From: an uncultured Fibrobacterota bacterium
GTDB lineage: Bacteria; Fibrobacterota; Chitinivibrionia; Chitinivibrionales; FEN-1185
NCBI GenBank assembly: GCA_963753345.1
Contig: CAVWBU010000015.1
Span: 64,001-128,000 of the forward strand
Direction of reading: 5' to 3'
DNA length: 64,000 bases
Shown here piece after piece: positions 1 through 64,000 of this stretch (positions are counted from its first letter, which is position 1; every line of letters starts with the position of its first letter). The notes under the pieces are model-generated. The model was not told where the DNA came from. It ran no database searches and saw only the letters and a program-made list of their open reading frames with translations. The position numbers and the translations under genes were made by a program.

Positions 1-2
1 AT

Positions 3-875
3 TATTACGGGAACAGGTACGAAAAGGCGAAGGCGCTGCTCCGCACCATGCTTGCCTCGGACATCGAGGATTTCGAGCTCCACTACTATCTGGGACTCGT
101 TTACGGCGCGCAGGATAGCCTCGATATGGCGAGGGTCGAACTCGAGAAATCGCTGGTGATCCGGCCCGACTATGCCGACGCGTGGATACAGGTGGTGTAT
201 CTCGACATCAAAGAGAAGGAAATGGATGCGGCGCTCGCCGATGCGGGGCGCTTTACAAAAAGCGTGGCCGTGAGCCCGGCCGCGTGGCGGACGCTGGGCT
301 ACGTGTACAACGTGCGCAAGGAGTTTTCGGCGGCGCTTCCGCACCTGCGGAAGGCGGTGGGCCTCGACTCGCTCGACGCGTTCGCGCTGTACGAGCTGGG
401 CAGCGCGCTGGAACGCACCGGCGATTGCGGCGCGTCGGCCGTGGCGTTCAGGCGCGTTTTGCGCCTCAAGCCCGACGAAGTTTCCGCCGCGAATTATCTG
501 GGCTACATGTGGGCCGACAAGGGCATCAAGCTCGACAGCGCCAGGGCGCTTATCGGATTTGCCGTGCGGCGCGACACGGCCAACGGCGCGTTCCTCGATT
601 CGTATGCGTGGGTGTTCTACAAAATGGGAATGCTTGACAGCGCGCTCGTTTACATGCGGAAGGCGATCAAGCTGATCAACGACGACGCCACGGTGATGAG
701 CCACTACGCGGACATCCTTCTCGTCACCGGCAGCAGACGCGAAGCGCTTGCGGCGTTCAGAAAGAGCCTCAACATCGATCCGAAATCGGACGAGAGCGAC
801 CACGTGCGGAAAATGATCGGCGAGATCGAGGCGAAACAGGATGAGAAACCGGAGAAAAAACCGGCAGCGAAGTGA
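3..875 (+). CDS. Tetratricopeptide-repeat protein, 5'-partial
   Basis: Frame is open from the window start. Repeated TPR-like helices, plus AANYLGYMWAD and AFLDSYAWVFYKMG motifs typical of envelope TPR proteins. Confidence 0.85.
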   Translation, partial: YYGNRYEKAKALLRTMLASDIEDFELHYYLGLVYGAQDSLDMARVELEKSLVIRPDYADAWIQVVYLDIKEKEMDAALADAGRFTKSVAVSPAAWRTLGYVYNVRKEFSAALPHLRKAVGLDSLDAFALYELGSALERTGDCGASAVAFRRVLRLKPDEVSAANYLGYMWADKGIKLDSARALIGFAVRRDTANGAFLDSYAWVFYKMGMLDSALVYMRKAIKLINDDATVMSHYADILLVTGSRREALAAFRKSLNIDPKSDESDHVRKMIGEIEAKQDEKPEKKPAAK

Positions 876-935
876 CGTGCCGCCGTCGCCGCACCAGCGC
901 CCTCCGCATGTATCCTCCGTCACCCAAAGCTTTCG

Positions 936-1661
936 ATGCGCACACTCACCACAACAATTGCCACCTGCTGCCTGCTGCTTCTTGCCTGCACGGTGCGGCC
1001 GCCGCTCACCATGGATGCCGCGGTGGCCTCGATTGCTCCGGTTGCGGCGGCTGCCGACAGCGTGTTCTCCGTGCAGGGAAGCGGAACCGTTGCGGTGATG
1101 CAGAACGGGCAGGAACTTGCCGTAACCTTCGACCTCTCGTGGAACGGCGATTCTTCGTTTGCCGCGCAGTTCTACGGACCCATGGCTATGCCGCTTGCCT
1201 CGATACGCAGCGTCACTGCGATGCGGTGGCTCGTAACCGCGGGCGATTCCCAGTACACGCAGCACCCTTCGCAGCGCGTAAGCGTGGGGCAGGGGTTCGT
1301 TGATTTTCCGATGACCTGGGCGGAACTGCTTTCTGCCCTTACGCTCAGGTACCCATGCGCCGCGCACCTGCGCGGACGTCCCGACAGCATGTTTACCGAC
1401 AGGAAAGGCGCACATTGTCTGTGGCGGTCGCGCCGCTGCGGTGAGCAAACCCTCGACATTCAGGTTGCGCTCGATAATAAAACAGACCGCTTGGCCGAAA
1501 TCAGTTATGGTGCGGGCGGAACCGCGGGCGCAGGGCTGATTTTCGGAAAATTCCGCGATGGCCGGCCCAAAGAAATCCGGTTCGTTTCTTCAGACAACAA
1601 TTATTTTTACGTCACCTATCGCGCACTCACCGTGAATTCCCGGAAGGTCCGGTTGCCATGA
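936..1661 (+). CDS. Putative lipoprotein (DUF4292/LolB-like)
   Basis: Signal peptide with lipobox LLLAC; lies between the TPR gene and the PorV-like gene; stop overlaps the next ATG. Confidence 0.55.
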   Translation: MRTLTTTIATCCLLLLACTVRPPLTMDAAVASIAPVAAAADSVFSVQGSGTVAVMQNGQELAVTFDLSWNGDSSFAAQFYGPMAMPLASIRSVTAMRWLVTAGDSQYTQHPSQRVSVGQGFVDFPMTWAELLSALTLRYPCAAHLRGRPDSMFTDRKGAHCLWRSRRCGEQTLDIQVALDNKTDRLAEISYGAGGTAGAGLIFGKFRDGRPKEIRFVSSDNNYFYVTYRALTVNSRKVRLP

Positions 1662-2683
1662 TTCGAAGAATCGCGTTGACCGCATGCGCAGCGGCCTGCT
1701 GTGCAGGAACCGCGTTTGCGCAGTCGGACCAGGCGGGCACGCGGGCATTCCCCTTCCTCAATCTCGATTACGACGCGCGCACCATCTCCATGGGCGGCGT
1801 GTCGGTCGCCGTGCCCAACGATTTGTACGGCGCGGTGAGCAATCCCGCGGCAATCGGCTACGTTTCAAAACGTCAGGTGGTTCTCGGGTACCGCTCGGTT
1901 ATCGACGACGTGTGGGGAAGCCCGGTGGCGGTGGCGCTGCCGTATTCAAACTGGGGAACGTTCGCGCTCAGCCTTGTCAACATATCCTACGGATCGCTTA
2001 CCGAGGTCGACGAAGGCGCGGACGGAACGCCGCAGACCACCGGAATTACATGGCATTCGTATTCCTTCGCCGGCAGCCTTTCCTGGGCGAAAATCGTGTG
2101 GGAGTCGCTTTCCATAGGAGGATCGCTGCGCGAGGTTCACGACTATATCGGGAATTCGGGCGGCACCGCGGAGCACTATACCGCCGACGCCATTGTGGTC
2201 CAGGGCGGGCTCCAGTACCGGTGGAACGGATCACGGGTCATTGTCGGACTTGCCGTCAACAACGCGGGGCTGATGATCTCGAGCTATTCCGACGAGACCG
2301 AGGACCTCAATATGCCCGTGTCGGTGTCGGCCGGCGTTTCCTACTCTCCGGAATACATCCCCAACCTGCGCGTTGCCCTCGACCTCGCACAGCCCGTGGA
2401 CGGTTTTCTCACCTACAAGCTCGGCGGCGAGCTTGACATTTACAAAAGGTACGTGATCCTCCGCGCCGGGTATTCCTTCAGCGAGCCCGACCTCGAATCC
2501 CAGATCAAGGTGTTGCAGGGCGAGAGTTCCGACGGGTACCAGAAATCCAACTGGGCAGGGTTTTGTTTCGGCGCGGGCTTCAACGCCGACATCGGCGTGG
2601 TGAATGCCGGACTCGACGTGGCGGTCCAGCTTATTCAGGACATGAACCCCGCGCTCGCCGTGAGCGTGATTGCAGGGTTCTGA
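1658..2683 (+). CDS. PorV/PorQ-family outer-membrane beta-barrel (T9SS-associated)
   Basis: Signal peptide followed by FPFLNLDYDARTISMGG...NPAAIG, typical of the PorV/PorQ/FadL-like N-terminus; C-terminal Phe. Confidence 0.75.
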   Translation: MIRRIALTACAAACCAGTAFAQSDQAGTRAFPFLNLDYDARTISMGGVSVAVPNDLYGAVSNPAAIGYVSKRQVVLGYRSVIDDVWGSPVAVALPYSNWGTFALSLVNISYGSLTEVDEGADGTPQTTGITWHSYSFAGSLSWAKIVWESLSIGGSLREVHDYIGNSGGTAEHYTADAIVVQGGLQYRWNGSRVIVGLAVNNAGLMISSYSDETEDLNMPVSVSAGVSYSPEYIPNLRVALDLAQPVDGFLTYKLGGELDIYKRYVILRAGYSFSEPDLESQIKVLQGESSDGYQKSNWAGFCFGAGFNADIGVVNAGLDVAVQLIQDMNPALAVSVIAGF

Positions 2684-2732
2684 AGACCTTCCGCGATTTC
2701 TCGTATTATACATTGTAATAAAAAAGAAGAAT

Positions 2733-3207
2733 GGGCGTTCCCCTCCCCCTCGACTTCGCTCGGGGTTGGGCCGGTCTCCCTCCGGGCTCGGCTTCTCGCC
2801 TCGTTGCCGCCTGCCACTAAGGCCCTTCGGGCCGTGGTCGGGCGGCGATGCGCTCTTGCTCACCCTCCGGTCCACCTAACGCGCGGCAACGAAATCTATT
2901 CTGTCAATCATTTCTTCTCGCGCCAGTCTTCAACTCTCAACTTTCAACTATTTTTCTCGGTGCGGCCACAACAATGCATGGTCTTGCACAAAGGGAAAAG
3001 TGAAAGTCACGTGATACCCGAAGAGTGGTATTTGCGCCAGGGGCGACTGGAGGTCGTGCTGGAGCACGATGCTGCCCGGACCCGCCGCAACGCGGCATAG
3101 GGCCGTGGCAGCCCGAGGCCTTGGCCGAGACCGGAAGGAGAACCGGTGCCGAAGGCAGGCGCCCAATTCTTTAACTGGGTTTTTGAGACAGCCTGAACTT
3201 CCCCCGC
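2733..3207. repeat. Structured repeat mosaic: A(-) 2733-2887, linker 2891-2928, TCAAC tandem 2929-2950, B-end fragment, A(+) 3034-3164, D tail 3165-3207
   Basis: Shares gggcgttccc...cctaacgcgcgg and ...ccggaaggagaaccg...ggcgccc blocks with about 15 other loci in the window. Confidence 0.9.
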
Positions 3208-3215
3208 AAAATGAG

Positions 3216-4301
3216 CTACTTCTTGATTTTCGAAGTGGTTCCAACCATAAACTCAACCTTCATCTCCACCGTGTTCGAGAAGAACGAAAGCTTGTCGTCC
3301 GGGTCGCTTCTGTCGGTATTGATATCCTTGTTGAGCACGAACCCCTTTTTTTCCCTGAAAAACCCCAGGTACCGCCCCACATAGCACACAGAAACCTCCA
3401 TACCCGAGGTTTTCGACAATGCGCGCTGGGACGAGATGCCGATTCTCCATCCGCCGCCGTACCCCCAGGCGTAGAAGTTCCTAAGGTTCGCCCTGGCCGC
3501 CACAATCACCGAATCCGGGACGCCGGACCAGGCGACCGAAGTCTGTTTTGACAGATAGGAATACGGCAGGATGTATGCGCCCACGATGACGGACGTGCGG
3601 TCCACGCCTTCTATGCGGAACAACTTTTCGTCAAGGCTGTGCCGATACAGCATGCCCACGTTGAAGGTGTAGGAATCGAGCGATTGCCGGTAGTTGACTT
3701 TCCCGGACGCGGTGTCGCGCTGGAGCGTGGCCTGGAGCACCTTGCCGATGTAACAGAAAGAGCCTTCGAACGACACCGAACTCTTGCGGTAGACGAGCGG
3801 GGTCCAGGAGACCGATATCGGGAAAAGGATGTTGTAGGTGTTCACGGGTTCCGTCACCGACATGCCGAACGTGTCCGGATTCATGGGCAGAATCTTCTGC
3901 ACCGAATCCGGGAGGTTGCTCTGCCAGTCGTTGAAAATGTCGAACGATCCCAGCGCCCAGCCGATGCCGAATCCTATCGAAGGAATCTTGAGGAAAAGGC
4001 TGGCGGTGTCTTCAACCGCAACAGCGGTTTTCCTCTGGAGCTGAAGCGCTGTCCTTTTCAGAAGAGAGTCGTTTGACAATGACGCCGGGTTCTTCTGCGT
4101 TGAATCGGAAACCTTAACAGCGGCAGGAGCGGTGGATGTGTCCTTTGACTGAAGAGATGCGGGCCTTTTGAGAGTGTCCGCAGGCGAGGGATTGACTTTG
4201 AGGGAATCACGGTCTGCGCAATACGCCTGCGTTGTACAGACAAAAGCCGCCGCAATGACGATCATCAACAAGGATTGATGAAAAGATGGCGAGTGGTTCA
4301 T
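3216..4301 (-). CDS. Hypothetical exported/outer-membrane protein
   Basis: ATG overlaps the tsaB stop (ATGA); hydrophobic signal-like N-terminus, low-complexity linker, beta-strand-rich C-terminal part. Confidence 0.65.
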   Translation of the reverse strand: MNHSPSFHQSLLMIVIAAAFVCTTQAYCADRDSLKVNPSPADTLKRPASLQSKDTSTAPAAVKVSDSTQKNPASLSNDSLLKRTALQLQRKTAVAVEDTASLFLKIPSIGFGIGWALGSFDIFNDWQSNLPDSVQKILPMNPDTFGMSVTEPVNTYNILFPISVSWTPLVYRKSSVSFEGSFCYIGKVLQATLQRDTASGKVNYRQSLDSYTFNVGMLYRHSLDEKLFRIEGVDRTSVIVGAYILPYSYLSKQTSVAWSGVPDSVIVAARANLRNFYAWGYGGGWRIGISSQRALSKTSGMEVSVCYVGRYLGFFREKKGFVLNKDINTDRSDPDDKLSFFSNTVEMKVEFMVGTTSKIKK

Positions 4302-4999
4302 GGTGTCGGTACCGTCCGTTTCTTTTCTGCCTGCACCTCGCTGAGGTAGCGCGGCACGATGTTTTCCGCAGTCGTCCATCCGGCGCTGTCGCCGTTGCGG
4401 AGGCCGGCAATCATGGCGCAAGAGAGCCCGCGCTGGAGCGGGAATCGTTCAACGGGAAATACCGAAGTCCTGCCTTTCAGAAAATCGAATGCCGTGCTTC
4501 TTGCATAGCCGAGCGTGTCCGTGATCACAATGTCGTTATTGGAAACGGCCTGCTTGAATTCCTCGACCGTGGAGAGAACGTCGTCCGAGAGGCGCGCCAT
4601 TGCGCCGCCGCATTTTTCGAACCTGGCCGAGAACACCTGGCCGTTGCGCGCGTCCGACGCGCACACGATGAGGGCGTCACGCGCGTGCCAGGCTCCCGCC
4701 ATGCTTTCCAGAGAGGAAACCGGCAGCACGCGGCCGTCGCGGCCGAAAAGAAAACCCTTGAGAAAAGCAATGCCGATGCGCAGGCCGGTAAACGAACCGG
4801 GCCCCACCGCGATTGCGGCATGAGAAATTTCCGAGGGTTTCACCTTGTTCGCGGCCAGAAGATAATCCACTGCCTGGCTGATGTGCTCGGCGTGCGAATT
4901 GCGCAGGTATCTCGACACCGCCATCACGGGACAGCCGTCCGAGGCGAGGCCGATGCCGAGCTCGATGGACGATGTGTCGATGCCGAGCGTGTGATTCAT
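4298..4999 (-). CDS. tsaB: tRNA threonylcarbamoyladenosine biosynthesis protein TsaB
   Basis: LGIDTSS, HAE and GPGSFTGLRIG motifs. Confidence 0.93.
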   Translation of the reverse strand: MNHTLGIDTSSIELGIGLASDGCPVMAVSRYLRNSHAEHISQAVDYLLAANKVKPSEISHAAIAVGPGSFTGLRIGIAFLKGFLFGRDGRVLPVSSLESMAGAWHARDALIVCASDARNGQVFSARFEKCGGAMARLSDDVLSTVEEFKQAVSNNDIVITDTLGYARSTAFDFLKGRTSVFPVERFPLQRGLSCAMIAGLRNGDSAGWTTAENIVPRYLSEVQAEKKRTVPTP

Positions 5000-5007
5000 G
5001 CTGGGTG

Positions 5008-6051
5008 TCAGGGCGTTATCGGGTTTTTGAGCGCGACCTGTATCATCAGGTCGATAAGCTGCCTGTACGTGCCTCCGGCCGCCTTGAAAGATTTGGGAAG
5101 CAGCGAATTGGCGGTGAGGCCCGGAAGCGAGTTGATCTCGAGAACGTACAGCGTTCCGTCTTGAGCGAGGATCATGTCGGTGCGCGACACGCCACGGCAC
5201 GAAAGAATCGCGTGGCATCGCAGAGCAAGGTCCTGGATCCGGTTGACAAGCTCCTTGCCGCGCCGGATGGGCACGATTTCCTCGGATCCGCCGTCATCGT
5301 ATTTCGCCTTGAAGTTGAAGTAATTGGCCTTGAGCGGCCGGATCTCTACGGGCGGAAGCGCCTTGACAGTGCCGTCCGGCATTTCGAGCACCGGACAGGT
5401 GAATTCCGGGCCCTTGATTCCTTTCTCTATGAGAATCTCCGGAGAATACTGGAGCATTTCCTCCATTTTGGTGCCGAGTCCGGCGCCGCAGTCCACGCGG
5501 GTCATGAGTCTGCTCGAACCGGACTGCGGGCACTTTACATACATGGGATAATCGAGCCTGTCTGCAAGGAAACGCCACGTCACTTCCGGATGGCCTCTCC
5601 CAGCGATGTAGAACGGGGGAGTCTTGATGTTGTTCTGTTCGAACATGAACTTGGTAGCGATTTTATTCATTGCCACTGCGCTTGCGAATACGCTCGACCC
5701 GGTGTAGGGGACCATGATGGTGTCGAGGTATCCCTGCAGCAGGCCGTCTTCCCCGAAGGAACCGTGCACGGCGAGAAAGGCGACGTCGCAGTTTTTCCAG
5801 ACCGCCTCGGACGCGTACGGCTTGAACGGCCCCTTAAAGCGCTTGCTTTTTGCGGGGTCGGCAAGCTCGTCTGTCGTGGGAAGATTCTTCGCAATATCGC
5901 AAAAGAAGAATTCCTGGTCTACGGAAATCACCACCGCTCTTGCAGAATATTTCCTGCGGTTAATGTTTTTGAGGACCTCGTGTCCGGACAACAGCGAGAT
6001 TTCGTGCTCGGCCGAAGGGCCGCCCATCACCACGTTTACGCGGAGAGGCAT
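5008..6051 (-). CDS. ddl: D-alanine--D-alanine ligase
   Basis: [19 protein letters not shown] and EINSLPG motifs. Confidence 0.93.
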
Positions 6052-7370
6052 AGGTTTGCTTCCTTTATTTTTTTAGCGATGACGTCGACGCATTGCGCGG
6101 CCGCGATGCGGTACTGCTGGCGTGAATCGCGCTCCCGCACCGTCACGGTGTCGTCCTGGATCGACTGGCCGTCCACCGTGATGCAGTAGGGGGTGCCTGC
6201 CTCGTCCTGGCGCGCATATCGGCGGCCGATCGCAGAATTAAGATCGAAAGAAGCCCGCACCGAATTGTCAAGCAGATCCTTGTATATCTTTTCCGCCTTT
6301 TCCGGCATGCCCTCCTTCTTCACAAGGGGGAGCACCGCCGCCTTGATGGGCGCGAGCGCCGGATGGAACCGCATGATCACCCGCTGGGCGTCCTCCTTGT
6401 CGACGTCGTACGCGTCGATGAGGAAGGCGAGCGTGGCGCGGTCCGCGCCGGCTGCCGGTTCGATCACGTAGGGGAAAATGTGCTGCTTGGACTCCTCGTC
6501 GAAATAGGAGAGGTCCCTGCCGCTGGACTCCGTGTGCCTTTTAAGGTCGAAATCGGTGCGGTTGGCGATGCCTTCCAGCTCGCTCCACCCGAACGGGAAC
6601 TGGTATTCCACGTCGGCACAAGCCTTGGCATAATGCGCAAGCTCGTCCTGCGCATGATCGCGCAGCCGGAGGTTGTCTTTCTTGATGCCGAGCCGAAGAT
6701 ACCACGAAAGCCTCGCGTTGCGCCAGTATTCGTACCACTCTGCGTCGGTGCCCGGCATGCAGAAGAACTCCATTTCCATTTGCTCGAACTCGCGCGTGCG
6801 GTAGGTGAAGTTGCCGGGCGTTATCTCGTTGCGGAAGCTTTTGCCGATCTGGGCGATGCCGAACGGCGGCTTGAGCCGCGCGGCCTGCTGGACATTGAGG
6901 AAATTTACGAAAATGCCCTGCGCAGTTTCCGGCCGCATGTACACGACCGCCGAAGAGTCTTCAACAGGGCCCATGAATGTTTTAAACATCAGGTTGAATT
7001 TCCGCACGCCGGTGAGCTCGCCGCCGCACTTGGGACATTTTGTGAGGTCGGTGAGGTGGTCGGCGCGGAACCGTTCCTTGCACGATTTGCAGTCGACAAG
7101 CGGGTCGGTGAAGCCAGCGAGATGGCCGGACGCTTCCCAGACCTTGGGATGCATGAGAATTGCCGCGTCGAGTCCCACGATGTCGCGGCGGTTGGTCACC
7201 ATGGACTTCCACCATGCCTCTTTGACGTTGCGCTTGAGCTCGACGCCGAGAGGGCCATAGTCCCAGCAGCTTGTCAGGCCGCCGTAGATCTCGCTTGACT
7301 GGAAAATAAATCCGCGTCTCTTGCACAAAGACACGATGGTTGTCATGAGGTCGGGAGCCTTTTGAGCCAT
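6036..7370 (-). CDS. glyQS: Glycine--tRNA ligase (alpha2 type)
   Basis: [35 protein letters not shown] and [14 protein letters not shown] motifs. Confidence 0.96.
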
Positions 7371-7381
7371 TACATATTCCT

Positions 7382-8377
7382 TTATGTCTTCAGCGTAAGC
7401 TGCTGTTGTTTCGAAAGATACTTCTTTAGATTCAAGGTGAGCCTTTGCATGATCGGCTTGGAAACATCCACCTCGAAATCCATGCCGGTTATCATTTCGT
7501 AAAGACGGATATACCGGTGCGAAAGCTCGATCACAAGTTCTTTCGGTGCAGCCGGCAGCACCGCGTCCTTGTACGGATCGCAATGCTCCTTGAACCAGAG
7601 ACGCAGAAATTCCTTGTCGATGTTTTCCGGTTCCTGCCCGTCTTGTATGCGCTGTTTGTAACTGTCCGCGAGCCAGTAGCGCGAAGAGTCCGGGGTATGG
7701 ATTTCGTCAATGAGCAAGATGTTCCCCTTGTCGTCCGTGCCGAGTTCGTATTTGGTGTCCACCAGAATGAGACCGTTCTGGCCCGCGATGTCGGTTCCGC
7801 GGCTGAAAAGCCCGAACACGATTTCCTCGAGTTTCTTCCACGTCTTTGCGTCGACAATGCCGCGGCCTACGATTTCCTTTGCGGAAATCGATTCATCATG
7901 CTCGTCCGATTTCGTGGTTGGCGTTAAAATCGGCTTGACGAATTTCTGGTTCTTGGTCATGCCGTCCGGCAGTATGTTTCCGCAAATGTCGCGCTTCCCC
8001 TTGGTATACTGCGTCCATGCGGACGTGTCGGTCGACCCGGTGAGATACCCGCGAACCACGAATTCGACGGGGAAGACCCTGCATTTTTTCGCCACCGTAA
8101 CGTTCGGATCGGGCACGTCGAGCACCGCGTTTGCGACAATGTCACTTGTGTTGTCAAACCAGAACGCGCTCACCTGGTTGAGCGCCTGTCCTTTGAACGG
8201 GATCGAGGCGAGGATGCGGTCAAAGGCGCTCTGGCGGTCGGTGGTGATGAGGAGCATCCTGTCGCCGAGATCGTAGGTGTCGCGCACCTTGCCCTTCTTC
8301 CGATTCGGCACGTTGAGAAACGACGTGTCGTCGAGGCAGTTGGCAAGGTTTTTTTCTATAAGTTCTTTTGAAACCAT
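7382..8377 (-). CDS. purC: SAICAR synthetase
   Basis: [24 protein letters not shown] and [12 protein letters not shown] motifs. Confidence 0.95.
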
Positions 8378-8486
8378 GAATGGTCCTGCGGGCCGGATCG
8401 GTTTGAAAAGCGGTTGGTAAAGCACTTGGAAAACGATGTAACAAAATAGTTTATGTCGGATATGATCGGATAGGAGGAGAAAAAAT

Positions 8487-9110
8487 GGGCGTTCCCCCAT
8501 GTAGAGCTGTATCAAAATAATGCAAATTTGGTGGGGGAGGTGTCCCCCTGGCCCCAAGTCTCCTCGCCACGCTCCGCGCGTCTGCGGGGTCTTGGGGCAC
8601 ACCCCCTCGTGGGTAGCCCCCTATGGAGTTACTTTGCGAGAAAGAAGCCTAGGCTGCGGGGGCACCAAGAAACATTGTGGAATGATGATCGCAGAATGCG
8701 GAATAAGGCAGAAGAATGTCATTGCGAGCCCCTCGTCAGAGCTCGGGATAAACTCCGCGAAGCACCGTAACTAGGATCGCATACAATCCTAAAGGAGTAG
8801 CTGCGAAGCGAATCTACAGTTGATTCTTCAGAATATGAATTCCTTTTGACCTCTCCCCCAACCCCTCTCCGGACAGAGAGGAGAGTGACAGATGCGAAAG
8901 CCGTGCTGAGAGTTGGGCTGTGTCTTATGCGCCGCGCCAGGCCGGACTGCAAGGTGCGCCAGAGCGCATTGCCGGCCGACCCCGCCGCCAGGCATAGGGG
9001 CGGTTCGGCAACGAGGCCTTGGCCGAGCCTGGAAGGAGGGCCGCCGCCGTCTTCGGCGGGGCGCCCAAATCTTCTCTTGAGTTTTGAGACCGGCTGTGCT
9101 TCTCCCCCGA
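8487..9110. repeat. Structured repeat mosaic: A-end remnant 8487-8498, B 8530-8673, GTCATTGCGAG element 8717-8766, CCCCTCTCC element 8849-8885, A(+) 8931-9066, D tail 9067-9110
   Basis: Each block matches other copies in the window. Confidence 0.85.
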
Positions 9111-9310
9111 TATTAATTGAATTTGAATTTAAAGTCCCATGTTTTCAATTTGGCAAATATACGATAGAAGGGTTATATTCTGTAATAGGGGGAAGATTAC
9201 CGCGCGCCTGCGCGGTCGACCATCGGTTCCGGTTCGCGGTACTGATATTTCCGCTAGTGAAAAATACTCCAATGTCAATGACGTACTTTAAGCGTTAAAG
9301 GGGGAGTGCT

Positions 9311-12112
9311 ATGAGGTGCAGAGACAAGTTTGTGATGTTGTCGATCATTGCGGCAATCGCCGTATGTTCCGCCGAAACCTATGTCCCGCAGTTCGGCAAC
9401 CGGGTCAAGATCAACTTCGGCGCCACGCCGTGGAAATTCACGAAAGGCGACGCGCTCAACGCCCAGCTCCCGGCTACCAGCGACGCCGCGTGGAGCACGG
9501 TGGGCGTTCCGCACACCTGGAGCGACACGGAATCGTTCAACAACCAGATGGGGGGCGGGGCCACGGGTTCGATGTACGGCGGAGTTGCCTGGTACCGAAA
9601 GCACTTCACGCTTGACAACGGCTATTCCGGCAGAAAACTGTTCGTCGAAATCGAGGGTGCGCACCTGGGCGCTGCGGTATACATCAACGGAACGTTTCTC
9701 CCCGGCAACGACGGCATCAACGCCAATGCAACGCATGTGGTGGGGTTCATCGGGTTTGTCGTGGATATCACGCCGTATGCGAAATTCGGCGGCGCGGACA
9801 ATGTCCTGGCCGTTCGGATGAGCGGCAACGGCGGATTCTTCACCTATCCGGGGTTCTCGATAGACTTCCGGTTCGGCCAGGGAGACTACGGGCTTTTTCG
9901 CCCCGTGTGGCTCCATGTAACCGACCCCGTCCACGTGCCGCTTAACGTGTACTCGGTGCTCAACCAGTGGGGAACCTACGTGGCCACCGTGTCGGCCACC
10001 GACGCGTCGGCAACCATCCGCGTGCTCACGAACGTGAGAAACGACAATGCCGCGGCACAGACCGTCACCCTCACCACCAAGGTGGTTGACGCAGCAAACA
10101 ACGTGGTTTTGACAATGGATACCACCCAGTCGGTGGGAGCGGACACGAATTACGCGTTCGACCAGACCGGAACCATCGCTAACCCGACATTGTGGTATCC
10201 GGCGGGCAGCGCTTTTGGGAAGCCCTACATGTACCGGGTGTACCATATTGTCAAGGTGAACGGGAATGTGGTCGATGTCTTCGAAAGCCCGCTCGGCATA
10301 CGGGTGATCACGTGGGACAAGAACTTCCCGTATATCAACGGCCACCAGCACTACATGTGGGGAGTTTCGGGCCGTTACGACTATCCCGCGCTGGGCACGG
10401 CCGTTCCCGAGGAACAGCAGTGGCGTGACGTGAAGCTCGCCGGCGAATGCAGCGCAAACCTGTGGCGGCCTGGCCATTCTTCGTCGAGTCCGGAGTTTGT
10501 CGCCGCGTGTGACGAGTACGGCGTGATGCTCGTGCAGCCGAGCGGCGAGCTCGAAGGAACGTTCGCCACGGGCAATCTCAACCCCACCAAGCAGGCCTAC
10601 AAGACCCAACTGCACCGGGACATGGTCATCCGCGACAGGAACCATCCGTCGGTCCTTGCGTGGGAAGTGAGCAATGGCCCCATCGATCCCACGTTTGCTT
10701 CCCAGCTCAAGACGGTTGCAAAGACGTGGGATTTTGTCAATACGAGGCCGCAGTCCGACAGGGGAGGGAGCGCGGCGGATCCGACCATCGCAGACCTGAT
10801 CTCCTGTTCCTCGTCCGGCTGCGAGATCGCCATGAAGAACGGACTGCCGAACACCCCGTGCTGGGGTGCCGAGGCTTGGGGCGGCAACCGCACCGCGCGG
10901 TTTGCATGGGATTATGAGATCGCGTTTGCCGGCCAGTACATTCAGAACTGGAGAAAGTCCAGACAGGCGAACTGCTTCGGTCTTGCGCACTGGTATCTTT
11001 GCGAGGCGCCGGGCGAATCAGGCGCGTTCCTGGAAGGTGTTGCGGAAGGCAACGTGCGGTCGTTCGGTTCATCGATGATGGATTTCAACCGCATTCCGAA
11101 GCTGATGTACTACATCTACCAGGCGGCATGGACGCCGTATTCGGTGAAGCCCGTGGTTGCGCTTGCGCATCACTGGAACAGGTCGGGCACCGTTCAGGTC
11201 AATGCATTCAGCAACTGCCCGAGCGTTCAGCTCAGGATCAACGGCAACGCCCAGGGCGCAAAGACCCCGAATGCGTGGACCGGCACGGGCGACGGCACCG
11301 ACCAGAACACCACGCAGCTGCCGTTTCAGTGTTCCTGGAGCGTGTCGTGGGCCGCGGGTACGGTCCGCGCCGAGGGGCTTGACGCAAGCGGAAACGTTGT
11401 CTGCTTTGACGAAAGGACGACCGCGGGCGCACCGGCTAAGATCGTCTTGAGCGTTGAGCCGCCGCTTGTCAAGCCGGACGGCGACACGTTCCAGATCACG
11501 GCCAACGGCAGCGACGCGGCATTCATCCTTGCGAAGGTCGTTGACGCAAACGGAATCTGGTGTCCCACGGCGAGCAATCCGGTAACGTTCTCCGTTTCCG
11601 CGCTGGGCAACTACCGCGGCGGGTCGGACCAGTACGTTACCTCTGGGAAACCCATTGACTACCATTCGCCGCTCGACCCGGAACTTTCCGCAGAAGGCGG
11701 TATGTGCAAAGTTGCGGTGCGCTCAATGTTCACGCCGGGAACGGTGACGGTCACCGCCGCCTCCGCGGGACTGACGTCGGGCACTGCGTCGTTCACCGTG
11801 TATCCCGTGCCTCCGGTTCCGCCGGTTTCTGTCCACAATCCTGTTGCTCTTCCCGGCGCATCCGTCGCGCAGATTGTCCGCATGAGGTCGGTCGGCAACG
11901 GCGTGCGGTATTTCCTCACGAGGCCCGCAGGCGTTTCGTTTGAAATTCTCGACGCCGCAGGCAAGATCGTGCAGAGGACCGCAATCCCGGCGCAGACTCA
12001 GGGATGGCACCTGCTGCGGCTTGATCAGGCGAAAGGTTCAGGGGTTTACATGGTGCGATGCACGGTTGACGGAGGAGGGCGGAACGTGTGCAGGGTGGTG
12101 ATGACGAGGTAG
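9311..12112 (+). CDS. Secreted glycoside hydrolase family 2-like protein with T9SS-like C-terminal domain
   Basis: Signal peptide; WYRKHF, GLFRPVWL and RDRNHPS motifs; HHWN...VNAFSNC (DUF4982-like); C-terminal EILDAAGK...GVYMV. Confidence 0.88.
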   Translation: MRCRDKFVMLSIIAAIAVCSAETYVPQFGNRVKINFGATPWKFTKGDALNAQLPATSDAAWSTVGVPHTWSDTESFNNQMGGGATGSMYGGVAWYRKHFTLDNGYSGRKLFVEIEGAHLGAAVYINGTFLPGNDGINANATHVVGFIGFVVDITPYAKFGGADNVLAVRMSGNGGFFTYPGFSIDFRFGQGDYGLFRPVWLHVTDPVHVPLNVYSVLNQWGTYVATVSATDASATIRVLTNVRNDNAAAQTVTLTTKVVDAANNVVLTMDTTQSVGADTNYAFDQTGTIANPTLWYPAGSAFGKPYMYRVYHIVKVNGNVVDVFESPLGIRVITWDKNFPYINGHQHYMWGVSGRYDYPALGTAVPEEQQWRDVKLAGECSANLWRPGHSSSSPEFVAACDEYGVMLVQPSGELEGTFATGNLNPTKQAYKTQLHRDMVIRDRNHPSVLAWEVSNGPIDPTFASQLKTVAKTWDFVNTRPQSDRGGSAADPTIADLISCSSSGCEIAMKNGLPNTPCWGAEAWGGNRTARFAWDYEIAFAGQYIQNWRKSRQANCFGLAHWYLCEAPGESGAFLEGVAEGNVRSFGSSMMDFNRIPKLMYYIYQAAWTPYSVKPVVALAHHWNRSGTVQVNAFSNCPSVQLRINGNAQGAKTPNAWTGTGDGTDQNTTQLPFQCSWSVSWAAGTVRAEGLDASGNVVCFDERTTAGAPAKIVLSVEPPLVKPDGDTFQITANGSDAAFILAKVVDANGIWCPTASNPVTFSVSALGNYRGGSDQYVTSGKPIDYHSPLDPELSAEGGMCKVAVRSMFTPGTVTVTAASAGLTSGTASFTVYPVPPVPPVSVHNPVALPGASVAQIVRMRSVGNGVRYFLTRPAGVSFEILDAAGKIVQRTAIPAQTQGWHLLRLDQAKGSGVYMVRCTVDGGGRNVCRVVMTR

Positions 12113-12149
12113 TTTGACAAAGCATAAATATCAAGAAGAAGAAAGACTT

Positions 12150-12476
12150 GGGCGTTCCCCAAAAGGAAAGGCGCATTCATATGTGCCTTTCCTTTTGGGT
12201 CGGTCTCCCTCCGGGCTCGGCTGTTCGCCTCGTTGCCGCCTGTCCCAACCGCCTTCGGCTAGGGATCAGGCGGCAATGCGCTCCAGCGCACCCTCCGGTC
12301 CACCTAACGCGCGGGCAGAGTGTGGGGTGCCGATGACCTTCCAATTCTGATTGACAAAGTATACTTTTTCAGGCGGAGCGCAGGCGTTGCGCCTCGCGCA
12401 GGTTGCGGCGCTTTTACAAACTTCTTAACTGCTCAACTTCTCAACCTCTCAACTTTCTTCTCGCGGTGCCCCCCCA
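12150..12476. repeat. Structured repeat mosaic: A(-) 12150-12316, C fragment ~12351-12411, CAAC tandem 12417-12456, GGTGCCCCC end
   Basis: gggcgttcccc...ggtccacctaacgcgcgg; gcgttgcgcctcgcgca is shared with the copy at 18752. Confidence 0.85.
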
Positions 12477-12538
12477 GATAGTCTTTTTTTGCTCTACTAG
12501 ATACTCTTTCTCTTTTTCGAAATCTCCCAACAAAATTC

Positions 12539-12580
12539 TTGACACGTTACCCCTATATGTGTATATTATACACGTCACCC
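12539..12580 (+). promoter_or_regulatory. Sigma70-type lexA promoter with overlapping palindrome (candidate LexA operator)
   Basis: TTGACA(12539)-N17-TATATT(12562); palindrome GTGTATA-T-TATACAC at 12559-12573; direct repeat ACACGTYACCC. Confidence 0.6.
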
Positions 12581-12615
12581 ATGTATACTATCCACCCACC
12601 CAATGGAACCACGAA

Positions 12616-13293
12616 ATGACATCTGCCATGAATATCAGCAGTGCAGGCGAGGGCGATAAAACCGTCACCGAAACTGCGCTCACAAAGAAGCAGAAAATGG
12701 TGCTCGACTTCATCGAGTCGCGGTACGTGGAGGCGGGGAGAGCGCCCACGTACGAAGAAATCGCGGCAAAGTTCAAATGGCGCTCGGCAAATTCCGTCAC
12801 CAACCATGTCGCTGCGCTGCGAGAAAAGGGCTACATCGCCGAGACAGGAGGCAAAAACCGTCACGTGACGCCCACGCGCATCGTGCGCATGCATCCGCGG
12901 CAGACCACGCGAATTCCTCTTATCGGCAGCATTGCGGCCGGCGCGCCCATCGAGGCGATAGAAAATGTTGAGACCTGGTTCGAATGGGACGCGCTCGGCG
13001 TCACCAACGAGCGGGGAGACAAGTTCGCGTTGCGCGTAAAGGGCAATTCCATGGTCAACCGCGGCATCCGCAACGGTGACATCGTGGTGGTGCAGCGCCA
13101 GTCGTTCGTCACGCGGCGCGACGTTGCCGCGGTGCGCGTGGGCAGCGAAGTCACGCTCAAGTATGTAAAGCAGGAGGCAAACAGCATAAGGCTCATACCC
13201 GACAACGACTTCGTTGCGCCATTGACCGTCGCGCCGACAGATGATTTCGAGGTTATGGGGAAGGTGGTAAGGCTATTTAGAGAGGATATATAA
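12616..13293 (+). CDS. lexA: SOS repressor LexA
   Basis: wHTH (LTKKQ...PTYEEIA...HVAALREKGYI), Ala-Gly cleavage site IAAG, catalytic Ser (GNSM) and Lys (TLK). Start could also be 12628. Confidence 0.93.
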   Translation: MTSAMNISSAGEGDKTVTETALTKKQKMVLDFIESRYVEAGRAPTYEEIAAKFKWRSANSVTNHVAALREKGYIAETGGKNRHVTPTRIVRMHPRQTTRIPLIGSIAAGAPIEAIENVETWFEWDALGVTNERGDKFALRVKGNSMVNRGIRNGDIVVVQRQSFVTRRDVAAVRVGSEVTLKYVKQEANSIRLIPDNDFVAPLTVAPTDDFEVMGKVVRLFREDI

Positions 13294-13312
13294 CTAAAAT
13301 AATAAATAAGAT

Positions 13313-13746
13313 GGGCGTTCCCTTGGCAGAGGCGCAAGATTTTTCGCCTCTGCCAAGGGCGGCCCTCGCTCCGGTCTCGGCCTTCGGCCTCGGGCGGCCT
13401 GCCACAAAGGCCCTGCGGGCCGTGGTCAGGCCGCACCGTGCTCCAGCGCGGCCTCCGTTCCGGCCTAACGCGGCGCAGAGGTTTGTTGGCCTGTCTGTTT
13501 TATTCTGCATCCGCCCTAACTTTTTGCAGGTTTTTAAACAGATTGGCGCGAGATGTGATATTGACAGAATAGACTTCAGTTGCCGCGCGTTAGGTGGACT
13601 GGAGGGTGAGCAAGAGCGAATTGCCGGCCGACCCCGGCCGAAGGCCCTCGGGGCGGTCCGGCAACGAGGCGAAAGCCGAGCCCGGAAGGAGACCGACCCC
13701 AGGTAGGAGGCGAACGGCCGTGCGCCTCTACTTGGGGAAACGTCCC
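13313..13746. repeat. Back-to-back A(-) 13313-13476, linker 13541-13577, A(+) 13582-13746
   Basis: Two divergent module A copies between lexA and dnaE2. Confidence 0.9.
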
Positions 13747-13781
13747 AACTCTTATAATAATAATAATGAAAAAACATAAAC

Positions 13782-16700
13782 ATGAACTTCATCCACCTCC
13801 ACACCCACTCCGAATACTCCTTCCACGCCGGGGTCCCTAAAGTAAAGGAACTCGTGGCCGCGGCAAGGGCGCACGGCATGGCCGCGCTGGCCCTCACCGA
13901 CACAAACCGCATGAGCGGGCTCATCGATTTTTACGTTTTGTGCCTTGAAAACGGCATAAAGCCCATCCTCGGGGTTGAACTCACCGATCCGAAACACGAC
14001 TGTGACAACATAGTGGTCGCTCGCAAAGAACAAAAACGGCTACGCAGACATGTGCGAGGTCATCACGCAGCGCCAGCTGCACCCGGAGACATTTGCATTC
14101 GGCAGGGTGTTTACAAAGGAATATCCTGACCTTTTTCTTCTTACGTCTTCGCCGCGCCTGCTGCGCGAGCTGGCCGCAACGCCGAATGCAAGGAACCTGT
14201 ACGCGGAGATGCTCCATCTCGATGCTGCCTCACGCGATGAGGCAAAGAAACTCTGCTTTATTGCGCAGCAGTTCGGCGTTCCGCTTGTTGCGGCCAACAA
14301 CGTCCATTTTCTTGCAAAGCAGGACTGGGAGACGCACCGGATACTTGCGCGCCATAGGCCATGTGTTCAACGCTGTCGCGGCTTAAACCGGAAGAGGTGA
14401 TGGCCGACGCCGCGTATTTCTGCACGGCTGAAGAAATGTGCGAACGGTTTCCCGGCCACGTCGAAGCGCTTGTCAATACCGCCAGGATCGCAGACCAGTG
14501 CAGGGCCGATCTGGAACTGGGCAACTGGATCTTCCCCAGAATTTCCGTGCCCGACGGTTTTACACCCGAGCAGTACCTGGAGAAGGTCGCGCGAGACGGG
14601 CTCGAACGCAGATACGGAGCCACACCTTCGTACCCAAAGGCAAAAGAGATTCAGGAAAAGGAGCTCGCGGTTATCAACAAACTCGGGTTTTCCTCATACT
14701 TCCTTATGGTAAAACAGGTGCGCGACTGGGCAAACAGCCGCTATAGCGGAGGGTTTAGAAAACCTGACGACTGCACTCTCATGCGCGGGTCTGCCGCAAA
14801 CAGCATCACGTTTTACAACATAGGTGCAAGCGATTTGGACCCGGTGCGTTACAACCTCTACTTCGAGCGGTTTCTCAACGAAGAACGGGCAAGCCCGCCC
14901 GATGCCGATCTCGATTTCGGCTGGGACGAGCGCGACGCGGCGTTCGACTACTTTGTCAATACGTGGGGCCGCGACCGCGTGGCCGTGATCTGCACGGTCA
15001 ACCACATGAAGCGCCGCGCCGCATTCCGCGAGGTCGCCAAAGTTTTCGGCTTTAGCGAGGAACAGGTGACCGGTCTTCTGGAGCACCGCGTTCTGCCCGA
15101 GCACGACCCGGACATCCAGCGCATACTCGCGTACGCAAACAGGGTGCGCGGCAAGCCGCGGTTCCTGGGCCAGCACCCGGGCGGCATCGTCGTGACCAAC
15201 GGCCCGGTATGGCGGCACGTGGCGTGCGAATATTCCGGCGGCGTCAAGAACAGGGTCGTCACGCAGATCGACATGCATTCCGGTATCGACGAGCTCGGGC
15301 TCATCAAGTTCGACATCCTCGGCAACGGCAGCCTTTCGGTGCTGCGCGACACGCTGTTCCAGATAGAGAAACAGGGCCACGCCGATCCCCGCGTATGGGA
15401 CGCGCAGTACGTGCAGAACGATCCTGCGGTGCTCGACATGATCGAAAATGGCCGCACGCGCGGCATTTTCTACATCGAGTCCCCTGCGCAGATGAAGCTC
15501 AACAGGCAGGCTCTGGCGCGCAGCTTCGAGGAGATCGGCATCACGTCGAGCGCGGTGCGGCCGGCAGGAGCACAGTACACAAAAGTGTTTGTGGAACGCC
15601 ACCGCAAAATGAAGCAGGGGATTGTCGATTGGAAATTTGTACACCCGTCGCTTGAGCCCATATTGTCCGAAACGCACGACTGTCTGGTATACCAGGAAGA
15701 TGTGGTGAAGATCTGCAGGGAGATCGCGGGGATGAACTTTAAGCGCGCCGACCGCGTGCGTAAGATGATGAACAGCCAGCACGACGGCGCGCCCGACGAT
15801 TACGAGGCGGTCGCCAGGGAATTCATGGAGGGCTGCATGGCGCATAAGGGATTGTCGCGGCCGCAGGCCGGCGAATTGTGGGAGCGGGTGAGCTCGTTCG
15901 TGGGGTTTTCCTTCTGTAAATCGCACAGCCTTAGCTATGCCATACTGTCGTTCAAGTGCGCCTTTCTCAAGGCGCATTATCCGGCGCAGTTCATGGCGTC
16001 GGTGATTTCCAACCTGCACGGATTTTACTCTACCGACACCTACCTCAACGAGGCACGGCGGCTGGGCATCACCATAAACCCCGTCCACATCAACGCGAGC
16101 AGGGTCGAAAGCCGCGGCAAGGGGCGGTTTCTTACCGTGGGACTCATGCACGTCAAGGGTATGAGCGTCCGCACCCTGCGGTCAATTATTGACGAACGCG
16201 CTGGAAACGGCCCGTTCCGCGGCCTTCTCGATTTCATCCGGCGCACCACCACGGGAAAAAGCGAGATCGAGAAGCTTGTGCGGGCCGGATGCTTCGACGG
16301 GTTCAACCTGAACCGGCCCGAGCTTCTCGCCCTGCTCGACGCAGCGTACGGCGGAGCGTGCGGCGCGCGCGATGCGCGCAGCGCAGAGAGTGACCTGTTC
16401 GGCGGCCTGCGGCCGTCCGATATGGATCTGCACCCCGGCCTTTCCGATTATTCCCTTACGCGCAAATGTCTTGACGAACTGGAACTTCTCGGGTTCATGC
16501 TGTCGGGCAACATCCTCGACATCCTGGATCTGCACCCCGAGGCGCGAAATGCGGTGCTGTGCGGCGATGTCGCTAAGCACGCAGGCCGCGGGGTGAAAGT
16601 GTTCGGGTGGCCCATCACGTCGCGCGTGCATCCGGTGCCGGGCAGGGGAGACATGAAGTTCATCACCGTGGAGGACAAGTCGGGCTGCGCCGACGTCGTG

Positions 16701-16928
16701 CTGTGGCCCGACGTTTACAAACAGTACGCCGATGTCACGCTGAGGCCGGGCCCGTTCGCCATTTCCGGTTATGTCAAGGAACAATTCGGCGTCCCGTCCG
16801 TGTTCGCGCAATCGATACGCGGGGTGGAGTGGTCGCCGTCCATCGTGGATTTCGAGCTGGCGAGCAAGAGATTGATGAAGTCTTACAATGAGGAATTTGT
16901 ATACAGAGATGCAATTAAGGCAGCATAG
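13782..16928 (+). CDS. dnaE2: Error-prone DNA polymerase III alpha (DnaE2-type), with three +1 frameshifts at ~14018, 14347 and 14360
   Basis: PHP domain HLHTHSEYS, RGSAANS signature, PDADLDF and GLIKFDILG catalytic motifs. Removing three single bases restores IVVLAKNKNGYADMCE and HRILRAIGMCSTL. Confidence 0.88.
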
Positions 16929-16945
16929 ATATAAATAAAATTTTA

Positions 16946-17251
16946 GTGGGGGAAGGCTCCCCCTCGCTTCGGCTCGGCGCTCGTATTTTCAAAGTTCATC
17001 TCATTCCGCGCCGGTCCTACGCTACCCCCTCGTGGGTAGCCCCCTAGAGAGTTGATTGGCAAGAATGAAACTTGGACTGCGGGGGCACCAAGAAAGAGAG
17101 TTGACAGTTGAAAGTTGGAGGCTGGCGCAAGAAATACCAATTAACTGAATAAATTACTCCTGCCGTGCGTTAGGCAGCCCGAGGCCGAAGGCCGAGACCG
17201 GAAGGACGGCCGACCCGACCCCGAGCTTAGTCGAGGGGAAGGGGAACGCCC
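16946..17251. repeat. Mosaic: B 16946-17098, GTTGA tandem 17100-17118, internally deleted A(+) 17162-17251
   Basis: gtgggggaagg...ccccctcgtgggtagcccc...gggggcacc, then gcgttaggcagcccgagg...gggaacgccc. Confidence 0.88.
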
Positions 17252-17283
17252 TGCTTTAAGCTTTAATTGCAGAAAAAGAACAA

Positions 17284-18489
17284 ATGAACTGGTATATAAG
17301 CATTTACATTCAGGATTTTCCGGCCCAAGCATACGCGGCGTATCACCCAGAAATAGTGGGCATGCCGTATGTGATGGCCCGTCAGCGGGCCGACAGCCAC
17401 AAGAGCGTGGTGACGTCGCTGTCGCCCGAGGCGCAGGCCAGGGGGATCTATCACGGGTTTTCGGTTGCGCGCCTTAAAGAACGCTTCGGCGACGTTCGTA
17501 TTGTACAGGAAGACCCATCGCTCGCGGCCGCAATCGCCGGCGATCTCGGCGCGGTACTGGCCGCGTTCTCGCCCGATGTGCGTGTGGACAAACGCGGAAA
17601 CGCTCTTGTCAACGTGAGCGGCATGCAGCGGCTTCTGGCGGCGCGGTTTGGAACGCTGCCCGGAGAAATCCGCGCCGCTGTGAAATCGGTACTGGCCCTG
17701 CGCGCCTGCGCATGCGGCGCGGCCGCGTCGCCGTACGTGGCGTTTATGGCCGCCCGCGCAGCCGCGCCCGACGGCGTTGTCGTATGCGAACAGGGCGCCG
17801 AGGCGGCCATGCTCGCGCCGGTCGCGGCAGCGGCCCTGCCCGGCCTTTCCGATGGCGTAAAGCAGCGGCTCGCCGATTACAATATACGCACGGTCGCCGA
17901 CATTCAACGGCTTTCCGAGGGTTTTTGTGCGGCCAGGTTCGGCGAGGAAGGCGTACGGCTGCACGCCATGGCGCACGGCATGTTCCTCGAAGCTCGGCCG
18001 CTGTCCGCCCCTCCTGACATCGAATACGGCCGCACGCTCGCGCGCGACGAGAACGACGCTGCCGCACTGAAGAGCCATATACGATACATTGCAGACAGGC
18101 TCGCGTTCGAGCTGCACGCGGCCCAAAAGCAGGCCGGCAGCGTGGCGTTTACGGTGCGCTATTCCGACAACAAGGCCGTGCGGCGCTCCATGAGGCTTTT
18201 GTCGCCCACGGCAGATTTCACCACGCTGTACGAATGCTGCTGCCGGCTGTTTGCGCAGGCCTGCGACCGTCGCATCGCGGTGCGGCGGCTGTCGGCGTCG
18301 GCGCGGCCGTTTGACGAACGCGAATGCCAGCTCGATCTGTTCGACAACGCGGCGCAGGTGAAGCAGGAGAACATCGGCAGGAGCATAGGGGAGATACGGG
18401 TGAGGATGGGGTTTGGGATTGTAAGAAATGGCAATATAGAATACAATGCCGTCGGGGGAGAGGTACAGCCTGTCTCAAAACCCAGTTGA
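17284..18489 (+). CDS. ImuB-like, probably catalytically inactive Y-family polymerase
   Basis: Y-family/IMS layout (SPEAQARGI, LPGL, little-finger VRYSD, QLDLF clamp motif), but the catalytic HIDMDAF and SxDE motifs are replaced by IYIQDFP and VDKRG. Confidence 0.8.
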   Translation: MNWYISIYIQDFPAQAYAAYHPEIVGMPYVMARQRADSHKSVVTSLSPEAQARGIYHGFSVARLKERFGDVRIVQEDPSLAAAIAGDLGAVLAAFSPDVRVDKRGNALVNVSGMQRLLAARFGTLPGEIRAAVKSVLALRACACGAAASPYVAFMAARAAAPDGVVVCEQGAEAAMLAPVAAAALPGLSDGVKQRLADYNIRTVADIQRLSEGFCAARFGEEGVRLHAMAHGMFLEARPLSAPPDIEYGRTLARDENDAAALKSHIRYIADRLAFELHAAQKQAGSVAFTVRYSDNKAVRRSMRLLSPTADFTTLYECCCRLFAQACDRRIAVRRLSASARPFDERECQLDLFDNAAQVKQENIGRSIGEIRVRMGFGIVRNGNIEYNAVGGEVQPVSKPS

Positions 18490-18863
18490 AGAGCTGGGCG
18501 CCTGCCTTCGGCACCGGTTCTCCTTCCGGTCTCGGCCGCAGGCCTCGGGCTGCCTGCCACGAAGGCCCTGCGGGCCGTGGTCAGGCAGCACCGCGCTTTG
18601 GCGCGGCCTCCAGTCGCCCCTGGCGCGCGGCAGAAGCGCATTACCGCAATTGTACTTGACGCTAGCGAAAGAGGGACAGTAAATTTTATCGCCGCAGAGC
18701 GGCATACCATAGCGAAGGCGTTGCGGAAACGTGACGCGCGCAATGCGCAAGCGTTGCGCCTCGCGCACGTTTCTGCTGGAAAGGGTGTGGGTGCAGATCG
18801 CCGCACGCCGTGTCGGCGGGCGGAAGCTGCACCCAGGGGAAACCGCGCAGCGGTGTCCCCACC
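18451..18863. repeat. Mosaic: D tail 18451-18495, A(-) 18496-18631, C(+) 18656-18863
   Basis: Same architecture as 54477-54916. The D tail overlaps the last codons of the ImuB-like gene. Confidence 0.88.
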
Positions 18864-18889
18864 AGATATTTTCACTAATATTGATTTCT

Positions 18890-19825
18890 ATGGAAACTAA
18901 ACCTACTAAATGGCACCCCTTCGAAATCCCGCCGGACATAACTTCGCAGGGATTTTACATCGGCACGTCAGGCTATTACTTTGACGACTGGATCGGGGTG
19001 TTCAATCCGCCAAGGCCTAAACGTTTGCAAAAAGCGGAAGACATTGCGCCTCGCGAGGACTTCGACCGTCTCATGTTTTGCCAGAAGTACTTTCGCCTTA
19101 TTGAAATAAATTCAAGTTTTTACATGGAGCCGGCCAAACAGACGTACCTTGACATGGAACGCCGCAGCCTGGTAAACTCCCTGTTTGCGGTAAAGGCGCA
19201 CCAGAGCGTGTCGCACACAAAGGAATGGGACGCACAGAAGTCAAAAGAAATGATGGAGCGCCACATCGATGCGGTGGCGCCGCTCGTGGAGTCCGGACGG
19301 TTTTACAGTTTTCTGATCCAGCTTGAAGACCGCAACGCGCACAGCCTCAGAAAGCTGGACTACTTGCTTGCGGTATGCGAACCAGCGACAAGCAGGAAAA
19401 TCGACGTGCACATCGAATTCAGGCATATCACCTGGCACCGCGAGGCTGTACTGCAGAAGCTCAAGGACTTCGGGATAGGCATCTGCAACACCGATATGCC
19501 GCAGTTTCCGCATGTGTTTCCGCTCAAGGCGTATGCCACGACGCCAAAGGGCTATGTTCGATATTCGGGAAGGAATATGGACAGCTGGTATCCAAAAGAC
19601 AAGGCGAAAACCGCCCGCGAGCGGCTTGCCCAGCGCAACAACCGTTACGATTACCGATATAGCGGGGACGAAATTGAACAGCATGCGGCGGATCAGATCA
19701 AACTGGCGCAAAAGACGAATGTCGTTGCAGCGGCGTACAACAACCATTTCAATGCACAGGCGGTGCAGAATGCAATCGAGAACATCAAAGTGCTCAATGA
19801 AAAGTTGAGGGAGGGAAAGTCATAA
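18890..19825 (+). CDS. DUF72 (YecE-like) protein
   Basis: YIGTSGYYFDDW, IEINSSFY, FAVKAHQ, IEFRH, YDYRYS and YNNH motifs. Confidence 0.88.
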   Translation: METKPTKWHPFEIPPDITSQGFYIGTSGYYFDDWIGVFNPPRPKRLQKAEDIAPREDFDRLMFCQKYFRLIEINSSFYMEPAKQTYLDMERRSLVNSLFAVKAHQSVSHTKEWDAQKSKEMMERHIDAVAPLVESGRFYSFLIQLEDRNAHSLRKLDYLLAVCEPATSRKIDVHIEFRHITWHREAVLQKLKDFGIGICNTDMPQFPHVFPLKAYATTPKGYVRYSGRNMDSWYPKDKAKTARERLAQRNNRYDYRYSGDEIEQHAADQIKLAQKTNVVAAAYNNHFNAQAVQNAIENIKVLNEKLREGKS

Positions 19826-19861
19826 CGCATTGATCCGTACAACGTGTTGCGTTCTCGACTT

Positions 19862-21082
19862 TCAAATCTTTGGTTTGTCAACGTGCGGATTTTCCGGCCC
19901 TGTCAGGTCCGTCCCCCGCACCACAATATCGTCGCCGAACCTGTCGGCGAGCCTGTCGATGGCACGCTCGGACTTTTCCCACGGCACCTGAGAGTTGTCC
20001 TGTTTGAAAAGATCAAGCTGCACCTCCCCGCCGAATCCGGTAATACCCACGCCGATCAGCCGGAGCTTGAAATTCCTGGGCAGGGAATCACACAAGATAA
20101 CCGCATGAGTGAATATGGCATTTGCGAGGGAAGTGGGAGAGGCGAGCGTGGTACGCCGGGTATGTTTTGTAAAGTCGGCGCCCCGGTAAATAAAGACCAC
20201 TGTCCTTCCCACAATGCCAGCTTTTCGTGCGCTCCGGGACACATCCTGCGACAGCGCGAGCAGCGTTTTCTTCCATTGTTCCCGGTCTGACGAGTCCTTT
20301 TCAAAGGTATGCTCCCGGGAAATGGACCGTGCATCCTCATCGTTTCCAACAGGCCGGTTGTCGATGCCGCGGCACAAGTCATACAAATCGACGCCCGATT
20401 CACCGAATGCCTGCACCAGGGACTCTTGCGACCTTTCTTGAAGGTCTCCAATGGTGATGATCCCCATGCTGCGCAGCACGGCCTCGGTCTTTTTCCCCAC
20501 GCCCCATATTTTTCCAACCGGGTGCGGTGCGAGCCACAAGACGATTTCCTGCGGATCGGACGGAACAAGGGTCAGACCGTCGGGCTTGTGCAGGTCCGAC
20601 GCGAATTTCGCAAGGAACTTGTTCGGTGCCACGCCGACGGACGCAGTAAGGGACAGCCGGTCCTTGATGGCGTGGCGTATGGCGGTTGCGACGGACTTGC
20701 CGTCGCCGAAAAGTTTACCGGTTCCGGTGGCGTCAAGAAATGCCTCGTCAACCGAAACCTGCTCCACAACCGGGGAGAAGCTGTGCAGAATCCCCATCAC
20801 CCTGTGAGACTCTTCACCGTAGACCTCCATGCGGGGCGGCAGAAAAACGGCCTGTGGGCAGCGCCTGAACGCCTCGTTGATCGGCATGGCCGAGTGTATG
20901 CCGAATTTCCTCGCCTCATAGCTTGCGGCAGCAACGACCCCGCGGTGTCCAGGCCTCGCTCCGACCACGACCGGTTTCCCTCGGTAAACAGGGTTGTCGC
21001 GCTGTTCTATCGAGGTGAAGAAAGCATCCATGTCGATGTGGAGAATGATGCGTTGGATGGATGATCCCAAATTGTGAGGCAT
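19862..21082 (-). CDS. dinB: DNA polymerase IV
   Basis: HIDMDAFF, ASYEARKFG, SVDEAFLD, KFASDLHKPDG and QLDLF motifs. Confidence 0.95.
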   Translation of the reverse strand: MPHNLGSSIQRIILHIDMDAFFTSIEQRDNPVYRGKPVVVGARPGHRGVVAAASYEARKFGIHSAMPINEAFRRCPQAVFLPPRMEVYGEESHRVMGILHSFSPVVEQVSVDEAFLDATGTGKLFGDGKSVATAIRHAIKDRLSLTASVGVAPNKFLAKFASDLHKPDGLTLVPSDPQEIVLWLAPHPVGKIWGVGKKTEAVLRSMGIITIGDLQERSQESLVQAFGESGVDLYDLCRGIDNRPVGNDEDARSISREHTFEKDSSDREQWKKTLLALSQDVSRSARKAGIVGRTVVFIYRGADFTKHTRRTTLASPTSLANAIFTHAVILCDSLPRNFKLRLIGVGITGFGGEVQLDLFKQDNSQVPWEKSERAIDRLADRFGDDIVVRGTDLTGPENPHVDKPKI

Positions 21083-21121
21083 AATAACAAATTATACATG
21101 ACGCGGTTAAGAAAAAAAAAG

Positions 21122-21385
21122 AGTTGAAGCGTTGAAAAGTTGAAACGTTGAAAAGTTCTAAATTAAAAATAAAACGTCCCCCCTTGATTTATAGCGAATG
21201 CCGATTGGCGCGAGAAAAACTAATTGTCTAAAAGGGAGGCTATTGCCGCGCGCCAGGCAGGATCGGAAGGTGAGCTAAAGCGAATCGCTGGCCGACCCTC
21301 GCCGTGGGCGCTAAGGGCGGTCCAGCAACGAGGCCGTAGGCCGAGCCTGGAGGGAGGGCCGCCGCCGCGTAGCGGCGGGGCGCCC
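21122..21385 (+). repeat. Mosaic: (GTTGAANN)4 tandem, linker gattggcgcgaga, A(+) 21245-21385
   Basis: Matches other copies in the window. Confidence 0.88.
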
Positions 21386-21411
21386 ATATTCTTTTACATG
21401 AAAGGGAAATG

Positions 21412-22224
21412 CTACGTGACCTGGATCAGCCCGCTGCTGATCTTCTCTATCTTTTCGAGACTGGCGAGGAATGCGTCAACCACCCGCGGATCAAATTGTT
21501 TGCCCCGTTCACTCTTTATGACCTCGATCGCATCGGGAATGGAGGTGGGGTCCTTGTAGGAGCGTTTCGATGTGATTGCGTCAAACGTGTCGGCGAGCGC
21601 CACGATCCTTCCCGGAAGGGGAATGGCGTCGCCTATGATACCGCACGGATACCCGGTGCCGTTCCACCGTTCGTGATGGGTAAGAGCGATCTGCCCGGCA
21701 ACGGTGAGAATGTGCGACTTGGAATTGGCGAGGATTTCCGCGCCGATGACCGTGTGCCGCTTCATGATGCTGAATTCATCGTCTGTCAACCTGCGCGGCG
21801 CGGTGATGATGTAATCCGGTATGCCGATCTTGCCGACATCGTGCATGGGTGCGGCATAGAGGATGGTGAGAACGTCCCGTTCGGAAAGCCCCATTTTCTC
21901 GGCGATGACCGCGCTGTACCTGCTCATGCGCGCGATATGCTGACCGGTGAACTCGTCTTTGTACTCCACGGCCAGCATCAGCCGGTGGACCGTGTCGTAA
22001 TACGCTTCCTGCAGTTCATTGTTCACCGACTTGAGCATCGAATTGTTCCTCTGCAGGTCTTCGGCGTACTTCTTGAGCTGCCGGTTGGTGGCGGCAAGTT
22101 CATTGCGGTGTTTTTTTGTTTCCTTGTAGAGGCGGGCGAAATCGCGAGCGTACCTGATGGACTGCGACGACGCGAGCTCCAGTTCCTTCTTGAGGGCTTG
22201 CGTCTTCGCCGACCGGAGCAGCAT
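21412..22224 (-). CDS. HD-GYP domain c-di-GMP phosphodiesterase with N-terminal coiled coil
   Basis: HDVGKIG, HHERWNGTGYP and ADTFDA motifs; AAAGGA RBS. Confidence 0.9.
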   Translation of the reverse strand: MLLRSAKTQALKKELELASSQSIRYARDFARLYKETKKHRNELAATNRQLKKYAEDLQRNNSMLKSVNNELQEAYYDTVHRLMLAVEYKDEFTGQHIARMSRYSAVIAEKMGLSERDVLTILYAAPMHDVGKIGIPDYIITAPRRLTDDEFSIMKRHTVIGAEILANSKSHILTVAGQIALTHHERWNGTGYPCGIIGDAIPLPGRIVALADTFDAITSKRSYKDPTSIPDAIEVIKSERGKQFDPRVVDAFLASLEKIEKISSGLIQVT

Positions 22225-22239
22225 GTGACGGTCCTTTCT

Positions 22240-22620
22240 CTATGCGCCGACGCCGCCGAGCGAGAGGTTGTCGATGCGCTGAAGCAGGTCGAGAGGGCTG
22301 AATGGCTTGATAAAGTAAGATTCGGCCCCCGCCTTGAGAGCTTCCTTCTGAACCTGCTTTTCATCGGTTCCCGTGAGGATTATTACCTTGCAGTTCTTGG
22401 TGAGAGGATTGCTTTTAATGGTCCTTGTCGCCTCGATGCCGTTGATGCCGCCCTCGAGCGTGACGTCCATGATGATGAAATCGGGCTTTTCCACGGTCGC
22501 AATGGCGATCGCGCGCATGGCATCCGCCGCTTCGAGAACCCGGTATTCGGTAGGGTCAAACGTTGCAATGACAAGTTCTCTGATGTCCCTGTTGTCATCG
22601 ACGATAAGGAGCTTTTTCAT
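22240..22620 (-). CDS. Single-domain response regulator
   Basis: LLIVDD, IIMD, ILTG and KPF receiver motifs. Confidence 0.9.
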   Translation of the reverse strand: MKKLLIVDDNRDIRELVIATFDPTEYRVLEAADAMRAIAIATVEKPDFIIMDVTLEGGINGIEATRTIKSNPLTKNCKVIILTGTDEKQVQKEALKAGAESYFIKPFSPLDLLQRIDNLSLGGVGA

Positions 22621-22861
22621 TTGGTCCTGTGTGCGTGAATGTGTAATCACTGGGGAAAATTCGATTGCATATTTCCTAAGAAACGGCTCGTAGAACATCT
22701 ATTGTAGTATTCGGGACGGACAATGTCAATATTATGGCTGTTAAGCGACGACATTTTGCCGTTCGACATCTGTCGCGTCTGCCAGCTTTGAGAAAGGGCA
22801 AGGATAGCGGCGCGACGTTTCCCCAGGGGACGCGGGGATTGCAGGCGCACGATTTGTGCGG

Positions 22862-23212
22862 CTAATGCTGCGCAACGGAAGGGGACGAAACGAGTTCCGC
22901 TTCGGATCCGACAATCCGGATCATCCTGTCGAAATCGATCACGGTGAGAATATCGAGGATGTTGCTGTTTGCTTCCACGATCGCAAGATGGCCTCCTGCG
23001 TCTTTGATCATCTCCAGGCAGGCAATAAGCACCGCTATCGATCTTGTGTACAAATAGGAGGATCTGGTGAAGGCGAGGGCAATGTTCATAGCGCCTTCGA
23101 CAAGGTGCCGCTCAATGCGCTTCTTGAGATCAGCCAGGTCGGAATTGAGCACAACGTCCTCCCTGAAACGGAAGACGGTGTAGTCGCCCTTCTTGTATGT
23201 GTCAATATCCAT
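22862..23212 (-). CDS. STAS-domain anti-sigma-factor antagonist
   Basis: About 115 aa with YLYTRSIAVL...GGHLAIV...ILDIL, a STAS-like pattern. Confidence 0.75.
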   Translation of the reverse strand: MDIDTYKKGDYTVFRFREDVVLNSDLADLKKRIERHLVEGAMNIALAFTRSSYLYTRSIAVLIACLEMIKDAGGHLAIVEANSNILDILTVIDFDRMIRIVGSEAELVSSPSVAQH

Positions 23213-23433
23213 GTCGACGGCCCGCCTGCGCGGAACGGGGTATCTCTGTAGAGGGGAATAAAATAGATTATGACGCACAGCGGCATGATCCTAATACTTG
23301 GAATGATTTGTTCTGAATCCTTGTGCGGCCGTCATGCAGATTGTACTTTATCAAACACGGGCATTAGGATATATTCCAAGGATTTGTACCACCGCCGCAT
23401 GTCAGGTTTTCACCAATAAAAGGAAACACCCCG

Positions 23434-24540
23434 ATGATTTCTGCCGGTGAAGCTCCCCGCGCCAGCCTTCTGCTTATCGACGACGAATTGCCGATATGCA
23501 TCGGCGTTTCAGGCCTGCTGGAGATGATGGGATTTACGTCCAGCTACGCGCTCGATGGCGCTGAAGGAATGCAGTTTCTCGAGGAACACCCCGAAACCGA
23601 TGTCGTTCTTCTCGATATCAATCTCGGGGCCGGGAAATCGGGCATGGATCTTCTGCCGGAGATCCGCGAGCGGTTCAAGCATGTGCAGGTGATGATGTTC
23701 ACATCGCACGATTCGCTCAGCACGGGACTGGAGTGCATGAAGAAGGGCGCGGCCGACTACCTCACCAAACCCTTTGACGAAAAGGATTTTCTCAAGAAGA
23801 TCCCCGCGGTGATCGCAAAGAAAAATATGGCCCGGCTCAACGAGCTGTATTTCGGGATCCTCATCCATGACCTCAAGAGCCCGCTGCAATGCATTGTCGG
23901 GGCGTGGGAAATTTCAAAAACGTACCTTCCGGAAACGCTTACCGAAACACAGCGCCGTGTGGTCGCGACGGGCGACGCGGGAATAGTTCAATTGAAATCC
24001 ATGATTGACAACATGCTCAGCGTTGCGAAGCTTGAGTCGGGAACGTATCCTGTGGTCAAGGAAGAATTTTGCGTGAATCGGACGGCCGAGGAAGTCTTGA
24101 GCCCCTTGCGTCTTCAGATTGCGTCTTCGTCACGGAGAATTGACGCCAAATACTCCCACCCAGGAGAATACCGAATCGTTTCGGACAAGGAACTGTTCGC
24201 GCGTGTGCTGTTCAACATCCTTGTCAATGCCATCAGGTATACGCCGTCCGGCGAAAAGATCACGGTGAGGTTCGAGCAGAAAGAGAACGGGGAATTTAAG
24301 ACCGCGATCCACAATCCCGGATCGTATGTGGAGCGCAATCACCGGGAAGACATTTTTGACAAATTCGCGAGCGTGTATCTGACAAGACAGGGCTCCGGAA
24401 CCGGCAATTTCGGGCTTGGTCTCACCTTTTGCAAGATGGCGGTCGAGGCAATGGGCGGCAGGATCTGGGTCGAGTGCGAAGAAAATACGCCGTCGGCCAC
24501 GTTTAATTTCGTGGTAAAGGCCGACGGCTCGCCCTTGTAG
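23434..24540 (+). CDS. Hybrid receiver-histidine kinase
   Basis: N-terminal REC (LIDD, LLDI, KPF); H-box HDLKSPL, N-box NILVNAIRY, G-box GLGL. Confidence 0.9.
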   Translation: MISAGEAPRASLLLIDDELPICIGVSGLLEMMGFTSSYALDGAEGMQFLEEHPETDVVLLDINLGAGKSGMDLLPEIRERFKHVQVMMFTSHDSLSTGLECMKKGAADYLTKPFDEKDFLKKIPAVIAKKNMARLNELYFGILIHDLKSPLQCIVGAWEISKTYLPETLTETQRRVVATGDAGIVQLKSMIDNMLSVAKLESGTYPVVKEEFCVNRTAEEVLSPLRLQIASSSRRIDAKYSHPGEYRIVSDKELFARVLFNILVNAIRYTPSGEKITVRFEQKENGEFKTAIHNPGSYVERNHREDIFDKFASVYLTRQGSGTGNFGLGLTFCKMAVEAMGGRIWVECEENTPSATFNFVVKADGSPL

Positions 24541-24558
24541 CATTTCCCTTTTGCAGGG

Positions 24559-24587
24559 TTGACAAGTTTGCGCCCTCCAGCTATTTT
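24559..24587 (+). promoter_or_regulatory. Sigma70-type promoter of bioB
   Basis: TTGACA-N17-TATTTT, ending 12 nt before the ATG (near-leaderless). Confidence 0.5.
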
Positions 24588-24599
24588 CTTGCCCACCCC

Positions 24600-25589
24600 A
24601 TGAACCTTCTTTCAAAAGCGCACGATCTGCTGCAAAAATCGCTTGATGATTGCATTTCCCCGCAGGATCTCGACGCCGTTATCGCATGGCCTTTGGAGGA
24701 AATCTCGCTGCTGTTCGCATGTGCCGATCGTGTGAAGCGAACGTTTTTCCACAACACGGTCGATCCGTGTGCGCTCATGAACATCAAATCGGGAAACTGT
24801 TCGGAAGACTGTGCGTTCTGCAGCCAGTCATCGCGCAACAAGACCGACGTGCCGATACGGGATTTGGCGGGTAAGGACGAGATTATCGCCGCCAGCAGAG
24901 CCGCGGCGGAGAAAGCCCTTGCTTTTTGCGTGGTTTCCAGCGGCAGGCGGGTCGCACCCACCGAACTCAAGAAGGTGGCGGCCGCGCTCAAACAATGCCG
25001 CGGAGAAAAACACGCTTCCCTTGGTATTCTTTCCGAAGAAGAATTCCGGCTGCTCAAGTCAGCGGGCGTGACGTGCTATAACCACAACCTTGAGACGAGC
25101 AGGCGGTACTACGCATCGATCGTGTCAACTCACCGGTACGATGACCGTGTGAATACGGTGCGCGCGGCGCAAAAGGCCGGACTTCGCGTGTGCTGCGGAG
25201 GGATATTCGGCATGGGCGAGACGTGGGAAGACAGGAAGGCCTTGTGCCTGGAGCTTGGGGCGCTCAATGTCGACACGATACCAATGAACTTTCTTATTCC
25301 CATCCCCGGCATACGGGTGGCGCCGGCCTCGGAGTCGCCGCTGGAGTTTCTCAAGATCGTATCGATGTTCCGGCTCGCTCATCCCCGCAGGACCATAAAG
25401 GTCTGCGGCGGCAGGGAAAAAAACCTCGGCCCGATGCAGTGCCTTATTTTCTGCGCCGGTGCAAACGGATATATCTCGGGCGGATACCTTACGACGCAAG
25501 GAAACGGGATAGAGGCGGATGACGAGATGATAAGGCTTCTTGGATTGACAAAGAAGCACGTGAGGAAGATGGCACTTTACCCTATATAA
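24600..25589 (+). CDS. bioB: Biotin synthase
   Basis: Radical-SAM CSEDCAFCSQS, YNHNLETS, CCGGIFGMGE and GYLTT motifs. Confidence 0.95.
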   Translation: MNLLSKAHDLLQKSLDDCISPQDLDAVIAWPLEEISLLFACADRVKRTFFHNTVDPCALMNIKSGNCSEDCAFCSQSSRNKTDVPIRDLAGKDEIIAASRAAAEKALAFCVVSSGRRVAPTELKKVAAALKQCRGEKHASLGILSEEEFRLLKSAGVTCYNHNLETSRRYYASIVSTHRYDDRVNTVRAAQKAGLRVCCGGIFGMGETWEDRKALCLELGALNVDTIPMNFLIPIPGIRVAPASESPLEFLKIVSMFRLAHPRRTIKVCGGREKNLGPMQCLIFCAGANGYISGGYLTTQGNGIEADDEMIRLLGLTKKHVRKMALYPI

Positions 25590-25596
25590 ATAGGAT

Positions 25597-26005
25597 GGGC
25601 GTTTCCCTCCCCCTCGACAAAGCTCGGGGTCGGGTCGGCCCTCCCTCCGGTCTCGGCCTTCGGCCTCGGGCTGCCACGGCCCTATGGCCCACAGGGCCGG
25701 GTCCGGGCAGCATCCCGCTTTGGCGGGACCTCCGGTCCTGCCTAACGCATGCGCATGTGACAAGTGCTGACCCGAATTTTCGCAAATGCTTGACATGCGA
25801 CAGTTGACAAAAGTGCGTGCATCCTAATTCACTATTGCCGCGAAGCGGCATTCCATTGAGGTTGCGTTGCGAAGGGGCGACGCCACGCGAGCGTAAGTCG
25901 AGCGTACTTGGCGCGCCCCTTTGCTGGAGGGGGTAGCGGAAGACACCGGAGGCCGAAGGACGAGGAGGCTGGAGCGAGGGGGAAACGCAAAGCGGTGCCC
26001 CCACC
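25597..26005. repeat. Mosaic: A(-) 25597-25754, C(+) 25803-26005
   Basis: The C copy closely resembles 54711-54916. Confidence 0.9.
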
Positions 26006-26347
26006 AAGAACTTCAATTCAAATCTTGGCTTTGTTATTAATTTCTTTTTAATGCCTTTCTTAAATTTTTCTCACATTCCCGGCTTGACTCCTATGCCCGA
26101 AAACATTATTTTGGTACAGGCTTAAGAGGGGGCCAAAACACAAAATGTTGTACTGCAAAGAGAGCGTGCATCCAAAATGTGGGGTGCCGTCGGGCACCTG
26201 GAAAGGTGCAGGGATTTAGAAAATGCGGAAAAACGCCGGGCATATTTTCAATCTTCTCCTACCGTGCCGGGCCTTTTTCTCTTCTCTCCTCCACGGAGGC
26301 GTATGGCCTCCGGGAGTCCCGGTTTCAACAAGCCGGATTTTCCCGAA

Positions 26348-26385
26348 AAGACATCTACCACGAAAAGGGTAGGTGTCTTTTTTTT
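26348..26385 (+). terminator. Intrinsic terminator in the carA leader
   Basis: agacatctacc/ggtaggtgtct stem followed by a T-run; upstream TTGACT-N17-TATTTT promoter at 26084-26112. Confidence 0.6.
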
Positions 26386-26455
26386 GATATGATTATATAT
26401 GATGAGAAATGATGATCGCGTTTGCAACTGTGGAAATCCATCAGAGGGGTGATTC

Positions 26456-27547
26456 TTGAAAGGTATACTGGCTCTGGAAGACGGAACCGTGTTCGAAGGC
26501 GAAGGCTTCGGCGCGCCTGGCGAAGCATGCGGTGAGGCGGTATTCAACACGAGCCTTACCGGATATCAGGAGGTGCTCACCGACCCGTCATACTGTTCGC
26601 AGATCGTGACCATGACCTATCCGCTTATCGGCAACTACGGCGTGAACGACGCGGACATCGAATCATCGCGCATTCAGGTGTCGGGCTTTGTTGTCAAGGA
26701 GTATTGCCCGTATCCGTCCAACTTCCGCTCGCAGAAATCGATTTCAGATTACCTCAGGGAAAGCGGCATCGTGGGCGTGGCGGGCATCGACACGCGCAGG
26801 CTCACGCGGCGGCTGCGCATCGCGGGTGCCATGAAGAGCATTGTCTGGGCGGGCGAGAAGGCGCCGCCCGTTTCGGCACTTGTTGACAAGGCGAAAGCCT
26901 GGGAGGGACTCGTTGGCCTCGACATTGTCAAGAACGTGACCTGCACAAAGGCTTACGAATGGGAACCGTCGAAAAACGGCCACCGGTTCAATGTGGTGGC
27001 GTTCGACTTCGGTATCAAGTTTAACATCCTCCGCATCCTCAAGTCGCTCGGGTGCAAGGTGACCGTGGTGCCTGCGTCAACCACTGCGGAGCAGGCGCTT
27101 GCATACAAACCCGACGGTATTTTTCTTAGCAACGGCCCTGGCGACCCTGCCGCGGTCACCTACGCCATTGAGACCATACGAAAACTGTTGGGCAAGCGAC
27201 CGATATTCGGCATTTGTCTCGGCCACCAGCTTCTGGGCCTTGCGCTGGGCGCGAAGACCTACAAGCTCAAGTTCGGCCACCGCGGGGCGAACCATCCAGT
27301 CAAGAACCTGGAGACCGGCGCCATCGCAATAACGTCGCAGAACCACGGGTTCTGCGTGGACATAGAAAGCCTCAAGGCGCGCGGGGTCGCCATGACGCAC
27401 GTGAACCTCAACGACCACACCTGCGAGGGCCTTTCCGATAAGTCAAACAGGATGTTCTGCGTGCAGTATCATCCGGAAGCGTCCCCAGGGCCGCACGATT
27501 CAGGATATCTGTTCAAACAGTTCATCACCATGATGGAGAAAGATTGA
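26456..27547 (+). CDS. carA: Carbamoyl-phosphate synthase small chain
   Basis: TTG start; [25 protein letters not shown] and [10 protein letters not shown] motifs. Confidence 0.97.
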
Positions 27548-30835
<3,288 letters not shown>

Positions 30836-30850
30836 GGAAGACATTGTCGA

Positions 30851-31177
30851 GTGGGGGAGGTCTCCCCTCGCTACGGCCCGGCCGCGCAGGTTTGCAAAGT
30901 AATATTCCGAATGTGCGCGTCCGGTCCTCCGCTACCCCCTCCTGGGTGGCCCCCTTGATGGCGCAGTGGCAAGCGCGACACATGGTTGTGGGGGCACCGA
31001 CGAAGAGCAGTTGAAAAGTTGAAACGTTGAATCGTTGAAACGTTCAAGAGATCGAGATTCGGAACTTTTCTTGTGGAGCAATTGGCGGGAGACCCGGCCT
31101 CAAGGCATAGGGCGGGCGGCAACGAGGCGAATAGCCGGCCCGGAGGGAGACCGACCCCGCGAAGCGGGGGAACGCCC
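30851..31177. repeat. Mosaic: B 30851-31008, (GTTGAANN)n 31010-31045, 5'-truncated A(+) 31091-31177
   Basis: Matches other copies in the window. Confidence 0.88.
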
Positions 31178-31242
31178 AATGATTTTATTAATTGTTTATT
31201 TATTGCAAACTTCACCAATATATTAAAAACGGGAGCCTCACC

Positions 31243-32850
31243 ATGCCCAAGTACATCTTTGTGACAGGCGGAGTCGTGTCGTCCCTCGGAAAGGGAATTA
31301 CCGCGGCGTCAATCGGGGTGCTTCTCAAGTCGCGCGGGCTGCGGATCGTGCACCAGAAATTCGATCCGTACCTCAACGTCGATCCGGGCACCATGAACCC
31401 GTACCAGCACGGTGAAGTGTACGTCACCGACGACGGCGCGGAGACCGACCTCGATCTCGGCCACTACGAACGGTTCACCGGCGTCACCACCAACAAGAAC
31501 TGCAACTACACCACGGGCCGCATCTACGACGCCATCATCAAGAAGGAGCGCAGGGGAGACTACCTGGGAGGAACCGTGCAGGTGGTTCCGCACGTCACCA
31601 CCGAAATCTGCAACAGCATCCGCAGCGTTGCCTCGGCGGAGGTCGACGTGGTGATATGTGAAATCGGCGGCACGGTGGGAGACATAGAAAGCCTTCCGTT
31701 CCTCGAGGCGCTGCGGCAGTTTAGGCTTCAGGAAGGCCGCAATAACGTGCTGTTTATCCATGTGACGCTTATCCCGTATTTGAAAATGGCGGGTGAAATC
31801 AAAACAAAGCCGACCCAGCATTCGGTGGGAAAACTTCGCGAAATAGGCATCATGCCCGACATGCTGATCTGCCGCACCGAGAAACACATCGACAAGGACT
31901 CGCGCAAGAAGATCTCCCTGTTCTGCAACGTTGACGAAGAGGCGGTGATCGAGGCTTTCGACGCTCCCCATTCGATCTACGAAGTGCCGCTCGACTTTGC
32001 GGCGCAGGACATAGATCAGGTGATCATCGATATTCTGGGGCTGCGGGCGGGCCGGCGCAACCTCAAGGCGTGGCGGGACTACGTCGACCGCGTGATCAAC
32101 GCGGAAAAAACGGTGAATATCGCCATCGTGGGAAAATATTCCGAACTGCTTGACGCGTACAAATCGATTCATGAATCTCTCAACCACGCCGGCGCGTTTC
32201 ACAGCGCGAAAGTCAAAATACTGAGCGTGTCGGCCGAAGACATCGAAAGAAACGGCGCCGACAAAATTCTCACGGATGCCGACGGCATATTGGTGCCCGG
32301 CGGATTCGGGGGCAGAGGCGTTGAAGGTAAAATTCTCGCCGTGAAATACGCGCGGGAAAACAAGGTGCCGTATTTCGGCATCTGTTACGGCATGCATATG
32401 GCAGTGATCGAATTCGCCCGCAATGTCCTGAAGCTTGAGTGCGCCGACACCACGGAGAACAACGCGGAAACAAAGTACCCCGTCATCCATTTGATGGAGG
32501 AACAGAAACGCATCATGAACCTGGGCGGCACAATGCGCCTCGGCGCTTTCCCCTGCACGCTCAAGAAAGGGACTGCAGCGCGCAAGGCATACGGCAAAGA
32601 TCAGATCAGCGAACGCCACCGCCACCGGTATGAATACAACAACGATTATCGGGAACAATTCGAGAAGGCCGGACTTGTCGTATGCGGTGAATCGCCGGAC
32701 GGCATGCTTGTGGAAATGGTGGAAATAGAAAATCATCCATGGTTCGTGGCCGTGCAGTTTCACCCGGAATTCAAGTCGAGGCCGGTTGATCCGCATCCGC
32801 TGTTCAGGGATTTTGTGGGGGCGAGTATTAAGTATGGCGGGAAGAAATAG
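31243..32850 (+). CDS. pyrG: CTP synthase
   Basis: [27 protein letters not shown] and QFHPEF motifs. Confidence 0.98.
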
Positions 32851-32863
32851 AGATAAGATTCTT

Positions 32864-33300
32864 GGTGGGGGAAGTATCCCCCCTGCCTGCGGCCCTGCGG
32901 TCCTCCGGCACCCCCTCCTGGGTGCTCCCCATGATGGTGCAGCGGCGAGCGCAATACATGGTTGAGGGGGCACCCACGAGGAGCAGTTGAAAAGTTGAAA
33001 CGTTGAACAGTTGAAGAGTTGAAAAACAAAGAAAGAAACGTTGGTTGATGTATGCGAATGCGGGTTGGCGCGAGAAGAAGTAGTTGACTGAAAGGAATTC
33101 TGTTACCGCGCGTTAGGTGGACCGGAGGGTGAGCTAAAGCGAATTGCCGGTCGACCCGGCCGAAAGGCATAGGGCGATCCGGCAACGAGGCCGAACGGCC
33201 GAGCCCGAAGGAAGACCGACCCGACCCCGAGCGAAGTCGAGGGGGAGGGGAACGCCCAATTCTTATCGTATCTTGTAAAGCGGTGCCCCCACCAAGAACT
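32864..33300. repeat. Mosaic: B 32864-32984, (GTTGAANN)5, linker, A(+) 33106-33257, C-end remnant 33278-33300
   Basis: Complete B-tandem-linker-A unit; aagcggtgcccccaccaagaact is identical to the sequence at 25990. Confidence 0.9.
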
Positions 33301-33340
33301 ACTGATTGATATTTAAACTTAACAATAGGCAGTGATATCC

Positions 33341-34744
33341 ATGAGCACCCTCATCGACGGCATGGGCGAACAGTGCGGCATCTTCGGGATTTTCAACAGC
33401 CACGAAGCAGCGGAACTGACCTACCTCGGCCTGTACGCGCTCCAGCACCGCGGCCAGGAAAGTTCCGGCATCGCGGTGTCGAACCAGACCACCGTCACTA
33501 TGTACAAGGCAATGGGCCTGGTGAACCAGGTTTTCAAGCATCAGAGTTCGATTGACAATCTCAAAGGATCGAGCGCCATCGGCCACAACCGGTACTCCAC
33601 CACGGGATCGTCCGATCTCGCCAACGCCCAGCCGATTCTCGTCAACTGCCGCATGGGCCAGATAGCGGCCGCCCACAACGGCAACCTTACCAACACCGCG
33701 GCGCTCCGCACCGAAATGGAGAACGACGGTTCAATTTTCTCCTCGACGACCGACACCGAGGTAATCGTGCACCTCATCGCGCGGTCGAAGCGCGAAACCG
33801 TGGACGCCATGATCCTTGACGCGCTCTCGCGCGTCAAGGGGGCGTATTCCATTTTGTTCCTTACCAAGGACGCGCTGTACGGCGCGCGCGACCCGCGGGG
33901 CTTTAGGCCGCTCATCCTTGGAAGGACAGGCGACATTTCGTTCCTGTCGTCGGAGACCTGCGCGTTCGACCTGGTGGGAGCGTCGATCGAGCGCGAGGTG
34001 AAGCCGGGTGAGATGGTGCGTATTGACAAGAACGGAATCCAGAGCTTTTCCATCCCCGTGTTCGAACGCATCAAGCGTCCGTCGTACTGCATCTTCGAAT
34101 ACATTTACTTTTCGCGCCCCGATTCGTTCGTGTTCGGTGAAAACGTGGACAAGATACGGCGGAGGCTCGGCCGCCAACTCGCCAAGGAGCACCCAGTCAA
34201 GAGCGCGGACTTCGTGATGGGCGTTCCCGACTCGGCGACAACGGCCGCGCTCGGGTTCGCGCAGGAGAGCGATCTCAGGTTCGACATCGGGCTCATCCGC
34301 AACCACTATGTGGGCAGGACCTTCATCCAGCCCGTCCAGGCGGGAAGGGACCTCGGGGTACGCATCAAGTTCAATCCTGTCAAGGGCGTTCTCAAGGGCA
34401 AGAAAGTTGTCGTTGTCGACGATTCCATTGTGCGCGGCACCACCATGCGGAAGATTGTGCAGCTCCTTCGCACGGCGGAACCTGCCGAGATCCACCTCCG
34501 CATTTCGTCGCCGCCCATTGTGAGCCCGTGCTTCTACGGCATCGACATGCCCACCAAGAAGGAACTCATCGCCTCGGAGAAAACGGTCGAGGAAATCCGT
34601 AAGTACCTCGAGGTGGATTCGCTCGGCTACCTTTCCATAGACGGCCTGCTATCGGTTGTCAACGAACCGCGCTCGAATTTCTGCGCCGCGTGCTTTACGG
34701 GGGAATATCCGGTTGAGGTTTCCGGCGAGAAAGGTCACTGCTAA
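33341..34744 (+). CDS. purF: Amidophosphoribosyltransferase
   Basis: Propeptide then CGIFG; QHRGQE, VVDDSIVRGTT and CAACFTG (Fe-S) motifs. Confidence 0.97.
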   Translation: MSTLIDGMGEQCGIFGIFNSHEAAELTYLGLYALQHRGQESSGIAVSNQTTVTMYKAMGLVNQVFKHQSSIDNLKGSSAIGHNRYSTTGSSDLANAQPILVNCRMGQIAAAHNGNLTNTAALRTEMENDGSIFSSTTDTEVIVHLIARSKRETVDAMILDALSRVKGAYSILFLTKDALYGARDPRGFRPLILGRTGDISFLSSETCAFDLVGASIEREVKPGEMVRIDKNGIQSFSIPVFERIKRPSYCIFEYIYFSRPDSFVFGENVDKIRRRLGRQLAKEHPVKSADFVMGVPDSATTAALGFAQESDLRFDIGLIRNHYVGRTFIQPVQAGRDLGVRIKFNPVKGVLKGKKVVVVDDSIVRGTTMRKIVQLLRTAEPAEIHLRISSPPIVSPCFYGIDMPTKKELIASEKTVEEIRKYLEVDSLGYLSIDGLLSVVNEPRSNFCAACFTGEYPVEVSGEKGHC

Positions 34745-34761
34745 TTTCAGGAGTGTTTTTT

Positions 34762-35183
34762 GTGGGGGAAGGTTCCCCCTCGCTCCGGCCCGTCGCTCCG
34801 TCAAATCTCTGCTCGTTGGTCCTTACGCGCCGGTCCTCCGCTACCCCCTCCTGGGTAGCCGCCTTGACAAAGCAGCTGCGAGATCAAACATTGTTGTGGC
34901 GGCACCCACGAAGAGCAATGGTAAAAGAGTTGAGAAGTTGAGTAGTTGATAACTGGTAGTTGATTGATCTCTTGGGTATTTCGATTGGCGTGAGAAGAAG
35001 TGGTTGACTGACAAGACTCCTTCTGCCGCGCGTTAGGCAGGACTGGAGGTCCCGCTAGAGCGGGATGCCGCCCGGACCCGGCCGCTACTGCGGCATAGGG
35101 CCGAGGCGGCCCGAGGCCGAAGGCCGAGACCGGAAGGACGGCCGACCGGAGCCTGCGTCTTGACGAAGGCTCGGGAAACGCCC
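34762..35183. repeat. Mosaic: B 34762-34916, GTTGA tandem, linker, A(+) 35025-35183
   Basis: Complete B-tandem-linker-A unit. Confidence 0.9.
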
Positions 35184-35199
35184 ACCTTGATGATTTGAA

Positions 35200-36270
35200 C
35201 TAGACATTGAAACGAATCGACAAAATATCGCCGTCCTTGACAATGTATTCCTTGCCCTCCATCCTGAATTTCCCCGCGTCCTTGACGCCCTGTTCCGATC
35301 CCGCGGCAACGAGATCGTCGTAGGAGAAGCACTCTGCGCGGATGAAGCCGCGCGCAAGGTCGGTATGGATGGCGGCGGCGGCCTCGACCGCGGTGACGCC
35401 CCGCACGATCTCCCAGGCGCGCACCTCGTCTTCCCCAACGGTAAAGAAGCTTATATATCCGAGCGTCTCGTACGCGACAAGCGTGAGCCGGTCGGCCGCA
35501 GATTCACCGATTCCCATGTCGTCCATGAATGCCTGAATCTCCGCGGCATCGGTAAGCCGCGAGAGTTCCATCTCGAAATTCCCCGCGCATTCGATGATCT
35601 TGTAGCGGCCGGCCAGCTCCTTGACCAGCGCCGGGTCCTTCTTGAACCGGTCTTCACTGGAGTTGACGATAAGGAAGAGCGGCTTCTGGGTAAGGAGCTG
35701 GAAACCGCGGAGCATTTTCTTCTCGTCGGCCGAGAATTCGAGCGTGCGGATAGGCTGCATGGCGGTAAGCGCTTCCATAATTCTTTTAAGCAGCTTTTCC
35801 TCGGAGGCCAATGCCGGCGTCATGCCGCCCTTTGCGGATGCGGCTATCTTTGCTATCCGGTTTTCCGCGATGATCTGGTCCGACAGCAAGAGCTCCTCCT
35901 CGATGGCCTGCAGGTCGGCCGCAGGCGAGGGGGCGATGGAAGGATCGGGCGCAAAATTCCTGAGAACAACCGCAAGGCTGTCCATGGTTTTTACAAGGCG
36001 CATAAGGTCCGGAGCGAACAGCTCCTGTTTCTTCGACTCGTCACGTTCCACGCCCACGAAATCGACCAGCTCGATTCTGGCGTACACGGTTTTTTTCGGA
36101 TTGTACATCCGCGAAAGCTTGGTGATCCGCTCGTCGCGCACGTCAACAACAGCGACGTTCGGTTCAGCTTTCGCCGCGGCGTAGGCCGAGACAAGCGCCT
36201 GGGATTTCGACAGCGCGTTGAAAATGGTGGTGGTGCCGGATTTTGGAAGACCGATAAGGCCGATTTTCAA
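35200..36270 (-). CDS. ychF: YchF/Obg-like ATPase (divergent P-loop)
   Basis: TTG start; FFTVGEDEVRAW, IHTDLARGFIRAE and EGKEYIVKDGD (TGS domain). Walker A reads GLPKSGTT. Confidence 0.88.
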   Translation of the reverse strand: MKIGLIGLPKSGTTTIFNALSKSQALVSAYAAAKAEPNVAVVDVRDERITKLSRMYNPKKTVYARIELVDFVGVERDESKKQELFAPDLMRLVKTMDSLAVVLRNFAPDPSIAPSPAADLQAIEEELLLSDQIIAENRIAKIAASAKGGMTPALASEEKLLKRIMEALTAMQPIRTLEFSADEKKMLRGFQLLTQKPLFLIVNSSEDRFKKDPALVKELAGRYKIIECAGNFEMELSRLTDAAEIQAFMDDMGIGESAADRLTLVAYETLGYISFFTVGEDEVRAWEIVRGVTAVEAAAAIHTDLARGFIRAECFSYDDLVAAGSEQGVKDAGKFRMEGKEYIVKDGDILSIRFNV

Positions 36271-36420
36271 GCAGGGCTCCTTTGAGAATGAGAATAAGGG
36301 GAGGATGAAAATAGAAGATGCGGAAGAAAGGCAGGGGAGGAGAAACGGGGGAAGAGATCCGCGTGGGCTGAGTGGATAGTATGCCGATGGGTTTTACGGT
36401 GATGTGCGGGGAGGATTTAG

Positions 36421-36569
36421 TGCCAACGTGTGCCGCACTGCCCGCCGTGCCCGCCTATAATCTCGCCACCCCACGGAAGCCACGACGGAGTCTTCGACAC
36501 GGCTGGCTGACATGACGGGTGTCGAAACCGTCATGTCAAGCGGGCATGGCGCGGCTGCGTGAGTTGGTG
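36421..36569 (+). other. attC-like imperfect inverted repeat
   Basis: tgCCAAC...GTTGGtg ends with inner arms cgcactgcccgccgtgcccgc / gcgggcatggcgcggctgcg; next to AT-rich ORFs. No integrase in the window. Confidence 0.4.
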
Positions 36570-36648
36570 GCCCGTGTATGTGGCATTTGTTTCTTGGCGC
36601 GCGTCAAATTTTGTCTTTTCAATAAAACTTTGCAAAATATAGCAATAT

Positions 36649-37083
36649 TTAGTGCTTCTTGTGCAATGTTATTGTAGGTAAAACCCATTCTCCTTTGGCA
36701 TTTTGTTTTAACGATTGAAGCTGTGCGTTGGAGAGGCTGTCGTAGTATGTTGTAATGCTATCTCCCTTTATCAGAATCCTTAATGGACCACACTCCCATT
36801 GCTCTACCTTGTCGTTTATGCAGTGGGACATCGTGACTCCGCCAGCTCCGAAATTGCCAATTGAATCTGGGTGAGACGGCTGCATCCCTGCAACATCTTG
36901 CGGAGTAAGATAGAAATCAAGATTACTGGAATAAACGGAAAGACTTGGGTAGAAAATAGCTCCGCTATCAACGGCCAAGGAACCCCTATAAGCTATGAGT
37001 TCGCTAGATGTATCCCAGCAACACGAAAAGAAACTAAAGGGAAGAAACATAAGAAAGAGGCCGGAAAAGTTACTTCTGTACAT
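36649..37083 (-). CDS. Hypothetical lipoprotein-like protein (AT-rich)
   Basis: Hydrophobic N-terminus ending FFSCC; start overlaps the end of the upstream ORF. Confidence 0.55.
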   Translation of the reverse strand: MYRSNFSGLFLMFLPFSFFSCCWDTSSELIAYRGSLAVDSGAIFYPSLSVYSSNLDFYLTPQDVAGMQPSHPDSIGNFGAGGVTMSHCINDKVEQWECGPLRILIKGDSITTYYDSLSNAQLQSLKQNAKGEWVLPTITLHKKH

Positions 37084-37669
37084 TATTGCCCCATTGTTTG
37101 AAATATCCGAAGTCAAGGATAAGTCCAATTGTTAACCCAGATTGATAAGGCTCCGTAAAACCAGTTGTGAATATTTCGAAAAATTCTCCGATTGCCATAA
37201 ATGGAAGGGGCGAAAACATGATATTGTCCCCAATCTTATAAACAGCCGAAGTCTTATTGAGTTCCAAATATCTATTGCTTTCAAGCCAAACACCTCGGTA
37301 AATACTATGGGCTATTCCGATACCGCCATAAACATCGAGCATGAACTTCCACCATTTCCATAATCTGCCATAACATGGCACCAATTCGTCATACAATTGG
37401 GTAGGCGTTACCGATACTTTGTGAAATGTATATGTCTCATCGGCGTGGGAATAAATGATCTTGATCAAATGTTTATGAATTGTACCGTTGAGTTCGAAAG
37501 AGAATCCTGTCATTGAACTGTCTTCCAGCAAGAGCATTTCCGAAACCTTGGAAGAAACCCAAATTGATGAAAAATCTTCGGAGGAATTGCATATGGAAAT
37601 CAACGAAAAGACAAAGATCAGAAATTCAATCATTACTTTCATTGAAATGACCTTGACATGCGCAAACAA
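37070..37669 (-). CDS. Hypothetical exported protein (AT-rich)
   Basis: 199-aa ORF with a signal-like segment and beta-strand-like C-terminus; start uncertain. Confidence 0.5.
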   Translation of the reverse strand: MFAHVKVISMKVMIEFLIFVFSLISICNSSEDFSSIWVSSKVSEMLLLEDSSMTGFSFELNGTIHKHLIKIIYSHADETYTFHKVSVTPTQLYDELVPCYGRLWKWWKFMLDVYGGIGIAHSIYRGVWLESNRYLELNKTSAVYKIGDNIMFSPLPFMAIGEFFEIFTTGFTEPYQSGLTIGLILDFGYFKQWGNNVQK

Positions 37670-37916
37670 AGATTTCTAATAACTGTGAAAATCAGCGCGC
37701 GTCTCTTCAATGCCACAAACATGGACACCAACTACAGGTATGTCGCGATTCCACATTCCACCCAAAATGGCTTCTTATCCTACTTATCGCCGATGGCAGT
37801 CATACAGTTGATAACAAAACAATTCATGCGTTCCCTGGAAGCAAGGACAATTGCAAAAGCGGACCCAGCGAAGAAAGTGACAAAGACATGAAGTAAGTAA
37901 GTGCATGGTGCCACCA

Positions 37917-38071
37917 CTCTTCGTGGGTGCCGCCTCAGCGATGTATGGTCTCGCAGCTGCTTTGCCAAGGCGGCTACCCAGGAGGGGGTAGCGGAGGACC
38001 GGCGCGTAAGAACCAACGAGCAGCGATTTGAGGGAGCGATGGGCCGGAGCGAGGGGGAGCCATCCCCCGAC
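37917..38071 (-). repeat. Module B copy, inverted near-twin of 34762-34916
   Basis: Reverse complement aligns end to end with the copy at 34762, with about a dozen substitutions. Confidence 0.92.
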
Positions 38072-38176
38072 GAACCTGTTTTTCTTTGATCAAACTCCGC
38101 TCTTTTCCCGTCCACCCCCTTTCCCATTCCAACCGCGCATGGCTTCTTGTATTTTCATAGTGAGGAACCACGCCCA

Positions 38177-39475
38177 ATGCAATCGCCCTTTCCCTTCCGA
38201 CAACGTCTGTTTCGCAATGGTGCGGGACTTTTACCGGCCCTCTGGTTTGTGCTGCTTGTTCCACGTCTGCTCTCAGCCGAGCCCATCGTGCTCACCGGCA
38301 AAATGGTCCCTGCGCTGCTCGGTAAAACCATCGCGGGCCTGCGCGTGACCGGTCGCGCGGGCGCCTGCATCCCTTTCCAGATCGACCAGGTCGTCAACGA
38401 TGATTACGTGTGTCCGTCGGGCAAGGAGCCCAACACGGGCAGCGGCATTCTTGACACGTGCGACGAGATAGTGTTCCTGTGGGATGACGCGGACACTGTC
38501 GAGCCCAAGGGCCCGGCGGGGACGGGGAGCGGGGTCTGGGTCAGAATCAGCCACGGTATTGAATCGCGCTACGTGTGTCTCGTCGACAACGCGGCACTTC
38601 CGCGCTCCACGGTGTCGTACATCGACTACGACGACGCCGCGCAGCTCGTGACAACGCCCTACTACTATGCGACGTTCGGCCGCAACCGGTTCCATTTCAC
38701 GCGCGCGGGCGTCATGGACTTTGCCAGCGACAAGTTCGTCAACGTCACCAACGAGCTGCGCATCAAGATCTTTCTGCGGGCGCTGTGGGGCCTTTTGCCC
38801 ATCAGCTACACCGAAAACAGCATGGTCTGTTTTGTAAAGCGCTACAAGGCCGGCCCGATCCGGCTCATCAGGCGCGGCGATTTTCACCTCAACCTCGGAT
38901 TGTTCATTCAGGGGAGCAGGGCGGCGGTGAACCAGATCTGCTACCCGCAGCTGGTGAGGGTGCCCGTGTACGTCAATCTGCCGTTCCGGTTTAAAACGCT
39001 TTTTTCCGAAGCCTACATAGAAATGACCCCGGTGATCCGGCAGGAGGCCGACGATTTTTCATTCCGCGTGACGAGCCACGGCTTGTGTTTTCCAATGGGC
39101 CGTAACCAGCACATCGATACGCTGGTTGCCCTCAATCCCAACCGCACCTGCATGATCATGAGCAATGCCACCCTCGGCTACGGCTGGCTGCTCGACGCGG
39201 CCATGGCCCCAGAGTTGATTTCCGGCAGCGGGTACTGTATAAAGATCCCGTCGGATCGGGATGGCGCAGGACAATGCGGGTTCAGACTCGGAGTGCGCGA
39301 CCTGCCCAAGGGGTATTATCTCATCGGAAACTGGGTTCTGTTCTCAAAGGACGGAGCGGCAGGTCTGCCGGACGCGTGCGACCGTCTTTCCAATATGGCA
39401 GCGGTTGCGGTCGAGGGAAACCCCGCGCAGATGAACAACCAGCTCGACAGGGTTTTTGCATTCCACAAGAAATAG
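38177..39475 (+). CDS. Hypothetical secreted protein
   Basis: Long ORF with host-like codon usage, signal-like segment, IPFQID...DEIVF motif and GAGG RBS. Confidence 0.75.
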   Translation: MQSPFPFRQRLFRNGAGLLPALWFVLLVPRLLSAEPIVLTGKMVPALLGKTIAGLRVTGRAGACIPFQIDQVVNDDYVCPSGKEPNTGSGILDTCDEIVFLWDDADTVEPKGPAGTGSGVWVRISHGIESRYVCLVDNAALPRSTVSYIDYDDAAQLVTTPYYYATFGRNRFHFTRAGVMDFASDKFVNVTNELRIKIFLRALWGLLPISYTENSMVCFVKRYKAGPIRLIRRGDFHLNLGLFIQGSRAAVNQICYPQLVRVPVYVNLPFRFKTLFSEAYIEMTPVIRQEADDFSFRVTSHGLCFPMGRNQHIDTLVALNPNRTCMIMSNATLGYGWLLDAAMAPELISGSGYCIKIPSDRDGAGQCGFRLGVRDLPKGYYLIGNWVLFSKDGAAGLPDACDRLSNMAAVAVEGNPAQMNNQLDRVFAFHKK

Positions 39476-39491
39476 CGGCGGGTCCACGGGC

Positions 39492-40451
39492 ATGAAGAAG
39501 AAAAAGACGAGGGTCGTGGACTGGGATCGGTTTTCGCTTGCGCAACTGTGCAAACGGATCATCTCCCTCGATGTTCCGTTTGGTGAGCTTGCGGAATCCC
39601 TGCAAAACAAGACGTATGCCCTGTGCGTGGAAGGAAAATGCAGGAGCGCAACGCGCGAACTTGGCCGCATGGTTGAATTCTTCGAGACCAGGCAGGGCAA
39701 GAGCGAGGATGAGCGCCGTGATCTGGCGGACATCTGCATTCTGATTGGCGAAGTGAACCAGTATATCGGAGCGTTCAAACAGAGCATCAAATGGTTCTGG
39801 AGGGCGGCTGCGGCGTTCGGAGGCTATGCCATGCCCTTCCATAACCTTGCCACGTCGTTTATGGAGCTCGGCGACATCAAAAACGCGATTGCAAGCCTCG
39901 AACGGGAAACAGCGCTCGAACCGGGAAATTATTTTTCCCGGTTGCGGCTCGCCGATTTGTACGAACGCAGGGGCGAGGCGAATAAAGTCGAAAAGTGCCT
40001 CGAAAGCCTGCTTCAGCGAAACCCGGACAACATCCAGGCGCTTCACAGGCTCATTTCGCATTACGAACAACAGAAACCGGCAATAAACGTGAAGCTCCTC
40101 AGGCGCCGGCTCCTGTCGGTGAGCAGGAAGTTCAGCGAGATGGAAATGGTGATCGTGGTCTACCACCTGTGCAGGGAAGAACAGTTTGACAAGGCCCTGC
40201 GTTTCCTTGACGTCAAGCTGGGCGAGAATCCGGCAATGACCATGCTGTACCTTCTCAAGGCGCACGTGTTCGGGCGGTTGCACCGGTTCTCCATGAAACG
40301 CCGGGAGCTGGCCCAGTTTAAACGCCGCTGCTGGGGAAAACCCGAGTACATGCAGAGCAAACTTGACGAATTCGAACACGTGTTCGGGAAAAAGGCGGTG
40401 GAAAATCTGGGGAAGATATTGATGGTGACAAATCCGAATATAAATAACTAA
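39492..40451 (+). CDS. TPR-containing protein
   Basis: TPR-like repeats (PFHNLATSFMELGDIKNAIASLE...LEPGN). Confidence 0.78.
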   Translation: MKKKKTRVVDWDRFSLAQLCKRIISLDVPFGELAESLQNKTYALCVEGKCRSATRELGRMVEFFETRQGKSEDERRDLADICILIGEVNQYIGAFKQSIKWFWRAAAAFGGYAMPFHNLATSFMELGDIKNAIASLERETALEPGNYFSRLRLADLYERRGEANKVEKCLESLLQRNPDNIQALHRLISHYEQQKPAINVKLLRRRLLSVSRKFSEMEMVIVVYHLCREEQFDKALRFLDVKLGENPAMTMLYLLKAHVFGRLHRFSMKRRELAQFKRRCWGKPEYMQSKLDEFEHVFGKKAVENLGKILMVTNPNINN

Positions 40452-40467
40452 ACAATTAGTTTTCTTA

Positions 40468-40983
40468 GTGGGGGAGGTATCCCCCTCGCTCCGGTCCGGT
40501 CGCGCTGTTTGTAAATCACCATCCAGAATGTGCGCGCCCGGTCCTCCGCTACCCCCCTCCTGGGTGGCCCCCAAGTAAGTTTGTTTGCAAGAAAGTTGCT
40601 TCGGTTGGGGGGCACCCACGGAGAGCAGTTGAAAAGAAAAAGCGTTGAAAAGTTGGAAAGCCAATGCCCGAAAACAGGACATGGGAAACCAAGTGTCATT
40701 GCGAGCGCAGCGAAGCAATCACCCTACAACTTTTACCTAAAAGAACCTTGTCTGATTTGCTGCGCATGCCGATTGGCGCAATAAATATGAATTGACAGAA
40801 TAGATTCCCTCTGCCGCGCGCTAGGGGCGACTGGAGGTCCCGCCATAGCGGGATGCCGCCCGGGCCCGCCGCTGCTGCGGCATAGGGCCGGGGCGGGCCC
40901 GAGGCCGCAGGCCGACGACCCTTGGAAGCACCCGAAGGGGTGGACCGGAAGGAGAACCGACCCCGCAAAGCGGGGGAACGCCC
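40468..40983. repeat. Mosaic: B 40468-40626, GTTGA tandem, GTCATTGCGAG element 40694-40720, linker, A(+) 40813-40983
   Basis: Matches other copies; this A carries an extra ccc-gaa-ggg hairpin insertion. Confidence 0.9.
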
Positions 40984-41012
40984 AATTCTTATAACTAAAA
41001 GAAACCAAAATA

Positions 41013-42485
41013 ATGTCATCACCTATTCGCGTCAGATTTGCTCCATCACCCACAGGATACCTCCATGTGGGCGGGGCGAGGACCGCGCTGTTCAATTACC
41101 TTTTTGCAAAGCACAGCGGCGGGACGTTTATTCTCCGGATCGAAGACACCGACCGGTCCCGTTTCGTCGAAGGCGCACTCAGGGAAATCTACGACGGTCC
41201 TGCATGGCTCGGCCTTTCGTGGGACGAGGGGCCGGATGTGGGCGGCAATTTCGGCCCCTATGTCCAATCGGAGCGCCTCGACCTCTATCAGAAATACGCG
41301 GGAGATCTTCTGGACAGGGGTTTGGCCTACCGTTGCTTCTGCACCCCGCAGCGTCTCGAAGAGGTGAGGCGTGACCGCGAAAAGGCAAAGATGCTTACCG
41401 GGTATGATCGGCATTGCCGCGACCTAGACAAAGAGGAAGTCGCAAACAGCCTGAAGGAAGGGAAGAAGTACACGGTCAGGCTTAAGGTTCCCCTGGACAG
41501 AAACATTGTGTTTAGCGACATGATAAGGGGGTCCATAGAATACAAAAGCGATGTGCTCGACGACCTTGTTCTCCTCAAGTCGGACGGGTTTCCCACCTAC
41601 CATCTCGCAAACGTGGTTGACGATCACGAAATGAAAATATCGCATGTGCTGCGCGGCGACGAGTGGATTTCGTCAACGCCGCGCCACATCCTGCTGTACG
41701 AGGCATTCGGATGGACGCCGCCCGCGTTCGCGCACATGCCCGTGATACTCGACCCGTCCGGTGGAAAACTGTCAAAACGCAAGGGCGCGGCGTCGGTGAC
41801 GGATTACCGGAACAGGGGCATCCTGCCGGAGGCGCTGTTCAATTTTCTGGCGCTGCTCGGCTGGTCGCCGGGCGGCGGCGACGAGCGCGAGAAAATGACG
41901 CGCCAGGAAATCATCGAGGCATTCGCGCTCGACAAGATTTCTCCCAAGGCCGCGGTGCTCGACGAAAAGAAGCTCGACTGGATGAACGGACGGTACATGG
42001 CCGAATATCCCGCTGAGCGGCTTGTTGCTGATGTCTGCAGGCTGTGGAAGGAAAAGCAGACCATTGCCCCGGACAGGAGCGAAAGCGACCCGTACCTGCT
42101 CGCCGTGGTGCGAATGTTCAAGGACAGGTCAAAGCGCATTAACGAAATCGCTGATAATTCAGTGTATTTTTTTCACGATCCGGCGACATATGAGGAAAAG
42201 GCAGCCACGAAACATTTCACATTGCAGGCGGCAGAAATTCTGGAAATGTTGGCTGATAAGATAGCTGTGCTTGAACCCTATTCCAAGGATTCGCTTGATG
42301 CTCTTATTCATGCTTGCGCTTCTGATACGGGTTCACAGATAGGAGATCTTATTCATCCGACAAGACTGGCCGTGAGCGGCGTGAGTTTTGGACCGGGGTT
42401 GTTTGAGATGATGGAAACTATAGGTAAAGAAACTGTGGTGAGGAGAATAAGAAAGGCAATTGATAAAATAAGAAAGAAAGATTGA
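41013..42485 (+). CDS. gltX: Glutamate--tRNA ligase
   Basis: RFAPSPTGYLHVGG (HIGH), LRIEDTD and KLSKR motifs. Confidence 0.97.
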   Translation: MSSPIRVRFAPSPTGYLHVGGARTALFNYLFAKHSGGTFILRIEDTDRSRFVEGALREIYDGPAWLGLSWDEGPDVGGNFGPYVQSERLDLYQKYAGDLLDRGLAYRCFCTPQRLEEVRRDREKAKMLTGYDRHCRDLDKEEVANSLKEGKKYTVRLKVPLDRNIVFSDMIRGSIEYKSDVLDDLVLLKSDGFPTYHLANVVDDHEMKISHVLRGDEWISSTPRHILLYEAFGWTPPAFAHMPVILDPSGGKLSKRKGAASVTDYRNRGILPEALFNFLALLGWSPGGGDEREKMTRQEIIEAFALDKISPKAAVLDEKKLDWMNGRYMAEYPAERLVADVCRLWKEKQTIAPDRSESDPYLLAVVRMFKDRSKRINEIADNSVYFFHDPATYEEKAATKHFTLQAAEILEMLADKIAVLEPYSKDSLDALIHACASDTGSQIGDLIHPTRLAVSGVSFGPGLFEMMETIGKETVVRRIRKAIDKIRKKD

Positions 42486-42488
42486 TTT

Positions 42489-42835
42489 GGTGGGGGAAGT
42501 TTCCCCCTGCCTGCGGCCCTACGGTCCTCCGGCACCCCCTCGTGGGTGGCCCCCAAGGAAGTTGATTTGCAAGAAAGATGCCTCGGTTGGGGGGCACCCA
42601 CGAAGAGCGGCTGTAGTTAATAATCAAATGACAAGAGGTTAATTCCCTCTTTGTAAGGAAAGCGGGGAAAACCTTCTGTCCGCGCGTTAGGGGCGACTGG
42701 AGGTCCCGCTGAGGCGGGATGCCGCCCGGACCCGGCCCTGTGGGCCATAGGGCCGTGGCGGCCCGAGGGCGGAGCCCGAGACCGGAAGGAGAACCGACCC
42801 GAGCCCGAGCGCAAGCACGGGCGAGGGGAACGCCC
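42489..42835. repeat. Mosaic: B 42489-42608, A(+) 42679-42835
   Basis: Begins 4 nt after the gltX stop. Confidence 0.9.
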
Positions 42836-42876
42836 AGTCTTTCTTACTATACCAAAAAGGAAAAAGAGAGAACATC

Positions 42877-44590
42877 ATGACAGAAGAAAAAGTAAATCAG
42901 ATTGCACCAGAATCCGAAAAACCCGCAAACTTCATCCGCGAGATCATCGCGCAGGACCTCGCATCGGGCAAGGTGAAGAAAGTGGTAACGAGGTTCCCGC
43001 CCGAGCCCAACGGCTATCTGCACATCGGACACGCCAAGGCCATAAGCATAGATTTCGGAATGGCCATGGAATTCGGCGGCGAATGCCACCTACGCTACGA
43101 CGACACCAACCCGAGCAAGGAAGACCAGGAATATGTGGACGCCATCCAGCAGGACGTACGGTGGCTCGGCTACGACTGGGGAAAGCACCTCTATTATGCG
43201 TCCGATTACTTCCAGCAGATGTACGAGTGGGCGGTGCACATGATAAAGGCCGGCACGGCATACGTGTGCGACCTTTCTGCCGACCAGATGCGCGAGTACC
43301 GGGGCACGCTTACGCAGCCGGGAAAAGAAAGCCCGTATCGCAACCGCACCGTAGTGGAGAACCTCGATCTGTTCGAGCGCATGCGCAAAGGGGAGTTTCC
43401 GGACGGCTCCCGTACCCTCCGGGCAAAAATAGACATGGCATCGCCGAACCTTAACATGCGCGACCCCGCCATGTACCGCATCGTCAAGAAACCCCATCAT
43501 CGCCAGGGCGATGCATGGTGCATCTATCCAATGTACGACTGGGCCCAGGGCAACGAGGACGCCATAGAAGGGCGTCACGCATTCCCTCTGTTCGCTCGAA
43601 TTCGAGAACCACCGGCCGCTGTACGACTGGTTCTTAAAACATGCGCCGGTGCCGTGCATTCCCCAGCAGCGGGAGTTCGCGCGTCTCAATCTCACCTATA
43701 CCGTCATGAGCAAGCGCAAACTGCTCCAGCTGGTGGAGGAGAAATATGTAAGCGGCTGGGACGATCCGCGCATGCCGACGATATGCGGCATGCGGCGGCG
43801 CGGGTACGCGCCCGAGGCGATCCGCGCGTTCTGCGAAAAAATCGGCGTTGCCAAACGCGACAGCATGGTCGAGGTTGCCCTGCTAGAGCATTGCGTGCGC
43901 GAAGATCTCAACAGGCGTACGCCGCGTGCCATGGCCGTGCTGCATCCGCTCAAGGTCGTCATCGACAATTATGCGGACGGTAAAACCGAAGAGCTTGACG
44001 CGGTGAACAATCCCGAGGACCCTTCGATGGGGAGCAGGAAGGTTCCGTTCTCGAAAGTGCTTTACATCGAGAAAGAAGATTTCATGCTCGATCCGCCCAA
44101 GAAATTCTTCCGTCTTTCACCCGGCAGGGAAGTGCGGCTTCGGTATGCGTATTTCATCACCTGCACGTCGGTGGAAAAGGATGCCGCGGGTACGGTGACC
44201 GCCGTGCACTGCACTTACGACCCCGCCACGCGGGGCGGTGCCGCGCCCGACGGCCGCTCGCCAAAGTCAACCATGCACTGGGTTTCGGCGCAGCATTCGG
44301 TCTCCGCGGCAATCCGGCTCTACGACTATCTCCTGACAAAGGAAAACCCGGCGGACGTCGCCGAGGGCATGGATTTCAAATCGCTCATCAATCCGCAGTC
44401 GCTCGTCGCGGTGAACGACGCCCGTCTGGAGCCGGCGCTCGCGCATGCAATGCCGGGCGACAGATTCCAGTTCGAGCGGGTGGGATATTTCTGCGCGGAT
44501 ACGGTCGACTCAAAACCGGGGAAACCGGTGTTCAATAGGACGGTGTCGCTGAAGGATACGTGGGCGAAGATACAGAAGAAGCAGAAGTGA
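42877..44590 (+). CDS. glnS: Glutamine--tRNA ligase, with a +1 frameshift at GGG 43570-43572 (likely read error)
   Basis: [22 protein letters not shown] and FQFERVGYF motifs. Deleting one G restores [24 protein letters not shown]. Confidence 0.93.
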
Positions 44591-44606
44591 AATTCCACAT
44601 AAAATA

Positions 44607-44650
44607 AAAATCCCGTTTCCCTGCCTTTGCAAGTGGAAACGGGATCTTTT
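44607..44650. terminator. Probable bidirectional intrinsic terminator
   Basis: atcccgtttcc/ggaaacgggat stem flanked by A and T runs, between convergent genes. Confidence 0.65.
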
Positions 44651-44683
44651 ATCGGAAACCGCAACCTTCCGGTAAGGCTCTGC

Positions 44684-44989
44684 TTACCAGCGTCCGCCGC
44701 CGCCTCCTCCTCCGAACCCGCCTTTGCCGCGTCCGCCTTCCGGCTTTGGACGGGCCTCATTGACGGTGAGCGCGCGGCCTTCGAGCTCTTTGCCGTTCAT
44801 GGCTGCGATGGCTGCCTGTGCTTCCTGGTCCGAACCCATTTCCACGAAGCCGAACCCCTTTGACCTACCAGAGTCCCGGTCGGTGATGACCTTGGCCGAG
44901 GCTACTGTCCCGAACCCTGCGAACATTTCCTGCAGCGAGCTGTCGCTAACGCTGTAGGGCAGGTTGCCTACATACAACTTGTTACCCAT
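44684..44989 (-). CDS. RRM RNA-binding protein with Gly-rich tail
   Basis: KLYVGNL (RNP2) and KGFGFVEM (RNP1). Confidence 0.95.
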   Translation of the reverse strand: MGNKLYVGNLPYSVSDSSLQEMFAGFGTVASAKVITDRDSGRSKGFGFVEMGSDQEAQAAIAAMNGKELEGRALTVNEARPKPEGGRGKGGFGGGGGGGRW

Positions 44990-45150
44990 CGAAACACTCC
45001 TTTAGGGCAGATGGTGACACTGTACGGTTGCCACGGCGATGACTCACCGTGCAACCGCTTTCGTTGATAATATAGTTTCCTCGCGAAGGTAAAGCACTTT
45101 TTTTGATTTTTAGGTGGTTTTTCGGAAATCCGGGTCCGGCGGTTCCGGAT

Positions 45151-46353
45151 CTAGCGGGCGATGAGAAACGGCACAACGCCGATGCGGTTGCCGCACGAAA
45201 AGAATTCCACATAATATGTCCCGGGCCTTATTCCCTTAAGGTCAAGCTCTGCGTATCCACCCCCGTACCCCTGCTTGACAAAAGCAGGTTGTGCAATCAT
45301 GGTTCCCCTTGCATCAACAAGCGTGAACGAAACGCGGCCAATGTCAAGCCCGGTACCGGCGATTCGCCAGCGGCGGGCTCCACAGGAGGTGATGGACAAC
45401 CCGTCGATCGCCGGAGGACGGCCTCCAGATGCAGCGCTGGTCGTTCCCATCACCGCGTCGCGCACTTCGCCGAGGAATTTCGGGACCACGGTGTAGGGGT
45501 CCCCCGAAAGGGCCTCAAGCAGCAGGTACCCGGTAAAACCTCCGGTCCGAAGAATGTTCACCACGTCCGGCAGGTCGTTCTCCACGTTCTGCTTGATGAG
45601 GAAATTCGTCGCATACGGCAAGGCGGCCGCGAGGTCGGCGTCCAGGTTGGCGGTGACGAAAGAGCCGGTGTCGAGAAGGACGCCGAAATTTGAAGAGTTT
45701 ACGAGTCCGACGAGCGTGATGATCTGTGCCGCCGTGGTGAGCAGGTCGGCGTGGTTCTGCACCACGATTTTCACACCGTAAGGTTGCGCGTAGTCGGCGC
45801 ACTGCTTCATGCAATCGGCCGTCCAGGCTGCGACCTCGTTCCAACTGTTCGCCGAGCCCGAAGGCAGGGGCCCGCAGAAGACGCGCAGCACGGGCGCGCC
45901 GAGTTTGGCCGCCACGCCGACCCAGTTCTTGACAAGCTGGACATCCGCAGCGCGGGCCGCCGCGTCGGTGGAGGCGAAGTTGTCGTTTACCCCGGTGCCG
46001 CTGATGGCGATGCCCGACGCGGCGGCCTTGTCCTTGACACTCGCGATATATGCGTCGGAGGGAACGGCCGGGTATCCCGGGAAGTAGTATCCCTGCATGT
46101 CGATGGCGTCGAACCCGTTTGTTTTGCAGAAGTCAATTGCGTCGGCAAGGGTCATTCCCGGCGATACGCCGTTTGCGCCGTTGGTGAGCAACGTGTTGAA
46201 AGAATAACAGTTGAGGCTGATCTTGTAGGGCCCGCCGTAATAAGATACGGCAAGGGAGCTCTGAGCGAACGCACTCCGCGCGTACAATGGCATTCCCATC
46301 GCAGCGGCAAGCGGCACCAGCGATGCGGCGGAGACGAATTCTCTTCTGTTCAT
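45151..46353 (-). CDS. Tat-exported sugar-phosphate isomerase/epimerase (xylose-isomerase-like TIM barrel) with T9SS-like C-terminal domain
   Basis: MNRREFV twin-arginine signal; LGAPVLRVF, QNH and LDTG motifs; C-terminal LVDARG...PGTYYV. Confidence 0.8.
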   Translation of the reverse strand: MNRREFVSAASLVPLAAAMGMPLYARSAFAQSSLAVSYYGGPYKISLNCYSFNTLLTNGANGVSPGMTLADAIDFCKTNGFDAIDMQGYYFPGYPAVPSDAYIASVKDKAAASGIAISGTGVNDNFASTDAAARAADVQLVKNWVGVAAKLGAPVLRVFCGPLPSGSANSWNEVAAWTADCMKQCADYAQPYGVKIVVQNHADLLTTAAQIITLVGLVNSSNFGVLLDTGSFVTANLDADLAAALPYATNFLIKQNVENDLPDVVNILRTGGFTGYLLLEALSGDPYTVVPKFLGEVRDAVMGTTSAASGGRPPAIDGLSITSCGARRWRIAGTGLDIGRVSFTLVDARGTMIAQPAFVKQGYGGGYAELDLKGIRPGTYYVEFFSCGNRIGVVPFLIAR

Positions 46354-46374
46354 GGTGTCTCCAATCCTGCGATG

Positions 46375-49155
46375 CTACTGCACCACCACAATTCGTTTTG
46401 CAATGGAGAATTGCCCGTCGGCGACACACCGCACGATGTAAACCCCGTTGCCGACGGTGCCGGTCGCCGAAGCACCGGGCAACTGAATGGAATGCCATCC
46501 CTGTGCGCGCGGTGCTGAAGGCATGCGCACAACTGCTCTTCCGTTCGCGCCGAGCACTTCGACCGTCACGTTCGCCTGCCTGCCGATAAAATACCGGATG
46601 ATGCCTCCATGCGCGGCTACGTTAAATGCGGGCAAAGAAGCATTGTCGAGCTGCTGCACAGTCCGTCCGAATGAAACCGCAGTGTAGTCCGGCACAGGAT
46701 ATACCGTGTACGCGGCGGTGGCCGTGCCGTTGAGGCCCACGCCCGTCGCCGAAACCGTGACCATTCCCGCATCAAACGTAGAGCGCACTGCGATCTTGCA
46801 CATGCCGCCCTCGGCAAGCATGTACGGATCGCCGGGATTGGCGCCGGCGTCCTGATTGGCGCCGCCGCGGTAGGTGCAGGGCCCGGAAACGCTGAAGTTG
46901 ATCTGGTTGGTTGCCGTGGGAACCCAGAGGTTGGTTGCATCCGCAACGGTTGCAAGGATAAACGCGCAGTCGGAACCGTTGGCCGTTATCTTGAACACCT
47001 CGCCGTTCGGCTTGACAAGCGGCGGTTCAACGGTGAGCAGGACATGGTCGGCCGCGCCGGCGGTCTTCTTCTCGTCAAAGCAGACCGTGTTGCCCGCAGA
47101 GTCCAGGCCTTCGGCCCGGAGCGTCCCCGCCGCCCACGTCACGTTGTCCCACCAGCACTGGTACGGCAATGACGTGGACGTGTTCGTCTTATCGTCGTTG
47201 TCGGTCAATTCGGGATTGGGCTTTTTCACGCCGAGACTTGTGCCGTTCAAAAGGAGCCGCACGCTGTCGCAATTGCTGAAAACGTTGACCCGTACAACGC
47301 CCGTCCGGTTCCAATGATGGGCGATGGCAACCGAGGGTTTTACCTTATAGGGTATCCATGCGGCCCTGTAGATGTAATAGATGAATTTCGGGATGCGGCT
47401 GAAATCCATGATCGACGTTCCGAACGACCTGCCCAAGCCGGTTTCGCCCGGCGACTCTGCCAAATACCAGTGCGCCAGGCCGAACGCGTTCGCCTTGATG
47501 TCGTTCTTCCAGTTCTGCAAATATTCGCCGGCAAACAAGAGCTCGTTGTCGTAGTCGTAACGGAACCCCTTGGTGCCCCATCCCTCCGCGCCCCAGCCCG
47601 GGAAATCGGTGCACAGCGAGTTGAGCTTCTGGCCGGCTTCGCATCCTGTCAATGAGCACGAGATCAGGTCGGAAACCTTGTCCTGGCAGGCGCGCAGATA
47701 CCCGCGGTCCGACTGCGGGTGCTGCGTGATGGGGTCCCACAGTTTCGCGAGGTCTTTGAGCGACTGGGCATAGCTCGCGGTGATGCCGGCGTTGCTCACT
47801 TCCCAGGCGAGAATGCTCGGGTTGTTCCGGTCGCGCACGATCATGTCGCGGTGGCATTCGTTCTTGAGCAGGCACGAGGGTTCGGTGCCGGTCACGGTCG
47901 CAAACGACCCTTCGCCTTCGCCGCTGGGCTGGACGATCATGACGCCGTACGCGTCGCCGGCCTCCACCAGCTCGCGGCTGTGGCATGAATGACCCGGTCT
48001 CCAGAGCCTGGCGCCGCATGCCGCGGCAAGCTTGACGTCGCGCCACTGCTGTTCCTCGGGTACGGCCGAACCGAGCGCGGGATAGTCGTAGCGGCTGGCC
48101 ACTCCCCACAGGTAATGCTGATGGCCGTTGATATAGGGGAAATTGATGTCCCAGGTGATCACCCGGATGCCCAGCGGGCTCTGGAAGACGTCGACCGTGG
48201 TATTCCCGACTTTCACGATGTGAAAGACTTTGTAGAGGTACGGCGTGCCCCATGGGCTGTTTGCCGGATACCACAGGTGCGGGTTCGGAATGTCGCCGGA
48301 CTGGTCGAACACGAAACTTGAGTCCGCGGCGATTGACTGCGAGCTTGTCTTTGTCAAGACAACCGTGTTGGCCGAGTCAACCACCTTCGTAGTGAGCGTG
48401 ACCACCTCGGCCGCGCCGCTTTCATTCTGAACATTGGTCATCATCCTCACCGTGGCCGAGGCATCGGTGGCCGAGACCGTGCCCACGCAGGTGCCCCATT
48501 TATTGACAACCGAATACACGTTCTGCGGAACATACACCTTGTCGGTGATGTGCATCCACACGGGCCGGAACAGCCCCCCGTCATTCTGGCCGAATCTGAA
48601 CGACATGGAGAAATTCGGGTCGGCAAAGAGCACGCCGGCATTACTGCTGATGCGCACCGCAAGAACGTTGTCGGCGCCGCCGAACGTCACCTTGCCGGTG
48701 ACGTCAACGATAAACGGGATGAACCCGATCACGTGCGTTGCCTGAGGGTTCACCACGCTGTTACCGGGGATAAAGGTGCCGTTGATGTACACCGCGCAAC
48801 CCACATGCGCGCCCTCGAACTCGATGAAGATGTTTCTTGACGCATAGGCGTTATCGAGCGTGAAGTGCTTCCGATACCAGGCCATGCCGCTCCAGGCGCC
48901 GCCCGTGCCTGCCGCTGTATTGGTGTAGGTGTCCATGTCGTTCCAGCAGTGGGGAATGCCCACCGTGGTCCAGCCCACGTCGCTGAACGTTGGTGCCTGG
49001 GCGCCCACGGGATCGCTCTTGGTGAACTTCCAGGGCGTTGCGCCCATGTTGATCTTCACCCGGTTGCTCGGTTCGCCGGTGTAGATTTCGGCCATGCAAA
49101 CAGAAATGGCTGCTGACAGAATAAGAAACGCGCTTGTAAGCAGGCGGATCCTCAT
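46375..49155 (-). CDS. Secreted GH2-like protein, paralog of 9311-12112
   Basis: Extensive identity to the 9311 gene (RYDYPALG, PEEQQWRDVKLA, AEGGMCK); GGAG RBS; C-terminal T9SS-like domain. Confidence 0.88.
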   Translation of the reverse strand: MRIRLLTSAFLILSAAISVCMAEIYTGEPSNRVKINMGATPWKFTKSDPVGAQAPTFSDVGWTTVGIPHCWNDMDTYTNTAAGTGGAWSGMAWYRKHFTLDNAYASRNIFIEFEGAHVGCAVYINGTFIPGNSVVNPQATHVIGFIPFIVDVTGKVTFGGADNVLAVRISSNAGVLFADPNFSMSFRFGQNDGGLFRPVWMHITDKVYVPQNVYSVVNKWGTCVGTVSATDASATVRMMTNVQNESGAAEVVTLTTKVVDSANTVVLTKTSSQSIAADSSFVFDQSGDIPNPHLWYPANSPWGTPYLYKVFHIVKVGNTTVDVFQSPLGIRVITWDINFPYINGHQHYLWGVASRYDYPALGSAVPEEQQWRDVKLAAACGARLWRPGHSCHSRELVEAGDAYGVMIVQPSGEGEGSFATVTGTEPSCLLKNECHRDMIVRDRNNPSILAWEVSNAGITASYAQSLKDLAKLWDPITQHPQSDRGYLRACQDKVSDLISCSLTGCEAGQKLNSLCTDFPGWGAEGWGTKGFRYDYDNELLFAGEYLQNWKNDIKANAFGLAHWYLAESPGETGLGRSFGTSIMDFSRIPKFIYYIYRAAWIPYKVKPSVAIAHHWNRTGVVRVNVFSNCDSVRLLLNGTSLGVKKPNPELTDNDDKTNTSTSLPYQCWWDNVTWAAGTLRAEGLDSAGNTVCFDEKKTAGAADHVLLTVEPPLVKPNGEVFKITANGSDCAFILATVADATNLWVPTATNQINFSVSGPCTYRGGANQDAGANPGDPYMLAEGGMCKIAVRSTFDAGMVTVSATGVGLNGTATAAYTVYPVPDYTAVSFGRTVQQLDNASLPAFNVAAHGGIIRYFIGRQANVTVEVLGANGRAVVRMPSAPRAQGWHSIQLPGASATGTVGNGVYIVRCVADGQFSIAKRIVVVQ

Positions 49156-49361
49156 AACGGTTTTCCTCCGGTTTGTGGGCGGGCGAGGCTCCTGTCGGAA
49201 GATGACGCCGATTGCGGGTGAGCAGCCATCCCCGGCGGCTTCTCCATAATATAAGAGAAAACCATTGCGGGTTCCTGGGAAAACTTGCGCGTTTGGTAAG
49301 GAACTGGTTTCACGGGGCAATCGCGGCTGCACGCCGCGAACTATTTTGAACAACCGATGCC

Positions 49362-49922
49362 ATGAAATCCTCCTCTTCATCCATTTTGCTTCGCGCTGTC
49401 GTCCGTCATCCACTCACCGATGTCACGCTTTTTGCAGGACAAACCGCATCCGGCATGGTTGTGGCGGGCATTTGCTTCGGCATGGTCAGGTCGCTTGGTC
49501 GACAACATGCGCAGGACTCGACAATACCCGAATTGCAGGAGTGGACCGGATTTGTAAAGGATTTCCTATCCGGTGGTGTGCGGTCGCTCAAAGAATTACC
49601 GCTGGATTTCACAGGATTCACGCCATTTGCAAAATCAGTTGCCGCCGCGTGCCAAAGAATTTCTTATGGCGCCACGGTGTCGTACTCACAGCTTGCCGCA
49701 ATGGCAGGACACCCGGATGCCGTCCGCGCTGCAGCATCGGTAATGCGAAATAATAGGTTTCCGCTGGCCGTGCCTTGCCACCGGGTGATTGCGAAGAATG
49801 GACGACCTGGCGGATTCATGGGGACAAGAACGGGCAAGCCTCTAGCGCTCAAGGCGGCACTGCTCGATATGGAACGAAAGGCCCTCGGTTTCCGTTCCCT
49901 TACAAAAAACCTGGCTCCCTGA
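49362..49922 (+). CDS. ogt: Methylated-DNA--protein-cysteine methyltransferase
   Basis: SYSQLA...RAAAS...PCHRV active-site motif. Confidence 0.88.
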   Translation: MKSSSSSILLRAVVRHPLTDVTLFAGQTASGMVVAGICFGMVRSLGRQHAQDSTIPELQEWTGFVKDFLSGGVRSLKELPLDFTGFTPFAKSVAAACQRISYGATVSYSQLAAMAGHPDAVRAAASVMRNNRFPLAVPCHRVIAKNGRPGGFMGTRTGKPLALKAALLDMERKALGFRSLTKNLAP

Positions 49923-49954
49923 CCAACTGCCCACAAAAATTACTAAGAACAGTA

Positions 49955-49983
49955 TTGAAAATCGTGCACTGTAGTGGTATAAT
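49955..49983 (+). promoter_or_regulatory. Sigma70-type promoter
   Basis: TTGAAA-N17-TATAAT upstream of the PilZ gene. Confidence 0.6.
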
Positions 49984-50041
49984 CATTCTGCCGGTATACA
50001 GACCGTTGCCGGCATAGCACACTTTTCCCCTTGGCGCGTCA

Positions 50042-50425
50042 ATGAACATGGAGCCGGTTATGGCAAAGCGTGAATCCGCCCACGATCGACGAATTCACCC
50101 GAGACTTCCCTGCAATTCGTCGCCTTTTCAGGTGTCTTTCAGGTGCAACGGCGGGGACATGTCGGCATTTGTCGAGGATATTTCGTCCATGGGCGCCAGG
50201 CTGCGCATGAATAAGGCATCGGAGCACATTCCTTTTCTCATCCAGGGGGAGTTTACCTACACGTTTCATACCGCGCTCGGTCCCACGCAATGCAAGGCGA
50301 AAACAGTGTGGGTGCAGCGCAAGGGCGTTGAATTCTTCTGGGGTGTGGAGTTCCTGAGGCTCGACTCAAACGACAACAATCCCCTCAACGTTATTATCAA
50401 GGATTTAAGCACGCAGGCGATGTGA
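50042..50425 (+). CDS. PilZ-domain protein
   Basis: RxxxR (RRIHPR), DISSMG and GVEF motifs. Start may be 50048 or 50060. Confidence 0.8.
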   Translation: MNMEPVMAKRESAHDRRIHPRLPCNSSPFQVSFRCNGGDMSAFVEDISSMGARLRMNKASEHIPFLIQGEFTYTFHTALGPTQCKAKTVWVQRKGVEFFWGVEFLRLDSNDNNPLNVIIKDLSTQAM

Positions 50426-50521
50426 GGTGAAAAGTTGAGGAGTTGAGAAGTTAAAACGGGAATGCTGCAGGCTCGTATCGGCTGTCCGGAAGAAATTTCC
50501 TCTAGCTTCTTCTTCCGAAAT

Positions 50522-50712
50522 AACCTCACCCCCGGCCCCTCTCCGCCCGGAGAGGGGAGAAGCAAAAGAACAAAAAAAGGTATTTGGAAAGGCGCGGTCT
50601 AACCGAAATCAGGTTCCCCAACGATGAAATCTTGAATGATGCCAAAGGTGCTTCAAAAAATAGGTGCCCGAAAATTCCCCTCTCCGGGCGGAGAGGGGCC
50701 GGGGGTGAGGTT
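50522..50712. repeat. REPIN-like pair of perfect 37-bp inverted repeats
   Basis: aacctcacccccggcccctctccgcccggagagggga at 50522-50558 and its exact reverse complement at 50676-50712; each arm is itself a hairpin. Confidence 0.9.
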
Positions 50713-50736
50713 CCAACGGATGTACAAGGTGGTTGC

Positions 50737-50778
50737 AAAAAAAAGGATCTCCGGAGTGTAAAGCTTTGGAGATCCTTT
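50737..50778 (-). terminator. Intrinsic terminator of nifJ
   Basis: aaaggatctcc/ggagatccttt stem with an A8 run (U-tract on the minus strand). Confidence 0.7.
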
Positions 50779-50799
50779 CTCGTTTCAAAACCTGTAGCT

Positions 50800-53700
50800 T
50801 TACATCTGCGTCTCCGCCATCTTCTTCAGCATCGCATACTTCGCATTCACGTTCTTCTGTGCCATTTCCATAAACTTCCCGCTCGCTTCCGGGTTCGTGC
50901 GCTGCAGGATCTTGTATCTGTTCTCGCGCATGGTGTAATCAACAAGCGGCATGGTCGGGTCTTTGCTGTCAAGCTGCAGCGGGTTTTTGCCCGCAGCGGC
51001 GAGCGCGGGATTGTACCGGTACAGCGGCCAGTGGCCGGACGCCACCGCATTCTTCTGCTCCTGGTACCCGTCAAGCATGTCTATGCCCTGGTTGATGCAC
51101 TGGGCATAGCAGAGAACGAGAGCGGGACCTTCGTAGGTCTCGGCCTCCATGAACGCCTTCACCGCCTGCTGCGGGTTTGCGCCGAGCGCGACCTTGGCAA
51201 TAAAAATGTAGCCGTAGCTCATGGCGATAAGGCCCATGTCTTTCTTGAATGTTGGTTTTCCGCCTGCGGCGAATTTCGCGACTGCACCCATAGGAGTGGC
51301 TTTTGATGCCTGGCCGCCGGTGTTGGAATACACCTCGGTGTCGAGCACCATGAGTTTCACGTTGCGGTTTGATGCGAGCACGTGGTCGAGCCCGCCGTAC
51401 CCGATGTCGTAGGCCCAACCGTCACCGCCGAACGCCCACACGGATTTTTTAGCAAGGAAATCGATGACCGACAGGAGCGCCTTTGCGTCGTCGGACTTGT
51501 CTTTTGCAAGGCCGGCCTTTGCGCGGTCGATGCGGGTGCGCTGCGTCTCGATTTTTTCCGCATCGGACTGGTCTGCGCCAAGGATTTCGCCGAGAAGTGT
51601 TTTGATTTCCGGGCCGCACGATCCGGTCTCAATCATTTTCTTCGCGTTCATGGCTGCGATATCGTTGAACTTGTCAACAGCCAGCCTCATGCCGAACGCG
51701 ACTTCGGCCGGGTCTTCGAACAGGGAATTGTTCCATGCGGGCCCGCGGCCGTCCGCCCGTTTGGCGTAGGGAGTTGTGGGAAGGTTGCCGCCGTAAATGG
51801 ACGAGCAGCCAGTTGCGTTGGCAATGATCGCCCGGTCGCCGAACAGTTGCGATACCAGCTTGATATACGGGGTTTCGCCGCAGCCTGCGCATGCGCTTGA
51901 GAATTCGAACAGCGGGCGCACGAACTGGCTGCCCTTCATGGTGTCTGTTTTAAAAAGCTTTGCGTCGGTCTCGGGAATTTTGAGGAAGAACTCCCAGTTT
52001 TTTGCCTCTGCCTCCCGCAGCGGCGTCTGCGGCTTCATGATGATCGCGTCGCCCTTGCCGGTCATGGGGCAATTCTGCACGCACACCCCGCAGCCGGTGC
52101 AGTCTTCAACGGCCACCTGCATCGTGTACTTGAGGCCCGCGTATTCCTTGCCTTTTGCATCTACCGACTTGAACGTCGCGGGCGCGCCTGCAAGGTGTTT
52201 CGGGTCGTATGCTTTGGGCCGTATGGTTGCATGCGGGCACAGCAGGGAGCACCGGTGGCACTGTATGCACACCGCCGGGTTCCACACCGGCACGTTGAGC
52301 GCGATATTGCGTTTTTCGTACTGTGTGGTGGCGGTGGGCCAGATGCCGTCGGCTGGCATCTGCGAGACCTTGACGGTGTGTCCCATCTGCTTGAGCAGCG
52401 TGCCGATCACCTCCTTGACAAACGCAGGCGCGTTGTCGGGCACGGGCTTGATTTCTTCGACAGGGTTGGTAACCTTGTCCGGGTATTCCACCTTGTTGAT
52501 TTCGCTCTGCGCCTTGTCGACCGCGGCGTTGTTCATCTGAAGGACCTTCTCGCCCTTCTTGCCGTACGATTTTTCAATGGCATATTTGATCGACTTGATG
52601 GCCTTGATGTCGTCCATCACCTTTGAAATGCGGAAGAACGCGGTCTGCATGATCACATTGATGCGGCCGCCGAGCCCGAGGCCCTGCGCTATTCCCACCG
52701 CGTCAATCACGAAAAACTGCGCCTTCTTGTCGATGATCTGCTGCTGCACCCGGCCTGGCAGTTTGGACCAGATGGTTGTTGCGTCATATTCGGAGGTGAG
52801 CAGGAACACGCCGCCTTCTTCGAGAAAGCCCAGCATGTCGTATTTCTCAAGGAACGAGTAATTGTGGCAGGCGATAAAATTGGCTTTGGTGATGAGATAG
52901 GGACGGCGTATGGGCTTGGGCCCGAAACGGAGGTGCGACACCGTGACCGCGCCGGCCTTCTTGGAGTCGTACACGAAATAGCCCTGCGCAAAGTTCGGGG
53001 TCTGCTCGCCGATGATCTTGATGGAATTCTTGTTCGCGCCGACCGTGCCGTCGGAACCGAGACCGAAGAACAGGGCGCGGTGCGTCTCCTTGTCTTCAAC
53101 GCTGAAGTTGCCGTCAAAAGCTATTGATGCGCCCATGACGTCGTCGTCCGGGCCCACCATGAAATGGTTTTTTGGTTTGTCTTTTGCGAGTTCGTCGAAA
53201 ATGCCCTTGACCATTGCGGGCGTGAACTCGGCTGAACCGAGACCGTAGCGTCCGCCGATGATTTTAGGATACTGTTTGAGCGCGGACGTTCCCTCGCTCA
53301 TTGCCTCGCCGAGAGCGGTGCGCACGTCTTCGTACAGAGGCTCGCCGAGCGAACCGGGTTCTTTTGTCCTGTCGAGGACCGCGATTTTCTGGACCGTGCC
53401 GGGAAGCGCATTGACAAATGCTTTCGCGTCGAACGGCCGGAACAGGTGGACTTTGAGCACGCCGGTCTTTGCGCCCTTGGCGTTGAGGTATTCCACCGTG
53501 TCCTGCACGGTTTCGCCGCCCGAGCCCATGATGATGATCACACGGTCCGCGTCCTTCGCGCCTTCATAGTCGAACAGGCGGTACTGCCGGCCCGTGAGCT
53601 TTGCGAATTTGTCCATGGCCGCCTGGACAATGCCGGGGCATGCCGCATAGAACTTGTTGACGGTTTCGCGTCCAGTAAAATAGACGTCCGGGTTCTGCGA

Positions 53701-54357
53701 CGTGCCGCGGAGCGTGGGATGGTCGGGCGACATGCCGCGGCTGCGGAATGCGCGGATGTCCTCCTCGTCGATCATGGCGCGCATGTCGTCGAACGTGAGT
53801 TCTTCGATCTTCTGCACTTCATGCGAGGTGCGGAAACCGTCGTAAAAATGAAGGAACGGGATGCGCGATTTGAGCGTGGAGGACTGGGCGATAAGTGCGA
53901 AGTCCATTGCTTCCTGCACCGAATTGGAGCATATGAGCGCAAACCCGGTCTGCCGGGTGGCCATCACGTCGCTGTGGTCGCCGAAAATATTCAATGCCTG
54001 GCAGGCGAGTGCGCGCGCGGTAACGTGGAAGGCGGTGGGCATGAGCTCGCCGGCGATCTTGAACATGGTCGGGATCATCAGGAGAAGTCCCTGCGACGCG
54101 GTGAAGGTCGTGGTGAGCGTGCCGGTGCACAGGGAACCATGCACCGCGCCGGCCGCGCCCGCTTCGGACTGGAGCTGGGCAACGGTGGGAATTGTCCCCC
54201 AGATGTTCTTTTCGCCCTTTGCCGATTTTTCATCCGCTATTTCGCCCAAACCCGACGAGGGAGTAATGGGGTAGATGGCGATCACTTCGTTTACCGCATG
54301 CGCCACATGCGCGCAGGCGGTGTTGCCTTCGTGGGGGACCATTTTCCGTTGTGCCAT
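50800..54357 (-). CDS. nifJ: Pyruvate:ferredoxin (flavodoxin) oxidoreductase
   Basis: YPITPSS, GLGSDGTVG, two CxxCxxCxxxCP motifs, ACAGCGETPY and GGDGWAYDIG. Confidence 0.97.
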   Translation of the reverse strand: MAQRKMVPHEGNTACAHVAHAVNEVIAIYPITPSSGLGEIADEKSAKGEKNIWGTIPTVAQLQSEAGAAGAVHGSLCTGTLTTTFTASQGLLLMIPTMFKIAGELMPTAFHVTARALACQALNIFGDHSDVMATRQTGFALICSNSVQEAMDFALIAQSSTLKSRIPFLHFYDGFRTSHEVQKIEELTFDDMRAMIDEEDIRAFRSRGMSPDHPTLRGTSQNPDVYFTGRETVNKFYAACPGIVQAAMDKFAKLTGRQYRLFDYEGAKDADRVIIIMGSGGETVQDTVEYLNAKGAKTGVLKVHLFRPFDAKAFVNALPGTVQKIAVLDRTKEPGSLGEPLYEDVRTALGEAMSEGTSALKQYPKIIGGRYGLGSAEFTPAMVKGIFDELAKDKPKNHFMVGPDDDVMGASIAFDGNFSVEDKETHRALFFGLGSDGTVGANKNSIKIIGEQTPNFAQGYFVYDSKKAGAVTVSHLRFGPKPIRRPYLITKANFIACHNYSFLEKYDMLGFLEEGGVFLLTSEYDATTIWSKLPGRVQQQIIDKKAQFFVIDAVGIAQGLGLGGRINVIMQTAFFRISKVMDDIKAIKSIKYAIEKSYGKKGEKVLQMNNAAVDKAQSEINKVEYPDKVTNPVEEIKPVPDNAPAFVKEVIGTLLKQMGHTVKVSQMPADGIWPTATTQYEKRNIALNVPVWNPAVCIQCHRCSLLCPHATIRPKAYDPKHLAGAPATFKSVDAKGKEYAGLKYTMQVAVEDCTGCGVCVQNCPMTGKGDAIIMKPQTPLREAEAKNWEFFLKIPETDAKLFKTDTMKGSQFVRPLFEFSSACAGCGETPYIKLVSQLFGDRAIIANATGCSSIYGGNLPTTPYAKRADGRGPAWNNSLFEDPAEVAFGMRLAVDKFNDIAAMNAKKMIETGSCGPEIKTLLGEILGADQSDAEKIETQRTRIDRAKAGLAKDKSDDAKALLSVIDFLAKKSVWAFGGDGWAYDIGYGGLDHVLASNRNVKLMVLDTEVYSNTGGQASKATPMGAVAKFAAGGKPTFKKDMGLIAMSYGYIFIAKVALGANPQQAVKAFMEAETYEGPALVLCYAQCINQGIDMLDGYQEQKNAVASGHWPLYRYNPALAAAGKNPLQLDSKDPTMPLVDYTMRENRYKILQRTNPEASGKFMEMAQKNVNAKYAMLKKMAETQM

Positions 54358-54476
54358 GGGAAGCTCCTGCTATGGTTATTAATTTATGTATGATGTGAAT
54401 TGTTGGCGGAAGTATTTTTGAAAACGTGATAAAATACATGAAAGCGGGATAAAGAGCCTAAGAGGAGAGTATTTAA

Positions 54477-54916
54477 GTGGGGGGAGGTACAGCCTGTCTC
54501 AAAACTCAAGAGAAGATCTGGGCGCCCCGCCGAAGACGGCGTCGGTTCTCCTTCCGGTCTCGGCTAAGGCCTCGGGTTGCCGACGGCCCTAGTCGCCCAC
54601 AGGCGAGGGTCGGGCGGCATCGCGCTCTGGCGCGACCTCCAGTCGCCCCTGGCGCGTGCGCAGACGACCGGAGCTTGATTGAATATTTGCAACTGTTTTT
54701 AGGTAGGATAGTTGACAAAAGCGAATGCACCTTAATTCGCTATCGCCGCGAAGCGGCATACCGCAGAGGTTGCGTTGCGAAGGGGCGACGCCGCGCGAGC
54801 GCAAGTCGAGCGCACCAGACGCGCCCCTTTGCTGGAGGGGGTGTGCCCCGAGACCCCGCAGACCGCAGGGCGAGGAGGCTTGGGGCCAGGGGGAAACGCG
54901 AAGCGGTGCCCCCACC
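54477..54916. repeat. Mosaic: D tail 54477-54519, A(-) 54520-54661, C(+) 54711-54916
   Basis: Same architecture as 18451-18863. Confidence 0.9.
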
Positions 54917-54948
54917 GGAACCTGTATAATTAATGACAAAATACAGAA

Positions 54949-55884
54949 TTATGAAAGGTCTTGCTTAGTCGGCAAAGAATCTATCATCCCGCCTTTGATC
55001 CCCTTGAAAAGGGCAACATTGTTCGCGAATTGCGCGGCGGTAAAGGGGTCGAACCCGCGGGCAATGCTGTGTAGGAACCCGCCGTTGAACGCGCTGCCGA
55101 TGAGGGTGAGGTCGGCAACGGGTCCTTTACCGGCGGGAATAGGGAACTCCTCGATTTTTCCCTGATAGCCCACGAGGCAGCCCTTGTCGCCGTTCTTGAC
55201 GGCCACGATTGAAACCCCGCGGTCCCACAGAAACCCGATGACGTCGAGCGGGCGCTCGTAGCCGAACAGGGCCTTGGATTCGTCGGGCGCGGAGGGAAGC
55301 ATCACGTCGACAAGGGGGAGCACGCTCCAGAGACATTCCTTGGCGTCGTCGAGCGACCAGAGACGGAGCCGGAGGTTGGGATCGTACGCAACCATGATGT
55401 CGTTGATATGCGCGAGATGGAACGCCTTGAACACGGTGTGGCGGGCGGCCTTTGATACCGACTGGAGCTCGCTTGACGCATACACGATCTTGCTGTTTTC
55501 GATGAGGTCGTCGTAGACAAGCGCCGGGGTGATGGACTGGGCCGCGCTCCCGGGACGGTGGAACAGGTACTCCCGCTCGTCGGTGTTGCGCGGGTTGGTG
55601 AGGTAGACGCCGTTGTATCCCTGGCAGGTGATGGTGTGGTCGATGTTGATGCCCTGACCCACGAGCGCCTCGCGCGCGAACGAATGGAACGGGTCGCACG
55701 CGATCGCCGACACCAGCGACACGGCCGACCCGAGGCGCGCCGCAGCGACCGCGGTGATGATGTCGGCCCCGCCGATTGATTTACGGTAACGGTCCGCGAG
55801 GGCGATGTCGCCGTCGCACCGCATCTCGACGAACGTTTCGCCGATCACGAGAAGGTCGAAATCGCGGACATAGGCAGGTTTCAT
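54949..55884 (-). CDS. PfkB-family sugar kinase (KdgK-like)
   Basis: IGGA...AARLG, YDPNLR and VKNGDKG motifs; C-terminal DLTLIGSAFNGGFL is a degenerate DTTGAGD. Confidence 0.8.
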   Translation of the reverse strand: MKPAYVRDFDLLVIGETFVEMRCDGDIALADRYRKSIGGADIITAVAAARLGSAVSLVSAIACDPFHSFAREALVGQGINIDHTITCQGYNGVYLTNPRNTDEREYLFHRPGSAAQSITPALVYDDLIENSKIVYASSELQSVSKAARHTVFKAFHLAHINDIMVAYDPNLRLRLWSLDDAKECLWSVLPLVDVMLPSAPDESKALFGYERPLDVIGFLWDRGVSIVAVKNGDKGCLVGYQGKIEEFPIPAGKGPVADLTLIGSAFNGGFLHSIARGFDPFTAAQFANNVALFKGIKGGMIDSLPTKQDLS

Positions 55885-55994
55885 GGAAAAATTCCAACGT
55901 TCAAATTCAAGACTTCGGTGCTGGAATTGGAGGAGCTTGGACCGTTGCTGTTAAAGTTCCCACTCTCAACTTTCAACTCTTAACCTTCAACTTC

Positions 55995-56339
55995 CTAAAA
56001 CGGCGATTCCATCAGGCACCGCAACGGATCGCGCTTGTCGGAGGAGACTTCCGAGAACTCCACGCCGATCATGTGCTGTTCGCCGATCCGGCATGTCCAT
56101 GCCACTTTCCCTTTGCACCTGGTGGTGCCGAACTGGTTGTTGACTTCTATCAAGAGCTCGGCGCCCTGCGGAATTTCGAGGTGAGGTGTTTCGCCGCCCA
56201 CGGTGAAACGCGCGCCGATTTCCGAGAAGTCAAGCATCGACGCCGGATACCTGGTTCCGTGCACCACGACGGAGGAGGGACACGACACCCTGAGGGCTTT
56301 TCGTCCGGCCCTGCGGCGTTCGGCGTCCTTTGTTTTCAC
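55995..56339 (-). CDS. PilZ-domain protein
   Basis: ERRRAGR, DFSEIG and IGVEF motifs. Confidence 0.78.
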   Translation of the reverse strand: MKTKDAERRRAGRKALRVSCPSSVVVHGTRYPASMLDFSEIGARFTVGGETPHLEIPQGAELLIEVNNQFGTTRCKGKVAWTCRIGEQHMIGVEFSEVSSDKRDPLRCLMESPF

Positions 56340-56363
56340 GGTGCGCGTCCGATCCGTACGGCG

Positions 56364-57338
56364 TCATGCCGCCACAGGTGCGGCGGGTTCTGTTGCCAAT
56401 GTCGCATCCACAAACCGGCTCACGAGACGGTCGATGTCGTCCTTCCGCGCCAGCGAGCGAAGCCACTCGTCGGGCACCGATTCGAGACCGTGCGCGATGC
56501 CGGCAAGGCCGCCCGCCACCATGCCCGTGGTGTCGGTGTCGAGGCCGAGGTTGACGGCCGCGAGGAGGATTTCCTTCGTGCTGTGGTATCTGAGCGTGCA
56601 CCACAGGGCCGCCTCCAGCGTGTCGACGATGTATCCCGAGGAGCGGATTTCACTTTCGGCAAGGCCGGGCAGCTCGTGCGAAATGATGCGCATGAAATGC
56701 GGCAGCTCGTTCTTAAAAATCGGATCGTGCGAATAAAAATCGAGGGCCTGCGCCACGGCGCTTTTGTATGCCGCCTCTTTGTCGGGCGTGCCGAGCAGTT
56801 CCCTTACGTAAAGGCAATAAAAACCGCACCCCATTTTGGACCGCGGGTGCGCATGCGTTATCGCCGAGATTTCGTGTGCTCGCGCAAGCAGGTCGGCGGT
56901 GGAACGGGTGCGGAAGTGCATCGCCACGGGGAGCATGCGCATGAGGGAGCCGTTGCCGTTGTCGTCTTCGGAGCGGCCGCCCGAGGCTGCGGCGCTCGCG
57001 CCGCCGTTTTTGATCCTGTCAAGGGCGAGATAGGTGGTGAGTCCCGCATCGAACACGAACCCCGTGGCGGTCCAGTACGATTCGAAAAGCCATTGTGAGA
57101 AAAGCTTGCCCATGGATTCGAGGTCATAGCCGTTCACCATGGTTTCCATGGTACACAGGACAAGAGCCGCGTCATCGGACCAGGTTCCTTCCGGCTGGTC
57201 GTAGCGGCCGTACCCGAGCATGTTCTTGACGGAGCAGAGCGCAAGCTGCTGCCTGGTCGACGATTCCACGGGAACGCCGAGCGCGTCGCCGATGATGCCG
57301 GCGAGGAGTGCGGATTTCATTTTTTCGCGGAGATTCAT
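56364..57338 (-). CDS. ADP-ribosylglycohydrolase (DraG/ARH family)
   Basis: GDALGVPVE, WSDD, NGNGSLMR and DTDT motifs. Confidence 0.93.
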   Translation of the reverse strand: MNLREKMKSALLAGIIGDALGVPVESSTRQQLALCSVKNMLGYGRYDQPEGTWSDDAALVLCTMETMVNGYDLESMGKLFSQWLFESYWTATGFVFDAGLTTYLALDRIKNGGASAAASGGRSEDDNGNGSLMRMLPVAMHFRTRSTADLLARAHEISAITHAHPRSKMGCGFYCLYVRELLGTPDKEAAYKSAVAQALDFYSHDPIFKNELPHFMRIISHELPGLAESEIRSSGYIVDTLEAALWCTLRYHSTKEILLAAVNLGLDTDTTGMVAGGLAGIAHGLESVPDEWLRSLARKDDIDRLVSRFVDATLATEPAAPVAA

Positions 57339-57600
57339 GGGCGACAGTTAAAATAACATTTAATGGAAACGCCGAACTACTCTTTTTTGAGAATGGAGAT
57401 CGCAAAGGCGGTGTCTGTGCGCTCCGGAATTCAATGCGGTGATGCGTCGCGGGTGGAAATCGTCCCGTCGGGCTTGTGCCGGTTCACCGCCGCGGGCTTT
57501 GACATGGATAAGAGCAACAACATATATTTGGACATTCCGGAATTGAAGAACCCCGCAACCAGCTTCGAGAAGTCGCTCGCTGTGGGATTCGCCCTGAGCA

Positions 57601-58284
57601 ATGCCGCACCCCGAAAAACACCTTGTTATCGCCATCGACGGCCCGGCCGGTTCAGGCAAGAGCTCGACCGCGAAGCTCGTGGCGCAGCGTCTGGGCATAC
57701 TCCATCTTGACACGGGCGCGATGTACAGGGCCGTGACCCTCAAGTGTCTGAGACGCGGCATACCGCACGGCGACCACGGCGCGATTGCCGAGCTTGTGAG
57801 TAACACCGGGATCTCATTCACCGGCGCGCCTGCCGCGATGCGCGTGCTGATGGACGGCGAGGACGTGACAAGCGCGATCCGCAGCGACGAGGTTACCAAG
57901 AACGTTTCGGACTACTGCACCGTGCCGGCGGTGAGGAAGGTGCTGGTGGACCTTCAGCGGAAGATCGGCAAAGGCGGGTCTCTTGTTTGTGAAGGACGCG
58001 ACATCGGCACCGTCGTTTTTCCGAAGGCGCGCCTGAAGTTCTTTATGGTCGCGTCCGACGAGGAGCGGGCCAGAAGACGTCAAAAAGACTTCGCGGCGAT
58101 GGGAATAAAGAAAAGTCTTGATGAGCTTGTTGACGAAATCCGCGCGCGCGACCACAAGGATTCGAGCAGGGAGAACAGCCCACTGTGCAAGGCGGATGAT
58201 GCAGAAGAAATAGACACGACGAATATGACGCTAGACCAACAGGTGAAATACATAGTTGACAAGGCAAGAAAATTGATTGAGTAA
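57601..58284 (+). CDS. cmk: Cytidylate kinase (possible N-terminal extension from 57363)
   Basis: IAIDGPAGSGKS, LDTGAMYRA and EGRDIGTVVFP motifs. Confidence 0.95.
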   Translation: MPHPEKHLVIAIDGPAGSGKSSTAKLVAQRLGILHLDTGAMYRAVTLKCLRRGIPHGDHGAIAELVSNTGISFTGAPAAMRVLMDGEDVTSAIRSDEVTKNVSDYCTVPAVRKVLVDLQRKIGKGGSLVCEGRDIGTVVFPKARLKFFMVASDEERARRRQKDFAAMGIKKSLDELVDEIRARDHKDSSRENSPLCKADDAEEIDTTNMTLDQQVKYIVDKARKLIE

Positions 58285-58301
58285 AAACAGCAGTAGTTAT
58301 T

Positions 58302-58480
58302 TTGCGCAAAAAATGTTTCTTGACTGAATAGAGTTCCGTTTGCGCGCGTTAGGCGGACTGGAGTGGTGCGCTGGAGCGCAGTACCGCCTGATCCCTAGCC
58401 GAAGGCGGTAGGGACAGAGCGGTACCGAGGCCTTGGCCGAGCCCGGAAGGAGGCCGACCCCGCGAAGCGGGGGAACGCCC
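58302..58480 (+). repeat. Linker fragment plus A(+) 58342-58480, inside the cmk-rpsA spacer
   Basis: ttgactgaatagagttcc...gcgcgcgttaggcgg...ccccgcgaagcgggggaacgccc. Confidence 0.9.
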
Positions 58481-58557
58481 ATGATTATTTTTTTCAGAAT
58501 TTTCATGTTTCTTTAATCATAATCCATTAACCTTAACCCAGTTTTTCAGGAGTATGT

Positions 58558-60399
58558 ATGTCCGAGTCCGAAGCAAAGGCAAAGAAGTCCCTGTCGGCCG
58601 TTGACGCGCAGGGGAACGCCGTCGATCTTTCCGATTTCGAGGAAACGTACTACCAGGCCGACCAGGTCCAGAACACCCTCGAACAGTACAAGGAATCGCT
58701 CGAGGGAATCGAGGAGGGCAAGGTCGTCAAGGGCCGCATCCTCAAGATCACCGAAAAGGAAGTTTTCGTCGATGTCAATTTCAAGTCCGAAGGCATCATC
58801 CCGCTTGCCGAATTCAAGGACGTCGCATCATACAAGGAAGGGGACGAAATCGATGTCTTCCTGGAACAGGTGGAAGACAGCGAGGGCCAGCTTATTCTGT
58901 CCAAGTCGCGCGCCGATTTCCTGCGCGTGTGGGACCGCATATACCAGGCATTCGAGAAACAGGAGACCGTGGAAGGCCGCATCCTTCGCAGGATCAAGGG
59001 CGGCGTGGTGGTGGATCTGTTCGGTGTGGACGCGTTTTTGCCGGGTTCGCAGATCGACCTCCGCCAGATCCCCGACATGGACTCCCTTATCAACAAGACG
59101 TTTAAATTCCGGGTCATCAAGGTCAACAAGGCCCGCCGTAACATCGTGGTGTCGCGCCGCGTGATCCTCGAAGAGGACCGCAACCAGCAGCGCGAGAAGA
59201 TCCTTGCCGAACTGGAAAAGGGTCAGATCCGCGACGGCACGGTGAAGAACATCACCGACTTCGGCGCATTTATCGATCTCGGCGGCGTGGACGGACTGCT
59301 CCACATCACCGACATGTCGTGGGGCCGCGTGAACCACCCGTCCGAAATCGTGGCTCTCGGTGACAAGGTGAAGGTGAAGGTGCTCGACTTCAACGAGAAC
59401 AAGGAGCGCATTTCGCTCGGTCTCAAACAGCTCACCGAGCATCCATGGAAGGGCATCGAGGATAAGTTTCCCGAAGGCGCGCGCGTGCGCGGCAAGATCG
59501 TTTCCATCACCGACTACGGCGCGTTCATGGAGCTCGAAAAGGGAATCGAGGGCCTCATCCATATTTCCGAAATGTCGTGGACCCAGCACATCAAGCACCC
59601 GTCCAAGATCGTGGGCATCGGCGACATCGTGGAGGCCGTGGTGCTCAAGGTCGACAAGGAGAACCAGAAGATTTCCCTCGGGTTCAAGCAGCTCGAGCCC
59701 GATCCGTGGACGAACGTCATCACCGAGTTCCCCGTGGGCACCGTGGTGAAGGGCAAGGTGCGCAACATCGCCGCATTCGGCGCTTTTGTCGAGCTCAAGG
59801 AGGGCGTGGACGGCCTGGTGCACATTTCCGACATGTCGTGGACCAAGAAGGTGAACCATCCCGGCGAGCTCCTTCGCAAAGGCGACACGATCGAGGTGAA
59901 GGTGCTCGACATCGACGTTGACAAGCGCAGGATTTCCCTCGGCGTCAAGCAGCTTACCGAAGACCCGTGGGGCGACCTTGCCAAAGAGTACTCCGTGGGC
60001 ACCGAAATGGAGGGCGAAGTGGCCCGCATCCTCGACCGCGGCATGATTGTGAACCTCTCGGCGACCGTGGAGGGGTTCGTGCCGCTCAACCAGCTCGGCC
60101 AGAGCGTCAACCACCCGTCGGAGGTGTACAAGGTGGGCGACAAGGTTCCGGTCGAGGTTGTGGAATTCGACATGGAGGGCAGGAAGATCATCCTGAGCAT
60201 CGCCGAATACTTCAAGGACAAGGACGAGAATCTGTGGAAGGAATACGAGGCCGCGCACGTGCCGAGGAAGTTGACAAAGGCCGAAAAGGCCGAGGGTCAT
60301 TCCAAGGGTGAAGAGGCGGAGAAGCCGGAAAAGAAGCCCAAGGAAAAGGCGGCACCGGAAGAGAGCGCCGAGAATGCGGAAAAAACGGAAGGGGCTTAA
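58558..60399 (+). CDS. rpsA: 30S ribosomal protein S1
   Basis: Six S1 repeats (FGAFIDLGGVDGLLHITDMSW and similar); AGGAG RBS. Confidence 0.97.
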   Translation: MSESEAKAKKSLSAVDAQGNAVDLSDFEETYYQADQVQNTLEQYKESLEGIEEGKVVKGRILKITEKEVFVDVNFKSEGIIPLAEFKDVASYKEGDEIDVFLEQVEDSEGQLILSKSRADFLRVWDRIYQAFEKQETVEGRILRRIKGGVVVDLFGVDAFLPGSQIDLRQIPDMDSLINKTFKFRVIKVNKARRNIVVSRRVILEEDRNQQREKILAELEKGQIRDGTVKNITDFGAFIDLGGVDGLLHITDMSWGRVNHPSEIVALGDKVKVKVLDFNENKERISLGLKQLTEHPWKGIEDKFPEGARVRGKIVSITDYGAFMELEKGIEGLIHISEMSWTQHIKHPSKIVGIGDIVEAVVLKVDKENQKISLGFKQLEPDPWTNVITEFPVGTVVKGKVRNIAAFGAFVELKEGVDGLVHISDMSWTKKVNHPGELLRKGDTIEVKVLDIDVDKRRISLGVKQLTEDPWGDLAKEYSVGTEMEGEVARILDRGMIVNLSATVEGFVPLNQLGQSVNHPSEVYKVGDKVPVEVVEFDMEGRKIILSIAEYFKDKDENLWKEYEAAHVPRKLTKAEKAEGHSKGEEAEKPEKKPKEKAAPEESAENAEKTEGA

Positions 60400-60441
60400 G
60401 GATAAAATTGGGGTAACGGTTGCCGATAACCGACAACAATG

Positions 60442-60473
60442 AACGGCTGCGAATTACCGCAGCCGTTTTTTTT
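60442..60473 (+). terminator. Intrinsic terminator of rpsA
   Basis: aacggctgcg/cgcagccgtt stem followed by a T-run. Confidence 0.8.
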
Positions 60474-60549
60474 GTTTCGAGCGTTGATGCGGCTCCAATC
60501 AAAGAGCGTACAGCAGTGAAGGTGTATGTCTCTCGTTCCGGATGGATTT

Positions 60550-61641
60550 CTAGGGCACAAGGTGCCTGAACGCGCCGTCCCGTGCTCCCACCACGTAAAC
60601 GCCGGACGGAAGGCGCGCCAGGGCAGCGGAAAGGGACGAGTGTGCCGGAACGTCAAGCGCACAGGCAAGTCTGCCGTCCAGATGATAAAGACGCAGGCGC
60701 CCATTGACAATACGCGAAGCAGCATGCACGGCGGGCGTCTGGACCTGCAGACCGATATCCGATGCGGAAACAAACACCGGGGCGGCGACGAGAATATCGT
60801 CGCTGGTCGCGCTCACGCCCAGGGAAACTTTGTACGCGCCCGTGTCTTTTGCAATGAGCACCTGGCCGGTGCCCCCCGAAACAGCAGCCACCGGAATTCC
60901 CTGACAGTACCATTGGTACAGCGACGCTCCAGCCGGCGCCTCAAGCCTGTTCTTCTGCTTAACGATCTTGAGCGTGTCGCCCATGAGCATCCCGTACACT
61001 TTCTGGGCCAATTTCAGGTAGCCGGCGGCGGTCGGATGAATGCCGTCTGCAAACAGACCGGGTTGGCCGCTCATCCAGGTGAAAAGATCAATGAGCGGGA
61101 TTCCTTTTGCGAGAGCAACGGTCTTGATTTTCGGCAAAATCTGGTAGTGAATCACCATGCTGTCGATAAAAAGGATCGAGCTATACGCGGGCAGCGGATA
61201 GCATGCCCACACCTTGGGGTTGGAAGAAATGGCGGCGAACGTGTCGACCATTGCCTCGTAATCGCCCACGAATTCGTCCTGGTGGGACGGCCAGTTGTCA
61301 ACCCCGCCGCTCGACTTTGAATCGTTGGTGCCGAGTTCGATGATCACGATTTTCGGCAGAAAGGCCATGGCGGCGGCAAATTCCGTGACGCCGAATGTCC
61401 AGTAGGGCTTGTTGCCGTTCTTGAGCATGGTGGCGCCGGCAACCCCGCAGTTGAGCACGTTGTATCCGGGACCAAGCATCTGCCCGAGCCGCGCCGGATA
61501 GCTCGCGGTGTCGCGGCCGGCCAGCCCGGTGCCGTCGGTTATGCTGTTGCCCACGCACGAGACATGGATGGTGTCGGCCGCGTGGGCGGAAAAGCCGGCG
61601 CAGAAGAAAAGAAAGGTGAGCGCAATAGCGAAGGTTTTCAT
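60550..61641 (-). CDS. Secreted SGNH/GDSL esterase with T9SS-like tail
   Basis: Signal peptide; GNSIT, LGTND and DGIHP blocks; C-terminal YHLDGR...SGVYVV. Confidence 0.88.
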   Translation of the reverse strand: MKTFAIALTFLFFCAGFSAHAADTIHVSCVGNSITDGTGLAGRDTASYPARLGQMLGPGYNVLNCGVAGATMLKNGNKPYWTFGVTEFAAAMAFLPKIVIIELGTNDSKSSGGVDNWPSHQDEFVGDYEAMVDTFAAISSNPKVWACYPLPAYSSILFIDSMVIHYQILPKIKTVALAKGIPLIDLFTWMSGQPGLFADGIHPTAAGYLKLAQKVYGMLMGDTLKIVKQKNRLEAPAGASLYQWYCQGIPVAAVSGGTGQVLIAKDTGAYKVSLGVSATSDDILVAAPVFVSASDIGLQVQTPAVHAASRIVNGRLRLYHLDGRLACALDVPAHSSLSAALARLPSGVYVVGARDGAFRHLVP

Positions 61642-61863
61642 AGACGAGTTACCTTGTAAATAGTATAACAAGAAACCGGCTTGGGTGCATGAGATTTTTT
61701 CTATGCCTTGGCTGAGCTTGATATTTTTTTCAAAGGAAAGGGGAACGCCCAATTTTTTTATTATTCTTTTATCCTTCTCTCGTACTTCCTCATAATTCCC
61801 TAACCAAGAAATACTATTTTAGAAAGCTCGCCAACCATGCACTGTCATCGATCGGAGGCGTTT

Positions 61864-62541
61864 GTGAACATCATCGAAACGCGCGCGCTCACCAAGGACT
61901 ACCCCTTGGGGAACACCACGGTGCACGCTTTGCGGGGGATAGACCTTGCCATCGAGAAAGGCGATTTCCTCAGCATCGTGGGCCCGTCGGGAAGCGGCAA
62001 GACCACGCTGCTCAACATCATCGGCTGCATCGATTTTGCCACGAAAGGCAGCGTGCGCGTGGGCGACCGGGAGATCACGTCGCTTGACGACCGGCAAATC
62101 ACCGACATGCGGCTGCACAAGATCGGATTTATCTTCCAGACGTTCAACCTGATTCCGGTGCTCAATGCCCTCGAAAATGTGGAGTTTCCGCTCCTTCTCA
62201 TGAAGAACCGTTCAAAGGCAGACGTAAAGAAGAAAGCCGAAACGCTGCTTGACGAAGTGGGACTCAAGGACTATGGTAGGCACAAGCCCGCCGAACTTTC
62301 GGGCGGCCAGCGCCAGCGGGTCGCCATCGCGCGCGCGCTCGTGACCAATCCGGACATCGTCCTTGCCGACGAGCCCACGGCCAACCTCGACTCGGTGACC
62401 GGCGCCTCGATCCTCGACGCGATGCGGGAAATGAACAAACGGGAGCACACCACCTTCATCTTCTCAACGCACGACGCGAACGTGCTCAAATACGCAAGCC
62501 ACGTGATAAAAATCAAGGACGGCTGCATAAGCAGGGACTAG
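61864..62541 (+). CDS. ABC transporter ATP-binding protein (LolD/MacB-like)
   Basis: GTG start after GGAGG; GPSGSGKT, LSGGQRQR and ADEPT motifs. Confidence 0.93.
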   Translation: MNIIETRALTKDYPLGNTTVHALRGIDLAIEKGDFLSIVGPSGSGKTTLLNIIGCIDFATKGSVRVGDREITSLDDRQITDMRLHKIGFIFQTFNLIPVLNALENVEFPLLLMKNRSKADVKKKAETLLDEVGLKDYGRHKPAELSGGQRQRVAIARALVTNPDIVLADEPTANLDSVTGASILDAMREMNKREHTTFIFSTHDANVLKYASHVIKIKDGCISRD

Positions 62542-62544
62542 GGA

Positions 62545-64000
62545 ATGGACCTTGTTCTCAAGATCGCATGGCGCAACATCATGCGCCACAGGGGCAAGAG
62601 CCTTGTCATCGGCTTGATGCTGTTCGTGGGTGCATTTATCATGACGGTAGGCAACGGTGTGGTGTCGGGAATGGACGCCGGCCTCAGGAAAACGATTGTC
62701 AACAGCTTCACGGGCGACATCGTCCTTATTTCGGACAAGCAGGAAAGCGACAACGTGTTGGATGTCTGGACCACATTCATGAACAAGCCCGTGGCGCCCG
62801 TTTACAATTACATCGACATTAAGAAAGAACTTGCTCGGCAGCCGTACATAGAACGCATTCTGCCGGCCGGAAAAAACCTTGCCATGGTGCTCAACGAGGA
62901 AGGCGGCATGCCGGGAAGCGCATATCTTGTCGGCATCGATTTCGCGCAATACGGCTCAATGTTTCCGGGCAATATCAACGTGGTTGAAGGCAGGCTTCCT
63001 GATAAAGGGGAACATGGAGCGGTTGTGCCGGTCTGGGCGCGCAAGGAATTCGAGGCCTACACCAGCATGTGGTTCCTTTCCGAAGGCCATACGCTCGACA
63101 CCGCCCTTCTCCCCAAGGAAGTGAAGCCCGACATCCCGTCCCTGTTGCCCAGGACCAGCGCCGTGCTTATGGGGTACAACGAAGACAATTCGACCACGGA
63201 TATCCGGCTCGACATCAAGGGTATCATCGAATACAAGGCGCTCAATTCGCTGTGGGGGAAGTTCGTGATTGTGGACATAGAATCGTATCGTCGTTGCTTC
63301 GGGTACTTTGCCGCGTCGGACAAGGTGGATCTATCGGACGACGAGAAAAGACTTTTTTCCATGAGCAGCGAGAATCTGGACGGTCTGTTCACCGCCGACG
63401 CAGTGACGGCCGGGGACCCCGGCGTTGCGCCGAAGAAGGCTGCACTAACACACCCGAAAGAGGTTGACAAAAAACCCTTAGATCTCGATGCGGGTGCCTA
63501 CAACCTGGTGTTCGTTCTCCTCAAGAAGGGGGAAAATCAGGCGCGGGCGCTTGCACGGCTTAATACGGTCCTCAAGGAGAAAAAGCTTGGCGTTCGCGCC
63601 GTCTCATGGAAGAAGGCGCTTGGCGTGGTGGGAAGCATGGCGACCTTGATAAAGGCAGCCCTGTTCATGTTTGTCATGTTTCTGTTCTTCGTGGTTATCA
63701 TCATCATCGTCAACACCCTGAGCATGGCGGCCATCGAGCGCACCGCCGAAATCGGCATGATGCGCGCCGTGGGCGCGAAAAAAGGCTTCATCTCAATGAT
63801 GTTTCTTGCCGAGACTTCCATGCTGTCGTTTGTGTTCGGCGGTGCAGGCATCATCATCGGCATTGTCGGGGTCAACGTTCTTGCACTGTTCAATATCACC
63901 AGCACAAACGACATGGTCCAGCTTCTGTTCGGCGGCGACACGTTTCATCCGCTGCTCACGGCGCTGGACATTCTGCTGTCCGTTGTCCAGCTGGCCATCG
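62545..64000 (+). CDS. ABC transporter permease (FtsX/MacB-like), 3'-partial
   Basis: MDLVLKIAWRNIMRHRGKS start and in-frame ERTAEIGMMRAVGA; open to the window end. Confidence 0.88.
   Translation, partial: MDLVLKIAWRNIMRHRGKSLVIGLMLFVGAFIMTVGNGVVSGMDAGLRKTIVNSFTGDIVLISDKQESDNVLDVWTTFMNKPVAPVYNYIDIKKELARQPYIERILPAGKNLAMVLNEEGGMPGSAYLVGIDFAQYGSMFPGNINVVEGRLPDKGEHGAVVPVWARKEFEAYTSMWFLSEGHTLDTALLPKEVKPDIPSLLPRTSAVLMGYNEDNSTTDIRLDIKGIIEYKALNSLWGKFVIVDIESYRRCFGYFAASDKVDLSDDEKRLFSMSSENLDGLFTADAVTAGDPGVAPKKAALTHPKEVDKKPLDLDAGAYNLVFVLLKKGENQARALARLNTVLKEKKLGVRAVSWKKALGVVGSMATLIKAALFMFVMFLFFVVIIIIVNTLSMAAIERTAEIGMMRAVGAKKGFISMMFLAETSMLSFVFGGAGIIIGIVGVNVLALFNITSTNDMVQLLFGGDTFHPLLTALDILLSVVQLAI

Follow-up and report, generated by a model that had tools for sequence, protein, structure and literature searches.

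The bcr1 element of the Bacillus cereus group is described as a repeat of about 155 bp that is dispersed in spacers at sites that are not conserved, with base-pair compensatory changes that keep its multi-stem fold even though some copies are less stable; in the same account it is flanked by 5-bp direct repeats and is transcribed (Delihas 2011, PMC3184786). REP and BIME sequences are portrayed there as GC-rich, folded spacer repeats in hundreds of copies that favour convergent gene ends and form mosaics with other short motifs, with no marks of MITEs (PMC3184786), and most REPs are reported to carry a GTAG or CGTC head (PMC3733652). The pneumococcal BOX, RUP and SPRITE repeats and the Correia elements of Neisseria are characterised as modular or terminator-like, able to carry promoters and to enter the transcripts of neighbouring genes (PMC3184786).

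The repeat studied here, module A, lies in a 64-kb window (the whole stretch of DNA that was analysed) of an uncultured Fibrobacterota genome. As far as the cited descriptions go, it is like bcr1 in size, spacer dispersal, unshared sites and compensatory changes. However, its host belongs to a different phylum, no direct repeats of the 5-bp kind were found at its borders, and, compared by description, bcr1 is a two-stem-loop cruciform whereas module A has eight helices and two junctions. With REP and BIME sequences, as described, module A shares GC-richness, hundreds of copies, an excess between convergent genes, mosaics and an apparent lack of MITE marks. In contrast, REPs are given as single imperfect palindromes of 20–40 nt, and module A is branched, measures 136–171 nt and is without a GTAG or CGTC head, in keeping with the view of the first-pass annotation that it is far larger and more branched than a REP. 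The modularity described for BOX, RUP, SPRITE and Correia is comparable with the B/array/P/A mosaic and T-rich tail reported below, but target duplications, which Correia and RUP show together with inverted ends, were not found for module A, its only candidate for inverted ends being a 7-nt imperfect match, and none of the four is reported in that account with an order-wide two-junction fold.

IS200/IS605 elements and derivatives of them that carry no gene have right ends with a strand-specific fold and a sharp limit beside a structured segment; they leave no target duplication, and their orientation follows the replication or gene strand. Module A is like them in its strand-specific fold, lack of target duplication, sharp end and strand-following orientation. 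Unlike them, it is not beside Y1 or TnpB genes, neither of which was found in the source genome, and it is not matched by the Rfam models of IS200/IS605-associated RNAs. An assignment as an IS200/IS605 end or an omega-RNA type was rejected because Y1, TnpB and gene-end placement were all lacking.

Module A copies in the window

The first-pass annotation had listed about 17 dispersed copies, and an HMM, a covariance model and direct reading placed a module A copy at all 17 coordinates, on the strands given, 15 of them full (136–171 nt), one internally deleted and one 5'-truncated. The consensus order and the four hairpin-1 sequences that it had quoted can be read directly in the copies. Its size estimate of about 140–170 nt fits the core but is slightly short, as most copies have a 5' extension or tail. 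An HMM built from 16 copies identified exactly the 17 places in the window and nothing else, a result that is circular for the 16 seed copies; the copy at 31093 was outside the seed and yet scored E=9e-5. A covariance model from seven copies recovered the nine other full or deleted window copies at E<=5.6e-8, missed the truncated copy 31093, and gave one extra match at chance level (11.4 bits, E 0.91).

Bit scores below are those of the covariance model, for copies also matched by the HMM, and all P extensions were read directly. The full copy at 2733–2887 (minus strand, 155 nt, 96.2 bits) lies with its 3' end toward the convergent gene at 1658–2683, whose stop is 50 nt away, and its P extension of about 40 nt (2888–2927, minus, CTGGCGCGAGAAGAA..TTGACAGAATAGA) is preceded by GTTGA 8-mer units. 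Full copies with a CC class closing stem lie at 3029–3164 (plus, 136 nt, 136.3 bits, without a P extension), 8929–9066 (plus, 138 nt, 79.4 bits), 18496–18631 (minus, 136 nt, 122.3 bits; 3' end 7 nt from the stop of the gene at 17284–18489), 21245–21385 (plus, 141 nt, 72.5 bits; P extension at 21205–21244, plus) and 54520–54660 (minus, 141 nt, 112.5 bits). The full copy at 12150–12315 (minus, 166 nt, 90.5 bits) has a long variable hairpin P8, and the full copies at 13313–13476 (minus, 164 nt, 131.7 bits) and 13582–13745 (plus, 164 nt, 62.4 bits; P extension at 13543–13581, plus) form a head-to-head pair. Another full copy, at 25597–25753 (minus, 157 nt, 158.9 bits), has its 3' end 8 nt from the stop of the gene at 24600–25589, and that at 35025–35183 (plus, 159 nt, 145.4 bits; P extension at 34985–35024, plus) reaches to 17 nt from the stop of the convergent gene at 35200–36270. 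The copy at 42679–42835 (plus, 157 nt, 147.6 bits) is likewise full.

Two full copies sit upstream of gene starts. That at 40813–40983 (plus, 171 nt, 74.6 bits, also by alignment; P extension at 40773–40812, plus) contains an extra 27-nt hairpin after P7 and is 30 nt from the start at 41013, and that at 58341–58480 (plus, 140 nt, 75 bits), with a diverged P extension (58302–58340, plus, TTGCGCAAAAAA..TTGACTGAATAGA), is 78 nt from the start at 58558. In the pyrG/purF spacer, the full copy at 33105–33257 (plus, 153 nt, 78.1 bits; P extension at 33065–33104, plus) is the 3' module of a unit made of B, a GTTGA array, P and A. The internally deleted copy at 17162–17251 (plus, 90 nt, 45.4 bits, also by alignment; P extension at 17122–17161, plus) is without helices P3–P6. 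The truncated copy of the carB/pyrG spacer (about 31093–31170, plus, read directly; the E value above is from nhmmer) retains the 3' half of P6, P7, P8 and the 3' end, fused to a partial P extension.

A conserved 5' P extension of about 45 nt is present on about two thirds of copies, and most have an A-then-T-rich tail, with T in 50–82% of copies at most positions from +3 to +12 past module A. The T-rich part starts 3–4 nt after a 5-bp closing stem, not after a simple hairpin, and among the five copies in 30000–45000 a terminator scan flagged only 42679, via a local alternative hairpin. No P extension was seen on its own: A comes next in 225 of 234 P matches, and remnants or contig ends in the remaining nine. 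Copies are part of mosaics in which B, GTTGA arrays and P are the further short motifs. Module A seems best regarded, at the same moderate confidence as the overall reading favoured below, as the invariable 3' part of a family of dispersed repeats that is non-coding and non-autonomous.

A covarying fold and the level of selection on it

The RNAalifold consensus of 296 distinct copies was a nested eight-helix structure with two junctions. The closing stem P1 (GCGYY/RRCGC), a short stem P2 and the hypervariable hairpin P8 form a three-way junction, inside which are stem P3, a symmetric GGA/GGA purine loop, stem P4 and then a four-way junction with hairpins P5, P6 and P7. The strong covariation claimed in the first-pass annotation was recovered from the window copies alone, in which 94.3% of cells pair (81.9% when shuffled, 33–44% when slid), both sides vary in 19 of 36 pairs, and 69 cells are compensated versus 22.8±3.4 in shuffles, none of 500 of which was as high. 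An alignment of 53 copies from nine genomes and four families gave 92.8% of cells pairing (69.2% shuffled, 33–41% slid), changes on both sides in 32 of 36 pairs and 337 compensated cells versus 86±8, again with none of 500 shuffles as high. The GGA/GGA loop and the tandem G.A beside P7 were strictly conserved across the four families while the helices changed, consistent with the earlier description of conserved purine-rich junctions between stems that change in compensating pairs.

Within the 296 distinct copies, the Y of gaCYggagg pairs with the R of ggaRgga (UA 152, CG 130) and the YY of gcgYYagg with the RR of ggRRcgccc (UA 206, CG 87), and in distant copies the closing stem persists although its pairs differ (GCGCA/UGCGC or GCGUG/CACGC, for example). 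Non-canonical cells were more often G.U than A.C (41 versus 17) and purine-purine than pyrimidine-pyrimidine (85 versus 19), one pair was G.U in 118 of the 296 copies and C.A in four, and folding energy was lower on the sense strand in 86 of 120 copies. Together, the mismatch bias and the folding energies indicated that the fold belongs to the sense strand; the P extension and the T-rich tail lie on this strand too. Single-sequence folding was modest when scored against shuffles (z of -1.5 to -3.6 for sense and -0.06 to -3.0 for antisense). Similarity between copies stops sharply on the 3' side, between CGCCC and A, whereas on the 5' side the point at which it stops varies over several modules. 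Rfam release 15 gave no match at gathering threshold in the 64-kb window and, at E<=10 on one unit (32850–33340), only chance miRNA and snoRNA matches far below thresholds, in line with the first-pass annotation, which had recognised no known RNA family.

Selection maintains the fold across the family as a whole. The first-pass annotation had gone further and held that selection acts on the fold in each copy, a claim that did not stand. On the terminal branches of 161 copies, 231 single changes broke a pair and 94 kept one (fraction 0.289, versus 0.291 expected under neutrality from the unpaired-site spectrum), although this test was noisy as structure came from single-sequence folds, in which the closing stem was recovered in only 95 of 296 copies. 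Double changes on these branches were compensated in 48 cases and broken in seven, and the rate of change per site was 0.031 at paired and 0.055 at unpaired positions. The 48-to-7 excess could reflect selection in place, but selection among lineages would explain both it and the low rate at paired sites equally well. Because single changes break pairs at the neutral rate, selection seems to be on propagating lineages and not clearly on each copy; there are also deleted or truncated copies (17162, 31093 and one in G002) and the unshared sites described below. Where the annotation had offered functional or self-propagating as alternatives, self-propagating fits better than functional at each locus.

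Genomic placement and turnover of sites

Counts across the genome and in relatives, which the first-pass annotation had proposed, gave 410 HMM matches in the 4.5-Mb source genome (49 contigs; 211 on the plus and 199 on the minus strand), covering 57,046 bases or 1.26% of it, and the covariance model matched all 150 genome candidates scored. Only 32 of 350 copies overlapped a crude gene call. Copies were enriched between convergent genes (106 of 341, or 31%, versus 17.5% of spacers), 57 were between divergent genes, and about half faced a gene 3' end. The genes concerned are unrelated, with 169 co-oriented with the copy and 180 opposite. A riboswitch or gene-specific leader was rejected since copies occur in both orientations at unrelated genes and are absent from the same spacers of congeners.

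Four of five congeners are rich in copies, and the 99%-complete congener G003 had none among 150 scored candidates at E<=0.1. In the phylum sample, matches were identified in 12 of 71 genomes of families f1–f9 and in none of 79 genomes of families f10–f19. The records that carry the repeat family are titled Chitinivibrionales, and the family is confined, with a patchy distribution, to some lineages of one Fibrobacterota order. Sites also turn over. In the run carB, pyrG, purF, ychF, all three spacers are filled in the source genome and one is in G002, whereas G004, G005 and G003 have no copy in any of the three; the two spacers measured in G003 and all three of G005 are only about 70–100 nt. 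Approximately 210 kb of related DNA from G002, G004 and G005 contained seven copies, none at a clearly shared site, and insertion sites were mostly not common to congeners. Copies in other species were 79–96% identical to the nearest copy in the source genome. For comparison, pyrG DNA was 78–88% identical between species and spacers were unalignable; no insertion event was caught directly, the congener spacers being too diverged for empty sites to be defined base by base.

Possible explanations for module A

Our preferred explanation, which we hold with moderate confidence, is that module A is a large, complex selfish structured repeat of the REP/BIME/bcr1 kind, of which the fold is kept and not the sequence. 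A trans-acting enzyme would recognise the fold, the purine-rich junctions and the 3' end (...CGCCC-A), and the element would be copied into new AT-rich spacers beside gene ends. Lineages that keep the fold would keep multiplying, and single copies would later drift, break and be deleted. If so, the family would be mobile and a mover for it should exist. The route we favour is copying at the DNA level via a folded single strand, as for REP/RAYT or IS200/IS605 ends, because RVT_1 had no match in the source genome or G005, both copy-rich, no target duplication was found, the 3' end is sharply defined and most hairpin tips are C-GNA-G triloops (230 of the 379 triloops in 296 folded copies). Triloops of this type are notably stable when made of DNA, and the intermediate may have been single-stranded DNA.

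Some results count against a selfish repeat. Very young copies are few: 296 of 307 copies are distinct in sequence and the median nearest-neighbour identity is 91%. In addition, no mover was found. No protein gene keeps company with module A, and a HUH/RAYT, TnpA, reverse transcriptase or nuclease gene flanked by the element, as suggested in the first-pass annotation, was not identified in the genomes examined. TnpB was found in none of five genomes, the single Y2/IS91 and IS110 genes of the source genome had no module A within 1.5 kb, and no protein family there exceeds five copies. As for target duplications, the flanks of a copy were no more alike than random pairs at lengths of 2–12 nt (core borders of 342 copies, P–A borders of 156), a test that a duplication of fixed target sequence could escape. 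Shared 9-mers occurred in the flanks of 34 copies versus 20.5±4, with no positional clustering. The lack of target duplication and of a partner transposase does agree with the earlier statement that module A is not a decaying IS end.

The constant attachment of P to A, the T-rich tail and the enrichment of P near gene starts look functional rather than selfish, and they are the basis of the alternative that survives best, although we consider it unlikely: a portable cis-acting RNA module, selected at each locus, that spread once and is now punctuation between genes. P would be a promoter or start signal, A a stable leader or 3'-UTR that protects or insulates transcripts, and the tail would end transcription ahead of a convergent gene. 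Consistent with this, fold, P and tail share a strand, and P is present in 60 of 76 copies within 100 nt upstream of a co-oriented start versus 80 of 140 beside a convergent stop (odds ratio 2.8, p 0.0016, with crude gene calls). Eight window copies end 22–78 nt before a co-oriented start, too near for a separate promoter, the upstream gene is co-oriented for 217 of 342 copies, and, by crude gene calls, 104 of 174 copies that face a convergent stop have their 3' end no more than 40 nt from it. In addition, the essential genes pyrG and purF lie behind units where congeners have tight spacers, so the units cannot simply block expression. However, gene ends will be near in any case when a spacer of 70–100 nt receives a unit of 300–500 nt, and the many copies facing gene 3' ends or between divergent genes speak against such a module. 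P is also unlike the tRNA upstream promoter pattern of the source genome (TTGACA-N17-TAnnTT), its TTGAC and TAGATT being only 5 nt apart, and consensus scans showed no excess of promoters (6 versus 7.0 expected) or terminators (17 versus 18.5). The unshared sites, the neutral proportion of pair-breaking changes and a nearly complete congener that lives without the element argue in the same direction.

More doubtful still is the idea that the hundreds of copies are expressed genes for a trans-acting or catalytic RNA, whether a small RNA, a self-cleaving ribozyme or an RNA that guides or partners some unrecognised recombinase or nuclease. The junction-rich, strand-specific fold, with purine loops kept across four families, and the self-contained candidate unit of P, A and tail would suit such a gene. 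So would the lack of a match to any known RNA family. Yet the catalogued HEARO/IscB-type RNAs in Rfam did not match either, and a companion protein, TnpB included, was not found. Of 545 tetraloops in the 296 folded copies only 84 are GNRA and 1 is UNCG, the kinds that mark functional RNAs, whereas C-GNA-G triloops dominate. Shuffled sequences fold almost as well, the gain in energy being modest, and hundreds of diverged, partly broken copies, absent altogether from G003, are not what a trans-acting gene needs.

A strict REPIN-like element, moved as single-stranded DNA by a REP-associated Y1 (RAYT) transposase, is very improbable. Module A is a GC-rich intergenic repeat with many copies and an excess in spacers between convergent genes, its fold is strand-specific with no target duplication, and there are 30 head-to-head pairs at fixed spacing, mostly 111–120 nt apart. 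These pairs account for only 60 of about 400 copies, however, and module A is branched and four to five times longer than REPs. REPINs have a RAYT, whereas PF01797 was found neither in the source genome (G000, 94% complete) nor in G003, and the Y1 genes of G002 (eight), G004 (two) and G005 (two, weak) had no module A within 1.5 kb. Least probable of all is a plain MITE or degenerate IS end, mobilised through terminal inverted repeats by a DDE transposase, for although the size is right, congeners contain DDE-type IS copies and the start of P (TTGGCGCG), read directly, has a 7-nt imperfect match to the reverse complement of the 3' end (TTGGGCG), conservation continues upstream of this putative left repeat, target duplications of 2–12 nt are missing at core and P–A borders alike, no multi-copy transposase was found in the source genome, and the order-wide covariation points to the fold rather than to end sequences.

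Once in place, the inserted units are probably transcribed with their neighbours and may be able to affect them.

Copies of module A and their covarying fold

Direct reading of the sequence bore out the list of 17 places given in the first-pass annotation, each of which holds module A, the eight-helix non-coding repeat, on the strand that had been stated. Fifteen of these are full copies of 136–171 nt; the copy at 17162 has lost its middle, leaving 90 nt, and the copy at 31093 has lost its 5' half and is fused with a partial upstream module. An HMM built from 16 copies found these 17 places only within the window. R1, a covariance model made from seven window copies with the structure drawn by hand, recovered the remaining nine full or deleted copies (E≤5.6e-8), and the truncated copy at 31093 alone was missed. 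Across the whole assembly (G000; 4.52 Mb, 55 contigs, 94% complete) the HMM gave 410 matches over 49 contigs (211 forward, 199 reverse), which sum to 57,046 bases or 1.26% of the genome. Both ends were present in 350 of the matches, 296 of the 307 full-size copies were distinct in sequence, and R1 matched all 150 of the genome candidates that were scored.

Open reading frames of 100–240 codons cross copies of A on either strand, for example at window 13311–13706 (+), 2231–2875 (-) and 18159–18875 (-); these are by-products of a GC-rich repeat and are not to be annotated as genes. Some small contigs of the assembly duplicate genes that larger ones also carry, with protein identities of ≥70% (C4 and C5 those of C16, C9 and C33 those of C32, and C50 and C51 those of C8). 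The likely cause is redundancy of the assembly or the presence of strain variants, which agrees with a contamination of 4.8%.

RNAalifold analysis of the 296 distinct copies produced a nested structure. The outermost helix, P1 (GCGYY/RRCGC), has its Y/R pair as UA in 206 and CG in 87 of the 296 copies. It is followed by P2 (GGN/N'CC) and P3 (CY/RG; UA in 152 copies, CG in 130), then by a symmetric GGA/GGA loop and P4 (GG/CC). Beyond P4, a four-way junction bears P5, a 6-bp hairpin with a tetraloop, P6, a long bulged hairpin, and P7, in which a C-G pair and tandem G.A precede GGC/GCC. P8, a hypervariable hairpin, separates the 3' strand of P2 from that of P1. The "purine-rich junctions" described in the first-pass annotation can be recognised as the internal loops and junction strands of this structure, and its Y/R correspondences as long-range base pairs (P1 and P3).

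Single-sequence folding energies were only modestly better than those of shuffled sequences (z of -1.5 to -3.6 for the sense strand, that of the fold, with antisense values similar), and energy alone was therefore rejected as proof; the case for the fold rests on covariation. Two alignments were scored, both fitted to R1 and hence tilted towards the model, and in both the margins were large. In the window copies, 94.3% of cells pair, versus 81.9% after shuffling and 33–44% with slid partners, both sides have changed in 19 of 36 pairs, and there are 69 compensated cells versus 22.8±3.4 in shuffles. In 53 copies from nine genomes and four families, 92.8% of cells pair (69.2% shuffled, 33–41% slid), both sides have changed in 32 of the 36 pairs, compensated cells number 337 versus 86.4±8.1, and the covariation score is 0.443 versus 0.129 shuffled and ≤0.071 slid. 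Distant copies, such as those in the DNA pieces L007 and L005 of relatives, reach the same shape when folded alone.

Rfam gave no match between A and known RNA families. A tRNA-like reading of the CGCCC-A end was set aside, as T-loop and D-loop motifs were not seen on reading the window copies. An attC-like reading of the unit was also rejected, the GTT/AAC motif order being the reverse of that in attC sites and the motifs being missing from a third of copies.

The first-pass annotation had held that selection acts on the fold in each copy, and on this point the data were less favorable. In a terminal-change test, which is rough as it used single-sequence folds that recovered P1 in just 95 of 296 copies, we counted changes private to each of 161 copies having two neighbours at ≥85% identity. 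Private changes came to 0.031 per site in pairs (441 over 14,289 paired sites) and to 0.055 per site elsewhere (387 over 6,991 unpaired sites). Single changes in pairs broke the pair in 231 cases and kept it in 94, and the kept fraction (0.289) was so close to that expected from unpaired sites (0.291) that single changes show no preference for keeping pairs. Double changes in pairs were compensated far above chance (48 kept, 7 broken), an excess explained equally well by compensation along multiplying lineages and by selection in place.

Flanking modules and gene context

A is commonly preceded by P, a 5' extension of about 45 nt, conserved from -45 to -6 in around two thirds of copies, with the consensus TTGGCGCGAGAA..ATTGACnGAATAGATTTC..T. 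An HMM of P had 234 matches; A lay directly 3' in 225 of these, and the other nine were followed by remnants or contig ends. P thus belongs to the element rather than being a general signal. Still further 5', the 8-nt unit RGTTGANN forms arrays, and there is a second GC-rich structured module, B. Among 342 copies of A, P accompanied 218, the B core 161 and at least three GTTGA units 125, with none of these at 102. Genome-wide the B core has 211 occurrences, 154 of them with a same-strand A downstream within 500 nt. In the window, B is exemplified at 32867–32983 (+), where it starts 17 nt past the pyrG stop with the hairpin GGGGGAAG..TCCCCC and has CGCTACCCCCTCCTGGGT and GCGGGGGCACC within it; between it and P is an array at 32986–33025 (+) with units such as GTTGAAAA, GTTGAAAC and GTTGAACA. 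Another array of 8-nt units is found 5' of P at 2928–2953 (-). One possibility is that the GTTGA arrays are protein-binding sites.

On the 3' side, the next nucleotide after the module is an A in 94% of copies, and a T-rich tail of about 18 nt comes after it. Similarity between copies ends sharply at the 3' side, just past CGCCC-A, and its 5' limit varies, with several end points between -5 and -300. Where the closing stem has the CC form, a further shared module lies 3' of A, of the type ...CTTGAGTTTTGAGACAGGCTG...CCCCC, at window 3165–3210 and 9067–9110, and at 18450–18495 and 54475–54519 on the reverse strand.

Gene context was determined with a crude ORF-scoring caller made for this analysis, by which 32 of 350 copies overlapped a gene call by >30 nt. 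A shared the orientation of its downstream gene in 169 cases and opposed it in 180; for the upstream gene the counts were 217 and 125. Of all spacers 17.5% are convergent, yet 31% of A copies lie in them. Where the 3' end of A faced a convergent stop, it was ≤40 nt from that stop in 104 of 174 cases. P was present in 60 of 76 copies with a co-oriented start ≤100 nt downstream versus 80 of 140 beside a convergent stop. The orientation of A is associated with GC skew (odds ratio 2.0–4.7), and genes are skewed in the same direction (1.9), so that orientation cannot separate replication-linked from transcription-linked explanations.

By eye, TAnnTT(T)-like boxes were present 10–25 nt 5' of many tRNA genes, in some cases with TTGACA 17–18 nt before the box, and we use these as a working promoter pattern for the organism. 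P did not fit the TTGACA-N17-TAnnTT pattern preceding the tRNAs of this genome, and a scan of window 30000–45000 for promoter and terminator consensus sequences showed no excess over shuffles.

Distribution and turnover of insertion sites

Among 40 relatives examined, many copies of A were found in four of the five congeneric genomes. The fifth (G003, 99% complete) had no copy, and relaxing the threshold to E≤0.1, with scoring of 150 candidates, did not change this. Three further families of the order gave weaker full-length matches (15 in G018, six in G033, three in G012 and one in G032); these have the same ends and junction motifs as copies in the genus and are likewise multi-copy. A wider sample took in 150 further genomes from the phylum; A was matched in 12 of 71 from families f1–f9 and in none of 79 from f10–f19, and as R1 is tilted to this genus the counts in distant families are lower bounds. 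A scan of all species with a loose 15-base pattern gave several matches per record only under Chitinivibrionales or Fibrobacterota titles; the pattern is so loose that its single matches across many phyla are at chance level. Viral contigs had no matches to a 17-base subtype pattern, which fits just two of the 17 window copies.

The spacers of the carB, pyrG, purF and ychF region were compared between congeners. Three are filled in this genome, at 360–480 nt. In G004 all three are unfilled, despite its pyrG DNA being 88.5% identical, and those of G005 and G003 are unfilled at about 70–100 nt. In G002 one is filled, by a B/array/P/A unit beside an IS, and this copy differs from its counterpart in G000 in a deletion and in P8. 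A further ~210 kb of related DNA contained seven copies of A, none at a clearly shared site. The copies in other species are 79–96% identical to the nearest copy in G000, which is equal to or above the identity of coding DNA. Taken with the mostly unshared sites, this indicates that the sequence lineages of A evolve slowly while insertion sites turn over.

The spacers also held other features. The pyrG/purF spacer of G004 (L017 7080–7290) is occupied by a different repeat, whose inverted ends take the form TTCACCGCAAAGGCGCAAAGG ... CTCTGCGCCTTTGTGGTGAG. The carB/pyrG spacer of G002 (L019 ~4830–6150, minus strand) has a long ORF, by eye a putative DDE-type IS transposase, which adjoins the B/array/P/A unit, whose A copy is internally deleted. 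In G003, Y1, Y2, IS110 and RT were also not found, and its carB/pyrG/purF spacers (L018 5493–5599 and 7183–7256) are about 70–100 nt. G003 is a natural "clean" control for the effect of the repeats on a genome.

Proposed route of spread and significance of the repeat

The search yielded no mover. Target duplications were not found at the core or P-A borders. G000 has no Y1 gene, and A does not flank the Y1 genes of the congeners; TnpB was not found in any of five genomes examined, nor RT in G000, G003 or G005. Y2/IS91 genes number one in G000, six in G002, two in G004 and none in G003 or G005, and IS110 genes one in G000, two in G002, one in G005 and none in G003 or G004. No A was within 1.5 kb of Y1, Y2/IS91 or IS110 genes, except in G005, where a copy lies 180 nt downstream of the IS110 gene; we take this as chance given the copy density of A. 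No multi-copy protein family of G000 has more than five members, and the families seen reflect duplicated small contigs. An autonomous form of the type B ... gene ... A was rejected, as its four candidates enclose ordinary genes (isocitrate/isopropylmalate dehydrogenase, pseudouridine synthase and two surface-type proteins).

The selected fold is that of the sense strand, in single-stranded form, as either RNA or DNA. This is indicated by the non-canonical cells in the 36 pairs, which favor G.U over A.C (41 vs 17) and purine-purine over pyrimidine-pyrimidine (85 vs 19), with 118 of 296 copies having G.U at one P5 pair and four having C.A there, and by the sense strand being the better folder in 86 of 120 copies.

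Between the two, we favor spread of A by a DNA-level copy. RT was not found in the two copy-rich genomes G000 and G005, though spread by an RNA route would need one. In addition, 230 of 379 triloops in folded copies are C-GNA-G, and C-GNA-G triloops are exceptionally stable in DNA; of 545 tetraloops, 84 are GNRA and one is UNCG. Pointing to RNA, P and the tail share the strand of the fold, and eight window copies are 22–78 nt from a start codon, too near for a separate promoter. The same fold may thus matter also in transcripts.

We think it improbable that P, A and the tail together form a mobile RNA gene, a self-contained transcription unit whose eight-helix RNA would be the working part of spread, either as a ribozyme or by guiding or partnering a recombinase yet to be recognised. 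Such an RNA would be like bridge and omega RNAs in kind, but unlike them in being detached from protein genes and in having hundreds of copies. The reading is compatible with P, the tail and the fold all sharing one strand, P never being without A, the junction purines being kept across the order, and no known mover being present.

Compared with the repeats described in PMC3184786 and PMC3733652, A comes closest to bcr1, to REP/BIME and to those of pneumococci and neisseriae, with which it appears to share a common way of life. A differs from bcr1 in the absence of direct repeats, and from these known repeats in having a more complex fold that is kept over a wider span. A fails as a REPIN on size and RAYT, and as a MITE on duplication and partner IS. 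Literature searches and Rfam gave no description of A, and A is a new family of structured dispersed repeat.

A few cultured groups are known to carry structured dispersed repeats (REP/BIME, bcr1, BOX, Correia), whose folds have long posed the question of their purpose. A accounts for spacers in G000 that are several times longer than in the clean congener, and annotators are warned that its GC-rich stretches give spurious ORFs. A is an unusually clean case, with about 400 copies in one genome, a complex two-junction fold constant across several families while helix sequences have changed, a close relative wholly without it, and the usual movers absent. This combination makes it testable whether RNA or single-stranded DNA is the carrier of the selected fold, and which gene family's presence tracks A.

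Follow-up and report, generated by a model that had tools for sequence, protein, structure and literature searches.

Related systems

The described system closest to the elements considered here is that of the REP and BIME sequences at Rho-dependent transcript ends in E. coli (Peters 2012 as cited in Dar & Sorek 2018, PMC6061677). As presented in that source these are, like the elements of this study, high-copy structured extragenic mosaics lying mostly 3' of genes. Its account of transcript ends places rut sites directly downstream of protective stem-loops and reports higher C/G ratios downstream of REPs (PMC6061677). In both systems the DNA beyond a protective stem-loop has more C than G and is read as a Rho-loading site. 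[quoted passage not shown] For Rho sites themselves a length of at least 70-80 nt is given, in RNA rich in C and poor in G, and the RhoTermPredict scan uses 78 nt with C>G (PMC6407284). The elements studied here differ from E. coli REP in several respects. The skew beside them is strong (G ~0.13-0.17, with C/G>2 in 37% of windows), whereas the E. coli account speaks of a 'mild enrichment' (PMC6061677). It is also two-sided, runs 20-25 codons into neighbouring genes where it alters amino-acid content, and is known here from sequence alone. The modules are ~170-180 nt and not 20-40 nt (imperfect) palindromes in alternating orientation, and a RAYT-type transposase was not found in this 94% complete genome.

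Modular intergenic repeats with a variable number of short internal units are also known as the BOX elements of Streptococcus pneumoniae, which have the form boxA-boxB(n)-boxC. The present family resembles BOX in being modular, intergenic, structured and present in a few hundred copies, but the sequences are unrelated, and we know of no flanking compositional halo described for BOX. An excess of G over C on one strand is shared with replication- and transcription-associated GC skew. Deamination-type skews usually couple G>C with T>A, whereas here A is at least as frequent as T and the halo is local, mirrored at each element and independent of fork and gene direction. Break-linked mutation clusters of yeast and cancer likewise lose C from one strand only, the strand changing at a central site (PMC6786661, PMC3521656). 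These are kilobase-scale bursts, dominated by C>T or C>G and arising as single events, unlike the fixed ~64 nt compositional state found here, in which T is not in excess and variant density is not clearly raised.

The repeat family

The window analysed is a stretch of 64,000 nucleotides from an uncultured Fibrobacterota bacterium. Intergenic DNA in this genome is filled by a modular repeat family with 279 A-module and 418 B-module matches (697 in all, by nhmmer), nearly all of them intergenic (3580 of 113609 covered bases overlap called genes); intergenic DNA repeated at least 5 times totals 184 kb. The composite layout is module A, then (GTTGAAAN) repeated 3-5 times, then module B, and mosaics include pairs of a reversed and a forward B as well as co-oriented A-B composites. 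The modules are multi-stem structures of ~170-180 nt, the predicted pairing being backed by compensatory double changes in 15/36 and 10/29 pairs. The 5' end of module A (A5) and the 3' end of module B (B3) are not inverted copies of each other, while mosaics of reversed and forward B do have inverted ends. In the terminal hairpin at B3 the C-run comes first.

An Rfam 15 scan of the window gave zero matches at gathering score, and the region 40400-41050 gave a single chance-level match (E=0.61). The search for a RAYT-type Y1 transposase was made with PF01797, which detected the control genomes. Public contigs break at mosaics, with no empty sites seen, and module content differs at the same sites in G001. 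Element presence also differs between the genomes G000 and G004, so that these loci are dynamic.

Mosaics in the window were delineated with nhmmer and a repeat mask, the first also by reading the sequence, and are listed here with the zones beside them.

2717-3205, no strand assigned: mosaic; B reversed 2723-2907, reversed 8-mers, B forward 3033-3172; between convergent genes
8424-8493: low-C zone left of the next mosaic, within the start of minus-strand gene 7382-8515
8528-9108, plus strand: mosaic; A 8524-8682 and B 8923-9073; between divergent genes
12138-12477, minus strand: mosaic; B reversed 12142-12316, reversed 8-mer array 12419-12455, degenerate A remnant to ~12515
12469-12573, plus strand: G-poor zone right of the preceding mosaic, partly degenerate reversed A module and partly lexA promoter region; includes 12477-12540 of the earlier note (G=0.078)
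13235-13321, plus strand: C-poor zone in the last lexA codons; C=0.028 at 13258-13293
13308-13753, no strand assigned: mosaic; B reversed 13304-13481 and B forward 13561-13722
13736-13830, plus strand: G-poor zone (G=0.06) right of the preceding mosaic, into the first codons of a PHP-domain ORF
16883-16958, plus strand: C-poor zone at the end of a Pol III alpha (DnaE2-like) ORF; C=0.109 at 16865-16928
16931-17257, plus strand: mosaic; A 16938-17113, 8-mers, short B 17178-17258
18365-18465, plus strand: C-poor zone (C=0.085) at the end of an ImuB-like (IMS family) gene
18491-18653, minus strand: mosaic; B reversed
21106-21399, plus strand: mosaic; 8-mer array 21122-21157 and B 21224-21395; low-C 21081-21178 to its left
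25592-26014, minus strand: mosaic containing B reversed 25588-25750; G-poor zone 25998-26098 to its right (G=0.067)
26353-26437: low-C region ~340 nt right of a mosaic, an exception (see below)
30746-30835: tail of a 1095-aa gene, carB according to the earlier note; C=0.133
30847-31190, plus strand: mosaic after this gene; A, 8-mers, B
32799-32879, plus strand: C-poor zone at the end of a 552-aa gene, pyrG according to the earlier note
32855-33298, plus strand: mosaic; A, 8-mer array 32985-33025, B 33084-33266
34754-35187, plus strand: mosaic; A 34754-34925 and B 35004-35190; adjoins the 3' end of a minus-strand YchF-like gene
37911-38069, minus strand: mosaic; A reversed; G-poor zone 38070-38136 to its right (G=0.094)
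40460-40994, plus strand: mosaic; A, 8-mers, B; TPR gene on one side (tail 40400-40451, C=0.096), gltX on the other (leader 40984-41065, G=0.098)
42378-42506, plus strand: C-poor zone at the gltX end; C at third positions (C3) of the last 20 codons 0.00; Anticodon_2 match to residue 483/490
42486-42846, plus strand: mosaic; A and B 42672-42844
54470-54919, minus strand: mosaic containing B reversed 54513-54658; low-C zone 54356-54492 to its left
58301-58501, plus strand: mosaic; B 58320-58490; low-C 58241-58304 to its left, G-poor 58473-58551 (G=0.062) to its right
61741-61838, plus strand: G-free (G=0.029) divergent intergenic region with no detectable repeat alongside, an exception

The lexA tail is genuine coding sequence, because its Peptidase_S24 domain match reaches residue 237/244.

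The halo at element ends

An earlier note on this DNA had described sequence right of mosaics as nearly G-free and gene ends left of them as poor in C, and this observation is confirmed, with an effect that is larger genome-wide than in the window. In seven segments on the right G is 0.03-0.10, where the window averages 0.296 and only 0.27% of its 64-nt windows reach G<=0.08; on the left the check covered seven segments, bioB and cmk lying outside it, with C of 0.03-0.19 against a mean of 0.277. Regions of 64 nt with C or G at or below 8% lie mostly just left or right of mosaics or on the inner 8-mer arrays, with three exceptions, 12477-12540, 26353-26437 and 61741-61838, all listed above.

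Across 673 mosaics (1322 flanks) the toward strand, read in the direction of the element, drops in C from 0.27 to 0.17 with G unchanged at 0.28. At the 566 flanks of two outer end types the fall is from ~0.28 to 0.13-0.15 over ~60 nt on either side. The mirrored geometry is thus as had been described, C being lost on both sides from the strand whose 3' end points at the element. Zone length is unimodal, with a median of 64 nt and an interquartile range of 40-92. The ends that carry the halo are A5 and B3 only, end types with a terminal hairpin and an outward T-rich stretch; inner module ends of the same family show barely any halo and other intergenic repeat families (434 flanks) almost none.

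Reading outward from A5 or B3, a short T-rich stretch (T peaking at 0.42-0.53 within the first 20 nt, after an offset of 3-10 nt) is followed by ~40-90 nt of G-poor, pyrimidine-enriched and positionally unconserved sequence, in which G on the outward strand is ~0.13-0.17 and the opposite strand, read toward the element, is C-poor. Conservation is 0.3-0.5 bits over nt 1-10 and 0.16-0.33 bits over the next 10 nt; past 20 nt it is at most 0.07 bits at B3 and 0.11 at A5. The halo starts at the element end and occurs in coding and in non-coding DNA. Its strength is the same for either gene orientation, for each gene arrangement and for either inferred direction of the replication fork. In divergent arrangements (88 flanks with no called gene reading into the element) C is 0.146/0.139 at 11-60 nt, and in tandem arrangements the tail of the upstream gene carries an equally strong halo. 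A non-coding G-poor zone is also seen more than 110 nt 5' of the start codon, stopping short of the gene.

Neighbouring genes and orthologous loci

Genes were called with our own crude ORF and codon-usage caller (3599 genes, start codons uncertain). Genome-wide, C3 of the last 20 codons is 0.188 at 538 repeat-adjacent ends and 0.303 at 2041 repeat-free ends (p=1.5e-69), 74 intermediate ends having been left out. Within the window the difference is modest, with means of 0.197 (17 repeat-adjacent) and 0.319 (18 repeat-free; Mann-Whitney p=0.037). Here 1658-2683 (C3 0.40) and 21412-22224 (0.45) are undepleted in spite of an adjacent repeat, and rpsA (0.15), 7382-8515 (0.10) and 43649-44590 (0.05) are depleted without one. 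Among the gene ends that had been proposed as element-free controls, rpsA is itself depleted and nifJ has a repeat 83 nt beyond its stop. Neither of the two outcomes that the earlier note named as refuting is seen: repeat-free ends show only a weak form of the skew, and the skew tracks position relative to the element and not the direction of transcription. The affected tails are those within ~45 nt of an element end. In neighbouring genes the zone covers the final 20-25 codons or the initial 20-30, C (or G) being swapped for a base that the codon tolerates, and tail C3 is ~0.19 irrespective of the codon bias of the gene.

Orthologous loci were sorted by element presence: 44 in G000 only, 7 in G004 only and 21 in both. 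For the 44 pairs with the element in G000 only, tail C3 is 0.188 in G000 and 0.283 in the relative G004 (p=1.3e-5); for 192 pairs with the element in neither it is 0.322 and 0.320. The 31 outer ends of G004 itself carry the halo and 28 G003 orthologs have none; in a congener nearly devoid of elements the tails of orthologs are normal. The presence of the halo is therefore linked to that of the element. This speaks against there having been no change in situ, the elements having either inserted into sequence that was already skewed or brought the zone with them as an unalignable outer part. Halo strength is unrelated to copy divergence, the first ~20 nt outward are weakly conserved and G004 orthologs without the element keep some skew in the last 10 codons (C3 0.207 vs 0.272), all of which would fit such an origin. 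Tails that overlap the zone are, however, orthologous coding sequence with the same protein ends, their element-free orthologs have near-normal C3 and positional conservation is lost past 20 nt, and we consider this explanation highly unlikely. An element-tied skew at orthologous loci that is independent of gene and replication direction instead indicates that a local process changes neighbouring housekeeping genes, and to this extent the interpretation in the earlier note is borne out.

Base replacement

The cause that had been suggested, in which the elements are hotspots for double-strand breaks, 5'-to-3' resection exposes the toward strand and its cytosines deaminate so that C>T accumulates, accounts exactly for the geometry, with C lost from the 3'-ended strand on both sides. 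Yeast strand-coordinated mutation clusters have been linked to resection at breaks (PMC6786661, PMC3521656), and uracil excision with translesion bypass is reported to yield C>G besides C>T in yeast (PMC11230362). The window encodes DinB-like, ImuB-like and DnaE2-like polymerases, which would be in keeping with such a scheme. The expected return of lost C as T on the same strand is not seen. On the toward strand A is at least as frequent as T across 1322 flanks; non-coding flanks gain A on that strand at least as much as T, and non-coding spacers gain A and not T. The gain on the outward strand is of T with some C. At 4-fold sites G takes the place of C, the non-C bases rising roughly in proportion but T by less than the other two; C/(C+T) drops from 0.73 to 0.35 and G/(A+G) is unchanged. 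Net flux relative to G004 orthologs is 89:31 for C>G, 76:44 for C>T and 36:25 for C>A, C giving way to G, T and A in third codon positions and to A in the first two, although third positions are ~48% different and near saturation so that these figures reflect equilibrium and not path. Resection by helicase-nucleases extends over kilobases, whereas the zone is ~64 nt, unimodal and confined to the A5 and B3 ends of a single family, with next to none of it at inner module ends or beside other repeats. A UDG family gene is also present. Given ssDNA deamination rates, each locus would have to be exposed for ~5 s in every generation, which over more than 600 loci would imply roughly two breaks per genome per generation and counts against the model. 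The earlier interpretation is thus partly supported; its chain from break through resection to deamination is unsupported and we regard it as very improbable.

Nicks or breaks followed by biased repair synthesis nevertheless form a live rival. The A5 and B3 ends could be repeatedly nicked or cut, for example by an activity that mobilises or recombines the elements, the outward strand (with its 5' end at the element) being removed and resynthesised over tens of bases, and biased or error-prone synthesis opposite template C would gradually strip that strand of G. This single mechanism would cover the uniformity over gene orientation, arrangement, replication direction and coding and non-coding DNA, as well as the anchoring of the halo at the element end, its restriction to two end types and its dependence on the element; that the loci are dynamic is also in its favour. 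Judging roughly from polymerase error rates, a nick at each end every 10^3 generations could be enough. Polymerases that err opposite C usually insert A, however, which predicts a gain of A on the outward strand, and the bases gained there are T and C. Between strain copies (~106 kb alignment) the density of variants is 0.046 over nt 1-30, which are mostly non-coding, then 0.025 at 31-60, 0.013 at 61-100 and 0.017 far away, giving no clear excess past the first 30 nt, a weak test since little excess is expected at compositional equilibrium. The halo is moreover independent of copy divergence, strongly codon-biased genes show no resistance, PF01797 found no Y1 transposase (other transposase families being outside the search) and the contigs that break at mosaics offer no empty sites. 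We consider such processing somewhat unlikely.

A proposed Rho-loading-like tract

The replacement of C by G, A and T points away from any single mutational path and is counted for a selected tract. The reading that we prefer, tentatively and at rather less than an even chance, is that selection has made the zone a G-poor, pyrimidine-rich tract, similar to a Rho-loading site, for RNA that exits the element, a strong two-sided analogue of the REP-associated termini of E. coli. RNA leaving the structured element would carry an unstructured G-poor, C/U-rich tract with the size and composition of a Rho-loading site, while RNA entering it would be C-poor and would not load Rho until the protective structure had been transcribed. 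One DNA pattern would work for either direction of transcription, which would explain the mirror symmetry.

The composition and length of the zone are rut-like. C/G exceeds 1, the composition used for rut sites, in 87% of outward 78-nt windows at the 566 A5/B3 ends, 1.5 in 59% and 2 in 37%, against 47%, 10% and 2% of random genome windows; YC dinucleotides average 13.0 per outward window against 10.7. The genome carries a rho gene. A part played by RNA, by Rho or by selection of any kind is an inference. A pyrimidine-rich tract is expected to gain T and some C on the outward strand, as seen in non-coding flanks, and the tail C3 of ~0.19 independent of codon bias, the specificity for ends with a hairpin and T-rich stretch and the tracking of element presence are also counted for Rho.

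Against the Rho reading, C on the outward strand (0.27) is not above the genome mean, G alone being depleted. The halo is no weaker at divergent and tandem-upstream flanks, where this reading would require transcription to begin inside the element or to run through it, or else some further reason for the zone, for instance an unstructured leader; given uniformity in every context, one DNA-level process is the simpler explanation. A simple scan of 30000-43500 for terminators and promoters gave no excess over shuffles (14 terminator sites vs 16.2, one of them at a B3 end). In G000 and G003 repeat-free 3' flanks lack a C>G tract, in G004 they have only a slight one that comes late, and ordinary GC hairpins past 147 repeat-free gene ends show a faint trend only, so that the use of Rho would be specific to the elements.

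Insulation of RNA folding or translation would require no Rho: flanks of three letters beside a very GC-rich structured element could prevent mispairing of tail or leader with it, or ribosome stalling. The elements are indeed strongly structured with compensatory changes, leaders downstream of them are G-poor (0.14-0.18 vs 0.23-0.28) and it is the tails closest to an end that are affected. The G-poor zone is also found, however, in the non-coding DNA far upstream of start codons, and avoidance of C upstream and of G downstream has no consistent reason, the B3 hairpin beginning with its C-run. Complementarity between the flanks of one mosaic does not exceed that of permuted pairs (-28.1 vs -27.9 kcal/mol, p=0.95) and the frequency of Shine-Dalgarno-like motifs is unchanged (48/147 vs 864/2379). 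We think insulation improbable. Across the genome the zone reshapes hundreds of ordinary gene ends.

Repeat mosaics and their genomic setting

The source genome is a draft of 4.5 Mb in 55 contigs with a GC content of approximately 56%, and its nearest named genomes are metagenome bins labelled Fibrobacter sp. and Chitinivibrionales (77-78% identity over a 552-aa protein called pyrG). Its intergenic mosaics follow the order module A, three to five GTTGAAAN octamers, a TTGACnGAATAGA word and module B. Module A is approximately 180 nt long and opens with a GGGGGA...TCCCCC hairpin, while module B is approximately 170 nt long and terminates in ...GGGGAACGCCC. Both fold as multi-stem structures, with compensatory changes in 15 of 36 and 10 of 29 predicted pairs respectively, and neither matched an Rfam family. 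Profile searches found 279 copies of A and 418 of B, equally on both strands, and a wider mask, drawn over intergenic DNA that occurs five times or more, gave 673 mosaics covering 184 kb. The layouts are A...B or reversed B...forward B, with the 5' end of A (A5) and the 3' end of B (B3) facing outward; unique DNA nearly always abuts these ends and rarely the two other module ends. Contigs from four public runs (Logan) break at mosaics and yielded neither transcript ends nor empty sites, nor a rare-variant spectrum that could be used. The assembly also holds approximately 200 kb of second-copy contigs, 89-99.9% identical to larger ones (for example C55 against window 24901-33132), which points to strain heterogeneity; these contigs served as a small polymorphism set.

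The family is present in the congeners G001, G002, G004 and G005. In G001, the closest relative (85-92% identity over matched syntenic stretches), contigs C520 and C484 carry other module combinations at the same sites as window 2925-3197 and 12369-13756, such as an A-type arrangement where the source genome carries reversed B/forward B. Between these two genomes the sites stay in place and their module content changes. At a G004 locus, 3' of the carB ortholog and 5' of the pyrG ortholog, there is a GTTGAAAN-type octamer array with a B-end-like ...GGCGCCCAATTTG word, and neither module A nor module B is detectable; the array represents the mosaic in a reduced form or else in an ancestral one. 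A further congener, G003 (99% complete), is essentially without the family (12 first-look candidates, one weak match). Its GC content is 45%, compared to 56% in the source genome and G004, and its third-position C is 0.28 compared to 0.39 (approximately 455 kb sampled); in this genus there may be a link between GC content and element load.

Genes were predicted with a simple caller of our own, which gives approximate starts and mis-called at least one ORF (43090-43659, within the split glnS-like gene). Pfam supports lexA, a DnaE2-like Pol III alpha, ImuB-like and DinB-like IMS polymerases, a TPR gene, gltX, ychF and the glnS-like gene in the window. The names carA, carB, pyrG, rpsA, nifJ, cmk, bioB and ddl are taken from the earlier sequence-only reading and are presumed here. 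Mosaics are interleaved through the lexA/dnaE2-like/imuB-like cluster. Other features of the window are as follows.

12541-12602, upstream of lexA: promoter-like TTGACA-17 nt-TATATT overlapping two copies of a 22-nt unit that holds a TGTATA..TATACA palindrome and resembles SOS boxes
13782-16928, DnaE2-like Pol III alpha: three overlapping frames, 13782-14129 (PHP domain), 14050-14400 and 14361-16928 (other domains); two frameshifts, a pseudogene or errors of assembly may lie behind the split
36500-38000: lowest GC in the window (0.42 at 37001-38000), ending at a reversed A module; the sole ORF (37070-37669) is weak and without a Pfam match
42877-44590, glnS-like class I tRNA synthetase: two overlapping ORFs, 42877-43983 (catalytic domain positions 1-199) and 43649-44590 (positions 228-313 and the anticodon-binding domains), which indicates a frameshift

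Base composition beside the mosaics

An earlier note on the window had described a halo of C-poor sequence to the left of mosaics and G-poor sequence to the right, and all of its segments that were checked are as described. That such segments lie beside mosaics holds for the most part, one exception being 61741-61838, a nearly G-free divergent intergenic region (G 0.029 and T 0.49 on the + strand) with no detectable adjoining repeat; in addition 12477-12540, taken for a G-poor flank, consists in part of a degenerate A module in reverse orientation. Of the genes proposed as element-free controls, rpsA has an end that is C-poor itself, and a repeat lies 83 nt past the nifJ stop.

For the genome-wide comparison gene ends were left out if the coding score was below 20, if there was no stop, if the gene was shorter than 450 nt or if the end lay less than 300 nt from a contig end. 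This left 2653 ends, 538 with a repeat no more than 100 nt beyond the stop and 2041 with none within 300 nt; the 74 intermediate ends were dropped. The loss of third-position C (C3) over the last 20 codons is modest in the window (17 vs 18 ends, 0.197 vs 0.319, p=0.037) and very strong across the genome, at 0.188 in repeat-adjacent and 0.303 in repeat-free genes (p=1.5e-69). At four-fold sites in the last 10 codons of repeat-adjacent genes C is 0.148 and G 0.501, compared to 0.404 and 0.389 in gene interiors, and in two-fold pyrimidine codons C/(C+T) is 0.35 compared to 0.73, with G/(A+G) unchanged. C is also lost at first and second codon positions, and these tails have more Lys and Glu and fewer Ala, Ser, Thr, Pro and His; composition is normal again approximately 30 codons in. 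Repeat-free ends also show a dip in C3 in the last 5-10 codons (0.24-0.29 vs 0.39 in the source genome), as do G003 gene ends (0.17-0.23 vs 0.28), with third-position G flat or slightly up.

The zone is symmetrical about the element. Every flank was read on the strand whose 3' end points into the element (the toward strand); C there drops from 0.27 to 0.17 to either side of the 673 mosaics, with G approximately 0.28 throughout. Third-position C falls from 0.40-0.41 to 0.13 in genes pointing toward the element, and in genes pointing away toward-strand C (sense G) falls from 0.32-0.33 to 0.16-0.20. In the 147 genes starting within 100 nt of an element, sense third-position G at codons 2-10 is 0.17 compared to 0.25 in 2379 controls, and the DNA upstream of them has G of 0.14-0.18 compared to 0.23-0.28. 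As the earlier note had proposed, the skew tracks position relative to the element and not transcription direction: nucleotide profiles at B3 and A5 are near-identical whether the gene points toward or away, and the zone is equal in all gene arrangements, including 88 divergent-arrangement flanks. One-sided stalling of replication forks was rejected, the zone being the same on origin-proximal and origin-distal flanks (281 each). Neither an equal skew at element-free gene ends nor one following transcription was found, since the profiles are the same across gene directions, arrangements and fork sides.

The zone belongs to the outer ends. GC skew at 11-60 nt is 0.27-0.32 at A5/B3 outer ends (566 flanks), 0.11-0.15 at other ends of A/B mosaics (322 flanks) and 0.06-0.09 at ends of other repeat families (434 flanks), against a background of approximately 0.04-0.05. 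Inner module ends beside unique flanks (36 and 22) have no halo, and where 147 repeat-free genes are followed by ordinary GC-rich hairpins, composition trends only faintly the same way. Outward from the element, the initial 20 nt or so are T-rich with weak conservation; beyond this there is no positional conservation, and G is 0.11-0.18 to approximately 70 nt and 0.22-0.24 by 100-110 nt. Zone length, from per-flank change-points, is unimodal with a median of 64 and an interquartile range of 40-92. Where gene-start spacers exceed 110 nt, the first 70 nt have G of 0.13-0.16, which rises to 0.20 over 71-110 nt and 0.25 farther out, and the gene looks normal; at gene starts the anchor of the zone is clearly the element. 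Gene-end data had first suggested anchoring at the stop codon, but the gene-end profile is roughly fitted by an element anchor multiplied by the general C3 dip of all gene ends, those of G003 included.

Several other candidates were rejected. The two flanks of a mosaic do not pair as a longer closing stem or a long inverted repeat: across 654 mosaics, real left/right pairs had no folding advantage over permuted ones (p=0.95). No Chi-like or other specific motif emerged, the enriched words being promoter-like (TTGACA, outward TATATT, TATTAT) or purine runs (GAAGAAG). Shine-Dalgarno sites are not missing behind elements (33% vs 36%). Strengthening with copy age was not seen: at 253 A ends and 312 B ends zone strength is uncorrelated with copy score, although this score may not measure age because structure is conserved.

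Origin of the zone

In 28 ortholog pairs, GC3 skew over the last 30 codons is +0.53, +0.25 and +0.17 in the repeat-adjacent tails of the source genome and +0.09, -0.26 and -0.11 in the G003 tails. G004 has the same GC content as the source genome, and 278 ortholog pairs were drawn from the 864 kb covered by the repeat search there, 14 mixed-class pairs being set aside. Where the element is present in the source genome only (44 pairs), C3 in the last 20 codons is 0.188 compared to 0.283 in G004 (p=1.3e-5); where it is in neither (192 pairs) the values are 0.322 and 0.320 (p=0.82), and where it is in both (21 pairs) 0.188 and 0.231 (p=0.075). The seven pairs with the element in G004 only, too few to be informative, give 0.243 in each (p=1.0). 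At gene starts with the element in the source genome only (16 pairs), G is 0.201 compared to 0.231 (p=0.049), and codons 2-10 of the G004 orthologs are G-poor as well. The zone is present at the 31 outer ends of G004 itself. The tails are not element-borne, since they are orthologous coding sequence, as seen in alignments of carB and pyrG and in Pfam domains that reach the C-termini. Taken together, ortholog pairs, G004 halos and orthologous coding tails show that the zone accompanies the element; it most probably forms in place, and it is extremely improbable that pre-existing or element-carried skewed sequence accounts for it.

Possible causes

The earlier note attributed the halo to resection of breaks and cytosine deamination. 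The loss of C from the toward strand on both sides agrees with this, but C>T change on that strand should raise T, and no T excess is seen there, A being equal to or above T in all flanks. In non-coding spacers the toward strand has more A and slightly more G, and at four-fold sites G, A and T rise roughly proportionally, T least. Relative to G004, the tails of genes that gained an element show net third-position changes of C>G 89:31, C>T 76:44 and C>A 36:25, and at first and second positions C>A 60:25. With relatives only about 80-90% identical, synonymous sites are near saturation; third positions differ by approximately 48%, so these figures describe a new equilibrium and not the path to it. 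Variant density in approximately 106 kb of strain-variant contig alignments, a weak test at compositional equilibrium, is 0.046 at 1-30 nt from a mosaic (mostly non-coding), 0.025 at 31-60 nt, 0.013 at 61-100 nt and 0.017 beyond 400 nt. A gene of the uracil-DNA glycosylase family is present. At the rates at which cytosine deaminates in single-stranded DNA, the exposure needed would imply approximately two breaks per genome per generation. Resection and deamination are thus a very improbable source of the halo.

The reading in best agreement with the data, though somewhat short of an even chance, is that the zone is a selected tract resembling a Rho utilisation (rut) site. On the outward strand the tract is G-poor, rich in pyrimidines and of Rho-site size, with the entry side C-poor and the exit side G-poor on whichever strand is read; mirror symmetry would follow because these two sides are one DNA pattern on either strand. 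In outward 78-nt windows C/G exceeds 1 in 87% compared to 47% of random windows, and exceeds 2 in 37% compared to 2%. Rho is encoded in the genome. In E. coli, one study places rut sites directly 3' of protective stem-loops and reports C/G raised downstream of the extragenic repeats known as REPs (PMC6061677). Another describes rut sites as RNA that is C-rich, G-poor and 70-80 nt long or more (PMC6407284). Against selection for Rho, the zone is no weaker at elements into which no called gene reads, and outward C is not above the genome level in absolute terms. A general Rho-type tract of C over G was not seen after repeat-free genes. Insulation at the level of RNA or translation is a quite improbable cause.

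The main rival to a selected rut-like tract is nicking at element ends with strand-specific resynthesis of the outward strand. This single mechanism would cover the uniformity across contexts, but ordinary polymerase errors would give the wrong base gain, and we regard it as somewhat unlikely. On this reading the zone would be a mutational scar, left where outer ends were cut or nicked so often that strand-specific repair synthesis rewrote approximately 60 nt on each side at approximately 570 sites.

Significance of the zone

The element sets the base content, codon choice and, in part, amino acids of the last 20-25 codons in about one fifth of genes (538 of 2653 ends). Under either cause the zone confounds analyses of codon usage, selection and gene ends, and marks the true functional ends of the element. 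If mutation is responsible, repeats can be fixed local mutators of core genes. Were the scar reading true, this would be natural site-directed local mutagenesis recoding the ends of several hundred housekeeping genes, some amino acids included, and it would be the first time that element-end processing was seen to leave an equilibrium footprint across a bacterial genome. If selection is responsible, codon bias within neighbouring genes can give way to signals for termination or insulation, and the family would offer a strong, countable model for cooperation between REP-like elements and Rho in a poorly known lineage.

What the first reader, a model, noticed from the sequence alone, without database searches (positions are those of the whole stretch)
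2733..58480. Repeats assemble as back-to-back mosaics from interchangeable modules
Seen: recurring architectures are B-(GTTGA tandem)-linker-A (complete at 32864, 34762 and 40468; partial at 8530, 16946, 30851 and 42489), [D]-A(-)...C(+) (18451, 25597, 54477) and A(-)...A(+) (2733, 13313). Taking the GNA-loop strand as sense, the two partners always point away from each other, with 3' ends (cgccc or cccccacc) facing the flanking genes. A conserved linker, gattggcgcgagaa...ttgac(a/t)gaatagaNttc, precedes A. Inference: this is a BIME/REPIN-like higher-order system in which modules insert at or recombine with shared hotspots. No mobilising enzyme is encoded in the window.
Basis: partly seen in the sequence, partly recalled or inferred. 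Interest (0 to 1): 0.75.

Follow-up and report, generated by a model that had tools for sequence, protein, structure and literature searches.

The report
Paired structured repeats filling intergenic spacers
Most long gaps between genes in this Fibrobacterota genome are filled by two families of large, intricately folded repeat elements that always sit back to back, a repeat system that matched no Rfam family and that I found in no paper I searched.

Summary
The window holds 28 elements: 17 A, 8 B and 3 C. They form 12 adjacent pairs, all with 5' ends facing each other and 3' ends facing genes. With 56 loci fetched from other genomes, 40 of 43 adjacent pairs are divergent and none convergent; the other 3 are partial hairpins.

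Three corrections. B is the reverse complement of a C-like element. D is a 3' tail of an A subtype. The linker precedes only 8 of 17 window A copies.

A is a ~150-nt multi-helix fold (93% of pair cells paired; 25 of 36 pairs covary) with a covarying long-range contact. B is strand-specific, with many conserved U-G pairs. The family occurs in at least three other Fibrobacterota/Chitinivibrionales genomes.

In a relative with ~88% nucleotide identity across a 3-kb orthologous stretch, the elements keep their places. Their cores are more conserved than third codon positions, while whole helices or modules are swapped.

Copies do not cluster by genome and none are near-identical. No flanking direct repeats, transposase or Rfam match was found.

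Best reading: old, selected structured-RNA modules read outward from a shared centre and reshuffled by gene conversion. This resembles BIME in layout only. Function is unproven.

The parts
2730..2884 (-). A element (full); its linker at 2885-2928 and GTTGA tandem at 2930-2949 lie 5' of it on the minus strand
   Evidence: R1 95.2 bits; nhmmer model positions 4-190; tandem; 3' end faces the stop of the gene at 1658-2683
3032..3167 (+). A element with short last hairpin and D-type tail; preceded by a truncated B-like 5' part (2941-2988)
   Evidence: R1 144.2 bits; B hmm fragment; faces the stop of the minus-strand gene 3216-4421
8518..8680 (-). B element (C-like middle part), faces the start of purC
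   Evidence: R2 52.9 bits; sequence
8932..9069 (+). A element with D tail 9070-9110
   Evidence: R1 76.5 bits; tail matches 54479-54516 and 18452-18492
12147..12312 (-). A element, faces the stop of the GH2 gene
   Evidence: R1 78.2 bits
13310..13473 (-). A element, faces the stop of lexA
   Evidence: R1 133 bits
13540..13722 (+). linker (13540-13584) plus A element, faces the start of dnaE2
   Evidence: nhmmer positions 3-187; R1 53.5 bits
16933..17103 (-). B element, faces the stop of dnaE2
   Evidence: R2 144.7 bits
17120..17254 (+). linker plus degenerate A (middle helices deleted), faces the start of the imuB-like gene
   Evidence: nhmmer in two pieces, positions 4-61 and 129-186; R1 60.2 bits
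18451..18628 (-). A element (18493-18628) with D tail (18451-18492), faces the stop of the imuB-like gene
   Evidence: R1 128.8 bits; sequence
18672..18872 (+). C element, faces the start of the DUF72 gene
   Evidence: nhmmer E 4.3e-52
21122..21388 (+). GTTGA tandem (21122-21157), linker (21202-21247) and A (21248-21388); solo unit, faces the stop of the HD-domain gene 21412-22224(-)
25594..25750 (-). A element, faces the stop of bioB
   Evidence: R1 161.9 bits
25817..26010 (+). C element
   Evidence: nhmmer E 7.8e-58
30837..31013 (-). B element, faces the stop of carB; GTTGA tandem 31010-31044 follows
   Evidence: R2 164.6 bits
31082..31180 (+). A element, 5'-truncated, faces the start of pyrG
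   Evidence: nhmmer positions 85-188
32852..32989 (-). B element without stem II, faces the stop of pyrG; GTTGA tandem 32985-33025
   Evidence: R2 107.2 bits
33063..33260 (+). linker (33063-33107) plus A, faces the start of purF
34749..34921 (-). B element, faces the stop of purF; GTTGA tandem 34928-34949
   Evidence: R2 165.5 bits
34981..35186 (+). linker plus A, faces the stop of ychF(-)
37911..38083 (+). B element, solo, faces the start of the gene at about 38147
   Evidence: R2 159.4 bits; 92% complementary to 34764-34915 (I4)
40455..40631 (-). B element, faces the stop of the TPR gene; weak GTTGA tandem 40628-40671
   Evidence: R2 162.3 bits; D1
40770..40986 (+). linker plus A (extra hairpin inserted after P6), faces the start of gltX
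42477..42613 (-). B element without stem II, faces the stop of gltX
   Evidence: R2 105.8 bits
42682..42838 (+). A element without linker, faces the start of glnS
   Evidence: R1 151.4 bits; ortholog in L031
54477..54657 (-). A element (54517-54657) with D tail, faces the start of the PFOR gene
   Evidence: R1 112 bits; ortholog in L003
54725..54925 (+). C element, faces the stop of pfkB(-)
   Evidence: nhmmer E 4.5e-58; ortholog in L003
58298..58483 (+). linker plus A, solo, between cmk and rpsA

Best explanation
The spacers are built from two old families of structured noncoding elements.

- A is about 150 nt. It has a closing helix, seven further helices, a covarying long-range contact, and CCA right after the closing helix.
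- B/C is about 140-200 nt. It has a long stem that pairs a CUCUUC-like strand with a GGAGGG strand, a variable stem, and a terminal G5/C5 hairpin.

Shown: the folded strand of every element runs outward, so two elements in one spacer lie 5' to 5' around a centre. In many copies that centre holds an 8-nt GTTGA tandem and a conserved linker with a TTGAC box. Each element ends a few to about 250 nt from a start or stop codon.

Inferred mechanism:
1. The centre acts as a divergent start region and the elements are transcribed outward.
2. Start-facing copies become the 5' leader of the next gene.
3. Stop-facing copies become short convergent RNAs whose terminal hairpin lies just beyond the stop codon of the neighbouring gene.
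4. In this reading they serve as transcript-boundary modules (end protection, termination or insulation).

Shown: the copies are inherited in place and kept folded. Segmental gene conversion between copies reshuffles them, and this produces the mosaic. They must once have spread through the genome, but nothing here shows current mobility.
For: Fold of A:
- 71 copies from four genomes: 93.2% of pair cells are standard pairs against about 35% when the partner is slid. 25 of 36 pairs change on both sides. 0 of 500 shuffles reach any of the measures.
- A pair outside the helices covaries: columns 18:231 are CG 33, UA 27, UG 3, other 3. Its invariant neighbour 17:232 is CG 63. Both states recur in several subtypes.

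Fold of B: 40 matches (partial and weak ones included), 93.0% paired, 13 of 27 pairs change on both sides.

Strand specificity:
- B has conserved U-G pairs (for example UG in 30 and in 22 sequences at two positions, GU in 11 at a third).
- Hairpin loops in A are mostly GAA or GCA, rarely the complementary triplets.
- CGAGGC...GCCGAG and GGARGGAG are at least 90% conserved.

Selection or homogenisation in place: in the relative, third codon positions of the flanking genes are 66-82% identical. The A core at gltX-glnS is 116 of 119 identical, and the 5' 116 nt of C at PFOR-pfkB is 110 of 116 identical.

Age:
- Copies do not cluster by genome (28 label changes against 32.9 in shuffles).
- The median end branch is 0.097.
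- For the four window copies the tree printed, the closest other copy is 79-92% identical.

Orientation rule: 40 of 43 pairs divergent, 0 convergent.

Gene conversion: wholesale replacement of helices P3-P5 in A and of the middle of C between orthologs; P8 swapped at glnS; short stretches of 92-95% identity between otherwise different copies (I4, I9, I14, I15).
Against: - No transcription data. Outward transcription and a promoter in the centre are inferred only.
- The sigma-70 and terminator scans find nothing above chance (5 promoter-like sites against 6.1 expected; 13 terminator-like against 16.1).
- The linker is absent from most copies in two of the genomes and has been lost at glnS in the window.
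- About half of A copies (30 of 65 classed) and 21 of 28 classed B copies face a stop codon, where the folded strand is antisense to the neighbouring mRNA. This is awkward for a cis-acting RNA.
- For A, G-U (52) exceeds A-C (26) only because of one conserved position.
- Degenerate copies exist (17120-17254, 31082-31180; the B body is missing in the relative), so not every copy is constrained.
- The alignments used for the pair counts were fitted to the models, which favours the structure.
- Gene conversion alone could keep copies similar without any function at each locus.
Confidence: 0.45

Rival explanations
1. The elements are non-autonomous mobile DNA (MITE- or REPIN-like). A divergent pair would be one element with inverted ends, copied into short spacers by an enzyme encoded elsewhere in the genome. 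The fold would serve recognition of single-stranded DNA or of an RNA intermediate.
For: - Very high density: 28 elements in 64 kb.
- Strictly intergenic, with truncated and chimeric copies.
- The outer ends of every pair read as short inverted termini, TGGGSG...CSCCCA.
- Module content differs between orthologous spacers.
- The elements abut both starts and stops with no rule relative to gene direction, as expected if a roughly 400-550-bp unit dropped into a short spacer.
Against: - No enrichment of direct repeats outside the ends (3.36 against 3.22 +/- 0.18, 28 pairs). The true ends may lie some 8-10 nt further out, so this test is weak.
- No near-identical copies and no clustering by genome.
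- Same positions in a relative at ~88% nucleotide identity over a 3-kb orthologous stretch.
- Cores are conserved above third codon positions.
- An eight-helix fold with a covarying tertiary pair and conserved unpaired purines goes far beyond what known hairpin-recognising transposases need (established knowledge of REP/RAYT and IS200/IS605).
- No transposase, integrase or reverse-transcriptase domain in the window.
- No match on plasmids or phages.
Confidence: 0.25
2. The elements act at the DNA level, as standardised promoter-terminator or protein-binding cassettes (a nucleoid protein or a regulator bound to the GTTGA tandem). The RNA-like fold would be a by-product of palindromic binding sites.
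For: - The GTTGA tandem, with a fixed 8-nt period, sits at the centre of many pairs and directly abuts the 5' end of B in several genomes.
- The linker with the TTGAC box is conserved.
- E. coli BIMEs bind IHF and gyrase (recalled knowledge; the abstract of PMC3479197 mentions IHF recruitment by REPs).
Against: - Strand-asymmetric features (U-G pairs, GNA loops, tandem G-A motifs) and a covarying non-nested pair are not expected for duplex DNA sites.
- The tandem and the linker are missing from many pairs, whereas the folds are kept.
Confidence: 0.15
3. A is a cis-regulatory leader (riboswitch-like, or a ribosome standby site that exposes Shine-Dalgarno-like GGAGG) controlling the gene downstream.
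For: - A lies 11-75 nt upstream of the starts of pyrG, purF, gltX, glnS, rpsA, dnaE2 and the imuB-like gene.
- Several of these genes lack a Shine-Dalgarno sequence.
- A carries two conserved GGAGG-like motifs.
Against: - 30 of 65 classed A copies face a stop codon in antisense orientation.
- The downstream genes share no pathway.
- The loop GGARGGAG appears to be engaged in the covarying contact with GGACYGG and so is not free.
- No Rfam family matches.
Confidence: 0.05
4. The pattern is chance or an assembly artefact.
For: The window carries frameshifts in glnS and dnaE2, so the sequence is not error-free.
Against: - 13 pattern matches against 0 expected.
- The same families and the same pairing rule occur in three independently assembled genomes.
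Confidence: 0.01

Closest known systems
E. coli BIMEs (bacterial interspersed mosaic elements made of REP/PU units)
   Same: Extragenic mosaics in which repeat units alternate in orientation and are joined by a small set of conserved linker motifs; high copy number; placed between genes. This description of BIMEs is recalled knowledge. I saw only search listings and abstracts on REPs.
   Different: The units here are 136-207 nt multi-helix folds with a covarying tertiary pair, not palindromes of about 35 bp. There are two unrelated-looking unit families, and a pair mixes them in 35 of 40 cases. An 8-nt tandem sits at the centre. There is no sequence similarity, and protein binding is unknown.
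REPINs mobilised by RAYT transposases
   Same: [quoted passage not shown]
   Different: - REPs are 20-40 bp and tagged with GTAG or CGTC (abstract of PMC3733652). The consensus ends here are GCG...CGCCCA and CUCUUC...CCCCCA.
- Partners are too unlike to form one hairpin (48-54% identity in the two window A-A pairs).
- No RAYT gene in the window.
- No near-identical copies.
Pneumococcal BOX elements and Neisseria Correia elements (recalled, no paper read)
   Same: Modular intergenic repeats. BOX has boxA, a tandemly repeated boxB, and boxC. Both are predicted to fold and are sometimes co-transcribed with neighbouring genes, affecting expression or RNA processing.
   Different: Those are shorter, simple hairpin-forming MITE-like units with terminal inverted repeats. 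No multi-junction fold, no covarying tertiary contact and no obligate divergent pairing of two families has been described for them, as far as I recall.
Multi-copy structured RNA motifs of unknown function found by comparative genomics (Weinberg et al. 2010, 2017)
   Same: Conserved fold with covariation, many copies per genome, narrow taxonomic range, unknown role.
   Different: No Rfam 15 family matches at gathering score or at a meaningful score at E up to 10 (best E 0.48). In those two papers I saw only the passages that mention Fibrobacteres. Their supplements were not available.

Membership tests
REP / REPIN | Unit is a 20-40-bp imperfect palindrome | tested here: not met
   A matches span 136-171 nt with 36 modelled pairs in 6 helix groups. 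Full B matches span about 136-207 nt.
REP / REPIN | GTAG or CGTC tetranucleotide at one end of the palindrome | tested here: not met
   The consensus ends are GCGYY...CGCCCA for A and CTCTYC...CCCCCA for B. No such tag appears in the consensus.
REP / REPIN | Two near-identical inverted REPs that fold into one long hairpin | tested here: not met
   35 of 40 divergent pairs join different families. The two window A-A pairs are 48% and 54% identical.
REP / REPIN | A RAYT (Y1 transposase) gene in the genome | not testable with these tools
   None among the 72 window ORFs scanned.
BIME | Units in alternating orientation joined by conserved linker motifs | tested here: met
   40 of 43 adjacent pairs are divergent. 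The GTTGA tandem and linker recur. This is a match of layout only.
BIME | Units are PU/REP sequences that bind IHF, gyrase or Pol I | not testable with these tools
   The units are not REP-like (see the rows above). No binding data exist.
MITE | Terminal inverted repeats | tested here: inconclusive
   The outer ends of pairs read TGGGSG...CSCCCA. This is equally the shared 3' end of each folded element.
MITE | Target-site duplication flanking the element | tested here: inconclusive
   The longest shared word in the 12 nt outside both ends is 3.36 against 3.22 +/- 0.18 in shuffles (28 pairs). The exact ends are uncertain, and conserved tails extend about 8-10 nt further.
MITE | Presence/absence polymorphism and near-identical copies from recent transposition | tested here: not met
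   Both orthologous spacers are occupied in the relative. The median end branch is 0.097 and copies do not cluster by genome. Only two orthologous spacers and one relative could be compared.
Any Rfam 15 family | Match at the family's gathering score | tested here: not met
   0 matches in the window. Across 32800-35300 the best match at E up to 10 has E 0.48 and lies inside purF, outside the elements.
tRNA or tmRNA | Cloverleaf recognised by ARAGORN | tested here: not met
   0 genes in the window, although CCA follows the closing helix in 60 of 71 A copies.

The most novel reading that the evidence does not exclude
Nearly every long spacer in these Chitinivibrionales genomes may hold a divergent pair of small RNA genes. 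Each RNA would be a pseudoknotted fold of about 150-200 nt ending in a GC helix plus CCA-like tail, fired outward from a shared GTTGA-tandem centre. The genome would then be punctuated, gene boundary by gene boundary, by one RNA-based system that sets transcript ends or recruits a common ribonucleoprotein. This would be a new class of genome-wide RNA boundary element rather than selfish repeats. A bolder variant: the CCA-tailed fold is the template of an RNA-mediated copying mechanism that spread the family.
Probability: 0.2. Interest if true: 0.85.

Novelty: new variant of a known kind. Interest (0 to 1): 0.66.

Why it matters
Interspersed extragenic repeats such as REP, BIME, BOX and Correia are usually short hairpins. 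It is still debated whether they are parasites or host tools.

Here the repeats are large folds with covariation, a covarying tertiary contact and conserved unpaired motifs. They are kept in place between species and conserved above the synonymous-site level, yet they are shuffled module by module. That combination makes the question of function against selfishness directly testable in a little-studied phylum. It would also add two new structured-RNA families to the catalogue, since Rfam has neither.

There are practical consequences too. The elements fill most spacers of 250 nt or more in the window, and they are likely to break short-read assemblies and mislead gene callers. Several spurious ORFs in the window overlap them.

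Tried and rejected
- **Rfam.** Nothing at gathering score for the whole window. Only chance-level hits at E up to 10 for 32800-35300.
- **tRNA/tmRNA.** ARAGORN found none.
- **Promoters and terminators.** The sigma-70 and intrinsic-terminator scans of 30800-43000 gave no excess over shuffles. I tried by eye to fit the linker and the C upstream box to sigma-70, extended -10, sigma-54 and Bacteroidetes-type promoters. No spacing fitted consistently, so the promoter remains an inference.
- **Exposed Shine-Dalgarno standby site.** Set aside because the GGARGGAG loop covaries with GGACYGG.
- **Riboswitch-like leader.** Set aside because half of the A copies face stop codons.
- **Group II intron remnant, SRP-like or RNase P-like RNA.** Considered from recalled features. 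There is no Rfam support.
- **A helix between the linker's purine run and the pyrimidine tail after CCA.** Examined by eye. The registers were inconsistent between copies, so I dropped it.
- **Plasmid and phage collections.** No match to the complete B-tandem-linker-A unit.
- **Other long spacers in the window.** Searched for further shared repeat families; only small pieces were found.
- **Target-site duplication test.** No signal, but weak because the ends are not exactly known.
- **Structure-aware MAFFT (Q-INS-i).** Not installed, so helices were set by hand on MAFFT alignments.
- **Literature searches.** Seven look-ups found nothing on repeats or structured RNAs of Chitinivibrionales or Fibrobacterota.

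Not checked:
- The metagenome and viral contig collections (closed).
- Supplements of the motif-discovery papers (closed), which could list a related motif.

Full report
**What the window is**

Pfam annotation of the long ORFs gives a housekeeping stretch: ddl, purC, lexA, dnaE2, an imuB-like gene, dinB, bioB, carAB, pyrG, purF, ychF, gltX, glnS, PFOR, cmk, rpsA and others. G+C is 47-61% in 2-kb windows, mostly 55-61%. The window has no tRNA and no Rfam match at gathering score.

A degenerate pattern from the A core was scanned over one genome per species. Of these, 50 come from three Fibrobacterota MAGs: 29 from one labelled Chitinivibrionales, 12 from an uncultured Fibrobacterota bin and 9 from a fen Fibrobacteres bin. 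The other six come from unrelated records.

The covariance model matched none of those six, nor L018, a locus of the Chitinivibrionales MAG whose short match lies near a contig end. I take the six as chance hits.

The Chitinivibrionales MAG is the closest relative. One of its loci aligns to window 53030-56101 at 88.3% identity.

Yes. The repeat finder lists at least 60 direct-repeat families. The larger ones I examined, D1 to D19, lie in the spacers; D20 is the internal S1-domain repeat of rpsA.

The A pattern matches 13 times against 0.00 expected. Model R1 finds 16 A copies and nhmmer adds a truncated one. Model R2 finds 8 B copies and nhmmer finds 3 C copies. That is 28 elements in 64 kb.

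By my gene map, they occupy about 15 of roughly 19 spacers of 250 nt or more. This count was made by hand.

The 12 adjacent pairs are all divergent.

**Corrections to the module list**

- Aligning reverse-complemented B with C shows a shared 3' half...ACCCAGGAGGGGGT..GCGGAGGACC...GGAGCGAGGGGGA..CCCCCAC. B is therefore a C-like element on the other strand.
- D is the 3' tail of A copies with a short last hairpin. It is seen at 3168-3205, 9070-9110, 18451-18492 and 54477-54516.
- The GTTGA tandem directly abuts the 5' end of B in its own sense, as TCAAC repeats before CTCTYC, in several genomes.
- The linker is common in the window (8 of 17 by nhmmer) and in the closest MAG (18 of 28). It is rare in the other two genomes (1 of 12 each).

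**Anatomy of A**

By hand and then by covariance model I derive the following fold:
- a closing helix P1 (GCGYY with RRCGC);
- a hairpin P2;
- a long arm P3-P4-P5 with a conserved bulged A;
- a hairpin P6 framed by CGAGGC...GCCGAG, which can form tandem G-A pairs;
- a small hairpin P7 whose loop is ARGGAGNN;
- a variable hairpin P8.

On 71 copies from four genomes, 93.2% of pair cells are standard pairs and 25 of 36 pairs change on both sides. No shuffle out of 500 reaches the observed values. Sliding the partners by 1-3 columns drops pairing to 30-44%. The alignment was fitted to the model, which helps the structure, but the margin is large.

P1 itself covaries: UA in 46-47 copies and CG in 17-20.

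A mutual-information scan found a pair outside the helices. The Y of GGACYGG pairs with the R of the P7 loop: CG 33, UA 27, UG 3, other 3. Next to it is an invariant C:G. Both states occur within several subtypes, so this is not just subfamily linkage. I read it as a pseudoknot-like contact. Two further pairs I proposed for it are weak.

CCA follows P1 in 60 of 71 copies.

**Anatomy of B/C**

Stem I nests CUCUYC with GGAGGG, GGGUG with YACCC, and C5 with G5. Stem II is variable or absent. Stem III is a G5/C5 hairpin.

On 40 matches to the B model (partial and weak ones included), 93.0% of cells are paired and 13 of 27 pairs change on both sides. U-G or G-U pairs are fixed at several positions: 30, 22, 11 and 8 sequences. 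These would be A-C mismatches on the other strand.

In A, loops are mostly GAA or GCA. For A overall, G-U outnumbers A-C by 52 to 26, but half of the G-U count comes from one position.

**Orientation and gene context**

In window plus loci, 40 of 43 adjacent pairs are divergent and none is convergent. The other three are short stem-I-like hairpins 16 nt after an A in one genome. The divergent pairs are A-B in 28 cases, A-C in 7 and A-A in 5. The loci were chosen through A, so pairs without A could not be sampled outside the window. Inside the window there are none.

I used a codon-usage caller trained on the Pfam-confirmed genes to class which gene end each element faces:

| Family | Faces a start | Faces a stop | Total classed |
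|---|---|---|---|
| A | 35 | 30 | 65 |
| B | 7 | 21 | 28 |
| C | 3 | 4 | 7 |

Four elements had no call and 7 had flanks too short. Two of the "none" calls in the window are the glnS start and the gltX stop by Pfam. Distances from element to gene end run from 2 to 243 nt.

So the rule is "3' end towards a gene boundary", not "upstream of genes".

**Orthologous spacers**

At gltX-glnS:
- The relative has the same terminal hairpin after the gltX stop but lacks the rest of B.
- It has a GTTGA tandem and a linker that the window lacks.
- It carries an A that is 116 of 119 identical in the core but has a different P8.

At PFOR-pfkB:
- Both genomes have D-A(-)...C(+).
- The first 116 nt of C are 110 of 116 identical.
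- P3-P5 of A and the middle of C are replaced wholesale by variants seen in other copies. A as a whole is 104 of 139 identical.

Third codon positions of the four flanking genes are 66-82% identical. The cores are therefore held above the near-neutral level, while patches are exchanged. This pattern fits purifying selection plus gene conversion, or gene conversion alone.

**Age and mobility**

- A tree of 68 A copies needs 28 changes of genome label against 32.9 in shuffles, so the copies do not cluster by genome.
- For the four window copies the tree printed, the closest other copy is 79-92% identical.
- The median end branch is 0.097.
- Direct repeats outside the pair ends are not enriched.
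- No transposase-like domain is in the window.
- The full unit has no match on plasmids or phages.
- The outer ends of pairs do read as short inverted termini, TGGGSG...CSCCCA. Degenerate copies also exist.

The family must have spread at some time. I see no sign that it is moving now, but only one relative and two spacers could be compared.

**Mechanism**

Shown:
- the folds and their strand;
- the divergent rule;
- placement at gene boundaries;
- conservation in place;
- segmental exchange.

Inferred:
- The centre is a divergent start region and the elements are transcribed outward.
- Start-facing copies serve as leaders.
- Stop-facing copies are short convergent RNAs whose last hairpin lies just beyond the neighbouring stop codon.

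The weak points are the absence of any transcription data, the lack of a recognisable promoter or terminator, and the many antisense-placed copies. My confidence in this reading is 0.45.

The main rival is mobile DNA with the pair as one inverted-end element (0.25). Next is a DNA-level protein-binding cassette (0.15). A riboswitch-like or standby-site leader is unlikely (0.05).

**Comparison and novelty**

The layout is BIME-like, and the modular build recalls BOX elements. Membership in REP/REPIN fails on unit size, end tags and partner similarity. MITE features are inconclusive or not met.

No Rfam family matches. Searches of the paper library found nothing on repeats or structured RNAs of this lineage:
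- for "Chitinivibrionales";
- for Fibrobacteres, intergenic, repeat and structured RNA;
- for Chitinivibrio and Chitinispirillum;
- passages only in PMC5737381 and PMC2864571;
- term searches in two 2026 preprints.

Supplements were closed and could list a related motif.

I rate this a new variant of a known kind, interspersed extragenic mosaics, with two apparently undescribed structured families.

Noticed in passing
window 42877-44590, at about 43570: glnS is split into two overlapping frames. Against the intact ortholog in L031, the window has one extra G in a G run, which is either a sequencing error or a real frameshift. dnaE2 is likewise split (13782-14129 and 14361-16928).
   Followed up: partly
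window 12403-21082: An SOS-type mutagenesis cluster: lexA, a split dnaE2, an imuB-like Y-family gene and dinB. Each spacer between them is filled by the repeat pairs. A 22-nt unit in two copies, containing a TGTATAC..TATACA-like palindrome, lies at 12560-12602 upstream of the LexA domains and may be a LexA box.
   Followed up: no
window 50506-50558 and 50676-50728: An inverted pair whose 37-nt cores (50522-50558, 50676-50712) are perfectly complementary, each containing a CCCCTCTCC...GGAGAGGGG hairpin. It follows a GTTGA-like tandem (50428-50452) after the PilZ gene. Similar hairpins occur upstream of A at about 8850-8890 and in L030 and L033. This is a different small repeat family.
   Followed up: partly
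window 40686-40715 and 8722-8770; L026, L045: A short hairpin motif, GTCATTGCGAGC...GCGAAGCAATC, sits inside the centres of some pairs. The roughly 130-nt insert at 40640-40770 is 85% identical to L026 563-694, although the neighbouring genes differ. It looks like yet another small module riding in the mosaics.
   Followed up: partly
window 44684-44989 (-): A 101-aa RRM-type RNA-binding protein (Pfam RRM_1, E 3.4e-23). It is a candidate binder for abundant structured RNAs, but no link is shown.
   Followed up: no
window 21409-22698: The long plus-strand ORF 21409-22638 is probably spurious (codon score about 1). The real genes are on the minus strand: an HD_5-domain protein (21412-22224) and a response regulator (22240-22698). 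This changes what the A copy at 21248-21388 faces: a stop, not a start.
   Followed up: yes
window 36271-37669: A low-G+C stretch (0.47 in 36001-38000) with two ORFs that have no Pfam match and low third-position G+C (0.43-0.45). It is possibly foreign DNA, and a solo B element follows it at 37911-38083.
   Followed up: no
L001, L006, L013, L019, L042 (one MAG): In this genome several A copies carry a different conserved block of about 100 nt upstream instead of the linker. Three of them have a B stem-I-like hairpin 16 nt after the A. The companion modules therefore differ between genomes.
   Followed up: partly
window 61740-61752 (+): A stand-alone remnant of the A 3' end (GGGGAACGCCCAA) lies between the GDSL gene and the ABC transporter gene. 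It overlaps the TTG start that the ORF finder gave the GDSL gene.
   Followed up: no
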